Shown here piece after piece: positions 1-64,000 of a DNA stretch of 64,000 bases. The position numbers were made by a program, and so were the translations under genes. The stretch comes from Candidatus Hydrogenedentota bacterium (GTDB lineage Bacteria > Hydrogenedentota > Hydrogenedentia > Hydrogenedentales > SLHB01). Within the stretch, counting starts at the first letter, position 1. The number at the start of each line of letters is the position of its first letter. The notes below the pieces were generated by a model. That model searched no databases. It had not been told where the DNA came from and saw only the letters and a list, made by a program, of their open reading frames with translations. The DNA lies in the NCBI GenBank assembly GCA_963668025.2, contig CAXXTH010000019.1, positions 32,001-96,000 of the forward strand. The letters run 5' to 3'.

Positions 1-687
1 GTCCATACCCATGACCACCTTGCCGACCGGGGCAAAGCCGGGTTCGTAGGTGTCGAGCGGCTTGTTATCGCCAAAGTTGATGAACACCTGCAAGGTGCGC
101 GTGTTGGGGCCTGCCGCCGCGAACGAGATCGTGCCGCGCGTGTTGGATTGCTTCACGGGGTCGTCTTTCATGCGCTGGCTGGTCCATTTCGAGCCCACGG
201 CTGGATCGGCGGGGATGCCCCATTGCACCACGAATCCGGGTACGACTCGGAAGAATTTCGCGCTGTTCCACACTCCATCGCGCACCAAGTCATAGACACG
301 TTGTGCACCCAATGGCGCCCAATCCTTGCGGAACTCGGCGACGAAATCACCATTCGAGCACTCAAATTTCACATAGAACACGTCGGGAATACCTCCATCG
401 GGGCCTGTGGGCGGAGTATCGAGGGCTGCATACGCCGAAGCCGTGGCGGCTGCGGGGGCAGGCGCATTGCTTTCGGGCGCGGGCTGGGCCGCTGGGGTCT
501 CGGTGGATGCTTGTGGCGTGTCTTTACTAGCGTCGTTCACGGGCTGCTCCTTCAGACGACCTTCCGCCGCCAGCGCTTGCTTCAGCGTATCGATCGTCAA
601 GCGGTTAGGTTTAAAACTATAGAAATACCATCCCGCCGCGCCCGCCGCGATGATGAGCACGAGTACGATGATGATTTTTCCGGCCAT
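1..687 (-). CDS. Cyclophilin-type peptidyl-prolyl cis-trans isomerase with N-terminal membrane anchor (3' end runs off the window)
   Basis: Manual translation: MAGKIIIVLVLIIAAGAAGWYFY..., then FFRVVPGFVVQWG, SNTRGTISFA, QVFINFGDNKPLD, GFAPVGKVV. RBS AGGAG upstream. Missing from the ORF track because it is truncated. Confidence 0.9.
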   Translation of the reverse strand, partial: MAGKIIIVLVLIIAAGAAGWYFYSFKPNRLTIDTLKQALAAEGRLKEQPVNDASKDTPQASTETPAAQPAPESNAPAPAAATASAYAALDTPPTGPDGGIPDVFYVKFECSNGDFVAEFRKDWAPLGAQRVYDLVRDGVWNSAKFFRVVPGFVVQWGIPADPAVGSKWTSQRMKDDPVKQSNTRGTISFAAAGPNTRTLQVFINFGDNKPLDTYEPGFAPVGKVVMGMD

Positions 688-856
688 GATTGTCTTCTCC
701 TCTTTTCGTGTGCGGTTCTGCTATTGCCGTTTCCATTGATGTTTTTCGTATCTTGCAGCGGCAAAACGCACCGCACTCACTCAGCCAGCATGATTCGTCT
801 CCAAAAATCATGCTCCAGATATTGTCATTCCCGCGAAAGGGGATGATTGCATACTA

Positions 857-1927
857 TTACTCTTCCAGTTCGCCATGGGGAAAAGACCCCAATACTTTCA
901 ATTCCTTGCATTGGGTTCTCAACTCTTCCAGCGCTTCCAGGATGGGCGGGTCTTCCGCATGCCCTATCATATCAATAAAAAATACATATTCCCATGCCCG
1001 GCGCTGCGATGGGCGCGACTCGATGCGTGTTAGATTGATGTTGCGCGACGACAACGGAGTAAGCAAGCTGAACAGCGCGCCGGGATGGTCTTGGATAGCG
1101 CAGAGGATAGCGGTCTTGTCTTGTCCCGTACGCTTGGCCATTTGATGGCCGATGACGAAAAAACGGGTGAAGTTGTGCGACGCATCCTCGATGCCTGGCA
1201 CGAGGATGCGGATATCATACATCTCCGACGCCAGTTCGCTGGCGACAGCCGCCGCGCCGGGTTCTTTGGCGGCGATCTTGGCCGCCTCGGCGGTGCTGGC
1301 CGTCTCGATTTGCTGGGCGTTGGGCAGATTCGCCTTGAGCCAATTTCTGCACTGCACAAGCCCCTGGATTTTCGAGTATACCTTGGTGATGGACTCGATG
1401 GGGCCGTTCGACAACAGATTTTGCTTTATGCGCATCATGACTTCATTGACGATCTTGAGGTCGGACGAGAGGAACCGGTCCAGCGTATCGCTCACGCCGC
1501 CGCCCATCGAGGTCTCGGCGGGAACGACCCCGTAATCCACGCGCTTGCGCTCGACTTCCGTGAAGATATCGTCGATAGTGGCGAGCGAGTGGTATTCCGC
1601 ATGGCGTCCGAAGATGCGCATGGCAGCCAGATGCGTGAATGTGGCGGGTGCGCCGAAATACGCAATATCGACAGGCTTTTCGAGGGCCCGAATGGCGCTG
1701 ATGATCTCGCGGTATATGGCCTTGACGGCCCCCGGCGGCAAAGGCCCCGGATTGAGTTCGCGCAAGCGGTTAAAAATAGCCTTTTCACGCTCAGGCACGT
1801 AATACACGGAGCCGCCAGAACGCTTGATCTCCCCGATATCGAGGGCGCGGCGGGCGCGCTCGTTCAACAGCTCCAACACCTCGGCGTCAATGGCGTCGAT
1901 TCGTTCGCGCAATTCATCGAGCTTCAT
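857..1927 (-). CDS. pheA: Bifunctional chorismate mutase/prephenate dehydratase (P-protein)
   Basis: N-terminal LRERIDAIDAEVLELLNERAR, NFTRFFVIG, and ACT domain NLTRIESRPS. Confidence 0.95.
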   Translation of the reverse strand: MKLDELRERIDAIDAEVLELLNERARRALDIGEIKRSGGSVYYVPEREKAIFNRLRELNPGPLPPGAVKAIYREIISAIRALEKPVDIAYFGAPATFTHLAAMRIFGRHAEYHSLATIDDIFTEVERKRVDYGVVPAETSMGGGVSDTLDRFLSSDLKIVNEVMMRIKQNLLSNGPIESITKVYSKIQGLVQCRNWLKANLPNAQQIETASTAEAAKIAAKEPGAAAVASELASEMYDIRILVPGIEDASHNFTRFFVIGHQMAKRTGQDKTAILCAIQDHPGALFSLLTPLSSRNINLTRIESRPSQRRAWEYVFFIDMIGHAEDPPILEALEELRTQCKELKVLGSFPHGELEE

Positions 1928-1930
1928 ATG

Positions 1931-4063
1931 CTACGCGTCCTCCAATACTTCCAACGGAGCTGCTTTGACCATAAAATCGCGGGAGCGCCCGGTCTTGAAA
2001 CGCACTCGGGCTTTAAGCTTGTCACCTGAACCCGCAGTAAACATCACGACGCCCTCGCCAAATTTCGCGTGGCGCACGCGCATGCCAATATGGAACGCAC
2101 CGGGTTCGGCGGCCTTAGCTCCCGGTTTGGGCGTGGCTGCTTTATGCGCGGGCTCTTTATCGCGTCCCGCCAGGCCCAATTGCGTCCGGGGGATCTCCCG
2201 TATGAACCGCGAAAGTTCCCGCCGCGAATTTTCGCCATACAGCATGCGCTCGCGCGCCGCCGTGAGCGTGAGCGTTTGGCGCGCACGGGTCATAGCCACA
2301 TAACACAAGCGGCGCTCCTCCTCGACTTCTTCGTCGGAATGCAGCGAGCTGGCATGGGGCAGTAGTCCCTCTTCCAACCCTATCAAGAAAACATGCGCGA
2401 ACTCAAGGCCTTTGGCGCTGTGGCAGGTCATGAGCGTCACGGCGGGCGTATCGGGATCCCAATCGTCCACATCGGTCATGAGCGCCAAATCCTGCAAGAA
2501 GGATTCGAGCCCCATCTCGCCTCCGGCATCGCGCCGGGCGCAGGCCGATATGAATTCATCCACCAGTTCCTTGCGGGAACGGAAATCCTCCTCGCCGCGC
2601 CGCATGAATTCAATGTAGCCCGTTTTATCGAGCAGATGCTTCACCAAATTCGCCAGCCCCTCCTCGCGCTTGGCCTCAAGGGCCAAGTCATCTAGGAGAT
2701 GCACCAATTCAGCGGCCGATTGGCGCGCACGGGGCGCAAACGTCTGGTCGCTTTCGATCTCGCGCAACACCGCCAGCAGCGGGCAATTTCGCGCCGCCGC
2801 GTATTCTTCCAGGCGCTCCTGGGTCGAGGCCCCAATGCCGCGCGTGGGCACGTTGATGATACGCCGCATCGAGACATTGTCCGCCGGATTCACCAGCAGG
2901 CGGAGGTAGGCCAGGATGTCTTTTATCTCCTTGCGGGCATAGAACTTAACGCCTCCAACGACCACATAGGCGATACTTTTCAGGCGGAACGCTTCCTCGA
3001 TGGCCCGGGCCTGGCTGTTCGTACGATACAACACCGCCGTCCGGCCCCGTTCGACGCCCAATTTGCCGATGGCCTCCGCCACGAAATGGGCTTCCTCTTC
3101 GCTATCCGCCGCTTCGTAAAACTGCACCGGTTCGCCGCCTTTTTGGGCGGTCCATAACGTTTTGCCGAGCCGTTGTTCGTTGTGCGAGACGACGGCGTTA
3201 GCGGCGCTTAGAATCGGCGCGGTGCTACGGTAATTCTGCTCGAGGCGGAATACCTTGGCGGAAGGGAAATCCTTCTCGAAATCCAGGATATTGCGAATGG
3301 TCGCACCCCGCCAGCCATAAATGCTCTGATCTTCGTCCCCTACGACAAAGAGGTTGCCATGGCTTTCGGATAACTGGCGCGCAAGCAGATATTGCACCCG
3401 GTTCGTATCCTGGTATTCGTCGATATGGACATATTGATAGCGGCGCTGGTAGCGCTCACGCACCTCCGCGTGTTCCTGGAACAAGCGTACGGGCAGCACG
3501 AGCAGATCATCAAAATCCACCGCGGACGCGCGAAACAGGGCTTCGTGGTAGCCATGCCAGAGGTGGAGGAAGGTCATTTCCTCGAGCGTGGCGGCGTCCT
3601 CGGGCTGGGGCGTGCGGAACTCCTGTTTTTGCAGGCTGATCCAGGCCAAGGCGTCACGCGGCGATACGGCGGTCCACTTCGCATCGAGCGCGCGGATAAG
3701 CTGTTTCACAAGCGACATCTGGTCGGAATCATCGAGCACCGTAAATACCTTCGGCCTGCCCAGGTGCTCGATTTCGCGCCGCAAGATGAATAGCCCGAAA
3801 GAATGGAATGTGCCCAGCCATGCCCCAATGCGCTCTCGTCCGAGGCGGACCGCCACGCGCTGGCGCATTTCCTCGGCGGCCTTGTTGGTGAAGGTCAAGG
3901 CAAGGATATGCCGGGGGTCCACCCCTTGCTCGCCAATCAGCCAGGCGAGGCGCTCGACGATGACGCGGGTTTTACCCGAGCCAGCGCCAGCCAGCACCAA
4001 AGACGCCCCATCGCCGTCCGTGGCTGCCCGCAATTGGGCTTCATTCATTTCCGGCACAAGCAT
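1931..4063 (-). CDS. uvrD: UvrD/PcrA superfamily 1 DNA helicase
   Basis: AGAGSGKT, DEYQD, VGDEDQSIYGWRG, LEQNYRS, HSAKGLEF, YVAMTRA and C-terminal RVRHAKFGEG. Start uncertain (4063 or 4048). Confidence 0.93.
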   Translation of the reverse strand: MLVPEMNEAQLRAATDGDGASLVLAGAGSGKTRVIVERLAWLIGEQGVDPRHILALTFTNKAAEEMRQRVAVRLGRERIGAWLGTFHSFGLFILRREIEHLGRPKVFTVLDDSDQMSLVKQLIRALDAKWTAVSPRDALAWISLQKQEFRTPQPEDAATLEEMTFLHLWHGYHEALFRASAVDFDDLLVLPVRLFQEHAEVRERYQRRYQYVHIDEYQDTNRVQYLLARQLSESHGNLFVVGDEDQSIYGWRGATIRNILDFEKDFPSAKVFRLEQNYRSTAPILSAANAVVSHNEQRLGKTLWTAQKGGEPVQFYEAADSEEEAHFVAEAIGKLGVERGRTAVLYRTNSQARAIEEAFRLKSIAYVVVGGVKFYARKEIKDILAYLRLLVNPADNVSMRRIINVPTRGIGASTQERLEEYAAARNCPLLAVLREIESDQTFAPRARQSAAELVHLLDDLALEAKREEGLANLVKHLLDKTGYIEFMRRGEEDFRSRKELVDEFISACARRDAGGEMGLESFLQDLALMTDVDDWDPDTPAVTLMTCHSAKGLEFAHVFLIGLEEGLLPHASSLHSDEEVEEERRLCYVAMTRARQTLTLTAARERMLYGENSRRELSRFIREIPRTQLGLAGRDKEPAHKAATPKPGAKAAEPGAFHIGMRVRHAKFGEGVVMFTAGSGDKLKARVRFKTGRSRDFMVKAAPLEVLEDA

Positions 4064-4366
4064 ACCCCTTTTCCATACTGCGTTCTGGCAAAATAGTGCG
4101 TTCTTGAGATAAATTCCTATGCAAACCAGCATCTAGCCTATTTTTTAGACGGGAGAGCGTTGCACCCACCCTCCCACCTTCTCGCATAGGTGAGACGCCC
4201 ATGCCACGGGAATTAAAAACTTCATGGGATGATATATTCGCGGTATATACCCCGTGTTGTGGGTTGCGGCTTGGCCGAGTTGGGCATTTTTTTATTTTTT
4301 CACAAAGCCAAAAGATCGTATGACACCCAGCCCTCGAATTCAAGCACCAAGACCTCTCAAAAACAC

Positions 4367-4393
4367 TCAAGTTTTAGCTCCAACTGCCGATAG
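4367..4393 (+). promoter_or_regulatory. Sigma-28 (FliA)-type promoter
   Basis: TCAA-N15-GCCGATAG compared with consensus TAAA-N15-GCCGATAA, about 50 bp upstream of the ORF at 4443. Confidence 0.75.
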
Positions 4394-4442
4394 ATATGAT
4401 AAGTAAAAGATGCTGACGGATCAGAAAAAGTAAAAGCCAAGG

Positions 4443-4769
4443 ATGGCGGCCATGAACATCACATCTCTTCAGACAAGTGCTTCCTCAAATGGACAATCAA
4501 TTCTGGCTTCTAAAGCAACCCTTAGCCAAAAATCATCTACCGCATCGGCTAACGATTCTTCAGACGCCAGCACATTGTCCATTTCTACAGAGGCCCAGGA
4601 AGCAGCTTCCGCTCAAAACGCCTCTAATGAGCGCCAAGCAGTATTAACCTTGCTCAGCAAGGTGTTTGAGGCATCCACTCAGGCAATCGCTGACGCTTTT
4701 GCCAACACCCCTTCACAGTACACAGGTTCATCCGGCGCGGTAGGCGGCATGTTGAATCTGGCGGCGTAA
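4443..4769 (+). CDS. Small Ser/Ala-rich protein, YjfB-like (putative motility-associated)
   Basis: 108 aa. QAVLTLLSKVFEAS...GGMLNLAA resembles the YjfB C-terminal pattern. Preceded by a sigma-28-type promoter and followed by a terminator. Confidence 0.55.
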   Translation: MAAMNITSLQTSASSNGQSILASKATLSQKSSTASANDSSDASTLSISTEAQEAASAQNASNERQAVLTLLSKVFEASTQAIADAFANTPSQYTGSSGAVGGMLNLAA

Positions 4770-4815
4770 GGACAACTTTCCGGCAAAACAATTGCTGGAA
4801 TGGGCGGCCGCAATG

Positions 4816-4859
4816 AATACGGAGGAGCAGGGCAGTTCATGCCTTGCTCCTCCGTATTT
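4816..4859 (+). terminator. Intrinsic terminator hairpin, target of the IIC intron
   Basis: AATACGGAGGAGCAGGGCA-gttca-TGCCTTGCTCCTCCGTATT. Its T-tract is split by the intron (TTT | TTTT at 8111). Confidence 0.85.
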
Positions 4860-6261
4860 GTGTGCCAAGCATGGCGCGGATCTAAGGGGTGTAAGTCCCC
4901 TGCAAGCCCTGATGGTGGGAATTGCTAGCCAAGAGCAAGGGCGTCGCCGCGAGGCGGGGTCTGGAGGAAGCAGGAGGCAAAAGTCGGACTCGACGCACAG
5001 AAACCGGATAGAAGGCCGGGGTGGCGGGGCAAGCCAGCAATGGATGGCGACGCCCAATAACCATTCGGACACACACCTTGGTAAATCCGGCGAGGCCCGG
5101 CGGAAAGAGGCGCGTCTTACCTTGGGAGACCTGTTCATCTGTCTGGAAGAGCCAGACTAGCGGGATGGCAACATGTCGCGAGGGGTGGGCAGGAGTCAGC
5201 CGAGGCCATAATACCCGCAAGGGGAAGGGCCGAATCGATCATTCAAGGAGCAGCATTGAACGTCTCGTGGGATAGGGAGCGGCAGGAAGTAGCAGGTTGC
5301 CAGATGGAGTTCCCACTGGAGTCGGCTTGCCACGGCGCAATCGGAGAAGGCGGAACCGAATCGGATGCGTTCGAGGCGCGGCAACTATCCCCGGCGGCGA
5401 ACAAGAGGCGAGCCTTGACGCAAGACTTGATGGAACGGGTCGCGAGTCTTGCGAACCTGACGGAAGCGGTACGCCGGGTGCAACGGAACAAAGGCGCGGC
5501 GGGTGCGGACGTCATGAGCGTACGCGACCTGAAGCGTTGGTTTCCGGAACACTGGCGGGGACTGCAAGAGGAACTGACGGCAGGGCGCTACCGTCCCCAA
5601 CCGGTGTTGGGAGTGCAAATCCCCAAGCCGGGCGGGGGGATGCGGCAACTGGGCATTCCGACGGTGGTGGACCGAGTCGTGCAACAAGCGCTCTTGCAGG
5701 CTCTCGAACCGCTTCTAGACCCGGCCTTCTCGGAAAGCAGTTATGGATTTCGTCCAAGGCACAATGCACATCAGGCGCTGCGGCAAGCCAGCACGTACGT
5801 AAGCGAAGGCCGCTGCATTGTTGTGGACATGGACCTGGAAAAATTCTTCGACCGGGTCAACCACGACATCCTGATGGCGCGCGTGGCGCGGCACGTGTCA
5901 GACAAACGCGTACTCCGACTCATCCGCTGGTTTCTTGAAGTCGGCATGATGCAGAACGGCGTATGCATCGAACGATACGAAGGGACCCCGCAAGGCGGTC
6001 CTCTATCGCCGCTGCTGGCCAACCTGCTCTTGGACGACCTGGACAAGGAGTTGGAGAAACGAGGGCATCGTTTTTGCCGCTATGCGGACGACTGCAACAT
6101 TTACGTGCAGACGATACGCGCGGGAGAACGTGTCCTGACATCGGTCACGCAGTTCCTTGAGGGGAAACTGAAACTACGGGTGAACCGCGAGAAGAGCGCG
6201 GTGGCGTTCGTGGGAGAGCGGAAATTTTTGGGTTATCGCTTGCTGGGTGGGGGGCGATTGG

Positions 6262-7607
6262 CATAAGCGCTAACCTTATTTGATGTCTCCTGACGAATCT
6301 TCTATACTGGGTGCATGGAAGCAGCGTGGAATGAGAATTGGCAGTGTTTACAGCGTTTTCTCCCTGCTGGATGGGAGGACAAGGCTCGTGAATTGGGCGC
6401 GTGGCACCGCAAGCCTCGTTCTATATCGTCGACGGAATCGCTCCTGCGCTTGCTGTTGATCCATTTGGCGGATGGGTGTTCTCTGCGTGAGGCTGTCGTT
6501 CGTGCTCGAGAAGGGAATGTGGCGTCCGTGTCGGATGTGGCACTTCTTAAGCGGTTGCGTGCTTCGGGGGAATGGCTGCGGTGGATGGCCGTAGAGATAC
6601 TTCAACGTCGCGCGGGACCGTGCGTTCGGCCTGCATGGCTGGAGTATTACCGTGTTCGCGTCGTGGATGCGAGCGTTGTCTGCGAACCGGGAAGCACGGG
6701 AACGGACTGGCGCGTTCACTACAGCCTATGTTTATACGGTCTTCAATGCGATGAGTTTCATATTACCGGCCCGAAGGTTGGAGAGAGTTTCGCGCGATTC
6801 CGAGTCTCGCCTGGCGACCTATTGCTCGGAGATCGTGCTTATGGGCATCTCAAAGGTTTTCGTTATGTGCTCGGCCATAACGGGAACTTTCTGACGCGTC
6901 TTAAGAATAAAGCCTTCAGTCTTCGGAATGGCGCAGGGAACACCTGTCCACTGGCTGGATTGGTGGCGTCTCTAGAGGTAGGGGAAGTGGGTGATTGGGC
7001 CCTGATTGGCCAGGCAAAGGGGCAGGAGGAGCTGGCGCTACGGATCTGTGCGCTGCGTTTGAGCGAGGAAGCCGCCGCGCAAAGCATCCGCCGGGCGAAG
7101 AAAGAGCTAAGCAAGAAGCAACGGAGTCTGGATCCCGAAACGCTTGTGCTGCATCGCTACGTCATACTGGCCACATCCTTGCCGGATTCAATATCGCCGC
7201 ACCAGGTTATCGAGTTGTACCGGGCGCGCTGGCAGGTGGAGTTGGCCTTCAAACGGATGAAGTCGATTATGGGATTGGGACACTTGCCAAAGGAAGACGA
7301 GGAGTCGGCCAAGGCTTGGCTCCACGGCAAAATGCTTGTCTCCTGCCTTGCCCAGGCCATTGTTGATGAGGGGCGCTTTTTTTCCCCCTGGGGATATCCA
7401 CTGTGACGATATCTACCGCGAGGCCTCCTTGTGGCGCGAACTCTCTTTCGCCTTGCACCTCCTTCGCCAAGCGGTCAATCCGACGCTTGGATTATCCGAA
7501 TGCATCAGCCAGTGGCGGGAAATCGCGAGAGATCTGGCAGAGCCCCCAAGGAAGCGAATGCAACAGTTGCGTGGTTTGATGGAGGCAATATAAGGTTAGC
7601 GCTTATG
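6262..7607 (+). mobile_element. IS4-family insertion sequence, 1346 bp
   Basis: Perfect 18-bp TIRs CATAAGCGCTAACCTTAT (6262-6279 and 7590-7607). Perfect 11-bp target duplication GGGGCGATTGG (6251-6261 and 7608-7618). Confidence 0.95.
6315..7406 (+). CDS. IS4-family DDE transposase
   Basis: VVDAS, LGDRAY and the YREK signature YRARWQVELAFKRMKS. Confidence 0.92.
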   Translation: MEAAWNENWQCLQRFLPAGWEDKARELGAWHRKPRSISSTESLLRLLLIHLADGCSLREAVVRAREGNVASVSDVALLKRLRASGEWLRWMAVEILQRRAGPCVRPAWLEYYRVRVVDASVVCEPGSTGTDWRVHYSLCLYGLQCDEFHITGPKVGESFARFRVSPGDLLLGDRAYGHLKGFRYVLGHNGNFLTRLKNKAFSLRNGAGNTCPLAGLVASLEVGEVGDWALIGQAKGQEELALRICALRLSEEAAAQSIRRAKKELSKKQRSLDPETLVLHRYVILATSLPDSISPHQVIELYRARWQVELAFKRMKSIMGLGHLPKEDEESAKAWLHGKMLVSCLAQAIVDEGRFFSPWGYPL

Positions 7608-8155
7608 GGGGCGATTGGGCATCGCGCCCAAGAGCCTCGACCGGGCGAAAGACCGCATCCGCGACATCACGCGACGCAACCGCGGCGACGCCAAAGTGCG
7701 CCAGATGATTGAGGAGCTCAACAGCTTCCTGAGCGGCTGGATAACCTACTATCGGTTTGCCGAAGCAAAGGGCCATCTGGAACGCCTCGGGGAATGGATG
7801 CGGCGCAAACTGCGCTGCGTCATCCTCAAACGCCTCAAGCGCACGAAAACCATAGCGGACTTCCTTAGAAAACTAGGCGTGCCGCAATTTCAGGCGTGGA
7901 TACTCGCAGGGTCCGGGAAGGGCTGGTGGCGCAAAGCGGGGAGTCCTCCCGCGCAACACGCCATGGACAAACAATGGTTCGCGAAACAAAAACTGATAGA
8001 CCCGGTTCAACGGTACGAAACGTTCAAAAATGACCGAAACCGCCGTGGTACCGAGCAGGTATGCCCGGTGGTGTGAGAGGGGGGGACCGTGAGGAACCCC
8101 CCTACTCGATTTTTGAGCTGGCCCCAGGGTCATTGCATTAAAAACAACCTCGGAT

Positions 8156-8221
8156 TGGCCTCAAGAGGCGCAAAAAACGCAAAATCAATTCATTTTTGTG
8201 TCTTTTGCGCCTTTTGTGGCT
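8156..8221. repeat. Palindromic intergenic element with ~9-nt periodic arms
   Basis: TGGCCTCAAGAGGCGCAAAAAACGCAAAA...TTTTGTGTCTTTTGCGCCTTTTGTGGCT, a close relative of 23162-23232. Confidence 0.75.
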
Positions 8222-8286
8222 CATTATCAGGAAATGTCAGGAAATGTGGGGAGTGGCGTTTCAGATAGGTTTGGACAAACAAACAC

Positions 8287-9815
8287 GTAACACTTTAGCC
8301 GTCTGGCGCAACTATAAGTAGCGTTTCGGTATAATATAGTTACAAGATGTTGTGGTTTTGGGCCAAGACGCCATGATGACGGCAATAAGTGGCATTCCCA
8401 TTGGGACCGCTGCTCTCGGAGGAGCAAGCCCGTGCAATCTATGCATTGGGCGAAGATGCCGTGGTGTTTGCCCTGTTGGCGCAATCCAAGCTGCTGTCGG
8501 AGCAGCAGGCCGAGGCGGCGTCCACTTCCCACCAAACGCCCTCCACCCCTTCGGGCATGCAGCCAGTTTACGGGAAACCCCAGACGCCTGTGCGCGGCAA
8601 GAAAAAGCCGGGACGCAAAATGGGCCACCCCGGCAGCCGCCGCGTGCCGCCCGAGCGCGTCGACCGGCGCGAAACACACCGCGCCAAGGTGTGTCCCGAC
8701 TGCGGCGGGCCGCTGGACCGCTGCACGGAAACCCGCACGCGTTACACTGAAGACATCCCCGAAGACATCCGCTCGGAAGTCACCGAACATACCATTCACC
8801 GCGATTGGTGTCCGCGATGCAAGAAGAAAGTCGAACCGGTCGTAACGGCGGCTTTGCCAGGCGCGACCCTGGGCAACCGGGTGCTCGTCCTCAGCGCGTG
8901 GCTGCACTATATGTTGGGCAACACGCTCTCGCAAATCGTGGAGGTCTTCGATTTCCACCTGCTTTTCCAGGTCACGCCGGGCGGGCTGCTGCACATGTGG
9001 CGACGGCTGGCGGAGGTTCTCTTGCCTTGGTACGAGGCCATTCACCAAGAGGCGCTGAACTCGGCGGTGCTCAACGCCGACGAGACCGGCTGGCGCGTGA
9101 ATGGCAAGACCCGATGGCTGTGGTGTTTCGCCACCAAAGGGCTGAGCTTTTTCTTGATCGACCATTCGCGGGGGAGTCCGGCGCTGCAGCAATTCTTCAC
9201 GCAGGAGTTCGCTGGAACGCTGGTCGCCGACTTCTGGGCCGCGTACAACGCCGTGGCGTGCGCCGCCCGGCAGAAGTGCCTGGTGCATCTGTTGCGTGAA
9301 CTCGAACACGTGGAGAAATACAAGTCGCCCAGTCCGGCCTGGCCCGCCTTCGCCAAGAAGCTGCGCCGCCTGGTTGGCGACGCCATCCGCCTGCGGCGGC
9401 GGCGCGGCGAACTCGAACCGGAGGCGTACGAATCGCGCCGTGGCTGCATTGTCCGGCGCTTGCGGGAATTGTGCGATACGCCGTGGGAAGACGCCAACGC
9501 CAAGCGCCTCATCAAGCGGCTGCGCCGACACCAGGATGAACTCTTCACTTTTCTCGGCCAATCCGATGTTCCCTTCGACAACAACCTGGCGGAACGCTCC
9601 ATCCGTCCCGCCGTGATCCTGCGCAAGAACAGTTACTGCAACCGCAGCGACCAAGGCGCCGCCATACAAGCGGTGCTCATGAGCGTCTTTTTTACCCTGA
9701 AAAAGCGCGGGCAAAATCCCGTCAGCACCGTCTGCGCCGCCCTCGTCCACTACCTCAAGACCGGCCAATTGCCTCCCCTGCCACCGGAAAACCTGCCAAT
9801 CGGCTAAAGTGTTAC
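8287..9815 (+). mobile_element. IS66-family element, single-ORF (ISBst12-like)
   Basis: 15-bp perfect TIRs GTAACACTTTAGCCG (8287-8301 and 9801-9815). The 8-bp flanks ACAAACAC and TAAAACAC match 6/8. Confidence 0.9.
8389..9807 (+). CDS. IS66 transposase (TnpC-like)
   Basis: CPDCGG and CPRC zinc finger, NADETGW, QKCLVHLLRE, DNNLAERSIRPAV. Confidence 0.93.
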   Translation: MAFPLGPLLSEEQARAIYALGEDAVVFALLAQSKLLSEQQAEAASTSHQTPSTPSGMQPVYGKPQTPVRGKKKPGRKMGHPGSRRVPPERVDRRETHRAKVCPDCGGPLDRCTETRTRYTEDIPEDIRSEVTEHTIHRDWCPRCKKKVEPVVTAALPGATLGNRVLVLSAWLHYMLGNTLSQIVEVFDFHLLFQVTPGGLLHMWRRLAEVLLPWYEAIHQEALNSAVLNADETGWRVNGKTRWLWCFATKGLSFFLIDHSRGSPALQQFFTQEFAGTLVADFWAAYNAVACAARQKCLVHLLRELEHVEKYKSPSPAWPAFAKKLRRLVGDAIRLRRRRGELEPEAYESRRGCIVRRLRELCDTPWEDANAKRLIKRLRRHQDELFTFLGQSDVPFDNNLAERSIRPAVILRKNSYCNRSDQGAAIQAVLMSVFFTLKKRGQNPVSTVCAALVHYLKTGQLPPLPPENLPIG

Positions 9816-9935
9816 TAAAACACAAATACTCTGACGAGAGGAAAAAGCACTGCTTTTTTAATGTGATCGTCCTGGAGCTGGCCCAAATTTTGTGCATTCC
9901 TGCTCCCTCTGATACATTGAAATGGAGGAGGGGGC

Positions 9936-11531
9936 ATGTTTGTACGAACGAAAAAACGCGGCGACAGCAGTTATGTATCGATTGTCAAGAACCAGCGGGT
10001 GGATGGGAAAATAATCCAAACCGTCATTGCTTCACTGGGGCGGCTGGATCACCTGGGGGTATCCGGCGAACTGGAAGGGCTATACCGTTCACTTCAACGC
10101 TTCATAGAAAATCCAGAAGCCCAGGAAGCGCCTGCATCCTCCGCAAAAGAGGCTCCCCCCATAACGGTATTGGACGCACATTCCACAGGAGTCCAACATG
10201 CGTTTGCCGCGTTATGGCGCGGCGCCGGTTTGGACCGCTTGTTTGACGGGAAGGCCCCGAACCAGGCGGGGCTGCCTGCGGCATTTGGACAGGCCGTATA
10301 CGCCCACACGCGGGATCAGTTTACCGGAGAACAACACATCCTTCATGACCTCGTGGAGCGCTACCGCGCCCTGGGGGCGCTTGGCCGTCCCATCGCCCAG
10401 CCAAGCGAGCGCGCGAATGGGCTTCCTCCCGGCGTCAAAGCCGCCAGCGCCTCCGTGCAGTATGTTCATGAAACATTGGAGCAAGCATTTCTTCAACATC
10501 GAGTTTCGCAACAGCCAGACGGCATGCGAGGCGTTTTTTTATGTCCCGTTCCGCTGGCGCTGGAAAATACGGGAACTGCTCATCCAAATGGACGCCTTGC
10601 GCTCGTACTGGCGTTTGATTTGGACGGCTGGCCCTTGGGCGTACGGGCGTATCCTGGGGGCGCTACGCTGCGGCGCGACCTGGAAGGTTTCGCACGCCAT
10701 TTCCAACAAGCATATGGCGCACGCCAGATCGGCCTGGCCGAAGCGGAGCCTGGCTATGGGCTTGGGCCATCTTTAACAGGCGGCGCATACATCCATGCGG
10801 AGCCGTTGCGCCATTCTCATGCTCCAAACCGGGGCGGGCTGGCCCGGCTCACTTCCTTCACCTCGCTGGCCAGTGCGCCATTTGGCGCACACTGGGCCTG
10901 GGCGGAGAGGATTTCAGAAGGAAACCGCTGGCTTCTTGCCTTTGATGAAACGCTTGCCGCACAAGAGGCGCTTGAACGCCAGGCGAACATGGCGGCGCTT
11001 CAAGACGCCTTGGATGCAGGCGATACGGCGTTCCTCCTCCATCCCCGGCGCAGGCCATGGGTGCGCGCTCATGGGACGCGCGTTTCCATCGATACGGAGC
11101 GCATGGCGGAAGATGTATTATATGACGGCAAGTGGCTTGTGCAAGGGCCGGAGGACTGGCCGGTCCGTGATGTTCAAACAGGTTTTATATGTGCATGCGA
11201 AGCGGCAGCGTTGTCAGCCCGCTTGTCGGCCTGCATGGGAAGGCATGCTTTGCTTCATGGCAGCGGCGCGGTGATACGCGGACAGGCCTTTTGCGCCTTT
11301 CTTGCGCTGTTCCTGCGCCGGGAGTTGATGGGCAAGCTTGCGAGCCAGGGCAATACAATGGCCTGGAATGAAGTGCGAGAAGCCTTGGACTCCCTAATCG
11401 AGGCAGGCGTGGTCCAGCAGGATCGCCGCAGGGTGCTCTATTCGGAACCAAACGCCATGGCGCTCGATGCCCTCAAGGCTTGCGGCGCGGCATGGCCTTT
11501 ACCGGAAGCAGCAGCGCTGGGGAGAACCTAG
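9936..11531 (+). CDS. IS1634-transposase-derived protein with degenerate catalytic core
   Basis: IS1634-like N-terminus MFVRTKK...YVSIVKNQRVDGKIIQTVIASLGRLD, YDGKWLV, and C-terminal IRGQAFCAFLALFLRREL. DDE motifs are not recognisable and no TIRs were seen. Confidence 0.7.
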   Translation: MFVRTKKRGDSSYVSIVKNQRVDGKIIQTVIASLGRLDHLGVSGELEGLYRSLQRFIENPEAQEAPASSAKEAPPITVLDAHSTGVQHAFAALWRGAGLDRLFDGKAPNQAGLPAAFGQAVYAHTRDQFTGEQHILHDLVERYRALGALGRPIAQPSERANGLPPGVKAASASVQYVHETLEQAFLQHRVSQQPDGMRGVFLCPVPLALENTGTAHPNGRLALVLAFDLDGWPLGVRAYPGGATLRRDLEGFARHFQQAYGARQIGLAEAEPGYGLGPSLTGGAYIHAEPLRHSHAPNRGGLARLTSFTSLASAPFGAHWAWAERISEGNRWLLAFDETLAAQEALERQANMAALQDALDAGDTAFLLHPRRRPWVRAHGTRVSIDTERMAEDVLYDGKWLVQGPEDWPVRDVQTGFICACEAAALSARLSACMGRHALLHGSGAVIRGQAFCAFLALFLRRELMGKLASQGNTMAWNEVREALDSLIEAGVVQQDRRRVLYSEPNAMALDALKACGAAWPLPEAAALGRT

Positions 11532-11555
11532 CCATTTCAGGAAGGGGTGACGCAC

Positions 11556-12563
11556 ATGACCAACCGTGAACGGGTGATTGCCAGCCTCCGGCATGAACAG
11601 CCGGATCGCACGCCATACCATATCGAGTTAACCTTCAAGGCGCGGGAACGGCTTATCGCTCATCCCAAAGGCCCCGAAGCCCTGGAGCGCCTCAGCAACT
11701 GCTGCTACAAACTCTCGACGGAAATACCAGGCCAGGCATGGCGGGAAGTGCGCCCGGATATCTGGGAAGACCAGTTCGGCGTGCGGTGGAACCGCTCGGT
11801 CGATAAAGATATCGGCGTTGTGTGCAACCAGGTGGTCCGCGAAGACAACTTGGAATCCTATGTGTTTCCTGATCCCCATGATGCGGAGCGCTGGGAGTGG
11901 TATCCAGACGCCATCGCTGTCAGCGCTGGGCGTTTCGTGCTGCCGGAACTGGGCTTCAGCCTGTTCGAGCGGGCGTGGACGCTGTATGGCATGGAAAACC
12001 TGCTGGTCGCCATGGCGTCGAATCCTTCCTTCGCCCATAAGCTCTTCGACCGTATTCTCGAATACAACCTGGCCATTATCGGGCATGCCTGCTCGTACGC
12101 TATTGACGGCATGGAGTTTGGCGATGACTGGGGTTCGCAAAGCGGCCTCATCATGGGCGCGGAGCTTTGGCGTGAATTCATCGGCCCCCGCGTGCGCCAG
12201 ATGTACCAGGCGGTGCATGCGCACGGCAAATACGTCTTCATCCATAGCTGCGGCAAAGTGGATGAATTGTTCTCCGACCTGATCGAATCCGGGCTGGACT
12301 GCTTCAATCCCTTCCAGCCGGAAGTCATGGACCCATTCGAGATGAAACGGCGGTACGGCGCGCGCCTGAGTTTCTGGGGCGGCGTCAGCACCCAGCGCAC
12401 GCTCCCCTATGCCTCGGAAGAAGCGGTCAAAGAAGAAGTGCGGCGTTTGCTGCGCGAGGTAGGCAAAGACGGCGGCTACATCGCCGCACCTGCCCACGCG
12501 GCACCCGGCGACGCCAAACCGGAAAATATTATCGCCATGATCGAAGCGCTGACGGAGCAATGA
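11556..12563 (+). CDS. Uroporphyrinogen decarboxylase / MtaA-CmuA family protein
   Basis: MTNRERV...PDRTP, GDDWGSQ, HSCG, FWGGVSTQ, GGYIAAPAH. Alternative GTG start at 11547. Confidence 0.85.
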   Translation: MTNRERVIASLRHEQPDRTPYHIELTFKARERLIAHPKGPEALERLSNCCYKLSTEIPGQAWREVRPDIWEDQFGVRWNRSVDKDIGVVCNQVVREDNLESYVFPDPHDAERWEWYPDAIAVSAGRFVLPELGFSLFERAWTLYGMENLLVAMASNPSFAHKLFDRILEYNLAIIGHACSYAIDGMEFGDDWGSQSGLIMGAELWREFIGPRVRQMYQAVHAHGKYVFIHSCGKVDELFSDLIESGLDCFNPFQPEVMDPFEMKRRYGARLSFWGGVSTQRTLPYASEEAVKEEVRRLLREVGKDGGYIAAPAHAAPGDAKPENIIAMIEALTEQ

Positions 12564-12566
12564 ATT

Positions 12567-12629
12567 GCAGGGTGGGACTTGCCCAGCCGTTTATAGCGGA
12601 ACGCTACGGTGGGGCAAGCCCCACCCTAC
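12567..12629. repeat. REP-like inverted pair, family A (GTAGGGTGGGGCTTGCCCCACC)
   Basis: GCAGGGTGGGACTTGCCCAGCC...GGTGGGGCAAGCCCCACCCTAC. A second pair lies at 26912-27065. Confidence 0.75.
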
Positions 12630-12715
12630 GGGACTTTTACCATAAAAATGAACAATACAAATCACTAGAGCGATTCAAGATTGGATATAACGATGAAAAT
12701 GGATTCTACTTTACC

Positions 12716-12763
12716 GTAGCATGGGCGTCCCGGCCATGCGCATGGGCGGGACGCCCATGCTAC
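12716..12763. repeat. REP-like inverted pair, family B (GTAGCATGGGCGTCCCGCCCATG)
   Basis: GTAGCATGGGCGTCCCGGCCATG-CG-CATGGGCGGGACGCCCATGCTAC. A second copy lies at 37390-37445. Confidence 0.8.
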
Positions 12764-12811
12764 ATCGCCTGAAATCTTCTTCGGACTGTACGGGTCTTAA
12801 CAGGAAAACTT

Positions 12812-14650
12812 ATGCACTATCTAGCTATAGACGGCGGCAGCACGGCCACCCGGGCCGGGCTGTATTCGGAATCCGTGGAATTGCTCACGGAAGCCGAAGG
12901 GCCGCCCAGCAATCCGCTGGCGTACGGCGCTGATGCCTGTATCGAGGTAATCCGCGAATTGGCGGCTCAACTGGGTGTGCTAGCCAGTCCACATCCGCTA
13001 CGCGTGGCGGCGGGTATCTCCGGGGCGTCGAAGCCCTCGATACGCGACGCCCTCGCGCCGGTGTTATGCGCCGCATTACATGCGGATTGGGCCGTCGTGA
13101 CGGATGATTTGCGGCCTATTTTGTACGCCAATGTAGGGGAAGGCCCAGGAGCCGTCGTGGTGGCGGGCACGGGTTCGAGCGTGGTAGCCCAAGCGGCAGG
13201 CGGCCAGACGCTTCTCGCCGGTGGGCGCGGGGCGGTTTTTGGCGATGATGGCGGGGCCTACGCCTTGGCGGTGGCCGGTTTGCGCGCCGCCGCGGACGCC
13301 ATAGATGGTATAGGGCCAAATACGGCGCTGGCGGCTGCATTGCTGGCGGGAGCGAAACTCGCCCAGTTCTCGGAATTGCCCGCGTGGACGTTGAACGCAT
13401 CAAAACGGGAAATCGCATCCCTTGCGCGAGTGGTGTTGGATTGCGCGTCGCAAGGCGATGCGCTGGCTAAACAGTGCGCCGATGAACAAGCGGAGCGCCT
13501 CGCCGCACAAGCAGCCGCCGCGCACCGGCGGCTGGCATTGCCGCCAAACACGCCTTTTTTACTACATGGCGGGCTTTTCGAGCATGCGCCCGAATACCGG
13601 GATGCTTTCACGCATGCGCTCGAACGGCTGATGCCAAACGCGGCCATCCGCGTTCCTGGCTTGCGCGGCCATCGCGCGGCAGCCGAACTGGCGCGGACAG
13701 CAGAATTGCCCGGCTGGTTCCTGGGCAGCGCGGCGCGGCGCGGTGATCTGCCCGAGAAGAGCGAACTGCCGCCCACGGAAATGCGCGCCACTAGCCATCC
13801 GCCACTCGACCGGTTAAGCGCGTTGGAAATCGTCCATGCGATGAACCGGGAAGACCACCGGGCCGTCGAGGCTGTCGCGCATGAAGCAAACATCATTGCA
13901 AAAGTCATCGAGCGCGTGGCGGCGGCGTTTCGCGCGGGTGGGCGGCTCATCTATATGGGTGCGGGCACCAGTGGGCGGCTGGGCGTGCTGGACGCATCGG
14001 AATGCCCGCCCACGTTCGGCGTGCCGCCGGAACTGGTCATCGGCATGATCGCCGGGGGCGACAACGCCTTGCGAAAGAGCATAGAAGGCGCGGAGGATAA
14101 TCCCGCTGAAGCGGTGGCGTCCATCGAAGCTTTATCGCCGCCCATCGGCCCGAACGATGTGCTGGTAGGCATCGCCGCCTCGGGCACGACGCCTTATGTC
14201 CTTGGCGCATTGGCGTATGCGGAGGCGCGTGGCGCGGAGCCGGTGCTTTTGTGCTGCAATCCCGCACAGCGGGGTGCGGCGCGGATGGTTATCGCCCTCG
14301 ATACGGGCCCAGAAGCTCTCACCGGCTCGACGCGCCTCAAAGCAGGCACCGCCACGAAACTGGTATTGAACATGATTACGACGGGAGCTATGGCGCGTTC
14401 CGGCTACATATATGAAGGCTTGATGGTGCGGGTGCGCCCTGTGAACGCGAAGCTGCGCCAACGTGCAGCCCGGATCACCGCCACACTGGCAGGCATGGAC
14501 GAAGAAACCGCTGGCGCATTGCTCGAACGTGCGGACGGCGAGATTGGCGTTGCGGTGCTCATGGCCCTGCGGAGATTGTCCGTGGAGGATGCCACGGAGC
14601 GCTTCGCCCGATGCGGCTATGACCTTCGCGCCGCACTGGATGTTTTGTAA
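12812..14650 (+). CDS. murQ: Fusion of BadF-type N-acetylmuramate/GlcNAc kinase and MurNAc-6-phosphate etherase
   Basis: N-terminal half: AIDGGST, AGTGS, GDDGGAY. C-terminal half: GAGTSGRLGVLDASECPPTFG, GSTRLKAGTATKLVLNMIT. Confidence 0.9.
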   Translation: MHYLAIDGGSTATRAGLYSESVELLTEAEGPPSNPLAYGADACIEVIRELAAQLGVLASPHPLRVAAGISGASKPSIRDALAPVLCAALHADWAVVTDDLRPILYANVGEGPGAVVVAGTGSSVVAQAAGGQTLLAGGRGAVFGDDGGAYALAVAGLRAAADAIDGIGPNTALAAALLAGAKLAQFSELPAWTLNASKREIASLARVVLDCASQGDALAKQCADEQAERLAAQAAAAHRRLALPPNTPFLLHGGLFEHAPEYRDAFTHALERLMPNAAIRVPGLRGHRAAAELARTAELPGWFLGSAARRGDLPEKSELPPTEMRATSHPPLDRLSALEIVHAMNREDHRAVEAVAHEANIIAKVIERVAAAFRAGGRLIYMGAGTSGRLGVLDASECPPTFGVPPELVIGMIAGGDNALRKSIEGAEDNPAEAVASIEALSPPIGPNDVLVGIAASGTTPYVLGALAYAEARGAEPVLLCCNPAQRGAARMVIALDTGPEALTGSTRLKAGTATKLVLNMITTGAMARSGYIYEGLMVRVRPVNAKLRQRAARITATLAGMDEETAGALLERADGEIGVAVLMALRRLSVEDATERFARCGYDLRAALDVL

Positions 14651-14963
14651 ATCGGACAGGCCAACCACAGCTAGAATGGATACAAATCACAAGCCAGTTG
14701 ACTGGCTCGTTTAGCAGCCACGGAACTCACAGGAGTTTACCTGTTTATCTTTTAAGTCTCTTGTACTACTATTTTTGCAAATCGCGGAAAAAATAGAGTT
14801 GTATTATACTTGATATTTTACAACTCGATATAGACGGGCATTTTCAGCGCAGAAGCGCGGAGAACGCGGAGCTCCGCCTATATCCGAATGGCGAAATCAC
14901 AATATCATTGAAACCATATCGAGATGATTCATTCGCAGTCATTGAATATGTGGAGAACAATAC

Positions 14964-16103
14964 ATGAGCAGCGATTATATCCCCTTCAACCGGCCTTGCT
15001 TCGAGGGTAAAGAACTGGCGTATATCACCGAGGCGGTCGGCAGCGGCAAGATCTCGGGCGATGGGGCCTTTACGCGCAAGTGCGAGTCGTTTCTCGCGGA
15101 AAAGCTGGGCGTTTTAAAAGCGCTGCTCACCACCTCCTGCACGGACGCCCTCGAAATGGCCGCTATCCTCGCACGCATCGAGCTGGGCGACGAAGTGATT
15201 GTGCCGTCGTTCACCTTCGTCTCGACGATCAATGCCTTTGTCTTGCGGGGATGCACACCCGTGTTCATCGATTCCCGCCCCGACACGTTGAACATGGACG
15301 AGGCCCAACTCGATGCCCTTATCACGCCACGCACCAAAGCCATCGTGCCGGTCCACTATGCGGGCGTGGGATGTGAGATGGACATGATTCTGCCGCTCGC
15401 CGCCCGCCATGGCATTCCCGTGATCGAGGACAACGCGGGGGGGCTGTTGGGCAAGTACCGGGGCCGTTATTTAGGCTCGCTGGGCCATATGGCCACGCAG
15501 AGCTTCCATGAAACGAAAAATTTCACTTGCGGCGAGGGCGGCGCGCTGCTCATCAACGATCCAGCCCTTATCGAGCGGGCGGAGATCATCCGCGAAAAAG
15601 GCACCAACCGTAGCCAGTTCTTTCGCGGGCAAGTGGATAAATATTCCTGGGTGGATGTCGGTTCGAGTTTTTTGCCTTCGGATGTCGTGGCGGCATTTCT
15701 GTACGCCCAGCTCGAATTCCATGAACGCATCCAAGCCAAGCGCAGACAGGTATGGGACGCCTACCAAACCGGCCTGGCGGATTGGGCGCTCGAGCAGGGC
15801 GTGCGCCTGCCCATCATTCCAAGCCATTGCGAGCAGTCGTACCACATGTTTTATATGCTCATGCCTTCGCTGGACGCCCGGCAACGGTTAATCGCCCATC
15901 TCGGCGCACGGAACATATTAGCCGTGTTCCACTATCTCCCGCTGCACCTCTCTACCATGGGCCAGCGCTACGGGGGGCGTGTGGGCCAGTGCCCCGTGGC
16001 GGAAGATGTGAGCGACCGCCTCATCCGGCTGCCGTTCTATAATGACCTGCCCATTGAAGACCAATGCCGCGTGATCGATGCTGTCCAGGATTTCCGGACA
16101 TGA
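14964..16103 (+). CDS. wecE: dTDP-4-amino-4,6-dideoxygalactose transaminase (DegT family)
   Basis: IPFNRP, SGDGAFT, TTSCTDALEMAA, SFHETKN, REKGTNRSQFFRGQVDKYSW. Confidence 0.9.
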   Translation: MSSDYIPFNRPCFEGKELAYITEAVGSGKISGDGAFTRKCESFLAEKLGVLKALLTTSCTDALEMAAILARIELGDEVIVPSFTFVSTINAFVLRGCTPVFIDSRPDTLNMDEAQLDALITPRTKAIVPVHYAGVGCEMDMILPLAARHGIPVIEDNAGGLLGKYRGRYLGSLGHMATQSFHETKNFTCGEGGALLINDPALIERAEIIREKGTNRSQFFRGQVDKYSWVDVGSSFLPSDVVAAFLYAQLEFHERIQAKRRQVWDAYQTGLADWALEQGVRLPIIPSHCEQSYHMFYMLMPSLDARQRLIAHLGARNILAVFHYLPLHLSTMGQRYGGRVGQCPVAEDVSDRLIRLPFYNDLPIEDQCRVIDAVQDFRT

Positions 16104-16195
16104 TGCGTCCATATTGACAGGGGCCTATGCCGATCTGCGATACTGCAAGAAAGGTCGGATGCCTCTGAATATAACCCAAATAAAGGAATATACAT

Positions 16196-16696
16196 ATGAA
16201 ACTTGTTGCGTTTAAGGAACTCAGCCTGGAAGGTTTCCTTCCGTATGGCGCGTATGTGAACCTAATCAATCCATCGACGGAGAAGATCGGCGAGGAGCCG
16301 ATAGAGTTTTACCGCGATATGGCCTTGCTCGGACTTGGCGGCAACACGAGCGTTTCGTTTTCGATTTGCCATGTCCTCAAACGTGAGCCGGTCATAAACG
16401 TGATCGAATATCATACCGCGTGCGGCGAAGGCATTTTGCCAATCGATGGCGATGTCCTCATCCATGTCGCCCCCGCCACACCCAATGGCGTAGCGCCATT
16501 CGACCGCATTGAGGTTTTCCGGGCGCCGAAGGGCACGCTTGTGACCATCAAGCCCGGCGTATGGCATCATGCCCCCTTCGCTTATCAGTGCGACATAGTG
16601 AATACGCTCATTGTCCTCCCCGAACGCACGTACGCCCACGACTGCATAGTAGTCGAGATTCCAGAAAGTGAACACCTGAAGATTGAAGGGGCGTGA
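16196..16696 (+). CDS. Ureidoglycolate lyase-family cupin protein
   Basis: LSLEGFLPYG, EYH...E and GVWHHAP motifs. Confidence 0.7.
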   Translation: MKLVAFKELSLEGFLPYGAYVNLINPSTEKIGEEPIEFYRDMALLGLGGNTSVSFSICHVLKREPVINVIEYHTACGEGILPIDGDVLIHVAPATPNGVAPFDRIEVFRAPKGTLVTIKPGVWHHAPFAYQCDIVNTLIVLPERTYAHDCIVVEIPESEHLKIEGA

Positions 16697-16736
16697 CCGC
16701 CTAAACGAGCTTTATGCTGGGATTTTCCGCGCGGCG

Positions 16737-17675
16737 CTATGGTGTGTGCCGCGCGGAATCAATTGATTTTAACCAGGCGACGGCATCACCCACCACTTGA
16801 TTGAACATTTTCGGATCGAGGCCGATATGGTCGCCCGCATACCAGCGCTGTGATTTTGGTGCTTGTGCGGCGGCGAAAAGGGCTTCGGCGGCTTTCGTGG
16901 GGATAAGGGAATCATCGAGCCCATTCTGGAAGAACAGGGGGCGCGGGGCTATCCTCGCGATGCTTAGAATGGGATCGGCGGGTTTCATGAGCCACGCCGT
17001 GAGCATGCGCGCGGGATAATTCCATATGCCCAGCTCGTGATGCGCGGCTTGGCTATCGAGCAGAAGCGGCAGGCTGCCTCCTCCGTATACCAAGCCCATC
17101 GCTTGAATGCGCGAATCACCTGCTGCCGCAGTGGCGCCTACGATAGCGCCATAACTCGCCCCTAAGAGATAAATGCGGCTGGCATCTATATCTGGCCGCG
17201 TTTGCAGATAATCAACAAGCCTGCGCGTTTCCGCTACCGTAAGGGCGGGGCGCTGGCGGAATGCCATAGCGGAATCCCAAATATCCGGTTCTTTCAAAAC
17301 ACGAGAGCCGCACATAAGCTGGTCGAAGGTGGCCATGGCGAATCCGGCTTCAATAAAAGGCGGCGCAATGGCGTTGAGGAAATGACGGCCCTGATTGATG
17401 CCATGCAGGAAGACGACGCAAGGCGCGGGGCGCGAGGCGTCGGGCGGAAGCGCCAGCGCCGAAGGAATGGGCCCACAGGGCCCATCTATGGAAAAGAGAA
17501 CGTGATAATAGGCCCCGCGCATTTCATCGGATTCAAGGCGGAACGAAACAGGTTCTGTCGTGGCATACCCGTCAAAGTAATGCGTATCCGCGTTTGATTT
17601 CCACGCAAAAATGGCCACAATCGACAAAACAATGGCGATTGCGGCCAAAACACAAACCCACTTCAACATCCGCAT
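16737..17675 (-). CDS. Exported alpha/beta-hydrolase (esterase)
   Basis: N-terminal TM/signal, VFLHG, nucleophile motif GASYG, DDSLIP, and a late His (GDHIG). Confidence 0.8.
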   Translation of the reverse strand: MRMLKWVCVLAAIAIVLSIVAIFAWKSNADTHYFDGYATTEPVSFRLESDEMRGAYYHVLFSIDGPCGPIPSALALPPDASRPAPCVVFLHGINQGRHFLNAIAPPFIEAGFAMATFDQLMCGSRVLKEPDIWDSAMAFRQRPALTVAETRRLVDYLQTRPDIDASRIYLLGASYGAIVGATAAAGDSRIQAMGLVYGGGSLPLLLDSQAAHHELGIWNYPARMLTAWLMKPADPILSIARIAPRPLFFQNGLDDSLIPTKAAEALFAAAQAPKSQRWYAGDHIGLDPKMFNQVVGDAVAWLKSIDSARHTP

Positions 17676-17735
17676 TACCTATTTATCCTGAATGAGCAGG
17701 CGCGATTTGCTCATGCTCGTTTGCGAGAAGCGACG

Positions 17736-19637
17736 CTATTCATCTTTCATGTTGGGATTGATGCTGTTCCAGAACGTAGGCGGCGCCCCGGTATCAGGGA
17801 GATCATATTGGATGCCCAGCTCTTTCAAGAGCACCCCTTCCGCCAGCCGCAGATCCACGATTGCTTTCTCATATGAAATCGTGGACTGCAATTCCTGGGT
17901 TTGCGCGGCGGTGAGATCACTTTGGATGCGCAGCAGTTCGAAGCTGGTGGTGACCCCGAGGCGCAAGCGCTTTTCTTCCGCAGCCACATTGGTTTCCTGT
18001 AGCCGGCGCGCCTGTTTGTTGCTCTCAACCAATATCCGGCTGGTGCCCACGTTGCGCAAAGCCATGCGGACATTAAGCATGGCGTCTTGTTTGGCTTTTT
18101 CCAGGCGCGCCTGCATTTCACGCTTGTCGAAGACCGCCCGTTGATATTGCCCGCGCCCTGTTTTATTGCCCAGCGGCACGCTTCCTTGCAGGCCCACGGA
18201 ATATGAATTATCTTTCCGCTCGGTGATGCCGTCCCAGATTTTGCTTGCTTCCGCGCCGCGTCCGCCTTGGCCAAGCGTACCCGAGAGATCGACTTGCGGC
18301 AGCATCGCGTTTTTAGAGCGCTTGCGTTCGATTTCCGCGCTATCAATCGCCGTTTCCGCACTGCGGATATCCGGCCGGTTTTCGATGGCGAGAGCGACGC
18401 TTTTATCCTCATCCAGCTCGATATCGCTCAGGCTGGGGCGATCCACGGGATCGAGCATGTTCCGAGACAGCATCTCGCCATCACGCATGTTAATCACGTT
18501 TTTTAAACGATCCGCCGCGTCGCGGGCCTGTGAACGGGCCGAGATAAGGTCGCTCTGGCGCGTGGCCACCCCGGCCTTGGCCTGCACGACCTCGAGGGCG
18601 GCTCCGGTGCCGATCCTGTTGCGTTCCTCGTTGATTTGCAACAACCGCTCGGCATTATCAAGCGCTTCCTGCTGCACCTTGATATATTCAACGGACCCCA
18701 CGAGATCCCAATAGGCGCGCACCACTTCGGCAATGGTGTTCATGACTTGCAGTTCCACTTGATCATCCGCTTGCAGCCGGCTGTTTTTCGCCATACGGAT
18801 CTGGGCAAGGTTGTAATCTTTACCGTAACCGCGCAGGAGAGGCTGGGTGACTTTCAACGTTAAATCGCCATTCCAGTCCGGTTTGAAGCTGTTATACGTC
18901 GTTTTGTCCCGGCTCATATCAAGGGTGAGCGTATACTGTGTTCCCCATTTCAATTTTCCAGAAAGCGAGGCCTGCCCGCCATCGTGCTTGGATTTCACGG
19001 ATTCCAAACCGCCATACCGGATGATTTCCGCTGAGTTGGTCTGCTCCACCTCCGCATAGGTGTAATTCGATCCCAAAATAGGGTCAAACTCGCCTTGGGC
19101 CGCCAAGATGTCCATGTCGGATTTCATGGGAGTGAATTGGATAATCTGGATATCTTGATTGCGTTCAAGGGCCATCCGCACGCAGTCATCGAGTGATACG
19201 CGGACGGATTCCCGCTGGGATTCTTCTTGTACAGCTTTATTGAGCTGTTCCAGCTCGATGGTGTCCAGCTTCAAGCGCAATCTAGCGCCGCCGCTTTTTC
19301 CAGGAAGCGCGCCCCGGTTGGGATCGAGCTGTTCATCCACACTCAGCACGCCTTTGCCATTCGTAGGCGCTTCACCGGCGGGAGCGGGGCTTGCTGTATC
19401 GGATACGGGTTCCGGCGAAGACTCCGCCGAAGCCGCTTCCGCCTGGTCCGCTTGAGCGAGCCGCCGCAATTCCGCGCCTACATCGCCTATAGGCTCTACT
19501 TTGTTATTCTCAGAAGATTGAGCTTGCCAATCCGATGCGGAAAGAGGAGCCGTATCATCGGCGGCCAAAGCGATAGTTGCCATGGGAAACACGCAAACCA
19601 TGATCCATACGGCCAGTGCGAATCGCGCAGAATTCAT
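17736..19637 (-). CDS. TolC-family outer membrane channel
   Basis: Signal peptide, SLDDCVRMALERN, VVRAYWDL, RPDIRSAE, LPQVDLSG, RLRLGVTTSFELL. Confidence 0.88.
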   Translation of the reverse strand: MNSARFALAVWIMVCVFPMATIALAADDTAPLSASDWQAQSSENNKVEPIGDVGAELRRLAQADQAEAASAESSPEPVSDTASPAPAGEAPTNGKGVLSVDEQLDPNRGALPGKSGGARLRLKLDTIELEQLNKAVQEESQRESVRVSLDDCVRMALERNQDIQIIQFTPMKSDMDILAAQGEFDPILGSNYTYAEVEQTNSAEIIRYGGLESVKSKHDGGQASLSGKLKWGTQYTLTLDMSRDKTTYNSFKPDWNGDLTLKVTQPLLRGYGKDYNLAQIRMAKNSRLQADDQVELQVMNTIAEVVRAYWDLVGSVEYIKVQQEALDNAERLLQINEERNRIGTGAALEVVQAKAGVATRQSDLISARSQARDAADRLKNVINMRDGEMLSRNMLDPVDRPSLSDIELDEDKSVALAIENRPDIRSAETAIDSAEIERKRSKNAMLPQVDLSGTLGQGGRGAEASKIWDGITERKDNSYSVGLQGSVPLGNKTGRGQYQRAVFDKREMQARLEKAKQDAMLNVRMALRNVGTSRILVESNKQARRLQETNVAAEEKRLRLGVTTSFELLRIQSDLTAAQTQELQSTISYEKAIVDLRLAEGVLLKELGIQYDLPDTGAPPTFWNSINPNMKDE

Positions 19638-19883
19638 AGATGCCTCCTGATTGCCTTTCCGCCCATGGCGGAAAACGCACATAGCTTCCCCCGCCAGGCT
19701 GCCATCCTCTTGGACCGGTGTTGTTCTCCCCCGGTTTCACCGTGCAATCCCACGGCGTTACGCCAAGCGGCCTTGAACTGCTTGCAGTGTACTATGCGGT
19801 GGAACGGTTATCAAACACCACGCCTGACCGGCGCTGGCGCAAAAAAAAATCCACCTGATGTAAAGGTGTGAGATAGCAAACGG

Positions 19884-21227
19884 TTAGCGCTGGTTTTCCC
19901 CAGCGTCGTGGGGGGCGTCCATCAAGCCAAAGAGCATTTCCGCCTCGGCGGCGACATTCCCGTCGATGAGCGCCCGGGCTTTCACTTTGCAGGCGTTGCG
20001 GCGCATCTGAAGCATCTCCGCTTCCACCACGAGTTGATCACCCGGGATGACGGTGCGGCGGAACCGGGCGTGATCAATGCCTAGAAAAAAGGCGATCTTG
20101 CCTGGATAGCCAATGGGGTCGCCGCCAAACACCAGTACGGAGGAAACCTGGGCCATCACCTCGACAATCAACACGCCCGGCATGACCGGCATGCTGGGCC
20201 AATGCCCCTGGAAGAACGGCTCATTCACCGTGACGTTCTTGATCCCTACCGCCCTTTTCAATGGTTCATACGAAAGAATGCGGTCCACCAGCAAAAACGG
20301 GTAGCGATGGGGCAGCACGCGCATGATCATATTGACATCAAGGGCAGGCTCGGTAGGCGTTTTTTGAGTCAAAGCATTTTTTTCTCCCTTGCGCGCCATC
20401 AAGGACTGCTTGATCTGCTGGGAGAATTTCACATGCATGGCATGCCCGGACTTGACGCCTATCACGTGGCCTTTGACTGGGCGGCCAAGGAGGTACATAT
20501 CGCCTAATAAGTCTAATATTTTATGGCGGACAAACTCGTCCGGAAATCGAAGGTCGTCATTGAGAATAGCGTCATCGCCGATCACGACCGCGTTCTCGAG
20601 GCTGCCGCCCCGAATCAACCCTTTATCTTGCAACATCTTAACCTCCCGCAGAAAACAAAAGGTCCTCGCGGGAGCGATGTCTTTCTCGAACGTTTCGGGG
20701 GTGATGACAAAGGAGGCGTATTGCGTGCCCACGGCCACGTGGTCATAGGCTATCGTCATGGTCATGCGCAGGTCGTCCGAGGGGAGCACGCTGAGCGTAA
20801 CATCATCGCTCTTGTAATAAACCGGCTGGGTGATCTTGATATACTGGCGCTCCGCGTCCTGCTCGACCAAACCCGCGCCTTTAAGCGTCTGCATGAATTG
20901 GAGGGAGCTTCCATCGCCCACCGGGGTCTCATTGGCGTCGACTTCGATATCGATGTTGTCAATGCCCAGCCCGGCGATGGCCGCCAGCACATGCTCGACG
21001 GTATGCACCTTGACGCCATTTATGCCGATAGTGGTTCCTCTGGAGACATCCACCACGTGATCAATATCCGCCTTTACCGCAGGACGTTCAGGCAAATCGA
21101 CACGGTAAAAGGTGACCCCACTATTGGGTTCGGCGGGTTTGAAGGTAAGGGTGGTGAGATTCCCGGTATGGAGGCCAATGCCCGAGAAAGCCGCCTCCTT
21201 AGCTATCGTTTTCTGACGTTCTTTCAT
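19884..21227 (-). CDS. lpxC: Bifunctional UDP-3-O-acyl-GlcNAc deacetylase / 3-hydroxyacyl-ACP dehydratase (LpxC-FabZ)
   Basis: GIGLHTG, TVEHVLAA, RHKILDLLGD, then LPHRYPFLLVDR and NEPFFQGH. Confidence 0.95.
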   Translation of the reverse strand: MKERQKTIAKEAAFSGIGLHTGNLTTLTFKPAEPNSGVTFYRVDLPERPAVKADIDHVVDVSRGTTIGINGVKVHTVEHVLAAIAGLGIDNIDIEVDANETPVGDGSSLQFMQTLKGAGLVEQDAERQYIKITQPVYYKSDDVTLSVLPSDDLRMTMTIAYDHVAVGTQYASFVITPETFEKDIAPARTFCFLREVKMLQDKGLIRGGSLENAVVIGDDAILNDDLRFPDEFVRHKILDLLGDMYLLGRPVKGHVIGVKSGHAMHVKFSQQIKQSLMARKGEKNALTQKTPTEPALDVNMIMRVLPHRYPFLLVDRILSYEPLKRAVGIKNVTVNEPFFQGHWPSMPVMPGVLIVEVMAQVSSVLVFGGDPIGYPGKIAFFLGIDHARFRRTVIPGDQLVVEAEMLQMRRNACKVKARALIDGNVAAEAEMLFGLMDAPHDAGENQR

Positions 21228-22257
21228 TCAGCCGCTTTTCCAATTCCTCTATCCGGCGTTCCATTTTACGAAGAGTGCGCAATGCATCCGGCAACCGGTG
21301 CAAACTGGCCTTCTGGCGTTTTTCCACTTCGTGGTCCACTGCGGGAAATCCCGATACAACCCGGTGCGGCGGGACTGACTTCGTCACGGCACCCAAGGCA
21401 GCCACGACCACATGGTCGCCTACTTCGAGATGGCCCCCCACGCCGCTGCCTGCGGCCAGAGTCACATGATTGCCGATCACGGCGCTTCCCGCGACTCCGA
21501 CATTGCCGCACACAATACAGTGCTCACCAATCTCGGTATTGTGTCCAATTTGCACGAGATTGTCAATCTTGGTGCCGCTTCGCACGATGGTCTTGCCAAA
21601 TGTGGCGCGATCAATCGCGGTATTCGCCCCTATTTCCACATCGTCGCCGATTTCGACAATGCCCGTTTGGGGGATTTTCTGATGGGCTCCATTCATTGGC
21701 ATGAACCCAAAACCATCGCTGCCAATGACCGCGCCGCAGTGGATAATGCAACGCGCGCCAATCCAGCAGCCTTCACGGATGCTGGCGTTCGGATAAATAA
21801 TCGTGTCTTCGCCGACGACGCATCCCGGGCCAATATAGACATTGGGGTAAAGAATGGCCCGGCTGCCAATCACCGCGCCTTCTCCGACATACGCGTGCGC
21901 GCCCACGGCGGCGTCCGCGCCCAATTGCGCGCCGCTTTCTACAACAGCCGCCGGATGGATGCCCTTGGGATGCCGTATTTCGGACGGTTGGTAACGCTGG
22001 AGTACTTTTGCGAATGCGATGTAGGGATTAGCGACCTGGATGATCGTTTTCGAGCCGCTTGAAGAGACTTCGCTTCCGACCAATACCGCGGCGGCCGGGC
22101 ATTGCTCGGCCAGCCGCAAATATCGAAACTCACTCACAAAGGTCAGATCCCCCGGAACGGCCTGGCGTATGCTGCTCAGACCCGTTACCGGAATGCATCC
22201 GTCTCCAACGATTCGCCCCCCAATAAAATCCGCTATCTCTGCTACCGATACGTTCAT
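21199..22257 (-). CDS. lpxD: UDP-3-O-(3-hydroxyacyl)glucosamine N-acyltransferase
   Basis: Hexapeptide repeats, GSDGFGF, KIDNLVQIGHN. Confidence 0.95.
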   Translation of the reverse strand: MNVSVAEIADFIGGRIVGDGCIPVTGLSSIRQAVPGDLTFVSEFRYLRLAEQCPAAAVLVGSEVSSSGSKTIIQVANPYIAFAKVLQRYQPSEIRHPKGIHPAAVVESGAQLGADAAVGAHAYVGEGAVIGSRAILYPNVYIGPGCVVGEDTIIYPNASIREGCWIGARCIIHCGAVIGSDGFGFMPMNGAHQKIPQTGIVEIGDDVEIGANTAIDRATFGKTIVRSGTKIDNLVQIGHNTEIGEHCIVCGNVGVAGSAVIGNHVTLAAGSGVGGHLEVGDHVVVAALGAVTKSVPPHRVVSGFPAVDHEVEKRQKASLHRLPDALRTLRKMERRIEELEKRLNERTSENDS

Positions 22258-22311
22258 GCTCGTGTCCCGGCGCACTTTAGGGGTTGCCGCAATGATTTGG
22301 AAGCGAAGACC

Positions 22312-22899
22312 CTACTTCGCCGTATTCATGCGGTCCACAACCTTCGATGTCATGTCGATATTTCCGGCATAATATAAGACACCGGAAGAGCTCTGCGGAT
22401 CCCCTTCAAGAATCATATCGTAGTTCTCCGTACGACCGATTTCTTGAATGACCGCGTCGATCTCGTCTTTCGCGTTTTTCACTAAAATGCCGAATTTGCT
22501 GTCCATTTCGGCCTGCATCCGCTCAAAATCCGAGCGCCACTTAATCGCTTTACCATTGATATCCTGTTCTTTTAGAGCCTTATCCGCATCCGACAACGAA
22601 GCCTCATTCGCCTTATATTGATCGCGAAGGGTTTTCACCTCATTTTCCAGGGCGTCTAACGCCGCTTGGTTTGTTTTGAGGTCGGCTTCGAGTTTTTTCG
22701 TCTCCGCCTGGAATTTGGTATAGCTTTCCATGACTTTCTTGCGGTCTACGATGCCGATTTTTTTCGCGCCATCCGCGCTCGGTGAACCACTATTTTGTGC
22801 GGATACAAGCGCGGGAAGCGCCACGACACTCACGGCCGCCAGCAATAAGATACCTACGCTCAACTTTACACGATTATTCACGGTATGGCTCCCACTCAT
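22312..22899 (-). CDS. skp: OmpH/Skp periplasmic chaperone
   Basis: Signal peptide, KIGIVD, coiled coil, YDMIL...DMTSKVV. Lies upstream of lpxD. Start uncertain. Confidence 0.85.
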   Translation of the reverse strand: MSGSHTVNNRVKLSVGILLLAAVSVVALPALVSAQNSGSPSADGAKKIGIVDRKKVMESYTKFQAETKKLEADLKTNQAALDALENEVKTLRDQYKANEASLSDADKALKEQDINGKAIKWRSDFERMQAEMDSKFGILVKNAKDEIDAVIQEIGRTENYDMILEGDPQSSSGVLYYAGNIDMTSKVVDRMNTAK

Positions 22900-23161
22900 A
22901 AGGGTTTGCAGCGCTCTCCAAAAACCACCGGCCAAGTGGCGCGGAAAGCCGCATATACAGTATTTCCTCTTCCTGCACGACCTGCAGCTAGATGGGCAAA
23001 AAGTATATCATTCCCGTATGCCTGGTGCAACAAACAGTTTCTTCCCTAAATCGCCGGATAAGGCTGTTGTATCTTACTTGATATCGTTGCAACCCGATAT
23101 AGGCGATCCTGTTAGCGCGCGGAGGACGCGGAGTTTCGCGGAGCAAAGGTCTCCAGAAAAT

Positions 23162-23232
23162 TGGCCACAAGAGGCACAAAAGACGCAGGAAAATGAATTT
23201 TTTCCTTGCGTCTTTTGTGCCTCTTGTGGCTA
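23162..23232. repeat. Palindromic intergenic element with ~9-nt periodic arms
   Basis: TGGCCACAAGAGGCACAAAAGACGCAGGAAAA...TTTTCCTTGCGTCTTTTGTGCCTCTTGTGGCTA. Confidence 0.8.
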
Positions 23233-23260
23233 TTTTTTGCTCCGCGTTTAGGAAGCCGCT

Positions 23261-26200
23261 CTATTCGTTCATATACACATGCACCACGGCTTCCTCATCT
23301 CCCGGCCGCATGCTTTCCTGGAACGGGAACACGTAGGGGGCCGTATCCCCCGGCTGGCCGTTCACGGCGATGCGTTGTATGCTCGAGCCGCTGCCGTGAA
23401 AACGGAGCGTGAAATGCCGCCCTTGGTAATGGAGATTTTCGATGGTGGCGCCGGCGTACTCGAGTGGGATATGAGGCTCCAAATACAGGCCTCGATAGTC
23501 GCATTGCACGCCGAAGATGCCCGACAGCACGCCTAATCCATATATCAACCCGTCTTCGCTGAGCGATTGATCGCTGCCGCAGGGCAGGTCGAGGGGGGAC
23601 ATTTGGCTAGTTCCCTGGAACATGGGCAATGGGCGCGATTCGGGCACGCCGTGTCCCACATCGAGATCGCCCCGGCCATAACGCGCTAGAAATTGGCCAA
23701 GCTTTTTCCAGGCGCTTTCCGGTTCAGCCGAGTGGGCCCGGTTGTACAGATCATAGCCCGCCACCCAGTATTGGATCTGGCCGTTCTCCATGCCCGGTGG
23801 AATGCAGAAAGGATTGAAGGGGCCTGCATAATACCGTTTCGGACCTTTGCCGTCCCGATAGACGCGCGTCGAGTTCCCGTCGAGGGTGTTGAAGGTGATG
23901 ATCCCCGTTTCTTCGCTGGAAATGTGGTCGCGCCAGGCGTAGGCATGGGGATCGTGATTGATCCATTCGTACACCTTTTGCGTATGCTCTTTCGGTAGCA
24001 GATTCAAGGCGATGGCCATGAGGTTGATGTCGGTGAATCCGGCATCCACCACCGCGCCATCCTGGGCGATCCAGGAAATCAGCCGCCCACCGGGTATGGG
24101 CGCGCCTTGATTGTCTTGCAGATCGCCTTCGCGCCAATAGGTTTCGAGCAGCGCTTGTTTCAGTGTTTCCGCTTGGGCGGCATAATTGTCCACCTGTTCT
24201 TTGCGGTCCATCGCCCGCTCGATGCGTGACAGGGCCTCCGCCGCGCCTGCGGCGTACATCTGGATGAATGCGGACTTATGTCCGATCTGCCAGCCGTCCC
24301 AATAGCTGCTCGAACAGTTCTGGTCGATGCCGTTGTATTTTTCGGGCAGGACAATGACGCCGGAGTTATCGCACATGGTGAGATAGAACTGAATTGCCCG
24401 CTCCATATTCTTGATTTGTTCCTCGATGAATGGGCGGTCGCCGGTCACGAGATAATACTGTTCCGCCGCCAAGATGATCTGGGCGTTGGTCTCGAAGATA
24501 TAGCCGCCATTCCAGCCGAAGCGCCCCGGCGTGGAGGAAAGGCCGCCATAGGGCACTTTCCATCCGAAGCCGTTGTCCTGCTCTCCGTTCGAGTAGGATT
24601 CAAGCTTGGTTTTGAAGTGCTCCCGCGTGTCGGCCCATTTGACTTTCCCGTTGAAGCGCGAAATGAGGGATTGCCACCAGGCCGTGATGTTATAGCCGAA
24701 GACCTGCGGGCCGCTGAAACAATGTTGCATCCAGAAATGCTGCAAAACACGTTCCTGTTCCGGCGCGTGAGGCAGGCGGATGCGGATGAAGCCTGAGGCG
24801 GGCGGAGGAACATCCGCGGCTTTCAAGAATCGCACCTCTGCCGCTAAGGTCTTCGTTTCCCCCGGTTTCAATTCGTCGCCGATGGTGTTGTGGTGTTCCC
24901 AAAAGGTCCGCGTGGCCGTCATGCCCACCTTCTGGATCCCCTGGGGATGATCGAAAAGGCGGTTGGGCTGGTTGACGGCCTTGGAATCCGTATTGGTCTC
25001 TGGCAGGAAGTGGAAATCAAGGGCGAAGTGTTTACCCGAGTCTTGCGCTGGAAACGCCAGGATATCGTAATCGGTGAGTGCGGGCCGCATGGGCTGGAGG
25101 TCCATGAAGCCCATGCGGTAGCCGTCCCATCGCGTGGCGTCATGGTCCCAATCGTCGCGCCGGAACCAGCGAAAGGTGTCCTCGGGAAAATCGAAATGCC
25201 AGCCCAAATATGGCGGGCGGCACGGCTGGAGCGCTGTGTAGACACTCGTTAGCCTCAATGTGTCCGGGGCCGCCAACTCGATGGTCCAATTGCAATCGAA
25301 GAAGGCTTCCTGCGTTTCCGGGTCGCGCAGGAGGACGTGCCGGACCTCCATGCGTGTATCGCTGGGGCGCTCGATTTCGGCCTCCGATGGGTCGGCGGCC
25401 AGGTAGCGGTCATCTGTATCTTCCCAATCCAACGAGCGGGGCCATTGCGAACCACCGGTGAAATAGATCCGCCGCTGAGGGCCGTCGAGGAGGTCTTCTC
25501 CGAATTGGCGCTGGGCGGCGGCATCCCAATGCAGGCTCGTGATGGCGGCTGTGGCGGGATCATAATCGAGCCTAAGCCCCTGGTTTTCCAGCGAAACGGC
25601 GGGGATAGAAGAAGGAACGGAAGGCTGTGGCGTTTCCGTTCCCGCCAGTTTTTTGGAAGTGATCTCTATTCTTTCTTCGTACAGCGAGGCGGCGATTGTG
25701 GGCGGCGCTGCAAGATATTGATAAAACGCCTCCACCTGTGTTGCTGCAGTTTCCCGGCAGGAACGGCCTGCGATGTAGTAAGCCGCGAGCGTGCCGTGCT
25801 TAAAAGGCTCGACGGTTTCGACCCACGCGGGCGACATGGGATGCTGGCCATCGACGCGGAAGCTGGGGTCATGGAACGGCCCTTTCAGTGTGGCGGGGTC
25901 GAGGATGGCGGCCAGCCAGAAGCCGTCTTTATCCCAATAGACCAGGCCGTAATGGGTCTTCATGACCGGCCAAGGCCCCTTTTCCCGCCATGCGCCGCCG
26001 TAATAGCAGGCGGATGGCGGCTCGGTGTTGTGGGTGGGGAAGGATGAGCTCGAGCCGCCCAGCCAATAGCCTTCGCCGCCCCATGGATACGGTTTTTCGC
26101 CGCTGGCGAAGTATTCGCGCGTGACCCGCACGCCGGGGAATCCCTTCCAAAACTCGTAGGCGGTGCGGATTTTCGCTTCCGGCCGTTCGACGCTCCGGGC

Positions 26201-26821
26201 CACAAGGGAAACAAGCTGGGCCTGGCCGTTGTTGAAGGCCGATTCCATGCCATAAGTGGGGTCCGCCTCGAAGTCCGGGGTGGCCATCCGTCGCAGCGTC
26301 CCGTCCACGGGTATGTCAGCCGCGCACCACCAGCCATAGACGTATTCCTTGCGGCCCTGTATGTTGAAACCGGTGTCATGCAACAGGGTTACGTAGCTGG
26401 GGTATTCCTTGAGGATGAATGCATCCGTTTCCGGGTTCTTGACGCGTACGAGAAAGCGGTTGTAGTCCGTATTCAATGAAGGGTCCGTGGCAGCGTCAAT
26501 AGGGGCCTGGCTGTTAATGACTACATGCAGCATGTTCCTGCACGCTTCGGGGATCTCGTCCCAGGGCCATGTGAGGATATCAGCGGAAGCGTCCGCACTG
26601 GGAATCGTATAGCGGGCAGCGGGGACGGCGATGTATGCGCCCGTGGAATCTTGATAAGCCAGCATTGTAGCGCCGTCAGGGCATTCGGGCGGGATGGCCC
26701 AGCGTCCAAGCGCCCCGGAAGGCGGCGGGGCGTGGAACTGGATGGCGAGTTGATACGTTTCCGTGTATGCGCCGTACGTTGCTCCCGCCAAGGCGGCCAA
26801 CAAAACGATATTGCGTATCAT
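23261..26821 (-). CDS. Large secreted glycoside hydrolase-like protein, probable C-terminal (alpha/alpha)6 barrel
   Basis: Signal peptide MIRNIVLLAALAG, ETNAQIILAAEQYYLVTGDRPF, SSYWD, MENG, and a C-terminal beta domain LYLEPHIP...YQGRHF typical of six-hairpin glycosidases. Family not assignable by eye. Confidence 0.6.
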   Translation of the reverse strand: MIRNIVLLAALAGATYGAYTETYQLAIQFHAPPPSGALGRWAIPPECPDGATMLAYQDSTGAYIAVPAARYTIPSADASADILTWPWDEIPEACRNMLHVVINSQAPIDAATDPSLNTDYNRFLVRVKNPETDAFILKEYPSYVTLLHDTGFNIQGRKEYVYGWWCAADIPVDGTLRRMATPDFEADPTYGMESAFNNGQAQLVSLVARSVERPEAKIRTAYEFWKGFPGVRVTREYFASGEKPYPWGGEGYWLGGSSSSFPTHNTEPPSACYYGGAWREKGPWPVMKTHYGLVYWDKDGFWLAAILDPATLKGPFHDPSFRVDGQHPMSPAWVETVEPFKHGTLAAYYIAGRSCRETAATQVEAFYQYLAAPPTIAASLYEERIEITSKKLAGTETPQPSVPSSIPAVSLENQGLRLDYDPATAAITSLHWDAAAQRQFGEDLLDGPQRRIYFTGGSQWPRSLDWEDTDDRYLAADPSEAEIERPSDTRMEVRHVLLRDPETQEAFFDCNWTIELAAPDTLRLTSVYTALQPCRPPYLGWHFDFPEDTFRWFRRDDWDHDATRWDGYRMGFMDLQPMRPALTDYDILAFPAQDSGKHFALDFHFLPETNTDSKAVNQPNRLFDHPQGIQKVGMTATRTFWEHHNTIGDELKPGETKTLAAEVRFLKAADVPPPASGFIRIRLPHAPEQERVLQHFWMQHCFSGPQVFGYNITAWWQSLISRFNGKVKWADTREHFKTKLESYSNGEQDNGFGWKVPYGGLSSTPGRFGWNGGYIFETNAQIILAAEQYYLVTGDRPFIEEQIKNMERAIQFYLTMCDNSGVIVLPEKYNGIDQNCSSSYWDGWQIGHKSAFIQMYAAGAAEALSRIERAMDRKEQVDNYAAQAETLKQALLETYWREGDLQDNQGAPIPGGRLISWIAQDGAVVDAGFTDINLMAIALNLLPKEHTQKVYEWINHDPHAYAWRDHISSEETGIITFNTLDGNSTRVYRDGKGPKRYYAGPFNPFCIPPGMENGQIQYWVAGYDLYNRAHSAEPESAWKKLGQFLARYGRGDLDVGHGVPESRPLPMFQGTSQMSPLDLPCGSDQSLSEDGLIYGLGVLSGIFGVQCDYRGLYLEPHIPLEYAGATIENLHYQGRHFTLRFHGSGSSIQRIAVNGQPGDTAPYVFPFQESMRPGDEEAVVHVYMNE

Positions 26822-26911
26822 ACAAAACTCCTTCCCTCGTTTCAGGCGGCCATGATTCCACATAAAGCAATATATAACAAGTAGTTACGACACAAATTTT
26901 CACGAACTTCA

Positions 26912-27065
26912 TGTAGGGTGGGGCTTGCCCCACCGTTCAGATAAACGTCAATGCCGCAAAGCATGCCCAGCCATATCATAAAGCCACCTTTCTCGCCACC
27001 CCCTTTCGCGGGAATGACAATGTGATGGTTGAAAACAAAATTGGTGGGGCAAGCCCCACCCTACA
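26912..27065. repeat. REP-like inverted pair, family A
   Basis: TGTAGGGTGGGGCTTGCCCCACC...GGTGGGGCAAGCCCCACCCTACA, enclosing a CCTTTCGCGGGAATGAC half-element whose complement also occurs near 824. Confidence 0.8.
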
Positions 27066-27157
27066 CGAATCCCGTGCGTTTTAGGGTCTGGTTCCCCTGT
27101 AAAAATTGAGCAATTTGATAAGTATAGAGATAGCGTTAATCGAGCTAAAAAATCTTG

Positions 27158-27243
27158 TTGACAGTATAGGTGGAACGTGGTAGATTATCAAGTAACGCGC
27201 GTACAGTAAGCGCGTAGCGCAAGCGCGTACTGCATGCGCTTCA
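27158..27243 (+). promoter_or_regulatory. Sigma-70 promoter and tandem LacI-type operator-like sites upstream of the LacI gene
   Basis: TTGACA-N17-TAGATT followed by GTAACGCGCGTAC, GTAAGCGCGTAG, GCAAGCGCGTAC and GCATGCGCTTCA. Confidence 0.6.
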
Positions 27244-27262
27244 TAACGTGAGGCTGCGAAAG

Positions 27263-28345
27263 ATGACCGAGACAAATACCGATAATCGAACCGTCACCAT
27301 GAACGATGTGGCCAAGCGCGCTGGGGTGAGCCGGGCGACCGTATCCCGCCTGCTCAGCAATGCTCCTTTGCCGATCAGCGTCACCGAGGCCACGCGGCAG
27401 CGGGTATTCAGTGCGGTCAAAGAGCTGGGCTACCGCCCTAACCGGATCGCGCAAAGCTTGATGACCAAGAAGACCTGCATCATGGGATTGTCCATGCCCC
27501 AGTTTTTCCCGCCGAACATCAAGGACCGGCGCATGATTTCCATGCAATCGACGAGCGTGGGGGATCTGGTGTGTGGCGTCCAGTCGGTGGCCCAGCCCCG
27601 GGGCTACGACATCCAGTTGTTTATGCGGTATGAGTACGACCGTGGCGACGGCCCGCCCCATGGCGCGGACACCTTGGATTTCGTGGAAGGGGTGGTCTAT
27701 TGCACGCCTAATCCGCGTTATGATCGGTATTCCCACATTCTCGACGCCAACGTGCCGCTGGTCATGGTGGGCCCCAACCCGACCGAGCTGCCCATCACGT
27801 CTGTATGCGTCGACAATGTGCAGACGCTCTACCGTTTGACGAATGCCTTGATCGCTAAAGGATACCGCCGGATCGGGCTGATCCTTCCGGAAGATAGCGA
27901 CACGATTCTCAGCCGGTTGCGGTATCAGGGGTATCGGAAAGCGCATCTGGAGGCGGAAGTGCCGATTTATCCCCACCTGGTGGTGCCCGGCCATTTTGTC
28001 GGTGATGCGGGGGCGGTTCTAGCGGACGCCGTGCTGGATGGCGGCGTGAAGCCGGAGGCGATCATCGTGGGCCGCTCGGATATCGCCGGAGATGTATTGG
28101 GGCGCATCAAAGAACGCGGCCTGAGGTGCCCGGAAGACATCGCGCTGGTGGTCTATGGAAATGATCATTTATTCGATTTTACGGAGCCGCGAATTACGGC
28201 GGTTGAAATAGGCCGTTTCGAAATGGCGGCGGCGGCGGCCCGGCTGTTGATCGAGGAAATTGACGGCGACGCGGAGCCGGGGCGTGAAGAGTTTATCGAG
28301 CCACATTTGGTGCGGCGCGAGTCGTGCCTGCTGGACGCATTCTAA
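27263..28345 (+). CDS. LacI-family transcriptional regulator
   Basis: VTMNDVAKRAGVSRATVSRLL...LGYRPN, a sugar-binding domain, and C-terminal LVRRES. Confidence 0.95.
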   Translation: MTETNTDNRTVTMNDVAKRAGVSRATVSRLLSNAPLPISVTEATRQRVFSAVKELGYRPNRIAQSLMTKKTCIMGLSMPQFFPPNIKDRRMISMQSTSVGDLVCGVQSVAQPRGYDIQLFMRYEYDRGDGPPHGADTLDFVEGVVYCTPNPRYDRYSHILDANVPLVMVGPNPTELPITSVCVDNVQTLYRLTNALIAKGYRRIGLILPEDSDTILSRLRYQGYRKAHLEAEVPIYPHLVVPGHFVGDAGAVLADAVLDGGVKPEAIIVGRSDIAGDVLGRIKERGLRCPEDIALVVYGNDHLFDFTEPRITAVEIGRFEMAAAAARLLIEEIDGDAEPGREEFIEPHLVRRESCLLDAF

Positions 28346-28413
28346 GGAGGCATGTGTTTTTATTATTCACATTAATTGGGCGGTTGAATCTACACAAGTA
28401 GGAGGATGGTTTT

Positions 28414-29523
28414 ATGACGTACAAAAAGAAAGGTGGTTTTACATTAATCGAGCTGCTGGTGGTGATCACCATCATAGCGATTCTGGCCGCTATTTTGCTG
28501 CCTGCGCTGGCGCGGGCGCGCGAGGCGGCGCGGCGGGCATCCTGTTCGAGCAATCTCAAACAATGGGGCATCATCTGCAAGATGTATGCGGGCGAGAACA
28601 ACGGCCTGTTCCCCGGCGGCGGAGGTTACAAGATCGCAGGCTGGTGTACATGGCGGGGAGTGAACAGCGCCGAGTTATATCCGGATTATTGGAACGATCC
28701 GAATATTATGATTTGCCCGTCCGATGCGCGGGCAGGCATGCCTGGTTTCGTGAGCGTATGGGGGCTGGGCAGCGACTGGCCCATGATCGAGGAAGATGTC
28801 ATCGAACAGCTCAATAGCTTGAAGGATGGCGTGGATGCGGATGCGGCCAAGGCGGTTCGTCATTCTATTCTTTCCTTCCCAATTTCGTATGTCTATGTGC
28901 CATATGCCGTAAAGAACTCCAGCCAGTTGTTCCATGTATTTCATGTGCTGTCGGCGAATGCCGCCTGGGGCGAAGACTGGAATGCCAGTATAAAAGAGCA
29001 AGTTTGGCAGCCTAAGATCAAAGATGCGGGCGGCCCGGATAGTTGGAACTGCACGATCTATTTTTACAAGAACGGTGAAGTGGACATTCCATCATCTTTA
29101 GCCACATCGCACTGGATCTGGCGATATCCTAACACTACCGCCAAGGCGGGAATCGATGATGATGGCAATCCCATGCCGAGCTCTTATAGCCGCCTTAAGG
29201 AAGGGGTCGAGCGGTTCTTCATCACGGACATCAACAATCCCGCTTCTGGCGGCACGGGCCAGAGCACGCTCGTTACCATGTATGACGCCTGGGCCAGGGA
29301 GGACAATGCGAATGCGGCGACATACGGGAAGGGCGCGGTCATGTTGTTCAATCATCTTCCAGGAGGTTCGAACGTTCTCTACATGGATGGGCATGTCGAG
29401 TTCAAGCGGTATTCGAAGGGTGCGGGCATTCCATTTGATTCGCCTGAAAAAGGAGCGACAGGCCAGGCGTGCGTCGGTTCTCAATTTAGCCAATGGTCGG
29501 GTGAATATGGCGGTATTGGGTGA
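28414..29523 (+). CDS. Prepilin N-terminal cleavage/methylation protein, DUF1559 / H-X9-DG type
   Basis: KKKGG|[33 protein letters not shown], and C-terminal [16 protein letters not shown]. Confidence 0.93.
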
Positions 29524-29617
29524 GAACGGGCGGCGCGCATGTGTGCGCCGGCTCCGGTTTCCTATCCAGTTCCACCATCCGTGGGTCTAACAGGAGAGAA
29601 CAATGAGGAGAAGAACG

Positions 29618-31096
29618 ATGAGAATCAGTAATGTACACAGGGGAATGGGCCTTCTCTGTGCGGCAGCCGCGATGGGGATATGCCTTCCACTTGCCGCGTC
29701 CGCGGCAACACTCGAAGTGACGCATTCGCCGGGAGCAGAGCAATATGACAGTGTGAATGCGGCGCTAGCGGTGGCGACGGATAACGATGTTATCGAAATC
29801 ATCGACAACAGCGCGGCGTTTGTCGAGGCGGTGGTGGTTGACGGAACCACGTTGTCCAAGAACAACCTGACACTACGCGGCCAAGCGGGCCTTGATCCGA
29901 AGCCTGTTATTCAAGGCCCTTCTTCCCCAGAGTCAACGACATGGGATCTCGGCATGACGATGGTGTTTTCCTATGGCGGGGCCAATGTCGATAATCTGCA
30001 AGTAGCCAATATTCGTTTCGAGGCGAACGGCGCGGGCACATGTGTGGACGCCCGCTTCTGGAACGGGGCCACCTTCGATAATTGCGAACTGATCGGCGGC
30101 GTATTCAATTCGGTCCGCAGCCAGGTAGCCTCTACTTTGAATAACTGTTACCTCGAAGGCGGATACAACATCGTCGAGCATTTTTTTGGCGGGCCGCTCG
30201 CATTGAACAACTGCACGGTGCGCGGCGGATCCAGCGGCGCAATGCTCTTGCATAGCGGCACGCTCAATGTGGATAGCTGCTATATCGCGGGCGAAGCGGG
30301 CTGCGCCATCAACTGCGATAACAACGCGGACTGGGGTGATGTGTATTTGAACCTGTCCAACAGCGTCATCACCGATTTTTCGAGCAGCGCAAATAATCTG
30401 ATCCCGATTCAAGCGTCGCATAACAACCCATTCCATATGACCATCGACAATTGCGATCTTATCGGTGGCGAGGGCGATGCCAGCAACACCAATACTGGCG
30501 CGGCGATTATTTTCATGCGGGATTTCGATTCCGTAACGATTACGGACACCATCTTTTTTAATATTTCCAGTGTGGCTTACGCTGTCGTTGACAACCATGT
30601 CGGCACACTAAACGAAGACTACAATTTCTACAGCAAAGCCCCGAATAATCTGGCGGACCAGGGCTTCGCCATGGGCGCGCACTCGGTGGACGACCGCGAT
30701 GGCGCCAATCCCTTGTATGTCGATCCGCTGAACCTAGATTTCCGCCTGCTGGCCACTTCGCCTGCCGCGACATTGAATAGCACGGGCACGCCAGGGTTTG
30801 CAGGTTCGCAAGGCGTGGAAGAGGTGGTTGATACGGACGGCGATGGCCTCGCGGACTCCGTCGAGACGGATACGGGCGTGTATGTGAGCGTGTCCGATAC
30901 GGGCACGGACCCGAATGACGCGGACTCCGATGATGATACTTACAACGATGGGGCGGAAGTGGCTGCTGGCACGGACCCGAATGATCCACTGTCATATCCA
31001 GGCGGCGGAGAGGGATTGCCTGTGGCAGGCTTGCTGGGACTATCCGTATTAGCGGGCGTGATGGCAGCGGCGGCTGCACGGCGAATCCGGAGCTAA
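29618..31096 (+). CDS. Secreted right-handed beta-helix protein with Ca-binding DxDxDG repeats and C-terminal sorting anchor
   Basis: Signal peptide, Asn/Cys-ladder repeats, DFRLLATSPA, DTDGDGLAD...GTDPND, and terminal LPVAGLLGLSVLAGVMAAAAARRIRS. Confidence 0.75.
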   Translation: MRISNVHRGMGLLCAAAAMGICLPLAASAATLEVTHSPGAEQYDSVNAALAVATDNDVIEIIDNSAAFVEAVVVDGTTLSKNNLTLRGQAGLDPKPVIQGPSSPESTTWDLGMTMVFSYGGANVDNLQVANIRFEANGAGTCVDARFWNGATFDNCELIGGVFNSVRSQVASTLNNCYLEGGYNIVEHFFGGPLALNNCTVRGGSSGAMLLHSGTLNVDSCYIAGEAGCAINCDNNADWGDVYLNLSNSVITDFSSSANNLIPIQASHNNPFHMTIDNCDLIGGEGDASNTNTGAAIIFMRDFDSVTITDTIFFNISSVAYAVVDNHVGTLNEDYNFYSKAPNNLADQGFAMGAHSVDDRDGANPLYVDPLNLDFRLLATSPAATLNSTGTPGFAGSQGVEEVVDTDGDGLADSVETDTGVYVSVSDTGTDPNDADSDDDTYNDGAEVAAGTDPNDPLSYPGGGEGLPVAGLLGLSVLAGVMAAAAARRIRS

Positions 31097-31148
31097 ACGG
31101 AACGGCATTAGCCAAGTTAACTGCACAAAAATCACGTTAGCATCCATC

Positions 31149-31183
31149 GAGGGCCGCCGGCTGGCCGGCTGGCGGCCCTCTTC
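31149..31183 (+). terminator. GC-rich hairpin after the pilin/partner pair (weak terminator or mRNA stabiliser)
   Basis: GAGGGCCGCC-N12-GGCGGCCCTC with only a short T-tract. Confidence 0.6.
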
Positions 31184-31379
31184 AACAAGAAAGCATGCTA
31201 GAAAACGTATCCGCCCAAGAGTGGAGCAGGCAAGCCATCAGACGGAAAACCTGAGTTTTGCAGTGCGGCAGCTTGCTGCCGCTTTGGGCGTGTGGATTTT
31301 CATCGCATATCCCTTGGTGATAGGTGGCGAGGTGAATTCGCGCAAACCGCTCTAGAAACCAGCAAAGGAGGTGTAACTC

Positions 31380-33386
31380 GTGAAATGTGTGTTGTTCAAG
31401 CCCGAGAAGCGATTCGCCTCGCTCGCATCACTCCCATTATATGGACTTATTCTACTGTGCATGATGTGTTGCACGGCGGGCCACGCGCAACGCTGGGATT
31501 TTGAATCTGGCCTGGACGGGTGGGAAGGCTTTGGCACGGTGGCTTCGGCTGAGGCGGTGGATGGGGCCATGCAAATCACTTATCCGGCGTCCCAGTTGTC
31601 CGGCGCGCCGGGGGCCGTGCGTTCGGGCATTAGTTTTAACAGCGCGGATTATCGTTACTTAGCGCTGGACATCGAGATTCGCAATGCGCCTACGACCGCG
31701 CCCGTCACGTGCCTGGTTTGGTGGATGCAGACGGCGGGCGGCACGAATGGCGGCGTGGGGGCGCGCACGTTCCAGGTTAAGCCTATCGCGGGGCGGCAGC
31801 CAGTGTTGCTCGATATGCTTGCTTCCGGCGATCTATTCGATGCATGGGCGGGGCAGATCATCCAGCTTCGAATTGAAACACCCTGGGAATATGACGCTTC
31901 GAACATGGGGGATGCGTGGAAAGACGCCGTCACGTGCGTGGACCGCATCGAGCTCTCCACGACGCCGGGCATACCAGAGTATCCGGCGGATTCGGAGTGG
32001 GGAGCGCTCGATGCTGCATATGACCCGATGCAGTGGCCAGGCGGGCGTTTTAATGACCGGCGCAGTCTGTACGAGATCGACGAATCGCGCAATGTCCTTT
32101 CTGGCTTTGGAAACATGTACCACCCCAAAGTGCTGCAAACGAATGATCCAAATTATCCGTACAAGATGTGGTTTTTCGGTTGGGCGGCGGCGGATTGCAA
32201 TCCGGGGTATAGCGGGTGCGACGCCATTTTTCATGCGCGTTCGGCGGATATGGATAATTGGGAAGTCTATAGCGGCTCGAATACGTGGGACAGCACGATG
32301 GATCCCTCCAAATGGGTTCCTGTGATCGCAGCCGACGAGAAGCCGTATGATGAGTGGCACAATGGCGATCCTTCCGTTGTGTACCATGACGGCTTGTATT
32401 ACATGGCGTATTCAGCCACGGGCCGCAACAATGATGGCTATATCTATTGCGTGATGGGCGCTACTTCGGCGGATGGCATTTATTGGCAGCGCACCAGCGC
32501 GCCGCTTCTGGTTTATGGTCCAGAAATTTCCGGGGGCGCGTCCGAAAGCGATGCAACCCGCTGGGGCATGTTCCACCGCCCTTCATTGATGCTTGAAAAC
32601 GGCTATTGGCGCTTATGGTTTGATTACTGGCTTGCGGCCGATGGCGGCGTGTCCATGGGGTATGCGGAAACGCCGGAAGCCCAATTCACGGAAGGCAAAT
32701 TCCAGGTGCTTTTCGCAGGCGATAATCCGCTGCTCAAGCAATGGCCTAATCCATCCGTGGTAAAAGCGGGCTGCAAATATTACAGTTTTTCGGACGCCAC
32801 TGGGTATGGCAGCGGCTGGCCCAGCCGCCAAATCGTCGAGGCGGAATCGGATGATGGGCTTAACTGGACCATCACTGGCTACATTCCTCCTGATTCCGAT
32901 AGCCCTGCGGACCAAGTGCCAGAAGCTACGGTGATCACGGAAAACGGCTATACCTGGCTGGTGGTGTTTTATGCCTGCCAGATTGGCGGCGACCCATACG
33001 ACTGGCGCTATAACCGCATCCGCTATATGAAGCGGATGGTGGATGATTGCTCCGCGGATGGGCGCAGCTTCCGTCCTGGCGATGTGGCGAGTTTGTGCGT
33101 GCCAGGGCCAGTGGCGGCGGACAGCACCTATACGTGGACGAAAGACGGCGAGGAACTAGCGGCGGAACGTTTCGTGGGAGCGGATTCCCGCACTTTGCAG
33201 ATTAACCCGGTTGGCCTTTCGGATGCTGGAACGTACCGGTGTGAATACCTAGACGAAAATAATGAACCTGCCCTATTCGAACTGACCATCTACGTCGCGT
33301 ATGCGGCTCCATTGGCCGCTTTGCCCGGTTTGGCGGTGATGCTGTGCGTATTGATGTATGCGGGCGCTACCCGCATCAAGAATTAG
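31380..33386 (+). CDS. Anchored five-bladed beta-propeller glycoside hydrolase-like protein with N-terminal CBM-like and C-terminal Ig-like domains
   Basis: Signal peptide, WDFESGLDGW, WHNGDPSVV, repeated Asp-box-like SxDGxxW, YTWTKDG...DAGTYRC, and terminal APLAALPGLAVMLCVLMYAGATRIKN. RBS AAGGAGGT with GTG start. Confidence 0.7.
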   Translation: MKCVLFKPEKRFASLASLPLYGLILLCMMCCTAGHAQRWDFESGLDGWEGFGTVASAEAVDGAMQITYPASQLSGAPGAVRSGISFNSADYRYLALDIEIRNAPTTAPVTCLVWWMQTAGGTNGGVGARTFQVKPIAGRQPVLLDMLASGDLFDAWAGQIIQLRIETPWEYDASNMGDAWKDAVTCVDRIELSTTPGIPEYPADSEWGALDAAYDPMQWPGGRFNDRRSLYEIDESRNVLSGFGNMYHPKVLQTNDPNYPYKMWFFGWAAADCNPGYSGCDAIFHARSADMDNWEVYSGSNTWDSTMDPSKWVPVIAADEKPYDEWHNGDPSVVYHDGLYYMAYSATGRNNDGYIYCVMGATSADGIYWQRTSAPLLVYGPEISGGASESDATRWGMFHRPSLMLENGYWRLWFDYWLAADGGVSMGYAETPEAQFTEGKFQVLFAGDNPLLKQWPNPSVVKAGCKYYSFSDATGYGSGWPSRQIVEAESDDGLNWTITGYIPPDSDSPADQVPEATVITENGYTWLVVFYACQIGGDPYDWRYNRIRYMKRMVDDCSADGRSFRPGDVASLCVPGPVAADSTYTWTKDGEELAAERFVGADSRTLQINPVGLSDAGTYRCEYLDENNEPALFELTIYVAYAAPLAALPGLAVMLCVLMYAGATRIKN

Positions 33387-33422
33387 GATTCATTGGGAAA
33401 TTCATTTGAAAGGAGATTACCC

Positions 33423-34550
33423 ATGCGTTTGGGATGTATTACGTTTCTCATCTCTTTAGCAGCCTTTTACACGGGCGCGTCGGACGAACTGCGGCCCATC
33501 CAAAGCAACAATGCTTGGGAGCGCATCGAGAAACCGCTGATCTGGAATTTTGATAACATGTACCAGCCGTGTGTACGCGAGTTTCCCGGCGAGGAATATC
33601 CGTACAAGATGTGGTTCTTCGGCTGGTCGGCGGAGAGCACCAATCCGAAATTTCCGGGTTGTGACGCCATCTATCTGGCCCGCTCCAAGAATCTGGCGGA
33701 TTGGGAGATTTATTCCGACGGCGGGAGCTGGGACGCCAACATGGATCCTAAGCTATGGATGCCCGTGATTTATGCGGACAATAAATACTACGATGAATGG
33801 CACAATGGCGATCCTTCAGTGGTGTATAAAGACGGGCGCTATTATATGGCGTTCAGCTCGACGAGCAAGCCATTTACGGAGGAAATCAAGGGCCATCCCA
33901 ATAAAATGATGCTATGCGTGATGGGCGCGGAGTCGGATGATGGCATCCATTGGACCAAAACAGAGCAGCCGCTGCTGATTGAGCCGGTGGAAGCACAGAA
34001 ACCGGAATCGGATGAAGGATGGCTTGGCGATTTTCATCGTCCGAGCCTGATGTGGGAGCAGGGTAAATGGCGGCTTTGGTTTGATTATTGGCATCCCACC
34101 AAAGGCTTATGCATGGGGTATGCGGAAAACGCGGGGGATTTCGCCGCCAAAGGCGGATTCAAAATTGTAAGCGATTTGCAGAAACCGCTCATCGAGAATT
34201 GGCCAAATCCGGAAGTGGTTAAGGCCGGGGGGCGGTATTACGCGTTCGCCGACCCGTCCGGGTATCCACCTAAAAACAATGATGCGAATGCCGGATGGAC
34301 CAGCCGCGCTTTATGTGAGGCGGTTTCAAAAGACGGCCTTACGTGGGACATTATAGGATTCATCGCGCCGGATCCCGACTCCGCGGCATGCCATGTGCCG
34401 CAGGCGCTGGCCACCACGAAGGAAGGCAAGCCTTGGCTGTATTTGTTTTATGCGACGCAGCGGGGCGGCATGAATAAGGATGGCATATTTGATTACCGGT
34501 ATGATCGGATCAAAATGATGCGGCAGCCGCTCCCAAAAGATGGTGAATGA
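33423..34550 (+). CDS. Soluble secreted paralog of the beta-propeller glycosidase domain
   Basis: Shares YPYKMWFFGW, DEWHNGDPSVV, FHRPSLM and WRLWFDYW with 31380-33386. Has a signal peptide. Confidence 0.7.
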   Translation: MRLGCITFLISLAAFYTGASDELRPIQSNNAWERIEKPLIWNFDNMYQPCVREFPGEEYPYKMWFFGWSAESTNPKFPGCDAIYLARSKNLADWEIYSDGGSWDANMDPKLWMPVIYADNKYYDEWHNGDPSVVYKDGRYYMAFSSTSKPFTEEIKGHPNKMMLCVMGAESDDGIHWTKTEQPLLIEPVEAQKPESDEGWLGDFHRPSLMWEQGKWRLWFDYWHPTKGLCMGYAENAGDFAAKGGFKIVSDLQKPLIENWPNPEVVKAGGRYYAFADPSGYPPKNNDANAGWTSRALCEAVSKDGLTWDIIGFIAPDPDSAACHVPQALATTKEGKPWLYLFYATQRGGMNKDGIFDYRYDRIKMMRQPLPKDGE

Positions 34551-34586
34551 TGTTCCTTATCGTAAAGAGCCATGGAGAGGTAATGC

Positions 34587-35573
34587 ATGAGTAAGGCGAA
34601 CGGCATGACATCTCGCGAGCGAGTGGAGCGTGCGATACGATTCGAGAAGCCGGACCGTGTTCCGTTCAATTTTTGGATGGACCGTCGGCGCATGGCGGAA
34701 TTGGACGCCAAATATGGGAGTGATTTTCGAATTGGCCACTACGGCGCGGATGTGATTGAGAGTTACCATTGCTATCCCGCGTTCCCGTCGGGCGAACATC
34801 GGGAACAAAACGGCACGTGGTGGATGACCAGGGAATTGTTCGAGGATTGGCGTGAAGCCAAAGATATCCCTATGCCGGATCCATATGATCCCGTTTTGTA
34901 TGAACACCTGGATGCCGACCTCAAGAACAATCCAGAATGTGCGATCATCGTGAATTCACCCAATGTGCTGACCACGGTGGAAATGATGCGCCGGCAGGAA
35001 AACTTTTATATGGATATGCTCATGTATCCGGAAGAAGTGAAGGCGTTTCTTGGGCGCATCGCGGGCGTGATGGCGGCGGTGGCGGAGCAGGTGTGCCAGC
35101 GTGACATTACGGCGCTCTATGTGCAGGATGACGTGGCATATAATGGCGGCCTCCTCGTCTCGATGGAGCTGCTCCGCGACCTGATCCTGCCATGCTGGAA
35201 AAAGGTCATTGATGTGGGGCATGCCCATGGCAAGCCTGTATTCTTTCACACCGATGGCAAGGTCGACAGCATATGGAGCGTGTTCGCGGATGAATTGGGC
35301 GTGCGCATGCTGAACCCGCTGCAACCCGGCCTGCAAGATCTGCGGGCGTTCAAGGAGCAGTATCAGGGGCGGATGGGCGTCTATGGCGGCCTGGATACCG
35401 GCACGATTCATCTCATGACGCCCGAGGAGATACGGCGGCATGTGTTTGATTTGTTTGATAAGGCGCGCGCGGATGGGGGGCTGATTATATCGTCGCATGA
35501 TATTGATTACGCGGCTACGGAAGAACAGTTGGACGCATTGGTGCAAGCAATTAAAGCATGTACGTATGCGTAA
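34587..35573 (+). CDS. Uroporphyrinogen decarboxylase-family protein
   Basis: MTSRERVERAIRFEKPDRVP, QDDVAY, HTDG, NPLQP, GGLIISSH. Confidence 0.85.
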   Translation: MSKANGMTSRERVERAIRFEKPDRVPFNFWMDRRRMAELDAKYGSDFRIGHYGADVIESYHCYPAFPSGEHREQNGTWWMTRELFEDWREAKDIPMPDPYDPVLYEHLDADLKNNPECAIIVNSPNVLTTVEMMRRQENFYMDMLMYPEEVKAFLGRIAGVMAAVAEQVCQRDITALYVQDDVAYNGGLLVSMELLRDLILPCWKKVIDVGHAHGKPVFFHTDGKVDSIWSVFADELGVRMLNPLQPGLQDLRAFKEQYQGRMGVYGGLDTGTIHLMTPEEIRRHVFDLFDKARADGGLIISSHDIDYAATEEQLDALVQAIKACTYA

Positions 35574-35600
35574 CGCTCCTTTGATGAAATGGAAGGTTAC

Positions 35601-37343
35601 ATGTTAGCGATTCAAAATAGCGAGCTTGATCCCAGGGTGAGAATGTATGTAAGGCCGGAACGTGTCGTCTGGCATTCCGATGGGGCTTCTGCCCCAGAGC
35701 GGATGGAAAGCCTGTTGAAAACTACCATGCGCCAGTCGACCGTGCAGCGAAGCGATGGATGCATTCTGCGCCATAACGGGAGCGCTTCCGGCCTGCTCTT
35801 GGATTTTGGCCGCGAGCTATTCGGCGGTGTCCAAATCATAGCCCATAGGACTCGGGAAAACCAGGCTATGCGCCTGCGTATCCGGTTTGGCGAGTCAGTG
35901 AGCGAAGCCATGGGCGGGCCAAATATGGACCACGCCATACATGACACGATACTGCATGTGCCTTGGGCCGGAACGGCGGAGATTGGAAACACGGGTTTTC
36001 GATTTGTGCGTATTGACACATTGGATGAAGGCTCTTGGGTCGAGATATTAGCTGTCCGCGCGGTGCTTCTGTATCGCGATCTTGAATACAAAGGTGCGTT
36101 TGAATGCAGTGATGAACGCTTGAATCGGATCTGGCGGGCGGGCGCGTATACCGTCCAGCTCAATATGCAGGGATATGTTTGGGACGGCGTTAAGCGGGAT
36201 CAATTGGTGTGGGTGGGTGATCTGAATCCGGAAACCATGGTCATCAGCTCGGTGTTTGGGGAAGTGGACGTGCTGCCGCGCAGCTTGGATTTCGCCCGCG
36301 ACGAAGCGCCGCTGCCCCACTTCATGAATGGCATCTTCTCTTATTCATTGTGGTGGATCATTTGCCATCGCGACTGGTATCTCTACCATGGCAACAAGGC
36401 GTATCTCGAAGAGCAAAAGCCTTACCTATTGGAACTGTTGCGGCTTTTGGATACCTACACTGAAGCGAATTTGCCGGAGGGCTTCCTTGATTGGCCTTCT
36501 TCGCCCTACAAGGACGCCGTGCGTTCCGGTCTTTACGCATTATTCGTGATGGCGATGCAGGCAGGACGCCAGCTCTGCGAAGCGCTTCAGGAGCCCGCAG
36601 CCGCCGCGCGCTGCGAAGCAGCCGCAAGCCGCTGGCTCAAATCCACGCCCTCCCATTATGGCGTCAAGACAGCCGCGGCGCTAATGGCGCTGGCGGGAAT
36701 GATTCCCGCGCAACAGGCAAACGATGAGATTCTTGCGGCAGACCCATTGAAGGGCGTATCGACGTTCTATGGGTATTATGTATTGCAGGCGCGCGCGCTG
36801 GCAGGGGATTATACGGGCTGCTTAGATGTCATTCGCCGTTTTTGGGGCGCAATGCTCGATTTTGGCGCAACGACCTTTTGGGAAGATTTTAACTTGGATT
36901 GGACCCGGAACGCGGGTCGGATTGATGAACTCGTGCAGGAAGGGAAAGATGACCTTCATGCGGATTTCGGCGATTATTGTTACAAAGGCTTGCGGCATAG
37001 CCTTTGCCATGGGTGGGCGGGCGGTCCGACGGCATGGCTCAGCGAGCATGTTTTAGGATTTCAACCGCTTTTACCAGGTTGCAGCGTGCTGGCCGTCAGT
37101 CCTCATCTTGGGGATTTGGAATGGGCGCGGGGCGCTTTCCCCACGCCGCACGGCGTGGTGCGTGTATCGCATACCAAAACAGTGTCCGGCGTAGTTTCTA
37201 CTACAGTAGATGCTCCGGACGGCGTTCATGTGATTCTTAACGCTCCGAATGCTTCTTTGCCGTCCAGTGCGAGTGCGGCGCCTTGCAGCAGCAATAAATG
37301 GCAGGCGGATAGCACGCGTGGTGTGTTTTTCTTCCCGAATTAA
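35601..37343 (+). CDS. Alpha-L-rhamnosidase-family (GH78) glycosidase
   Basis: LLDFGRE, GFRFVRI, WDGVKRD, GATTFWE, SLCHGWAGGP, PTPHG. Confidence 0.88.
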   Translation: MLAIQNSELDPRVRMYVRPERVVWHSDGASAPERMESLLKTTMRQSTVQRSDGCILRHNGSASGLLLDFGRELFGGVQIIAHRTRENQAMRLRIRFGESVSEAMGGPNMDHAIHDTILHVPWAGTAEIGNTGFRFVRIDTLDEGSWVEILAVRAVLLYRDLEYKGAFECSDERLNRIWRAGAYTVQLNMQGYVWDGVKRDQLVWVGDLNPETMVISSVFGEVDVLPRSLDFARDEAPLPHFMNGIFSYSLWWIICHRDWYLYHGNKAYLEEQKPYLLELLRLLDTYTEANLPEGFLDWPSSPYKDAVRSGLYALFVMAMQAGRQLCEALQEPAAAARCEAAASRWLKSTPSHYGVKTAAALMALAGMIPAQQANDEILAADPLKGVSTFYGYYVLQARALAGDYTGCLDVIRRFWGAMLDFGATTFWEDFNLDWTRNAGRIDELVQEGKDDLHADFGDYCYKGLRHSLCHGWAGGPTAWLSEHVLGFQPLLPGCSVLAVSPHLGDLEWARGAFPTPHGVVRVSHTKTVSGVVSTTVDAPDGVHVILNAPNASLPSSASAAPCSSNKWQADSTRGVFFFPN

Positions 37344-37389
37344 GAGGGAAACAAAAGTGACAGGATGCTGATGCCGTTGTTTTTTTGCT

Positions 37390-37445
37390 CCCCGTAGCAT
37401 GGGCGTCCCGCCCATGCACATTGCCGGGACGGCCATGCTACGGGA
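37390..37445. repeat. REP-like inverted pair, family B
   Basis: CCCGTAGCATGGGCGTCCCGCCCATG...GGGACGGCCATGCTACGGG. Confidence 0.8.
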
Positions 37446-37615
37446 ATCGCCACTCTCACCTGATGGGTGAAAGCGTAAAAAGTGGCACAGGGAATGATTG
37501 CTGAAAAAGAGCGGAATTCTCATGCAAAGGGCTATGTGTTTGATTCGGGGAATTGGACCTTTTGTTTGTGCATTTTCGGCTTTTCTTTATTTATGTACGG
37601 AATGGAGTGAAATGT

Positions 37616-39205
37616 ATGCCGTGGCGTTTGGGACTCAGATGGACATCGTTGGCGGCCATTTTGTGCGGGGCTATCTGGCTGTACTGGCCGGAGCCAAGCG
37701 CGGATACAAACACCGTCGCCGCGCAGGAAGACATACAGCGTTCCAATGCCACGTATACCATCCGTTTCAGCGTCGGCCCTTTCTATATGCCAGGCACAAT
37801 CCCTTTCGGATTGGGCAAACCGCTCGAAGGCATGAACAAAGTGATCCAAGCCTTCGAGGAAAAATATCCTGACACGCATGTCGAAATTGTAAACGTGCCC
37901 GTGATGATTCGGGAATACTTGGTCACCCAGCTCAGCAGCGGCCTTGCTCCAGATATCATTTTCGTTAATGTCGAGGATGTGTGGGTGGACGTGCAGAAAG
38001 GCTGGTATGTGCCTTTAGATAAATTCCTCGAAGAGCCCAATCCATTTGTCCATGAGAAAGGAGATCCGGCTGCGCCGGGTTATAACCAGTGGTGGGACAT
38101 GTTCCAATACCAGGCGATCAGCCGGGGCAAGGCGGGGCCAGACGGAAAAACCTATTGCATTAGTTTGGACATGGTCGAAACGGGGATCTTTTATAACAAA
38201 GATATTTTCCGGGAAGCAGGCGTGGATGTCCCGCGGACCTGGGAAGAATTCATGGATATCCTCGAGCGCATCCAAAAAACGGGCCGACTTCCCCTGATCA
38301 TGCATCTGGATTGGTTCAATGATTGGGCGGTGGATTTGTTCATCGACCAAATGTATCACGACATTTTGCCTGGAATTGATCTGTTCAAGGATCCGATACG
38401 GGAGCCGTATTTGCAAGGATATCTCGATTGGGATGAGATCGCATTCTTATATCAGAAAGGATTCTTTACGAGCCGGGATCCGAGATATGCCGAAGTGTGG
38501 CGGATCATGAAGGAGCTCAAGAAGTTTTCGAGCGATAACATGACGACTTCGGACGTGGTGCGGGAATTCGTCACCGGCAATGGGGCGATGATTTGGAATA
38601 ATAGCTGCCTCACGTATCCGCTTACGGCAGATCCGGAAATAGACTTTGACTGGGGTGTTTTCTATCTTCCTCCGTTTACGAAGAAAACATCGCCTTTAGC
38701 GCCCGAAACGCCCTCGCCCATGTGCGTGATCGGCGGTTCGGCCACGCAATTTGAAGTGACGAATAGCGCGTATAACGATACGGGCGACCCGGACACTTCC
38801 GTGAAATTACAGCGCACCATCGCCTTTCTACAGTTTTTGACCTTGCCCGAGAATTGTGAGGAGGTGGTGAACGAGTATAGTTGCTTCATTCCGAACATCG
38901 TGGGCGTGCCCGTATTGGAGCCGCTAAAGCCGTTTGAAGAGATACTCAAGCGGGAATACACCACGACGAAATTCACCTATACGTTTGATCTGCGGTTTGG
39001 TGAAGTCCAGCGCCGGGCCCTTGAGCTGTATCTCATGGGCGGCATGAGCCTGGATGAACTCCTGGTTTGGCAAGATAAAAACATGGATGCGGCCGTGAAA
39101 AATGTCATGCAACGTAAAGGCGTTGACATGGATCGGCTGCAGCAATCATGGGATGCGCTGGCTCCGATGCGGGCGCAGGCCATTGGACTTCCAGATGAAG
39201 ACTAA
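37616..39205 (+). CDS. Carbohydrate ABC transporter substrate-binding protein
   Basis: N-terminal TM, FEEKYPDTHVE, APDII, IFYNKDIFREAGV..PRTWEEF. Confidence 0.88.
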   Translation: MPWRLGLRWTSLAAILCGAIWLYWPEPSADTNTVAAQEDIQRSNATYTIRFSVGPFYMPGTIPFGLGKPLEGMNKVIQAFEEKYPDTHVEIVNVPVMIREYLVTQLSSGLAPDIIFVNVEDVWVDVQKGWYVPLDKFLEEPNPFVHEKGDPAAPGYNQWWDMFQYQAISRGKAGPDGKTYCISLDMVETGIFYNKDIFREAGVDVPRTWEEFMDILERIQKTGRLPLIMHLDWFNDWAVDLFIDQMYHDILPGIDLFKDPIREPYLQGYLDWDEIAFLYQKGFFTSRDPRYAEVWRIMKELKKFSSDNMTTSDVVREFVTGNGAMIWNNSCLTYPLTADPEIDFDWGVFYLPPFTKKTSPLAPETPSPMCVIGGSATQFEVTNSAYNDTGDPDTSVKLQRTIAFLQFLTLPENCEEVVNEYSCFIPNIVGVPVLEPLKPFEEILKREYTTTKFTYTFDLRFGEVQRRALELYLMGGMSLDELLVWQDKNMDAAVKNVMQRKGVDMDRLQQSWDALAPMRAQAIGLPDED

Positions 39206-40121
39206 ACAACCGGAACATCCTAACCATAGCCTTCGGTTCATGCTGAGTTGTTATGGGATTTTGCTTGTGCCATTGGCCTTGCTTACTTTGTTTGTGTATC
39301 TGCCCGTGTTGTGGGCATTCACAAAGTCACTATATGAGTTTGAAGTGGGTTCGCCTTCCCGGTTCGTGGGACTCAGCAATTATACGGAATTTCTCATGAG
39401 TGATCCCGTTTCCTACCCAGCGTTGTTCAATATGTTTTTTTTGACGGTTTTCGCGGTATGCGTCCGCCTTACGCTGCCGTTGTTCGTAGCGAAAGGCATC
39501 CATTCTTTTACCAGCGATCGCTCCCGGTATTTCTATCGCATTATCTTTCTTGTGCCCATTGTCGTGCCTGGCGTGGCGGTGCAGCTCATATGGAGCGGCA
39601 TGGTGTACGCCGACAGGGGCTTGGTCAATGAAACCTTGCGGAGCCTCGGCCTCGGGAATCTGGCCACGGGATGGCTGAGCAATCCTTCCACCGCGTTGAT
39701 GGCGCTGGCGTTCGTGGGCTTTCCATTCATAGGCGGGTTCGAAGTGTTGATTTACTACGCAGGCCTATCGAGCATACCCGACAGCGTCAATGAGGCGGCC
39801 CGATTGGAAGGGTGTACGGGCATTCGGAAATTCTTCTTGATAGACATGCCGATGGTGATGAGCCAGATTAAGCTGATCCTCATTCTCACCATCATTGGCG
39901 GCATTCAGACATTCGAGGGGGTGTTTATTTTGTCCCGGGGCGGGCCTGGCTTCAAAACGATGGTCCCTGGCCTTTGGATGTATTACAACGCCTTTAGCTT
40001 CCAGCGCATGGGCTATGCCTGCGCCATCGGGGTGTGCCTGTTCGTGCTTATCCTGGGCCTCACTATTCTGAATTTCCGGTATATCAAGTCAGCGGAACAG
40101 CTCAAGGAGCAGCAGTCATGA
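39195..40121 (+). CDS. Carbohydrate ABC transporter permease
   Basis: FVGLSNY, EAA loop IPDSVNEAARLEG, GGPG, MGYACA. Confidence 0.92.
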   Translation: MKTKQPEHPNHSLRFMLSCYGILLVPLALLTLFVYLPVLWAFTKSLYEFEVGSPSRFVGLSNYTEFLMSDPVSYPALFNMFFLTVFAVCVRLTLPLFVAKGIHSFTSDRSRYFYRIIFLVPIVVPGVAVQLIWSGMVYADRGLVNETLRSLGLGNLATGWLSNPSTALMALAFVGFPFIGGFEVLIYYAGLSSIPDSVNEAARLEGCTGIRKFFLIDMPMVMSQIKLILILTIIGGIQTFEGVFILSRGGPGFKTMVPGLWMYYNAFSFQRMGYACAIGVCLFVLILGLTILNFRYIKSAEQLKEQQS

Positions 40122-41065
40122 AGCGAAGCGTACAGCGTGAACTGGCGCTGCATCTATTTGTGGGTTCTTTTGCCTTCTTGGCGCTAGTGCCGTTTTTTTT
40201 CGTGGCCAACAACTCGTTCCGCACCAACATGGAGATGTACCGGTCCTTTTTCGGTGCGCCAAACGCCATAAAAGGCATGGTGCGCTCGGCGGGCGATATG
40301 CTGTTAAACAAGGGCGGGATGTCAGCAAGCCAGGATGGGACTATGAACTATTATGAATCGCCGCGTGAGTCCCTTATGGGGTACACGCGGATGGCGGCGA
40401 AGAATTACTTGCTGGCATGGAAAGCCCTCAAGTTCTACCTGCTCAATTCTTTTTTCGTATGCAGCGTGACTGCTTGCGGAGTGGCGCTGCTGGGTTCTCT
40501 ATCAGCGTACGTATTAGCGCGTTATCGATTTCCCGGGGGGCATGCCGTCTTTTTTTATATTATCGCCACCATGATGTTCCCTGGCGTGCTCACGCTGGTT
40601 CCCTCCTTCCTGCTGGCGAAGCAACTGGGCTTGCTTAATAGCTACGCGGGCCTCATCCTGCCTTATATCGCAGGAGGGCAGGTGTTCGCCACATTCGTGT
40701 TCAAGAGCTTTTTCGACGGCCTTCCCGAGGAGCTGTTCGAATCCGCGAGGATAGACGGCGCGGGGCATGCGCGCCTGTATGTCCATATTGTCCTTCCCTT
40801 GTCCAAGCCCGTTTTTGCCGTCGTCATGATTATGAGCGTCATCGGCACCTGGAATAATTTTCTCTGGCCTTTCATCGTGAATACGGATGAGCAGTATCAC
40901 GTCATCGCTTCCGGCCTATATGTCATGGCGAATTCCGCCGCCGCCGCCAACTATGGCACCTTATTTGCCGCTTATGTGCTATCGAGCGTCCCGCTGCTTA
41001 TTCTTTTTGCCTACGCGACGAGGCCGTTTGTCGAAGGCGTCACCTCCGGGGCGTTCAAGGCATAA
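40118..41065 (+). CDS. Carbohydrate ABC transporter permease
   Basis: ARYRFPG, LPEELFESARIDGA, WNNFLWP. ATGA overlap with the previous gene. Confidence 0.92.
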   Translation: MKRSVQRELALHLFVGSFAFLALVPFFFVANNSFRTNMEMYRSFFGAPNAIKGMVRSAGDMLLNKGGMSASQDGTMNYYESPRESLMGYTRMAAKNYLLAWKALKFYLLNSFFVCSVTACGVALLGSLSAYVLARYRFPGGHAVFFYIIATMMFPGVLTLVPSFLLAKQLGLLNSYAGLILPYIAGGQVFATFVFKSFFDGLPEELFESARIDGAGHARLYVHIVLPLSKPVFAVVMIMSVIGTWNNFLWPFIVNTDEQYHVIASGLYVMANSAAAANYGTLFAAYVLSSVPLLILFAYATRPFVEGVTSGAFKA

Positions 41066-41300
41066 AGAACGTGATGGATGGATTAACGCCTAAGCGTACA
41101 TGGGCAAAGGTGGCGGTAATATGCGTGATTCATGAGATTGTTCCTGTCCCACTCCCTGTCCGGCGGTTTCGGAAGAAAAGCTGGCGCTTGTAATGACATA
41201 AAGGCTCATTCTACACTTCCTATACGGGACATGCGCTGCCATTGGGGATAGAGTGTATAATTTGATAGAATCATGGCGGAAGCATTAGGGAGTGTACACG

Positions 41301-42506
41301 ATGCCAGAATTTACCTATGTCGCGCGAACACGAGATGGTAAAAAGCAAACCGGCAGCATGAGCGCCGAAAACCGGCAGTCGCTCATGCGCACCCTCCAAA
41401 CCCGGGGACTCGTTCCCGAAAAGGTGGAAGTGAAAGGCGCAAGGACCCGTTCGAGGCGGGGCCCGAAAGTCAAATCCACGGAGATACTGGTGTTCACGCG
41501 CCAGCTTTCGACCATTGTGAATGCGGGCTTGCCTCTGCTGCAGGGCTTGGACATCCTCTCCGAGCAAACCGAAGACCGGCGCTTCGGCAGCGTCATGGAA
41601 CAAATCGCCCAGGATGTGGAGGGCGGCGAATCCTTTTCGGAATCCCTGCGTAAACATCCGCGCATATTCAGTGATTTGTATGTCAGCATGGTGCGCTCCG
41701 GCGAGATAAGCGGCAATCTGGATGGCATCCTGCTTCAATTGGCGGATTACATGGAGTCTATGGAAGAACTGAAACGCCGGATTAAGTCCGCCATGACTTA
41801 CCCGGTTGTTGCGTTCTCGATGATCATCCTCATCGCCGCAGGCCTTATTATGTTCGTTGTGCCGCAGTTTGGCGAAATATACGCAGGTTTTGGCCAAGCG
41901 CTGCCCTTGCCCACCCAGATGCTGATCTTGGTCAGCGATGTGCTCCGCAGTTTGTATGCGTTTGTTGTCGCCGCCGCAGGTATCGCTATTGTGTTTGCTA
42001 TCCGGCTCTACGGGCGCACTGAAACCGGGCGGTATAATCTGGATGCGATCAAGCTTCGGCTCCCGGTATTTGGAAAATTATTGCGTAAAGTGGCCATCAG
42101 CCGCTTTACCCGCACCCTCAGCACCCTGACCCGCAGCGGCGTGGCCATCCTCGCCGCCCTTGAAATCGCAGAACGCACTTCTGGCAATGAGGTCTTCGCT
42201 CGGGTGGTGCGCGGTGCGAGCGACTGCGTGCGAAAGGGTGAAACGCTCGCTGATCCGCTCGCCCGTAGCGGTGAATTCCCTTCCATTGTGACCCGCATGA
42301 TTGGCGTTGGCGAAAAGACTGGCGCCCTCGAACAAATGCTCAGCAAGATTTCCGATTTCTATGATTCCGAAGTGAAAGCGGCCATTGACGGCCTAACAAG
42401 CTTAATCGAACCTATCTTGATTATGCTCATGGGCATCGTGGTGGGCAGTATTGTTATTGCGCTTTTCCTGCCTATTCTCAAGCTATCGACCCTCGTACAG
42501 CAATAA
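41301..42506 (+). CDS. pilC: Type II secretion / type IV pilus inner-membrane platform protein (GspF/PilC family)
   Basis: FTRQLSTIVNAGLPL, GEISGNLD, IKSAMTYP, GEKTGALEQML, LIEPILI. Confidence 0.93.
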   Translation: MPEFTYVARTRDGKKQTGSMSAENRQSLMRTLQTRGLVPEKVEVKGARTRSRRGPKVKSTEILVFTRQLSTIVNAGLPLLQGLDILSEQTEDRRFGSVMEQIAQDVEGGESFSESLRKHPRIFSDLYVSMVRSGEISGNLDGILLQLADYMESMEELKRRIKSAMTYPVVAFSMIILIAAGLIMFVVPQFGEIYAGFGQALPLPTQMLILVSDVLRSLYAFVVAAAGIAIVFAIRLYGRTETGRYNLDAIKLRLPVFGKLLRKVAISRFTRTLSTLTRSGVAILAALEIAERTSGNEVFARVVRGASDCVRKGETLADPLARSGEFPSIVTRMIGVGEKTGALEQMLSKISDFYDSEVKAAIDGLTSLIEPILIMLMGIVVGSIVIALFLPILKLSTLVQQ

Positions 42507-42522
42507 GCCTGATTCGCATCCA

Positions 42523-42564
42523 AGCCAGTCCTGAGAGCCTATAGTGCTCGCGGGACTGGCCTTT
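42523..42564 (+). terminator. Intrinsic terminator after pilC
   Basis: GCCAGTCCTGAGAGC...GCTCGCGGGACTGGC followed by CTTTT. Confidence 0.7.
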
Positions 42565-42895
42565 TCATGTGGCTGCCGCTATTCCGCTTTTTTACTTCGA
42601 TAAGCTCGAGCAAGAGAACGTTTCTATCATCTGCATTTGCTCTATTTAGGTGTATGGCCATTTCGGGAACAGGCATCGCTCTGTGCGTGATCGGTCTCGC
42701 TAGCCTTTCGATAGGGCAATTTATCTCGGGGAGCTTTTTCTCAATATACAAGGGCTTACTTGTCATATCGCCGGGCGATTGTAGGCATTAAGTGCTTTAT
42801 TTGTATAGTGTTATGGCATAAAACACTATAAAAACCGCTCCGGGCGAATCAATAACGGAGGATTGTACCGCCATGAAAGAAGGAAAAAAAACTTC

Positions 42896-42924
42896 TTGAC
42901 ACGTGATCGATCACGGTATATGAT
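42896..42924 (+). promoter_or_regulatory. Sigma-70 promoter P1 with palindromic operator in the spacer
   Basis: TTGACA-CGTGATCGATCACG-GTA-TATGAT, 17-bp spacer. Confidence 0.85.
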
Positions 42925-43304
42925 TTGGTTGTTAATCGTATCCAGTGCAGTTTTATTGGTTTTAGCTATGCCGCCGAATTATCTACTAGGGTGAAGGCGC
43001 GCCGGGTCTAAACGAATGGCGCTTGAGCTAAATAGGCAGTCACGGGCAAAACGGGCGGTATCTATTTGACTTTCGTTTTAAAAACACGAACCGGCAGGGA
43101 TACATGCGGATTGTGTGGCTCAATGAGCAGGATCTTTTCTAGAAGTAGGGCATTTTTCGCTGACCGGGTGGGGGTGGGCATCTGCACGGTGTCGGAACCC
43201 AAGGGGAAATAGGCTATTTCTGGGCAGAGCGTCCTTATATAAGGCGTTTGTCATAATAACCAAGTAAAAGTGGGTTTTGGAAACAGAGATGTGGAGGATT
43301 TTCA

Positions 43305-44291
43305 ATGAGAAGCAAGATGGTGAGTTTGGTATTGGCTTGTGTGTTGGCGGCGGGCGCCGCAAGCGCGGGAACGGTGTATCTCAATTTTGATGACGGTGGC
43401 GCGACGCTGCCGGATGGCATTACTACAGGCACTGGCGGATGGGGCGATCCCGCATATGCGGATGGCGCTCTTGTGCTTAGCGGCGGCGGCCCATACATGA
43501 ACTTCCCTTCAACTTGGATTTCTGGGCAGTCCGTGACGATGGAATTCACGATTCCTGATTTGCTGGCGGGTATTCCAGCCGAACGTGGCGGCACGGGTTG
43601 GCAGGAAGGCACCTTTAATGCTGGATGGAAAGCCGGCGGCACGTTGTGCAAAATGGGCGGTGGCATCCTCGGTGGACCTAACGGCTCTTATAATGGGATC
43701 ACTACAACCCATTTAGGTATGGTGGATTGGTCCAATACTTACGCTGGTAATGATTTCGACATTGAAGGCGCTTGCGCGCTGACCACAGGCTTCCGTGTAA
43801 CCATCAAGGTTGTAGTGGATGCTGATGCCGATACATGGACCACATATTATGCATATGGTGACAACGCGACCACCCCAACCCAGCGCGCCACCAACTGGAC
43901 GCTGCTTTATCAATTTACGGCTGTCGATTTGACGGGTGATGACTTGAGTTGGGGCATCCAGTCCTGGGGCGCGTTGCTTCGTGTGGATGATGTGATCATC
44001 GAAGGCGATGCAGTGCCTAATTTCGGAACGGCTCCCGGCTTCGGCCAAGTCACGGTTACGGATCTGTCAGGCATGACGGAAGAAGCCGCTGTCGCCGCCG
44101 CTACTGACGCCGGTTTGACCATCGGCAACATCACTTATGAACACAGCGACACCGTGCCTTCTGGCCAGCTCATTTCGCAGAGCCTTGATGCGGGTTCGAG
44201 CGTTGATTCCGGTTCGACCATTGACCTCGTGATTTCACTCGGCTCCGCGAGCGATGTGCCTGCGCTGTGCGTGCCGTTCTTCCAAGACTAA
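43305..44291 (+). CDS. Secreted beta-sandwich (lectin/ConA-like?) protein with C-terminal PASTA domain
   Basis: Signal peptide ...AASA|GT, PASTA-like VTDLSGMTEEAA...SDTVPSGQLISQS...IDLVISLG, ending VPALCVPFFQD. RBS GGAGG. Confidence 0.75.
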   Translation: MRSKMVSLVLACVLAAGAASAGTVYLNFDDGGATLPDGITTGTGGWGDPAYADGALVLSGGGPYMNFPSTWISGQSVTMEFTIPDLLAGIPAERGGTGWQEGTFNAGWKAGGTLCKMGGGILGGPNGSYNGITTTHLGMVDWSNTYAGNDFDIEGACALTTGFRVTIKVVVDADADTWTTYYAYGDNATTPTQRATNWTLLYQFTAVDLTGDDLSWGIQSWGALLRVDDVIIEGDAVPNFGTAPGFGQVTVTDLSGMTEEAAVAAATDAGLTIGNITYEHSDTVPSGQLISQSLDAGSSVDSGSTIDLVISLGSASDVPALCVPFFQD

Positions 44292-44366
44292 ATGCAGTAT
44301 GCGTGAAGCGGTGATGGCTGTTTGAAGCCTGCACTGTATAGTAAAAAAACCAAAACATGTTGAGAT

Positions 44367-44426
44367 AAAACCTTCTGGATGAGGCCTCCTGCGATTCTTC
44401 CGCGTGGCCTCTTCAGGAGGTTTTTT
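44367..44426 (+). terminator. Intrinsic (possibly bidirectional) terminator
   Basis: AAAACCTTCTGGATGAGGCC...GGCCTCTTCAGGAGGTTTTTT. Confidence 0.7.
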
Positions 44427-44704
44427 CGTGGGGAATGTGCGCAAATGGCGGCGCGGCTCTGTTTTATGGGCAAGTTGAGGCGAAACACTTCGCGGTGAAG
44501 CCCAAGCGTTTGCTCGAAAACAACCGGGACAAGGCAGCAGGCTTTTGGCCATCCGGCCTTTTTCGGGAGGTGTGTTGTTGTTCGCTTTATTTGAAGACGC
44601 AAGTGTTTGATTTGTCTCGTACGAGATTTCCGGTATGGACGGGCATTTACCAGAACCAATCGAGATGAGCCAGCCGTATGGGCGTGCATCTTTATTGGAA
44701 GATA

Positions 44705-45484
44705 TTACAGCCCCGTATTTACAATATGCACATCAATGCCTGCGTCTCGGAATGCATCGAGCATGGGCTGCGGGGCATTTTCATCCGTTACTAGAATGTT
44801 GAATCCATTTACGGGCAGGACGGGGCTGAGCGAACGCACGCCGAATTTACTCGAATCCACGAGCAAAATGCGTGTCTGTGCGCATTTTGCAATGGCCCGC
44901 TTAATGCCCGTCTCGAGGAAATCGATCTCGGCAAGGCCGTCTTCGAGTGTCAATCCCGTTCCGCTTACAAAACATTTATTGGCGCGCATATGGTCGAAGA
45001 AGCCCTCGGCTTGGGGGCCTACGAATGTCATCGTGTTCGCGCGAAGCATGCCTCCGCAACAAAAAACCGTGATACTGCCCAATTGAGCCGAGGCCCGGTT
45101 GACGATGGTGAGGCCATTGGTCAACACCGTGATGCCCGGAGTAGAGAAATGGCGGGACATTTCGGAAACGGTGGTTCCCCCCTCCATGGCGATAATGTCG
45201 CCCTCCTCGATGAATGTCTTCGCCGCATAATGCGCGATGGCGGTCTTTGCGCCATGCTGGAACGTTTCCCTCCGGTCGAATTGCACCGTTGGCGCGATGA
45301 CGTCCTTTTCCCGGATGGCGCCTCCGCGCACCCTCTTTATGCCGCCCTCCTCCTGGAGAAGGTCAAGGTCGCGGCGTACGGTCATTACGGAAGTATTCAG
45401 GCGTTTGCTGCATTCTTCGAGGCGGACACTGCCTTCTTCCATGATCCAATTTAATATCTGCTTTCGGCGATCTTCAGCAAGCAT
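44705..45484 (-). CDS. DeoR/GlpR-family transcriptional regulator
   Basis: RRKQIL...SVMTVRRDLDLL...RVRGGA, GGTT, LTNGL, VDSSKFG. Confidence 0.95.
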   Translation of the reverse strand: MLAEDRRKQILNWIMEEGSVRLEECSKRLNTSVMTVRRDLDLLQEEGGIKRVRGGAIREKDVIAPTVQFDRRETFQHGAKTAIAHYAAKTFIEEGDIIAMEGGTTVSEMSRHFSTPGITVLTNGLTIVNRASAQLGSITVFCCGGMLRANTMTFVGPQAEGFFDHMRANKCFVSGTGLTLEDGLAEIDFLETGIKRAIAKCAQTRILLVDSSKFGVRSLSPVLPVNGFNILVTDENAPQPMLDAFRDAGIDVHIVNTGL

Positions 45485-45531
45485 TCACTTTCCTCACATA
45501 TTCAGTTTTTAGAGTTCCCTATCCTCCTTCT

Positions 45532-45595
45532 ATTCTAGCGGGTTTGGATAGATTTGTCAACTAATGTTAGTTGTAGGTATATTCTGTTAGTTGTA
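45532..45595 (-). promoter_or_regulatory. Promoter of the DeoR gene with overlapping operator-like repeats
   Basis: Minus-strand TTGACA (45560-45555)-N17-TAGAAT (45537-45532). Inverted repeat CAACTAA-TG-TTAGTTG. Direct repeat TGTTAGTTGTA at 45565 and 45585. Confidence 0.75.
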
Positions 45596-45793
45596 AAAAG
45601 GGGTTGCTGAGCTGCATGCGGTATTCAAGTATAGAAGCGAAAGGCACGGCAGGCCCTAGGTTAAAAAGAGAAATGGCCATTTTCGGCTTCATATGCGTAT
45701 CTATATGCGCTGCAATAGGTTAATGAGCGAGAAGATATGTAGCTAGTTTCGAGTAAAAACAATTAACGTAGATGGGATTTCGTGTAAAAAGGC

Positions 45794-45822
45794 TTGACAC
45801 GTGATCGTTCTCGTTGTATAGT
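45794..45822 (+). promoter_or_regulatory. Sigma-70 promoter P2 with variant operator and no downstream CDS
   Basis: TTGACA-CGTGATCGTTCTCG-TTG-TATAGT, 17-bp spacer. Confidence 0.8.
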
Positions 45823-45945
45823 GCTCCATAGTAGCTATACATGGCTGCTAGTGTTTATCAATAACAGTGGGCTAAAGCCAGCTAGAGCTAAACTGGCCAT
45901 ATGGAGCGAGCTTTCTCGTGAATGGGAGCGGTATATTGCTTTTTT
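45823..45945 (+). ncRNA. Candidate small RNA transcribed from P2
   Basis: Orphan promoter, local stems (TAGTAGC/GCTGCTA, GCCAG/CTGGC, GCTCCATA/TATGGAGC) and a terminal T-run. No recognised family. Confidence 0.3.
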
Positions 45946-46118
45946 AAACCACGGGGACACGAGGAAACACGGGGAACGCATACCGTGTCCCATGGCATTC
46001 AGTATTATAGCTGTTAATAGAGCTTACTCAGAGTGTTAAGCCCTGTTTCTTGGGCATTTGTTTCCTGAACGCCCTTCGTTCCCCATTTTTCCCCGTGTCC
46101 CCGTGGTTTAAAAAAAGC
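45938..46118. repeat. Long inverted repeat (MITE/REP-like) with periodic arms
   Basis: GCTTTTTTAAACCACGGGGACACGAGGAAACACGGGGAACG ... CGTTCCCCATTTTTCCCCGTGTCCCCGTGGTTTAAAAAAAGC. Confidence 0.8.
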
Positions 46119-46181
46119 TTCTTGACGTGAGCGTTGCCCATAATCCAATGTAACGACATAACACTGTTTATTCTCGTTTAC

Positions 46182-46292
46182 CTTTGCGTTCTTCGCGGCT
46201 TTGCGTGCGTATAAATCGAGTGTGATTTCTGTTGATAGTACAGCGCGCTAACCTTACTCATCTATTTCACGCAAAGCCGCGAAGCCGCAAAG
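46182..46292. repeat. Inverted repeat with ~9-nt periodic arms
   Basis: CTTTGCGTTCTTCGCGGCTTTGCGTG ... CACGCAAAGCCGCGAAGCCGCAAAG. Confidence 0.75.
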
Positions 46293-46923
46293 AATGCAAC
46301 CGTTAAAAGCGCGACATACCTGCAATAAAAAACTTCGTCACTTTAGCCATCAGGAGCAAAAATAGTGGGCTGATTCCTAAACCGCGAATGGATGCGAATT
46401 CATGGCATACCGCAGCAAACGGGAAAGATGAACAAGATTTTTTATAGCACTTTGGCAACTGAAGCAGGTTTGGCTGGCTTTATAAAGAATCGTTGCGATC
46501 TTGTCCAATCTTGCATCTTGTAAATCATGCCTAAAAAAAAGGCCATTGCTTCAGTCGGCCAAAATATTGCCCTATTTTGTTTGTATTTGCCTAGAGTCAA
46601 ATCTTGCCTTTTTGCTGCAGGGCGGATCATCAATTTTACATATTCTAACAATTTCCCGTGAATGGCCCATATTGTGTTACCTGAGGAAATGTCTTGATAA
46701 ATCAAAGCCCTCATTTTTCCGATATTTTTAAGTGTGCAAAATAGAGCATTCAAAAAATCAGACGTATTTGTCAATTGTGAGGATTTTGGAAGCGCATGAG
46801 GCGTTGGTATGTATACCATTGTTTTATAATATGTTACAGCTTTGTCCGCACCAAAATGCTGGGCGGAAAGCGGAGGACTTCGCAAAAAAAACAGAGCCTA
46901 TCATTTGCGTGCAAAAAAAGATC

Positions 46924-46972
46924 TTGACACGTGATCGATCACGTTATATACTGACATTTGTTAGCGCTAATT
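46924..46972 (+). promoter_or_regulatory. Sigma-70 promoter P3 with a perfect 16-bp operator and a second LacI-type site
   Basis: TTGACA-CGTGATCGATCACG-TTA-TATACT. Palindrome ACGTGATCGATCACGT at 46929-46944. TGTTAGCGCTAA near the predicted start site. Confidence 0.85.
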
Positions 46973-47049
46973 GTTACCTTTCTTTGCGTCGGGGAATTGG
47001 GTAGAGCGGAATTTTGGGAATTCGATGGCCTTTGATGAGGAGGGAATAG

Positions 47050-48141
47050 ATGATGAAGCAGTTTAGGCGGGGATTCACATTGATAGAATTGCTGGTGGTG
47101 ATTGCCATTATCGCGATTTTGGCGGCGATCTTGTTGCCAGCTCTGGCGCGCGCCCGGGAAGCCGCGCGCCGCGCATCGTGCGCCAGCAACCTCAAGCAAT
47201 TTGGCATTATCTTCAAGATGTATGCCAATGAAACCAAGGGGGCCGCTTGGCCCGCGAAGCAGCGGTTTTCGATCAACGGACTCACGACGGCGATGGGATT
47301 TGACTCGTTTGCGTTGTACCCCGATTACTGGTCGGACGTGAACATCGCTGTTTGCCCATCCGATTCGAGAACGCCTTTCGAGTACACCTCCGCGAAGGTG
47401 ACCATTGGGGTGGATGAAGACTATGCCGGGCAGGTAGCCGAAGTGGCCGCTCTGGGGGATTCCTCCAGGCCTTGCCTCGGGGCATTGCTCAGCATGCCCG
47501 TATCGTATTGCTACACGCCCTATGCCCTAGAAACCGCGTCGCAAATTGTCGCCACGACGCATATTTTCTTGTCTTGGACCTGGTTCAAACCGCTAGACAC
47601 CTATGGAAATGTGGAATCCCCCGGTTTTTGGAATGCCAAAACGACGGAAGCCATGGGGTGCCCCGCGGACTGGATCATTGTCGCTTGGGACAACCAAGGG
47701 CGCGATGACCTGGGTTCGGATATGACGGTGCCAGAAGCCAAGGGCGGCCATGGCATGCCCGCCGTGTATGTGGATGACGATGGAAGCCCGCTCCCTTCGC
47801 AGTATCACCGGTTGCGCGAAGGAGTCGAACGTTTCTTTATTACGGACATCAACAATCCCGCGTCGTCCAGCGCGGGGCAGAGTTCTCTGTTTGTCATGTG
47901 GGATGCCTTCTGTGGCGGCGGCACGGGCTACGACGGCACCGGAAATTTCTTCCAAGGCGCGGGCGATGTGCCTATTGGACGGTTTAATCATGTGCCAGGC
48001 GGTTCCAACGTGCTGTATATGGACGGCCACGTGGAGTATGTCCGGTTCAATTCCAAAGTGCCTATCTTCACGAATGGATACAAACCCTCCGGCGCTTGCC
48101 GCGATGCGAACTTGTATCCCTTTATGGGCGGGTGGGGCTGA
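47050..48141 (+). CDS. Prepilin N-terminal cleavage/methylation protein, DUF1559 / H-X9-DG type
   Basis: RRG|[67 protein letters not shown]. Confidence 0.93.
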
Positions 48142-48420
48142 GGGGATACATTGTTGATGGCTCAAAAAGCTTCTTACGGAAAGGAGGTGTTGCCTGGATG
48201 AATCCAAGAGGATTGACGGCATGATGAACAGGGGAGAGAGACGGAAAGCGAATTCTATTGTGTAGAACGCAGTGAATTGCTCATGGTGGGGAAATTCCAC
48301 AACGCCTGCAAATAGCTTGTGTTCAAGATATTTGTGTAAAAGACGGAACATTGAAGTGGAGCTGATCTCATTTACATGGTTTTGAAAAATGGCATCTAAC
48401 CCAAGTCGGAGGATAAGAGC

Positions 48421-49408
48421 ATGAAGATGAAAAGCTTAACACTGTTATTGTCATGTTTGTTGCTGGCCGGCGCCGCAAGTGCGGGGACAGCATATATGAA
48501 TTTTGACGATGGCGGCGTGACACTGCCTGATGGCGTCACCACGGGATATGAAGGCTGGGGCAATGTGACCTGGACCGATGGCCATCTATTGCTCGATGGC
48601 GGCGGCCCGTATATTTTCTTTCCAAATGCCTGGATCTCGGGACAATCGCTTACGATGGAGTTCACCATACCCGACTTAATGGTCCTCATTCCTGCCGAAC
48701 GCGGCGGCACGGGGTGGCAAGGAACTACCTTTAACGCAGGTTGGAAATTCGTGCAGGACACGTTCTGCCTGATGGGTGGCGGCATCCTCGGCGGAGCAGA
48801 TGGCACGTATAATGGGATTACGACCACCCATCTGGGCATGGTGGACTGTGGCAACGCATATGCGGGCAGCGATTTTGATATTGAATCCGCATGCGCACAG
48901 GCCAGCGGATTCCGTGTCACCATCAAAATCGTCGTTGACGCCACCGCCCAGACGTGGAGCGCCTATTATGCGTATGGGGACGACGCCACCACGCCCCACT
49001 AAGCGCGCCTCGAATTGGACGCTCCTGTATACCTTCTCGAGTGCCGTTTTGGATCATCCCGTACAATGGGGCATTCAAGCCGCAGGCTGCCATCTGCGGG
49101 TCGATGATGTGATCATTGAAGGCGATGCGGTGCCTGATTTTGGCACGGCTCCCGGCTTCGGCCAAGTCACGGTTACGGATCTGTCTGGCATGACGGAAGC
49201 AGCCGCTGTCGCCGCCGCCACTGACGCCGGTTTGGCCGTCGGCAGCATTACCTATGAACACAGCGACACCGTGCCTTCCGGCCAACTCATTTCGCAGAGC
49301 CTTGAGGCGGGTTCGAGTGTCGATTCTGGTTCGACCATTGGCCTCGTGATCTCGCTTGGCTCCGCGAGCAACGTTCCCGCGCTGAGTGTGCCCTTCTTTC
49401 GCGGGTAA
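48421..49408 (+). pseudogene. Paralog of the 43305 PASTA protein, split by a +1 frameshift (real or sequencing error)
   Basis: Deleting one C from CCCC at 48994-48997 gives TPTKRASNW (paralog: TPTQRATNW) and a 328-aa product, the same length as the paralog. Confidence 0.8.
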
Positions 49409-49449
49409 GGAGTAATTCTTTTCGTGTAAAAAGCTGAAAAGTCCGTTAC

Positions 49450-49505
49450 CATCTTGGAAGAGACGGTGTGTAACCCGCTTCACCGCCTCTTCCAGATGCT
49501 TTTTT
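49450..49505 (+). terminator. Intrinsic terminator after the second pilin/partner pair
   Basis: CATCTTGGAAGAGACGGTG...CACCGCCTCTTCCAGATG-CTTTTTT. Confidence 0.75.
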
Positions 49506-49545
49506 GAATATAAAGCCAACTTGAACCTAAAGAGGATGAAGCCTC

Positions 49546-52371
49546 ATGATGGGAAGCATCACACCGGTACTCGCAGGAGTTCTATTTGCAGCCATGGGAG
49601 AAGCCATGCCGCCAGCGGATGTGGGCGTATTTCATACTCCCCAACAAACGTGTTTGCTTCTAGATTCCGTGCCTAAGTCCCATTTCCGTTTTTCGGGGAC
49701 CATGGGCGCGTACATTGACGCATCTATCCGTGAATGGATCAAGCGCGCGCCGGAAGCTAATCCTGGCATCTTGGAACAGCTTCGCCGCCGGGAGAGCAAT
49801 CCGCCCCGCCCTTACCTGGTGGATTGGGCGGGCGAATTTGCGGGGAAATATCTGATCTCCGCCGTACAAGCCCTTCGCATGTCGGATGACCCCGAGCTGC
49901 GCGAGTATGTCCAGCAATTTGTAAATGAATACATCGCCACGCAAGCCCCCGATGGGTATCTGGGCCCCTGGCCCAAAAATGCAGCGGGCGAGCACCTCAT
50001 GACGATTGATGCGTGGGAGCTGTGGGCCCAGAACCTGGGTATCATGGGCCTGCTGATGTGGCATGAAGAATCCGGCGACCAGGCAGCGTATGACAGCGCC
50101 ATACGCGCTGCGGATGTGGTTTGCGATGTTTTTCTCGATGGCGGCCACCGCCCCCTGGAATTGCATTGTTCCGTCATGAACTTATCCATTATCCAGTCTT
50201 TTGGCTGGCTCTACCGCTTAACGGGGAATGAACGCTTTTTGCGGTTCATGCATGTCATCGAAGAAGAATGGGCTGTTTCCGCGGATTTCTTCCGCGAAGG
50301 CTTGGCGGGCACGCCCATGTATTTGCTGCCTGATATGGGCTGCCGCTGGGAGAGCCTTGTCGATTTGCAAGGCCTTACCGAACTGTACCGCATTACTGGC
50401 GACAGTGACTACAAACAGGCGTTTGTAAACCTCTGGTCTTCGATTCGCCAATACGACCGGCATCCGTCGGGTGCGTTCTCGACTCATGAGTGCGCCATTG
50501 GTGATCCGTATGACCAAGTGGGCGGCATTGAAACCTGTTGCACCGTGGCTTGGACCGCCATGACAGCCGACATGCTTCGCCTTACGGCGGATTCCAGCGC
50601 GGCGGATGAACTCGAACTCTCGACCTGGAACCAAGCGCTGGCTTCGCTCCATCCATCTGGAAGCTGGTGTACCTATCATACCCCGTTAAATGGACATCGG
50701 GATCCTTCCTTCCAGAGCATTGCGTTCCAGGCGCGCCCAGGAACGCCAGAAATCAATTGCTGTTCGGTGAATGGATTCCGCGCCTTGGGTGTTTTGACGG
50801 AATGGGCGGTGATGCAGGCCAATGACGGGCTGGTGGTGAACTTCTATGGCCCATCGGAAGCCAGTGTCCGTTTGAAGGACGGCGCACCTGTTATCTTGAC
50901 GCAAGATACTGATTACCCCATCGGCGGCAAGGTGCGCCTTCGCATGGGCCTCCAGCATGCTTCCGAGTTTTCGTTGCGGCTGCGTATCCCCGCCTGGTCG
51001 GCTAATACCCAAGTGCGGTGGGATAAGGAGTCCGCGACACCGAAAGCAGGCGAGTATTATGTGATCACGAGAAAATGGCGGGATGGAGACTCCGTGGACC
51101 TCGAATTCGACATGTCTCCGCGCTATTGGGCAGGCGAGCTCTCGTGCAAGGATTCCGCGGCTCTGTACCGGGGTCCAATATTGCTGGCCGCTGACGCCCA
51201 TTACAACACGACTCCATTGGATGCGTTGCCTGCGGTGGACCTTAAAAACCTTGAGTTTAGGCCAGTACCTGTGGAGCCCGGAAAACGCCCTGCAAGTTTC
51301 CCTCCGATGGGGCTTTGGGATGTGCAGACGCCAAATGGAACGCTCCGCCTGTGTGACTTCGCTTCAGCGGGCGTTTTGGGAACAGACTATAAAGCATGGC
51401 TGGCTGCCGGGAACGCCGGACCGCCTCCCGTGTGGCTCGCACGGCCGGTCGCGGATGCTGTGATTGCCGCCGGGCCGGTGTTGTTCCAATGGACAGCCTA
51501 TTTGCGCAAAAGCGAAGAAGAGCGTTCCTTTACCTTGCGCATCGCACGCGATGCGGAGTTCACGGATATAGTCCAAGAGATTAATGACATACGCGACAGG
51601 CGGTTTGTGCTCCAGCCAGGGCTCACCGAAGCGGGGCCATACTATTGGGAAATCATTTCCCACAATTCGAATGGCGGCCGTAAAAATGAGCTTGGCCCCA
51701 GCTTGTTCCATGTGGACTCGTCTCTTGAAAATACCGTGTTAGCGGATACTACCCCGCCTCCATTAGGAGAGGGCCAAACGCTGGTGGCGTCGAAACTCGA
51801 TGGGAACGGCGCGCCGTGGTTTGGCAAGCTGCTCGAAGAAAAGAAGGTCGAGCCTGCCGCAGACCGCTTTGGCCATATGAACAGCGCTGTTCAATTGAAT
51901 GGACTGGACAGCGGTATTTATTACGAGGCACCATGCTATTCCGAAGAGGATCTCTCGGTTTGCGCATGGATCTGTCCCGATGCCTTGGACAATACACGGA
52001 CGGTTTTCTCTGCATGGCATAGCGCCGGCATGTTCAATCCGCTATGCATTTTCATACGCGACGGCAATCTCTTTGCCCGAACGGAAACTGTCGGCCTCTT
52101 GGACACAAACGGCGTTCCCGTGGAGAAAGGCAAGTGGATTCATGCCGCAGCGGTAAAAGAGGGCGAGGTGCTGTCCTTGTACATCAATGGCAAGCTGGCT
52201 GCATCACGGCCGGTGCGCAAGTTCATTAATGCGTATCAGAAGAAAGTCGCCATTGGGGCAAACCCCAATGCGCCAGGGGAAAACTTTGCGGGGCGTATCG
52301 ATAATTTCCAGTTTCTGGCCCGGGCGCTGGCTCCTGCTGAAGTCGAGGCATTAGCAGCGGAGAAACCCTAA
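49546..52371 (+). CDS. GH127/GH146-like beta-L-arabinofuranosidase with C-terminal LamG/ConA domain
   Basis: GEFAGKY, DGYLG, ETCCTVAW, NCCSVN, RIPAWS, YRGPILLA, and C-terminal WIHAAAV...LYING...FAGRID. Confidence 0.85.
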   Translation: MMGSITPVLAGVLFAAMGEAMPPADVGVFHTPQQTCLLLDSVPKSHFRFSGTMGAYIDASIREWIKRAPEANPGILEQLRRRESNPPRPYLVDWAGEFAGKYLISAVQALRMSDDPELREYVQQFVNEYIATQAPDGYLGPWPKNAAGEHLMTIDAWELWAQNLGIMGLLMWHEESGDQAAYDSAIRAADVVCDVFLDGGHRPLELHCSVMNLSIIQSFGWLYRLTGNERFLRFMHVIEEEWAVSADFFREGLAGTPMYLLPDMGCRWESLVDLQGLTELYRITGDSDYKQAFVNLWSSIRQYDRHPSGAFSTHECAIGDPYDQVGGIETCCTVAWTAMTADMLRLTADSSAADELELSTWNQALASLHPSGSWCTYHTPLNGHRDPSFQSIAFQARPGTPEINCCSVNGFRALGVLTEWAVMQANDGLVVNFYGPSEASVRLKDGAPVILTQDTDYPIGGKVRLRMGLQHASEFSLRLRIPAWSANTQVRWDKESATPKAGEYYVITRKWRDGDSVDLEFDMSPRYWAGELSCKDSAALYRGPILLAADAHYNTTPLDALPAVDLKNLEFRPVPVEPGKRPASFPPMGLWDVQTPNGTLRLCDFASAGVLGTDYKAWLAAGNAGPPPVWLARPVADAVIAAGPVLFQWTAYLRKSEEERSFTLRIARDAEFTDIVQEINDIRDRRFVLQPGLTEAGPYYWEIISHNSNGGRKNELGPSLFHVDSSLENTVLADTTPPPLGEGQTLVASKLDGNGAPWFGKLLEEKKVEPAADRFGHMNSAVQLNGLDSGIYYEAPCYSEEDLSVCAWICPDALDNTRTVFSAWHSAGMFNPLCIFIRDGNLFARTETVGLLDTNGVPVEKGKWIHAAAVKEGEVLSLYINGKLAASRPVRKFINAYQKKVAIGANPNAPGENFAGRIDNFQFLARALAPAEVEALAAEKP

Positions 52372-52480
52372 CCCGGTTTCCGCAGTTATTCCGCAGTTAT
52401 TCTTGTAAGTGATAGGTAATACCGGATATCTTAAACGCACCTATTCATGCGGCGTTGATGCTTGGCATAACTCGGGTAAT

Positions 52481-52510
52481 TTGACAAGTATTCACCCCCT
52501 TGATTAGAAT
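52481..52510 (+). promoter_or_regulatory. Sigma-70 promoter of the tRNA pair
   Basis: TTGACA-N18-TAGAAT followed by a GC-rich discriminator. Confidence 0.7.
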
Positions 52511-52523
52511 CCCACCGCGTTGA

Positions 52524-52599
52524 GGCGGCATAGCCAAGTTGGTAAGGCAATGGTTTGCAAAACCATGTATCCCCGGTTCGAATCCGGGTGCCGCCTCCA
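52524..52599 (+). tRNA. tRNA-Cys(GCA)
   Basis: Acceptor stem GGCGGCA/TGCCGCC, anticodon arm ATGGT-TTGCAAA-ACCAT, GTTCGAATC, encoded CCA. Confidence 0.97.
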
Positions 52600-52644
52600 T
52601 CCTGCTTTTCAAATAGTCCGCTTCATCGCCAGTAATTCCTCTTA

Positions 52645-52729
52645 GGGCGAGTGGTGGAACGGCATACACGGCGGACTTAAAATCCGCTGCCCAAAAGGCT
52701 TGAGGGTTCGAATCCCTCCTCGCCCACCA
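52645..52729 (+). tRNA. tRNA-Leu(TAA)
   Basis: Acceptor stem GGGCGAG/CTCGCCC, anticodon arm GCGGA-CTTAAAA-TCCGC, long variable arm, GTTCGAATC, CCA. Confidence 0.97.
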
Positions 52730-52934
52730 TTGAAAACAAAGGACTTACGTAGGTTTGTGAACCCTTTCCTTTTTTTCATCCCGATCCCTCTATATTTCGG
52801 TCCAATGCCGCCATCGCGAAGCCAAACTCGAATCCTAGACTCACCGATGTAATGTTTAGCACTATTGCGAAGCGCGTTGACGGTTTTAGTTCTGCAATCT
52901 ACAATGCAGACATTATTTGCGGAGGGATTTGTTT

Positions 52935-53993
52935 GTGAATGAGAAGACAATCTGCGAGCGAGAGAACTACCTTCGTGCCGTCGAGGCACGATACCCGGAA
53001 TGGATTCCTATCACATTCGAATTCCAACCAGCGGTCTGGATGAAATATGGCGATCAACTGGCCAGCCTTATCGCCCGGCATCCGCTTGTTTCGGGCAGCC
53101 ATCAGCGGGGCTATGAATACCCGAGTTCCATTGATCCGTTGCTCGTTAAAGACACTGAGTTCATGGATGACTGGGGCTGTGTATGGCACAATACGCAAAC
53201 AGGATTACTCGGGCGCGTCGTTACTCACCCGTTGGCGGACTGGAAAGCCTTTGGCCAGTTTCAGCCTCCTAAGCCGGTGGACCAGTTTGACTGGCCTTCG
53301 CTAAAAGAAAGAACCAAGGAAAAACGGCGCCATAATCTGCTCACTGTTGCAGAACCCGAATCTTTTGCCCAAGGAGGTTTCCTAGATCGCTTGGTGTTTC
53401 TACGTGGATATGAGAACCTTATGATGGATTTGCTTGAGGAACCACCCGAACTTTTGCGTTTAATTGATATCCTGTTTGAATATAATATGGACTATCTGCG
53501 GAGATGGCTAGACATTGGTGTGGATGTCGTATGGCATCACGGTGATATTGGCAGCCAAGCCGGCCCTGCGATAGCCCCTGAAACGTTCCGCAAGTTCTTC
53601 AAGCCGGCGTATAAAGAGATGTTTCAAACTTGCAGAAGAGCAGGCGCGCATGTTTGGTATTCATCAGATGGAAACCTGCTTGCTCTGGTGGACGACTTTG
53701 TGGAATGTGGCATTTCGATCCATGATCCTCAAGTCCGCCCGAATACGATCGATGGGATTGCACGGCATTACCGAGGCAAATTATGTGCGCTGGCCGACAT
53801 AGACGAGCAGATGCTTCCATTTGCGACGCCGGAACAGATTGACGCTCAAGTTAAAGAGATTGTGGCGAAAGTGGGCGCACCCGAGGGAGGTTTGATGCTA
53901 TTCGCGATCCCGAGCCAGGATGTTCCTCTCGTGAATATCGAGGCTCTATATATCGCATGGGAAAAACATTGTTATCACAATTGGCCGTCCTGA
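52935..53993 (+). CDS. Uroporphyrinogen decarboxylase-family protein
   Basis: ERENYLRAV, DDWGCVW, LRGYENLMMDL, GDIGSQ, SSDG, HDPQV. GTG start after GGAGGG. Confidence 0.82.
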   Translation: MNEKTICERENYLRAVEARYPEWIPITFEFQPAVWMKYGDQLASLIARHPLVSGSHQRGYEYPSSIDPLLVKDTEFMDDWGCVWHNTQTGLLGRVVTHPLADWKAFGQFQPPKPVDQFDWPSLKERTKEKRRHNLLTVAEPESFAQGGFLDRLVFLRGYENLMMDLLEEPPELLRLIDILFEYNMDYLRRWLDIGVDVVWHHGDIGSQAGPAIAPETFRKFFKPAYKEMFQTCRRAGAHVWYSSDGNLLALVDDFVECGISIHDPQVRPNTIDGIARHYRGKLCALADIDEQMLPFATPEQIDAQVKEIVAKVGAPEGGLMLFAIPSQDVPLVNIEALYIAWEKHCYHNWPS

Positions 53994-54074
53994 AGGCGGA
54001 AGGAACCGTATCCTCTGCACGCAGGTTCTGATATAGCAAAAAAAACTGAAAATGGAATTCATGGAGAGGTTGTT

Positions 54075-54779
54075 ATGAATATACTTGCTTTAGGCGCACA
54101 TCCCGATGACGTGGAAGGTTTCTGCGGAGGCACGCTTTTTAAGTATAAAGATGCAGGGCATCGCATCTATATTGCCCTCTCGACAAGCGGCAATATCGGC
54201 TCGAACACGGCAGCGGCGCGGGAGGAAATCGCCGCGATTCGTGAAGCGGAGCAGAGGGCCGCGGCAAAGTTATTGGACGCTGAGACAAGATTTCTAGGGT
54301 ATGATGATGAGCTTCTACTCGATACTCCTGAGACCCGCCGTGCGGTCCTCAACGCCATCCGGTGGGCTGACCCTGATGTCATCCTCACCCATTGGCCGAA
54401 CGATCCGAGCACGGATCATGCGATGACGGGGAAGATCGTCACGGAAGTGCTTCTGTGCTCCCCTTCGAACCTGATTCCGAGTGATGAACCACCTATTGAA
54501 AAAAAACCTTCGGTTTTTTTCTGGGACACGGCAAGCGGCATCAATTTTTTGCCAGAAGCGTATGTAAACATTAGTGATTCCATGGATAGAAAAATGGAAG
54601 CGCTCAAGCTGCATGATAGCCAGATCGGTTGGATGGGAGAATTCGCCGAAGATAGTCTGCCTGAACTGATCCGCTGCTGGTCACGGTTCCGCGGCTCCCA
54701 GGTAGGCTGCCGGTATGCCGAGGGATTCATTGCATTCCGGGTCATGGGGTTCATGCCCGACTTCAAGTTGCTTCCATGA
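54075..54779 (+). CDS. PIG-L/LmbE-family N-deacetylase
   Basis: GAHPDDVE, REAE, THWP.D...DH, HDSQ, AEGF. Confidence 0.9.
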   Translation: MNILALGAHPDDVEGFCGGTLFKYKDAGHRIYIALSTSGNIGSNTAAAREEIAAIREAEQRAAAKLLDAETRFLGYDDELLLDTPETRRAVLNAIRWADPDVILTHWPNDPSTDHAMTGKIVTEVLLCSPSNLIPSDEPPIEKKPSVFFWDTASGINFLPEAYVNISDSMDRKMEALKLHDSQIGWMGEFAEDSLPELIRCWSRFRGSQVGCRYAEGFIAFRVMGFMPDFKLLP

Positions 54780-55009
54780 TATGCAAGGCTAGGCTTAATG
54801 CAGCCTATTGGCGGCACGCATTTATTTTCTGCCGTGCTCTGTTATAGATACGATTACCAAGGTGAGACAAGAACATCTGTAACAATTTAGCCCAGTGGTG
54901 AAGAACGGCCAGCGAAAAGGAATAAACAAGGCTGCCAAATACAAGATGCTACTTCAGTCGGCTAAAGTATTTAGAATATCTTTATTTACCATCATGGGGA
55001 GTGAAAAGC

Positions 55010-56077
55010 ATGTTTAATGGTCTTGAGATGAATCTGGGCAATCTTTGCCGGTTGTCCAACGCACAGACACGCTCGATATCGCCAGAGAATTTTAAGGGTG
55101 AAAAGGGCAAGGGCGGAATGGCCGTGGAAGGCACGGGCGCAAATTGTGCGCGTGATTTGGGCCAGGGATGGAAGATTTCGCCGTCTGTGAGTATCAAAGC
55201 GGGTGAAGTCTTCGAGTTGGCGGATATCGATGGCCCGGGTGCGATTCAGCAGATCTGGATGACCCCGACGGGATGCTGGCGCTATTCCATCCTGCGGGTG
55301 TATTGGGACGGCGAGGAGACGCCCAGCATCGAAACGCCCATTGGCGATTTTTTCGGCATGGGCTGGGGGGAATACGCCCCGCTCAATTCGCTGCCCGTAT
55401 GCGTCAATCCTGGAAGCGCCTTCAACTGTTACTGGAATATGCCGTTCCGCAAGCATTGCCGCATGACCTTCACCAATATCGCCGATGAAGACATGACGCT
55501 CTACTATCAAATTAACTACACGTTGACGGAAGTTCCCGAGGATGCCGCCTATTTCCATGCCCAGTTCCGCCGCACGAATCCGCTCCCGTATAAAGAAGTT
55601 TATACCATTTTAGACGGCATCAAGGGCAAGGGGCAGTATGTAGGCACCTACATGGCCTGGCAGGTGAACAACACCGGCTGGTGGGGCGAAGGCGAGATCA
55701 AGTTCTACATGGACGGGGACGAATGGCCTACCATCTGCGGCACGGGCACGGAAGACTATTTCTGCGGCTCGTATAACTTTGATCGGGGCGGCCAATACAC
55801 CGTCTTCTCAACTCCCTATGCTGGCCTGCACCAAGTCATCCGGCCCGACGGCGCGTACCGCAGCCAGCAGCGCTTCGGACTCTACCGCTGGCATATCATG
55901 GACCCCGTGCGTTTCGAGAACGACTTGCGGGTGACCATGCAAGCTTTAGGATGGCGAAGCTATGGCCGGTATTTACCGAATCAGGATGATATCGCCAGTG
56001 TGGCCTATTGGTACCAGTCCGAGCCACACGCGCCGTTCCCCGTACTGCCGGATAGGGATTTTCTAGAGGTCATTTAG
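55010..56077 (+). CDS. DUF2961 / GH172 glycoside hydrolase
   Basis: SISPENFKGEKGKGG, GPGAIQQIW, WWGEGEIKFY, GTGTEDYF, YRWHIMDP. Confidence 0.92.
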   Translation: MFNGLEMNLGNLCRLSNAQTRSISPENFKGEKGKGGMAVEGTGANCARDLGQGWKISPSVSIKAGEVFELADIDGPGAIQQIWMTPTGCWRYSILRVYWDGEETPSIETPIGDFFGMGWGEYAPLNSLPVCVNPGSAFNCYWNMPFRKHCRMTFTNIADEDMTLYYQINYTLTEVPEDAAYFHAQFRRTNPLPYKEVYTILDGIKGKGQYVGTYMAWQVNNTGWWGEGEIKFYMDGDEWPTICGTGTEDYFCGSYNFDRGGQYTVFSTPYAGLHQVIRPDGAYRSQQRFGLYRWHIMDPVRFENDLRVTMQALGWRSYGRYLPNQDDIASVAYWYQSEPHAPFPVLPDRDFLEVI

Positions 56078-56104
56078 GGCGGACAGTTTAAGATCGGATT
56101 TTTT

Positions 56105-56170
56105 CACCACCAAGACACGAAGACACAAAGAATTGTTTTTTATTCTTTGTGTCATAGTGTCTTGGTGGTG
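56105..56170. repeat. Palindromic element with ~9-nt periodic arms between convergent genes
   Basis: CACCACCAAGACACGAAGACACAAAGAA...TTCTTTGTGTCATAGTGTCTTGGTGGTG. Confidence 0.8.
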
Positions 56171-56227
56171 CTATTTTTTGGATGGAAAGAGCCTTACACC
56201 AAGGCTCTTCCCACGATATACGGTTAT

Positions 56228-58939
56228 TCAGCTTGTGATCACCACTGGCGCGCTGAAGTGATATTCGCCGCTTCCCACCTCGAAGACCGCCGCGACGTCT
56301 TGCCAGCCAATATTCGCAACGCCTTCGGCCTCGCTCGCGGGCCTGCCGCTTTCTTGCACGCTGTCCGCGCTAGATGCAGGCACATACACTTTCGCCTGCG
56401 CACCCACTGGCACCACGACATCGAGCAAAAACTGGCCGTTCTCGATGCGCCAGGCGCTCTTGATCGGGCCGCGGATCGAGTCGTATTCCGCGCTGGCGTG
56501 GGTGAAACCGCCGCCGGGACGCGGGCGGATGGAAATGCGCCGGTAGCCAGGCTCTTCCAAGTCGAGCCCCGCCACGACGCGGTACATCCAGTCGCCCACG
56601 GCGCCATAGGCGTAATGGTTATACGAGTTCATGCCGGGGTCTTGCGGGCCACGGTCGTCGGTCCAGCCGTCCCAGCGCTCCCAGATGGTGGTCGCGCCGT
56701 ATTTTATGGGGTAGCCCCACGAGGGGAAGGTGTCGTTGAGGAGCAGCCGGTACGCGACATCGAGATGGCCCGTGTTCGACAACGCAAAGGGCAGGTAGGA
56801 GCAGCCCACGAAGCCGGTCGATAGATGCATGTCGCGTGCGCGGATGTCTTCGACCAAGTAGTTAGCGGCTTTCTCGCGCAAGGAAGACGGCAGCAGGCCG
56901 AAGTGCAACGCCAGGACATAGGCCGTCTGGCTTTCGCCATGCACTTTGCCGTCCATGGTTACATATGATTGCTGGAAGTTGAGCCTGATTTGTTCGTACA
57001 GCCCGGTGTAATGGCGGGCGTCCTCTTCTTTACCGAGCACCGCCGCGATTTTCGCCAGAATCCCGCTGGTGTAAGCGAAATATGCGGTGGCGATGACTTC
57101 TTTGGGCGTCTCGGCATTAATGGAAAGCCAATCGCCGAAATCATTCCCGCGTTCTTCGAGCCATAGATGGTTGGGATTGGCGGCGTCCAGGTAATCCACC
57201 CATTTCTTCATCGCATCATAATGCCGTTCGAGAATTCCGGTATCGCCATAGCATTGGTAGAGGGTCCATGGAACGATCACGCCTGCATCGGCCCATGCGG
57301 GAGCGCTTCCTCTCAGGTCCACCATGCGGGGAGCCACATCGGAGTATTCGCCTTCCGGCAGCCTCGCCTCATCGACATCATCCATCCATTTTGTGTAGAA
57401 GGCCGCCGTATTCATGTTGAAGCAGGCCGTGCGCACGAAAATCTGCGCATCGCCCATCCAGCCCAGGCGTTCGTCCCGTTGTGGGCAATCGGTGGGCACT
57501 TCCAGGAAATTACCCCGCTGGCCCCATTCGATATTGTGCTGGAGCTGGTTGATCATGGGATGCGAACAGGTGAAACGGCCCGTAAGGGGCATATCCGCAT
57601 GGACCACTACGCCGGTGATATCATCCAATCCGAGCTCGCAAGGCGCATCGAGCACTTCAACATACCGGAAGCCGTGGAATGTAAATCGCGGTTCATACGT
57701 TTCCAGGCCATCGCCTCGAAGCCAATACTCATCCACGCACCGCGCCGAACGCAGGTTGTCGAGGTATAGCGAACCGTCCGGTTCGAGGATCTCCGCAAAG
57801 CGGAGGGCGATTTTTGCTCCCGCTGGCCCCTTTACCCGTATGCGCGCCCAGCCCACCATGTTTTGCCCCATGTCGAAGCGATAAACGCCCGGGGCGGGAT
57901 TCTTCACGGATTGAGGTTTGAGCTCGAGCATACGGCGCGTGGGCGCGCCGGGGTAGGCTTGCAGGCGGACCGGCTGGGATTCATGAACCACCACGGGCCG
58001 CCACTCGCTTGCGCCATACCCGGGCGTAGCCCAATCACCCAGTTCGCGCCGGGCATCGTATTGCTCGCCCATGTATAAGTCAGCGCCCAAAATGGGCCCA
58101 TTGGCGAAGCGCCATGTCTCATCCGATGTGATTGTGTCTATATGGCCGTCGGCGTACTCGATTTCAAGCTGGGCAAGAAGGCGCGGAGTGCGGCCATAAT
58201 GCCCGCGTGTACGGGTATCCCAGCCTAGGTATCCCGCATACCAACCACAGGCCAGAATAGCCCCGAAGGCGTTGCCTCCTTGGCGCACCTGGGCCGTCAC
58301 ATCATATGCATGGTATAGAACGCGCTGGTTGAAATCCGTCCATCCGGGTGCTAACAGGTCTTCCCCTACGCGCGCGCCATTCAAATAAAGCTCGAATAAT
58401 CCTTGTGCGGTGGCGTAGACCGTGGCGCGGGCCACGGGCGCTGTGGCCTCGAATTCTTTGCGCAGGTGTGGCGAAGGAATAAATTGGATCTGCGAATCGA
58501 GCTTGCCGCCTTTGGGCTCCTTGCCCGGTTCGGGAGGCGCATTTTCCGGACTCAACTCGCCGCCAATCCATTGGGCGCGCCAATCGCCCGGTTCGAGCAG
58601 GCCCATGCCCCAGCGCGCCGGTTCGCTATACGGACTCACCTCGGCATTGCGGTCCCATGACCGCACTTTCCACCAGCACGGTTGGCGGGATGCAAGCGCC
58701 TTGCCGCCATACGCTACTTGAGCGGTTTGCTCCGATTCCACCCGGCCCGAATCCCATAAATCCCCCCGGTCCTCGGCAAGAATTTGGGGAGAAGACGCTA
58801 CGAGCACCTGGTACGCGGTTTGCCGTTGTCCTCGTTCCGGCGAAACCAAAAGCCAGCTCAAACGCGGCTTAGGTGTGTCCACCCCCATAGGGTTCGCCCG
58901 GTATTCCACTTGTAATTGTGTTGGCGTCATGGCGCTCAT
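56228..58939 (-). CDS. Alpha-L-rhamnosidase (GH78)
   Basis: PRLSW, LWDSG, DMGQNMVGW, PTDCPQRDERLGWMGD, GATTIWERW, MNSYNHY. Confidence 0.95.
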   Translation of the reverse strand: MSAMTPTQLQVEYRANPMGVDTPKPRLSWLLVSPERGQRQTAYQVLVASSPQILAEDRGDLWDSGRVESEQTAQVAYGGKALASRQPCWWKVRSWDRNAEVSPYSEPARWGMGLLEPGDWRAQWIGGELSPENAPPEPGKEPKGGKLDSQIQFIPSPHLRKEFEATAPVARATVYATAQGLFELYLNGARVGEDLLAPGWTDFNQRVLYHAYDVTAQVRQGGNAFGAILACGWYAGYLGWDTRTRGHYGRTPRLLAQLEIEYADGHIDTITSDETWRFANGPILGADLYMGEQYDARRELGDWATPGYGASEWRPVVVHESQPVRLQAYPGAPTRRMLELKPQSVKNPAPGVYRFDMGQNMVGWARIRVKGPAGAKIALRFAEILEPDGSLYLDNLRSARCVDEYWLRGDGLETYEPRFTFHGFRYVEVLDAPCELGLDDITGVVVHADMPLTGRFTCSHPMINQLQHNIEWGQRGNFLEVPTDCPQRDERLGWMGDAQIFVRTACFNMNTAAFYTKWMDDVDEARLPEGEYSDVAPRMVDLRGSAPAWADAGVIVPWTLYQCYGDTGILERHYDAMKKWVDYLDAANPNHLWLEERGNDFGDWLSINAETPKEVIATAYFAYTSGILAKIAAVLGKEEDARHYTGLYEQIRLNFQQSYVTMDGKVHGESQTAYVLALHFGLLPSSLREKAANYLVEDIRARDMHLSTGFVGCSYLPFALSNTGHLDVAYRLLLNDTFPSWGYPIKYGATTIWERWDGWTDDRGPQDPGMNSYNHYAYGAVGDWMYRVVAGLDLEEPGYRRISIRPRPGGGFTHASAEYDSIRGPIKSAWRIENGQFLLDVVVPVGAQAKVYVPASSADSVQESGRPASEAEGVANIGWQDVAAVFEVGSGEYHFSAPVVITS

Positions 58940-58959
58940 TCGAACATCTCCTACACTTA

Positions 58960-59003
58960 CACTGCGCTAATTCAAGACAGGCACTGCGTTAATTCAAGAC
59001 AGG
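58960..59003. repeat. 22-bp tandem direct repeat upstream of the GH78 gene
   Basis: CACTGCGCTAATTCAAGACAGG / CACTGCGTTAATTCAAGACAGG (1 mismatch). Confidence 0.85.
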
Positions 59004-59078
59004 CGGCGTATCTTACCGATTTGAATCTGTAAAAACCATGCAAGCATCCGTAAAAAGCCGAATTCATACTGAATTCAA

Positions 59079-59117
59079 ACGGTGCTTGCGCCAGTCAATG
59101 GATGGCGCAAGCACCGT
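59079..59117 (-). terminator. Hairpin downstream of the GH109 gene
   Basis: Perfect 15-bp stem ACGGTGCTTGCGCCA / TGGCGCAAGCACCGT. Confidence 0.7.
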
Positions 59118-59140
59118 GCTTAGGCGGCAAAAGCGGGGGT

Positions 59141-60505
59141 CTAGTATGTCTCTGGGCGCATCACCTGCAATTCGCGCGGGGTTTTCCACCGGCCTCGCGT
59201 GAAATCGGGTATCTCTACGGGCTTGCTGCCGCCGTTAATCGATTTTTCGCTTAGCGGCCCGATCACCGAATACGCCACGGCATCATACACTTCGATATCT
59301 TGCTCGATGCCCTTCCGGAAAGCATTGATGACCCGATAATTTTCGATGTAGTCCATTCCACCGTGGCCAACGCCCTCGCCTTGTTTGGAAAGGGTCTGCC
59401 ATACGGGATGGTCATATTGTTCGTAATACTTCGCCGAATCTTCCCATTCGTGGCCGTCTGTCATGCCTTCGATATGGACAACTTCTTTAGGATATTTCTG
59501 CATGATGCCTTTGGTCCCTTGCACCAAAATATCACGGCTGTATGGGCGGGGTAGATTGGTGTCATGTGTCACGACGATGGTTTGCTCGTTTTTCGTGCGG
59601 ATCAGTGTCGTGACAACATCGCTGAGCTTGTATTTTTCTTTCGCTTGTTCGCTGTCCGCGCCAAAAAGCTCGGCCGCATATTCATGCAATCCATAAGAGC
59701 CGCACCCCATTGAGACCAGATAATCCAGTTGGTTGCCTCGATTGATGTCCATGCATTGTGCGATAGGCCCGAGGCCATGCGTGGGATACAGGTCGCCGTT
59801 GCGCTTGATGGCGTGTTCCCTGCGCCACAGGCCCTCGCCATAGTTTTCCCATTTGACTTCACGCAGGTCATGCAAATACCCGCATTTGCCATGTAGAATC
59901 CGCCCGAGCAGGCCTTTCTTGACCATGTTGAGCGCCAGCAGCTCGAAATGGTCGTAACAGCAATTCTCCAACATGCCGCAGTGCAGCCCTGTCTTTTCGA
60001 CGGCCTCGACGAGTTTCCAGCAATCTTCGACGGTATAGGCGATAGGCACTTCAGATATGGCATGTTTGCCATTAGCCAACGCAGCGAGGCACACCGGCAC
60101 ATGCCACTCCCACGGCGTCGCCGTGTAGACCACATCCAAATCTTCCGTCTCACACAGACGGACAAAGTCCGTCTTTCCTTTAGAATATCCCGCGGGCTTG
60201 GGGAATCCGGCATCCACGATTTTTTGCTGCGCGCTGGCGACTTTTTCCTCGACGATGTCGCACACCGCCGTGATCTGGCAGCCAGGGATCTTAAGCAGAT
60301 TCTGAACGTGGTTGGAGCCCATGCCGCCCACCCCGACAAAACCGATACGCACGAGTTCCATGGGTTTGCGAACGGCAGGCGCGGGAACCGACGCTGCGAA
60401 AACGGATTTCCGTGCGCCACTCCAAGCCGTGGCCAGTAATCCAGCGGCGCATGCCGCACTAGCCGTATTTCTGAGAAAGTCCCTGCGGTGAATCGAATCG
60501 TTCAT
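59141..60505 (-). CDS. Tat-exported GH109 (Gfo/Idh/MocA) NAD-dependent N-acetylhexosaminidase
   Basis: HRRDFL twin-arginine signal, GVGGMG, ATPWEWH, LENCCY, YPTHGLGP, GHGGMDY, PDFTRG. Confidence 0.92.
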   Translation of the reverse strand: MNDSIHRRDFLRNTASAACAAGLLATAWSGARKSVFAASVPAPAVRKPMELVRIGFVGVGGMGSNHVQNLLKIPGCQITAVCDIVEEKVASAQQKIVDAGFPKPAGYSKGKTDFVRLCETEDLDVVYTATPWEWHVPVCLAALANGKHAISEVPIAYTVEDCWKLVEAVEKTGLHCGMLENCCYDHFELLALNMVKKGLLGRILHGKCGYLHDLREVKWENYGEGLWRREHAIKRNGDLYPTHGLGPIAQCMDINRGNQLDYLVSMGCGSYGLHEYAAELFGADSEQAKEKYKLSDVVTTLIRTKNEQTIVVTHDTNLPRPYSRDILVQGTKGIMQKYPKEVVHIEGMTDGHEWEDSAKYYEQYDHPVWQTLSKQGEGVGHGGMDYIENYRVINAFRKGIEQDIEVYDAVAYSVIGPLSEKSINGGSKPVEIPDFTRGRWKTPRELQVMRPETY

Positions 60506-60960
60506 GATACCTCACCCCTATTGACAAGAGTCGTTCGCCCACATTTTTCCCACAACACAAAAAAACACACTGCTCTTGGTCCCATCTCTTCCAGCATCTT
60601 ACTTATGAAGCGTAACATACATGGTAAAATTTTTTCTTCTCCCACATTTCCTTCTCGAAAACCAGAATGGATGGGCGCAAAAACGGACATGAGAATACCA
60701 GATGATGGGGCAATAGGATTGATTCAAATCGGGAATCGTTTGTGCGATTCACCGATTTTCTCCCGTTGTATCTATTTGAAGCCATATCGAGCAGAAGCCA
60801 CAAATGGCCCGGATGTGGTATGCTAAAGCATGTGTTTGGAAAACGGTAATGCGGAAGAATAACGGACCGTCTCGAACCAATTAGTAAACACCTGGTTTTT
60901 ACATGCATGCGCCGGATGGCCGGGCTGGCACGTCCGCGCAGAGAAGGATAATGCGTTTCC

Positions 60961-61728
60961 ATGCGGTTCATTGTGTACAACATGCGTTATGGCACGGGAA
61001 CGGGATGGCGGTTTCATCTGCCGTTTCCTTTTAGCGGCTACCTGCGACCGACCGAACGCAATTTGAGGCGCATCATCCGGCTGCTGAAATCCCTCGACCC
61101 GGACATCATCGGACTCGTCGAGGTGGACAATGGTTCGTACCGTTCAAATGGCTTTAACCAAGCCAGCGTGATCGCGACCCAGCTCGGATTCGACCATGTC
61201 TACGAATCGAAATATGCGGAAAGATCCTTCGCCCGCCATATGCCCGTCATGCGCGAGCAAGGCAATGCGATTCTGACCAATCAACGTATCACTGCCCAGA
61301 CTTGTCATTATTTTAAGAAAGGCGTCAAACGGCTGGTCATCGAACTCGAATTTGATGATTTTGCCATCTTTCTTGTTCATTTGTCATTAAACTTCCGCCA
61401 CCGGCAATACCAGCTCGGGGATTTGTACGCCCTATTCCGCGATGTCAAAAAACCTATGATCGTGGCGGGAGACTTTAATGTCTTCTGGGGCCGCCGGGAA
61501 CTAGAGCTTTTCTTGGGCGCGACCCATTTGCTGAACGCCAACACGGAAGGATGGCCCACTTTTCCCAGCAACGCACCCAAGCGCCAGCTTGACTTCGTCT
61601 TGCATAGCCCCTCGATCCAGGTGAATTATTTCGACGTGCTCCATGTCGCCTTCTCGGACCACATGCCACTGGTCTGTGATTTTGAGATCCGCGAAGCCGC
61701 TCAAGCCGCCGCCGTTCATGCGCATTGA
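60961..61728 (+). CDS. Endonuclease/exonuclease/phosphatase-family protein
   Basis: YNM, DIIGLVEVD, GNAIL, GDFN, LDFVL, SDHMPL. Confidence 0.9.
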   Translation: MRFIVYNMRYGTGTGWRFHLPFPFSGYLRPTERNLRRIIRLLKSLDPDIIGLVEVDNGSYRSNGFNQASVIATQLGFDHVYESKYAERSFARHMPVMREQGNAILTNQRITAQTCHYFKKGVKRLVIELEFDDFAIFLVHLSLNFRHRQYQLGDLYALFRDVKKPMIVAGDFNVFWGRRELELFLGATHLLNANTEGWPTFPSNAPKRQLDFVLHSPSIQVNYFDVLHVAFSDHMPLVCDFEIREAAQAAAVHAH

Positions 61729-61798
61729 ACAAGCTTCAGGTTTAACTGTCAAGCGTGCAGCCGTATACTGAAGCGAAATCTCAATGTAGGAGGCAGGC

Positions 61799-62494
61799 AT
61801 GCAGCACGAAGATCGGCTTATCCATTTTTCGACGGAACTCTTTTTTCCGCCATTTCAACTCAAAGCACCCGTGTTGCAGCGGTTGTATTACGAGCTATCC
61901 CAGCTTCCGGGCATGGGGTATGACAGCATCGAGCTGGGCAAGCAAGGGCCTCCACGGTTCCATTCCAAGCGCGGGGAAAAAACGCAATCGTTAGCGATAT
62001 TCCTGCCCGACCGGGTGCTCATGGTGGAAGAATGGGTGGATATGCCTCTGTCCGTGTTTCTCGACAAAACCCGTGAAGTGGCGCGGCGCATGATAGACGC
62101 CTTCGAGTTTGAAGCGTATACCGCCCAAACCGCCACGGTTCGCAGCACGTTTGCATTAACTCACTTCGATGACGCGCGGGTGTTCCTGCTTGATCATGTA
62201 TGCAGCCAGTCCGGGCGGATAGGCCCTCATTTTCAGCGGCCCATCATGGTGGGCGGCATACGCTTTGTGCTGCCCCATGCGCCCAACATCCCTGGTGATT
62301 TGCATGTCATCATCGAATCGTACCGGCACAGCCGCAATGAAGTGTTCGTCGAAGCCAAATCCGTTTACAGCGCTCTTCACGCCACCGCTTCGGAGGTGTC
62401 GGCGCTGGCGGAAAACATCGAGCATACGCACGGCTTCATCCGTAACAATATTTTCAACTACCTTCAACAATATGATGTGAATCCCGAGGCCTGA
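61799..62494 (+). CDS. Hypothetical protein
   Basis: 231-aa ORF with RBS AGGAGG, co-oriented with its neighbours. No motif recognised with confidence. Confidence 0.7.
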   Translation: MQHEDRLIHFSTELFFPPFQLKAPVLQRLYYELSQLPGMGYDSIELGKQGPPRFHSKRGEKTQSLAIFLPDRVLMVEEWVDMPLSVFLDKTREVARRMIDAFEFEAYTAQTATVRSTFALTHFDDARVFLLDHVCSQSGRIGPHFQRPIMVGGIRFVLPHAPNIPGDLHVIIESYRHSRNEVFVEAKSVYSALHATASEVSALAENIEHTHGFIRNNIFNYLQQYDVNPEA

Positions 62495-62547
62495 TGTAAA
62501 CCTTTCCGGTGCGAGATGCGTTTTTCCCAATGAGGCTGGAGCCCGAG

Positions 62548-63123
62548 ATGGACTTAACCGCCATGAGCGACGAGGCGCTCGCCCTCGCGTTACAGGCGGG
62601 GTGCGAAGAGGCATTCGACGAACTGGTGCATAGGCATCAGGGGCGCGTCTATGCCGTCGCATACCGGGTCACTGGGAACCGGGAGGACGCCCTTGACGCC
62701 GCCCAGGAAGCCTTCGTAAAGGCGTATCGGAAAGTGGGGTCATGGCAGCCCCGCAGCGGTTTCGTGCCGTGGCTCCTCCGATTGACGGTGAACCAGAGCA
62801 TCGACCTCCTGCGCCGGCAAAAACGCCACCGGCATGCGCCCCTCGAGGACGCGCTGGCGCAAGGCGAGGGGACTGCCTTGCACGAGGCCCGCACGGATGA
62901 TACGCGTACGCGGGTGGCGGCGGATGAGATCGGGGCGCGGGTGCAACAAGCGCTGCCTGCGTTATCCCCAGCCCAGCGGGCCGTGTTTGCGATGCGGCAT
63001 TATGAGGGATTGCCGCTGGCGGATATCGCGCAAGCCATGGGCTGTACGGTGGGGAGCGTGAAAGTCCATCTGTTTCGGGCGTTGCGCAAGCTGCAAGCCG
63101 AATTGAAAGATTTGTATGAGTAA
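62548..63123 (+). CDS. ECF RNA polymerase sigma factor
   Basis: AFDELVHRH, DAAQEAFVKAY, WLLRLTVN, and region 4 IAQAMGCTVGSVKVHLFRA. Start uncertain. Confidence 0.92.
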   Translation: MDLTAMSDEALALALQAGCEEAFDELVHRHQGRVYAVAYRVTGNREDALDAAQEAFVKAYRKVGSWQPRSGFVPWLLRLTVNQSIDLLRRQKRHRHAPLEDALAQGEGTALHEARTDDTRTRVAADEIGARVQQALPALSPAQRAVFAMRHYEGLPLADIAQAMGCTVGSVKVHLFRALRKLQAELKDLYE

Positions 63124-63158
63124 TGGCCCGGTGGGGCGCCGGGCGCTGGGGACACGGC

Positions 63159-64000
63159 ATGATGGCATGGTGGTTACACAAGCGGCGGATGCATGGGCTG
63201 ATGGCCGCCGCAGCTCATGGCGGACTCGAAAGCCAGGAGCAACAGATACTCGAACAGTATCTGGCGCGGCATCCGGATGCGCAACGCGAATTCGAAGCGA
63301 TGCGCCATTTGGCGCGCACCCTCCCCGCGGAACGCATCGAACCGCCTATCGACCTGTTATCCCACATCCGCACCCGCCTGGCGGAAAGCCCGCCACGCGC
63401 GGCGGGAACGCCTTCCTGGCAATTGGCCGCCGCCACCGCCGCAGGTTTTGTGCTCGTGGGCGTGTTCGCCTACCAAATCATGTCCGCCAGTGTGGACGCC
63501 CCATCTGGCAAGGGCGGCCTTTTGGCCTCCTCATCCATGGAACACCTCATTCATGAAGCATCCGCGTTGAGCTACCAGCGGGATTATGCCAATGCGCAGC
63601 AGGTGCTTAAAAGCGTCTTATCGACGTATCCTTCGGATCCGCATTCCCTTGAAGCTAAAAACCAATTGGCGGCTTTCGGCGTCCAGCAGCAACAGCTTGC
63701 CGAGGAATATTTCGAGCAGAGCCACCGGTATCACGATGCGTATGAAGCCTATAATGTATTGAAACACGAATTTCCCGAAACCTTTCAGGCCGATATCCGA
63801 AACGCGGACCGCCTAGATCTGCTGGATGAAGCGCGCCGGGTGAATTACGCTTCGCTCACCGAACTCGATGCGGCCAAAAACAAACGCAGCGGAGCCTTGG
63901 AAGCCCTTGAACAGGTGATCGCGCGATATCCGGCGGTTCCTGGCAGCGTTTCGCCTTCCATGGTGGCGTCGCTGGCCGCGGATGAAATGGCTCAACAGGT
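63159..64000 (+). CDS. Transmembrane anti-sigma factor with periplasmic TPR-like repeats (runs off the window)
   Basis: Manual translation: MMAWWLHKRRMHGLMAAAAHGGLESQEQQILEQYLARHPDAQREFE..., TM WQLAAATAAGFVLVGVFAY, then VLSTYPSDP and VIARYP TPR-like helices. Missing from the ORF track. Confidence 0.75.
   Translation, partial: MMAWWLHKRRMHGLMAAAAHGGLESQEQQILEQYLARHPDAQREFEAMRHLARTLPAERIEPPIDLLSHIRTRLAESPPRAAGTPSWQLAAATAAGFVLVGVFAYQIMSASVDAPSGKGGLLASSSMEHLIHEASALSYQRDYANAQQVLKSVLSTYPSDPHSLEAKNQLAAFGVQQQQLAEEYFEQSHRYHDAYEAYNVLKHEFPETFQADIRNADRLDLLDEARRVNYASLTELDAAKNKRSGALEALEQVIARYPAVPGSVSPSMVASLAADEMAQQ

Follow-up and report, generated by a model that had tools for sequence, protein, structure and literature searches.

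Our analysis reveals that a gene order running from a sugar-type regulator through a prepilin-type gene, an exported or sorted protein and a hairpin to glycosidases or an ABC importer recurs throughout the genome of a Candidatus Hydrogenedentota bacterium, beyond chance. The two such loci, A and B, in the window (the whole stretch of 64,000 nucleotides analyzed) are ordinary members of this genome-wide design, and our search found no published description of a regulator–pilin–glycosidase plan. That about fifty sugar-controlled clusters have private pilins suggests a part for these proteins in capturing sugar polymers. By its taxon, the organism is not a PVC bacterium.

The source genome is 93.75% complete, and its genes were called with a home-made procedure, 40 random anchors serving as the control. 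Genome-wide, 66 DUF1559-type pilin genes are found in 50 loci. A glycosidase, sulfatase or SBP/permease gene lies at positions +1 to +3 on the same strand in 23 of 47 pilin chains, as compared with 5 of the 40 random anchors (Fisher p = 2.5e-4), and LacI/GntR-PBP, AraC or DeoR regulators are the upstream neighbors of pilins in 14/50 cases versus 0/120 control genes. Tail-bearing genes are likewise enriched, with 20 of the 61 lying next to a pilin gene versus 106/4358 genes overall (OR 24, p = 2e-18). The neighborhood statistics proposed by the initial annotation show both carbohydrate and tail-bearing genes to be enriched beside pilins. Furthermore, hairpins past 14 partner genes have a median best energy of -31 kcal/mol, in contrast to -18.7 kcal/mol in 300 control gaps (Mann–Whitney p = 3e-6).

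All features of locus A lie on the plus strand. A LacI-family sugar regulator (27248..28345; Pfam LacI 4.6e-18, Peripla_BP_3 2.6e-30) stands directly upstream of pilin A (28414..29523), a prepilin-type DUF1559 / H-X9-DG-family protein that passes the PF07596 (40.3 bits, cut-off 23.3), N_methyl (36.6 bits) and TIGR04294 (24.3 bits, cut-off 19) models; the spacing of its C-terminal motif is X10, not X9. Partner A (29603..31096) has a signal peptide, a predicted right-handed beta-helix, a TSP3 repeat (TSP3_bac 25.3 bits; DUF5123 under its cut-off) and a C-terminal tail (...GLPVAGLLGLSVLAGVMAAAAARRIRS), in which the translation gives a motif, a hydrophobic helix and then RRIRS. Its structure model (pLDDT 70.3) has the PL6 alginate lyase 7dmk as its top Foldseek match (E = 5e-5), with pectin methylesterase, fucoidan lyase and tailspikes as further matches. 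Hairpin A (31149..31180), 52 nt past the partner A stop, has a 14-bp GC-rich stem and folds at -32 kcal/mol (z = -4.06; none of 200 shuffles folded equally well); its sequence has no T tract.

Downstream of hairpin A lie a 668-aa exported protein with an Ig domain and weak GH43/GH130-like similarity (31380..33386; Ig_3 3.4e-6, NF052550 1.7e-4, structures 9fj8 1.1e-3 and 4qqs 0.01), whose C-terminus is hydrophobic plus basic, and a 385-aa paralogue of its core (33393..34550) with a signal-peptide-like N-terminus and no Pfam match, which matches the same stretch of L171 as the 668-aa protein does (44% over 346 aa). The initial annotation had called these two a propeller pair, a name that rests on GH130/GH43-like matches all below threshold. 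They are followed by a URO-D / MtaA-CmuA-like protein (34587..35573; PF01208 3.6e-20, NCBIfam matches under cut-offs) and a GH78-like protein of the alpha-L-rhamnosidase six-hairpin type (35589..37343; Bac_rhamnosid6H 1e-16, Bac_rhamnosid_C 3e-5), both without signal peptide, and by a sugar ABC importer comprising a solute-binding protein and two permeases (37553..41065; SBP_bac_1 2e-23, BPD_transp_1 4.4e-10 and 2.4e-16).

Between the loci, a GspF/PilC-family platform gene (41292..42506, plus strand; T2SSF 1e-64) encodes a protein that scores 391 bits against GspF (cut-off 424) and 400 bits against PilC (cut-off 700). It has no adjoining ATPase gene, and to that extent stands alone as the initial annotation described it, but a complete secretion cluster of ATPase, platform, pseudopilins and secretin lies just outside the window (C19:98800-110033). 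An intact PASTA-domain paralogue of partner B (43305..44291, plus strand; PASTA 1.1e-15) has a signal peptide, the end ...DVPALCVPFFQD, DNA alignable with partner B and no adjoining pilin gene; its relatives are found only within the source genome.

Locus B is served by a DeoR-family sugar regulator on the minus strand (44705..45484; DeoRC 2.9e-37, HTH_DeoR 1.2e-15), divergent from the locus and 1.56 kb upstream of pilin B; the following features are on the plus strand. Pilin B (47050..48141), also of the prepilin-type DUF1559 / H-X9-DG family, scores above cut-off with N_methyl (36.9 bits), PF07596 (27.8 bits, cut-off 23.3) and TIGR04294 (23.4 bits, cut-off 19). Partner B, a secreted PASTA-domain protein (48421..49408; PASTA 8.8e-15), carries a frameshift in the source assembly, where a single additional base at 48994 gives ORFs 48421-49002 and 48776-49408; this base is missing from contigs of two other studies (runs X3 and X5), and the gene is intact in related strains. 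Hairpin B (about 49450..49498; -25.7 kcal/mol, z = -5.21, 0/200 shuffles equal) is followed by a T run. Next comes a GH127-like glycosidase with a signal-peptide-like N-terminus and a C-terminal LamG (49546..52371; catalytic domain 4e-37, middle domain 3.7e-20, Laminin_G_3 1.6e-18) and a partial aceric acid hydrolase match under the model cut-off. Two tRNA genes (52524..52726; Rfam RF00005, 69.6 and 59.4 bits) close the locus. The pilins, regulators, strong hairpins, GH78-like, GH127 and URO-D genes and importer of the initial annotation are all borne out by Pfam, NCBIfam and folding. Its repeated architecture holds for pilin, regulator, hairpin and enzymes but not for the partners, which are unrelated and have no domain in common, and its sorting-like C-terminus applies to partner A but not to partner B, which ends in ...VPALSVPFFRG without membrane helix or basic tail.

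The pilin family is conserved at its ends. Alignment of 60 paralogues revealed, in all 60, a leader with a short basic stretch followed by a common motif, together with (near-)invariant residues 8-50 and C-terminal H..DGHV block and a variable middle, in agreement with the initial annotation. Strict X9 spacing from histidine to DG occurs in 4/83 matches, X10 in nearly all copies. The pilins model as a pilin-type core with a variable insert of roughly 200 residues, and solved pilins are weakly matched: the pilin A model (pLDDT 84.7; helix 11-61, C-terminal sheet) has pilins or pseudopilins as 21 of 25 fold matches, led by PilA4 6xxd, EpsG 4lw9 and PulG 5wda, all weak (best Z 4.0), and Foldseek returned nothing at E<=0.001. 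Each of 30 relatives searched (30/30) contains 10-97 pilin copies.

The 'partner' is not a single family: it comprises tail-anchored surface proteins whose heads differ. Partner class clusters only loosely on the pilin tree (12 changes versus a shuffled mean of 16, attained by 3/1000 shuffles), a signal inflated by tandem copies. Nor is the pilin–partner pairing general across lineages: in two other genera, a tail-bearing neighbor occurs at 1 of 20 sampled pilin loci and PASTA or TSP3 in 0/23 downstream proteins of such loci, while strict carbohydrate genes follow the pilin at 4/20 loci (6 counting NPCBM and BNR), a count without a control set. A clear orthologue of partner A occurs in only 1/40 relatives, with a weaker match in one more.

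Comparison with known systems places the pilins in the DUF1559 / H-X9-DG family (PF07596 'SBP_bac_10', TIGR04294), as judged from both models, the N_methyl leader and the 66-copy expansion. Printed accounts, in the available portions of PMC10632474 and PMC8567305, concern Planctomycetes and give the function there as unknown; here, by contrast, the host is a member of Hydrogenedentota, the spacing is X10 in nearly all copies and the genes stand first in sugar operons. Type IV pilins and T2SS pseudopilins (PilA, GspG/EpsG/PulG) share the class III leader G|F...E5, the 50-residue N-terminal helix and the C-terminal sheet, whereas the pilins here are about 360 aa with a variable insert of ~200 aa, exist in dozens of operon-specific copies and score under the GspG and PilA family cut-offs; their assembly is putative. 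Like Bacteroidota PULs, the loci are sugar-regulated clusters with surface components ahead of glycosidases and a private set per locus. Unlike them, they have ABC importers as uptake genes: as in the window, searches of the 93.75% complete genome gave no TonB-dependent receptor (PF00593 and PF07715 (Plug), 0 matches) and no SusD, although LpxC-FabZ, LpxD, OmpH and OEP in the window mark the cell as diderm. A TonB-dependent receptor search in 30 relatives left 21 without a match and none with more than 4. The likeness to SusC/SusD is, as an analogy, one of position only. A type IV-like filament gripping polysaccharide is an idea common to the Akkermansiaceae pilus locus MUL2, proposed for glycan attachment in the accessible part of PMC13174399, and to the dextran-binding fibers of planctomycetes (PMC5394234). 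MUL2, however, is described there as a single conserved locus containing PilM and a pilin of archaeal type, in contrast to the separate pilin that each operon has here, and the available text on the fibers does not identify their subunits. The likeness drawn here is one of concept.

On this basis, we tentatively favor glycan capture by the pilin-led sugar operons, in which filament-displayed variable domains would seize the cognate polysaccharide in a cell without a TonB-dependent/SusCD route. The sugar-type regulator would control an operon led by a private DUF1559 / H-X9-DG pilin-like gene, and the single prepilin peptidase would process the subunits, which would then enter one of the shared T2SS/T4P-type machines; the genome has 1 prepilin peptidase, 6 platform genes (including 41292-42506), 7 secretins and 16 T2SSE ATPases, about 9 of them similar in length to PilT. 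Because sugar-induced subunits would enter shared machines, the filament or pseudopilus would display variable domains matching the available sugars. These domains, with the tail-anchored surface protein where present, may grip the cognate polysaccharide and deliver it to exported enzymes and the ABC importer. Transcription most likely stops or is attenuated at the strong hairpin after the pilin–partner pair, which would leave the pair in excess over the enzymes.

The same data are explained equally well by export of enzymes and surface proteins, although we consider it somewhat unlikely that the operon pilins are T2SS-like pseudopilins whose variable domain recognizes the operon's exported proteins and aids their crossing of the outer membrane. 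The tightest association is indeed with exported tail-bearing proteins, 18 of the 23 glycosidases and sulfatases beside pilins have signal-peptide-like N-termini, of the named models, the major pseudopilin GspG comes nearest to the pilin N-terminus (under cut-off), and the genome encodes complete clusters of secretion type that include secretins. Known T2SSs, however, secrete many cargoes using one pseudopilus. Moreover, at least five pilin chains (L002, L005, L011, L013 and one L048 chain) contain only transport or cytoplasmic catabolic genes, so uptake fits better than enzyme export, and only 1/19 regions upstream of GH127 relatives has a pilin gene within the fetched stretch. A precedent for export is Vibrio cholerae VesB, a surface-retained T2SS cargo with a tripartite C-terminal tail (GlyGly-CTERM) and rhombosortase, as described in the available portions of PMC6219818 and PMC13393428. 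Partner A and 60 other proteins resemble GlyGly-CTERM/rhombosortase and PEP-CTERM/exosortase substrates in ending with a short motif, hydrophobic helix and basic residues, and the genome has one exosortase gene. Yet the [LV]P[VA]A[GS] motif that they carry is matched by none of the NCBIfam sorting models, the five PF07589 matches are all in other genes, and genome searches gave no sortase and no rhombosortase above cut-off.

An unpolymerized, membrane-tethered helper, cleaved or not, with the helix anchoring to the inner membrane a variable domain that binds oligosaccharides or chaperones the operon's importer and enzymes in the periplasm, is doubtful. It would suit the Pfam name SBP_bac_10, the SBP or SBP-permease fusion genes directly after the pilin gene in three genera (L035, L197 and L205), and the two-domain proteins in Tuwongella immobilis membrane fractions reported in the accessible part of PMC8567305. 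The model, however, predicts a pilin fold rather than a periplasmic-binding-protein fold, and a helix invariant to residue 50 in 60 paralogues probably exceeds the needs of a plain anchor. Finally, it is very unlikely that expanding paralogues without a specific functional tie simply tend to settle at the front of inducible operons, sugar adjacency mostly reflecting the many sugar loci: single pairings are evolutionarily labile, as partner A orthologues, GH127 relatives and the two other genera illustrate, and the genome is glycosidase-rich enough for 5/40 random anchors to have one nearby, but the matched random anchors are exceeded by a wide margin, the pilin genes keep a consistent position and strand (a co-directional downstream gene at 47/50 pilin loci), and another genus shows synteny for pilin A, partner A and the 668-aa protein, with 61, 50 and 56% identity, respectively.

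The two sugar gene clusters of the window each contain a prepilin-type DUF1559 gene followed directly by a gene for a secreted protein. In locus A, Pfam and NCBIfam scans identify on the forward strand a LacI regulator (27248–28345), the DUF1559 gene for pilin A (28414–29523), the 497-aa secreted partner A (29603–31096) and a sugar ABC importer (37553–41065). Downstream of partner A on the same strand come genes for a 668-aa and a 385-aa exported protein that are related to each other, then a URO-D-like gene (34587–35573) and a GH78-like gene, the last two without a signal peptide. The GspF/PilC platform gene (41292–42506) lies after the importer, and 3' of it lies a PASTA-domain secreted protein that is an intact paralogue of partner B (43305–44291). 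In locus B, the same scans identify a divergent DeoR regulator (44705–45484, reverse strand); after 1.56 kb without a gene follow the DUF1559 prepilin gene for pilin B (47050–48141), the PASTA-domain partner B (48421–49408) and a GH127+LamG gene (49546–52371), with two tRNA genes at the end of the locus. The "propeller pair" of the initial annotation stands as a pair of exported genes, but its propeller identity comes down to sub-threshold GH130/GH43-like matches, and a sequence search of the 385-aa protein against solved structures returned nothing meaningful. The window encodes LpxC-FabZ, LpxD, OmpH and an OEP protein further upstream, and the cell is therefore diderm, as had been proposed; the host, a member of Hydrogenedentota, is not a PVC bacterium.

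Several further features of the window are recorded here. The gap between the DeoR and pilin B genes (45485–47049) has a lower GC content (about 0.49) and no convincing ORF, and neither it nor the other long gaps of the two loci matched an RNA family in Rfam. URO-D or MtaA-CmuA-like genes without a signal peptide occur three times in the window (11547–12563, 34587–35573 and 52917–53993) and also beside other pilin loci (L007:2806–3843, L015:1732–2649, L047:10468–10932 and L072:3250–4212; L, locus handle); possible roles in sugar loci are action on methylated sugars or methyltransferase activity. Upstream of the sugar loci lies a mobile-element patch comprising, in order, a group II intron with an RVT_1 reverse transcriptase (4943–6266; Rfam D1–D4 models at 122 and 52.7 bits), a DDE transposase (6315–7406) and an IS1634-like transposase (9936–11531). 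A single 447-aa protein (19884–21227) combines LpxC with FabZ, a fusion kept across many Hydrogenedentota assemblies at 60–80% identity.

Both pilins exceed the cut-offs of TIGR02532 and PF07963 (N_methyl), which bears out the claim of prepilin-peptidase-type leaders. Each has a class III signal peptide with a short basic leader, G at –1, F at +1 and E at +5, and the leader sequence is common to 60/60 aligned paralogues. Membership of the DUF1559/H-X9-DG family is indicated by PF07596 (pilin A, 40.3 bits; pilin B, 27.8 bits; cut-off 23.3), whose match spans only the first 27–48 profile positions, and by TIGR04294 (24.3 and 23.4 bits, respectively; cut-off 19). The spacing of the C-terminal motif in the pilins is X10, a variant that the H-X9-DG model still matches, and the strict X9 form is found in 4 of 83 family matches. 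Our alignment of 60 paralogues, which are 40–57% identical to pilin A, reveals invariant regions from G8 to about Q50 and in the C-terminal block (E266–A277 and H314–V328) around a variable middle, in agreement with the conserved ends and divergent middle described initially. The predicted structure of pilin A (pLDDT 84.7, pTM 0.85) has a helix (residues 11–61) and a C-terminal sheet. In a VIA fold search, 21 of its best 25 matches are pilins or pseudopilins, all of them weak (Z ≤4.0); Foldseek gave no match for the model at E ≤0.001, and sequence matching of the pilin to solved structures is confined to the N-terminal helix. The periplasmic-binding-protein fold suggested by the Pfam name was absent from the Foldseek and VIA matches. 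The canonical short pseudopilins and the PilA-like pilin of the same genome diverge from the family after about residue 20.

The host genome carries 66 copies of the family, and each of 30 relatives searched carries 10–97. The family is likewise the largest paralogue group of Planctopirus limnophila, with 68 paralogues of unknown function (PMC10632474, in the text available), and in Tuwongella its members are described as membrane-fractionating and often flanked by signal-peptide genes (excerpts of PMC8567305).

Genome-wide neighbourhood statistics indicate that the family is very probably tied to envelope-level glycan acquisition. In the 6.15-Mb genome (4424 genes from a simple codon-score caller), jackhmmer found 83 family matches, of which 66 count as full members (E<1e-60), consistent with 66 PF07596 matches and 69 profile matches; the 66 members form 50 loci. 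Pfam scans covered 47/47 first co-directional downstream genes, 76/80 second and third genes and 48/50 upstream genes, the six remaining neighbours being window genes already covered by the window Pfam scan. Forty anchors drawn at random, each separated from every member by more than 10 genes, served as the control, with the next three genes on either strand all scanned (120 genes), and only matches at E ≤1e-7 were counted. A glycosidase, sulfatase, solute-binding protein (SBP) or permease occurs at positions +1 to +3 in 23/47 chains (co-directional gene runs after a pilin), compared with 5/40 control anchors (Fisher p = 2.5e-4), and a regulator lies upstream in 14/50 loci (LacI/GntR-PBP in 10, AraC in 3 and DeoR in 1), compared with 0/120 control genes (p = 8e-9). 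The proposed proximity of DUF1559 genes to carbohydrate and regulator genes thus extends to the whole genome. In 8 chains the first downstream gene codes for a PASTA-domain protein, and in 5 for a beta-helix/TSP3 protein, as against 0/120 in the control; with two further beta-helix/TSP3 first genes at weaker E-values, including partner A, the count is 15/47 versus 0/40 (Fisher p = 2.9e-5). A signal-peptide-like N-terminus was assigned heuristically to 17 of the 23 pilin-adjacent glycosidases and sulfatases, and by eye to one more. Codon adaptation was rejected as an expression proxy, being blind here because ribosomal-operon genes (0.707) score like the genome median (0.703). No RNA run occurs among the 8 sequencing runs listed.

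The two partners differ in kind, partner A being a beta-helix protein and partner B a PASTA protein, so that a single partner type in both loci, as first envisaged, is not found. Partner A has a signal peptide, and its C-terminus, GLPVAGLLGLSVLAGVMAAAAARRIRS, comprises a motif, a membrane helix and a basic cluster. Its predicted structure (pLDDT 70.3) is a right-handed beta-helix whose nearest solved fold is a PL6 alginate lyase (E = 5e-5), followed by pectin methylesterase, fucoidan lyase, pectate lyase Pel9A and phage tailspikes; on these model-based matches, partner A is predicted to be a glycan-active or glycan-binding surface protein. By sequence it matched no solved structure, nor any NCBIfam model at E ≤0.01. 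By comparison, partner B ends in VPALSVPFFRG, and neither it nor its paralogue has a membrane helix or basic cluster; the sorting-like C-terminus ascribed to both secreted partners therefore holds for partner A but not for partner B. In a protein homologue search, relatives of the partner B head domain (residues 20–245) were found only in the host genome (4 copies), no related locus for the PASTA protein appeared among the genome contigs searched, and its ESM Atlas clusters are DUF6645 or hypothetical only. Three of its paralogues have no adjoining pilin, namely the intact copy at 43305–44291 and two elsewhere in the genome. In the present assembly partner B is split by one extra base at 48994, which is missing from contigs of two other studies that are 95–99% alike; partner B is therefore intact in close strains. 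The two best-matching sequencing runs (X1 and X2) have a contig gap over 48946–49155 that leaves the frameshift site uncovered. Complex prediction for pilin A (30–369) with partner A (35–440) scored 0.00 against a mark of 0.32, a result obtained without controls and neutral on binding.

The C-terminus of partner A belongs to a larger set. A genome-wide search for tails with a hydrophobic helix plus a basic end identified 114/4424 proteins, 61 of which share the motif [LV]P[VA]A[GS]. Immediate pilin-family neighbours account for 20/61 motif-tail genes, compared with 106/4358 genes overall (odds ratio 24, p = 2e-18), which upholds the enrichment of sorted partners beside DUF1559 genes in the host genome, and a motif-tail gene lies within three genes in 25/50 pilin loci. 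The heads of these proteins differ, and beyond the tail they share just a TSP3 or PASTA spacer. Examples of the tail are found at 31040–31096 of the window, L016:9009–9938 and L004:7414–8538, often preceded by a PASTA/TSP3 spacer. Partner A resembles the PEP-CTERM/exosortase system in its motif, helix and basic cluster and in the presence of a genomic exosortase, but matches no PEP-CTERM model; the tails matched no NCBIfam sorting model, and the genome's 5 PF07589 PEP-CTERM matches fall in genes other than these. The genome has 0 sortase matches and no rhombosortase over cut-off, only a generic rhomboid match below it. Its one exosortase gene (contig C10:1329333–1330106; PF09721, 207.5 bits; TIGR02602, 161.6 bits, cut-off 105.6) scores under every named Xrt subtype cut-off and is a candidate processing enzyme for the motif tails. 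The [LV]P[VA]A[GS] tail on 61 proteins represents an undescribed class of sorting signal that is worth its own model.

The strong hairpins reported in both loci are confirmed, at 31149–31180 in locus A (–32 kcal/mol, z = –4.1) and at 49450–49498 in locus B (–25.7 kcal/mol, z = –5.2), a T run following only the latter. For the 14 partner genes with a co-directional gap of at least 60 nt, the strongest 60-nt hairpin among the 150 nt that follow has a median of –31 kcal/mol, compared with –18.7 kcal/mol in 300 control gaps (p = 3e-6), a test in which the partner set is slightly favoured because its gaps are longer than many control gaps; one more partner, with a 26-nt gap, was excluded. Seven of the 14 partner hairpins lie beyond the 10th percentile of the control, and hairpins immediately 3' of pilin genes are marginal only (p = 0.054).

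As in the type IV pilin/T2SS pseudopilin superfamily, the class III leader is accompanied in the host genome by peptidase and assembly genes: one prepilin peptidase (Peptidase_A24), 6 T2SSF platform genes, 7 Secretin genes and 16 T2SSE ATPases over cut-off (7 long and about 9 of PilT-like length). The platform gene at 41292–42506 clearly contains the Pfam T2SSF domain and falls under the equivalog cut-offs (GspF, 391 versus 424; PilC, 400 and 385 versus 700). It is an orphan in having no ATPase beside it, as annotated initially, but genes for an ATPase, a platform protein, a secretin and two short pseudopilins stand together as a full cluster just past the window (contig C19:98800–110033). The reported lack of a TonB-dependent receptor in the window extends across the 93.75%-complete genome, where the receptor barrel (PF00593), Plug (PF07715) and SusD (PF07980) gave 0 matches each in a search that matched its Bacteroides positive control. 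Of 31 genomes of the order, including the host, 22 lack any receptor match and the remainder have at most 4 each. This is distinct from a SusC/SusD polysaccharide utilization locus, in which TonB-dependent SusC and SusD genes are adjacent; neither was found in the host genome.

Four readings of the sugar-gene association were weighed. Capture or import by an inducible, mixed pseudopilus is our tentative choice, favoured by chains made up solely of importer and cytoplasmic-enzyme genes and by the lack of a TonB route in the genome. A cargo-specific export adaptor, a possible though rather doubtful role, would account for the close association with exported tail proteins and has a precedent in VesB, a tail-bearing T2SS cargo kept on the Vibrio cholerae surface (available parts of PMC6219818 and PMC13393428). 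It is unlikely that the pilins are unpolymerised, membrane-tethered helpers. Improbable above all, set against the chain and regulator counts, is that the family has no specific tie to sugar genes. Within capture by a pseudopilus, a more elaborate and quite speculative scheme for TonB-free polysaccharide uptake can be drawn: sugar-induced, interchangeable DUF1559 subunits would form a retractile pseudopilus, their variable domains would seize glycans, and PilT-like ATPases would draw the chains into the periplasm via a secretin, in the manner of DNA uptake by competence pili. If true, the DUF1559 family, with its dozens of members per genome in planctomycetes and the present order, would gain a function, and retractile-pseudopilus uptake would explain "selfish" glycan uptake outside Bacteroidota.

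Few papers name DUF1559 despite its very large paralogue families. Glycan attachment has been described as fibre-based in planctomycetes (PMC5394234) and pilus-based in Akkermansiaceae (PMC13174399), each in the text available. The accessible portions of a Hydrogenedentota genome paper leave pili, TonB and PEP-CTERM unmentioned (PMC10866078), as those of a Planctomycetota CAZyme survey do pilins (PMC11131199). What this analysis adds is the occurrence in a new phylum, statistics against matched controls, the link to the tail motif, the pattern of hairpins and the lack of TonB-dependent receptors across the genome. The tie to sugar operons, in a phylum with few or no such receptors, makes the family a testable part of glycan acquisition and a candidate answer to how large glycans pass the outer membrane in bacteria outside Bacteroidota.

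Comparison with other genomes separates the sugar-operon link, which is broad, from the pilin-plus-sorted-partner arrangement, which is a habit of the host genome and, for locus A, of at least one related genus, with no fixed pair. In a related genus, the genes for pilin A, partner A and the 668-aa protein keep their synteny (61, 50 and 56% identity, respectively), and partner A has a clear orthologue in 1/40 relatives and a weak one in another. A family member lies upstream of GH127+LamG relatives in 1/19 regions (18 regions in other genomes and one at a host paralogue; up to 5 kb checked, under 2 kb in two regions). Two other genera contributed 10 pilin loci each, those heading the list of relatives' family matches, and plain ORF scans found a tail-bearing neighbour in 1 of these 20; the pilin with a sorted partner is thus enriched in the host genome but does not hold as a general module. 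From 19 of those loci, 23 downstream proteins were picked out of 37 listed ORFs after overlapping or short ones were dropped, and PASTA or TSP3 occurred in 0 of them. GH2 or SBP-permease genes are present in 4 of those loci and NPCBM or BNR in 2 more, counted without a control. On the pilin tree, partner class shows loose clustering only. Fused SBP-plus-permease genes of about 1140–1160 aa lie directly 3' of a DUF1559 gene in three genera (L035:6287–9709, L197:1394–4873 and L205:1479–4931). In two genomes, a DUF1559 gene lies beside a T2SSE-family ATPase (L027:5172–6710 in genome G000 and L204:3705–4868 in genome G021, the latter of PilT-like length), a rare direct link between the family and a pilus motor.
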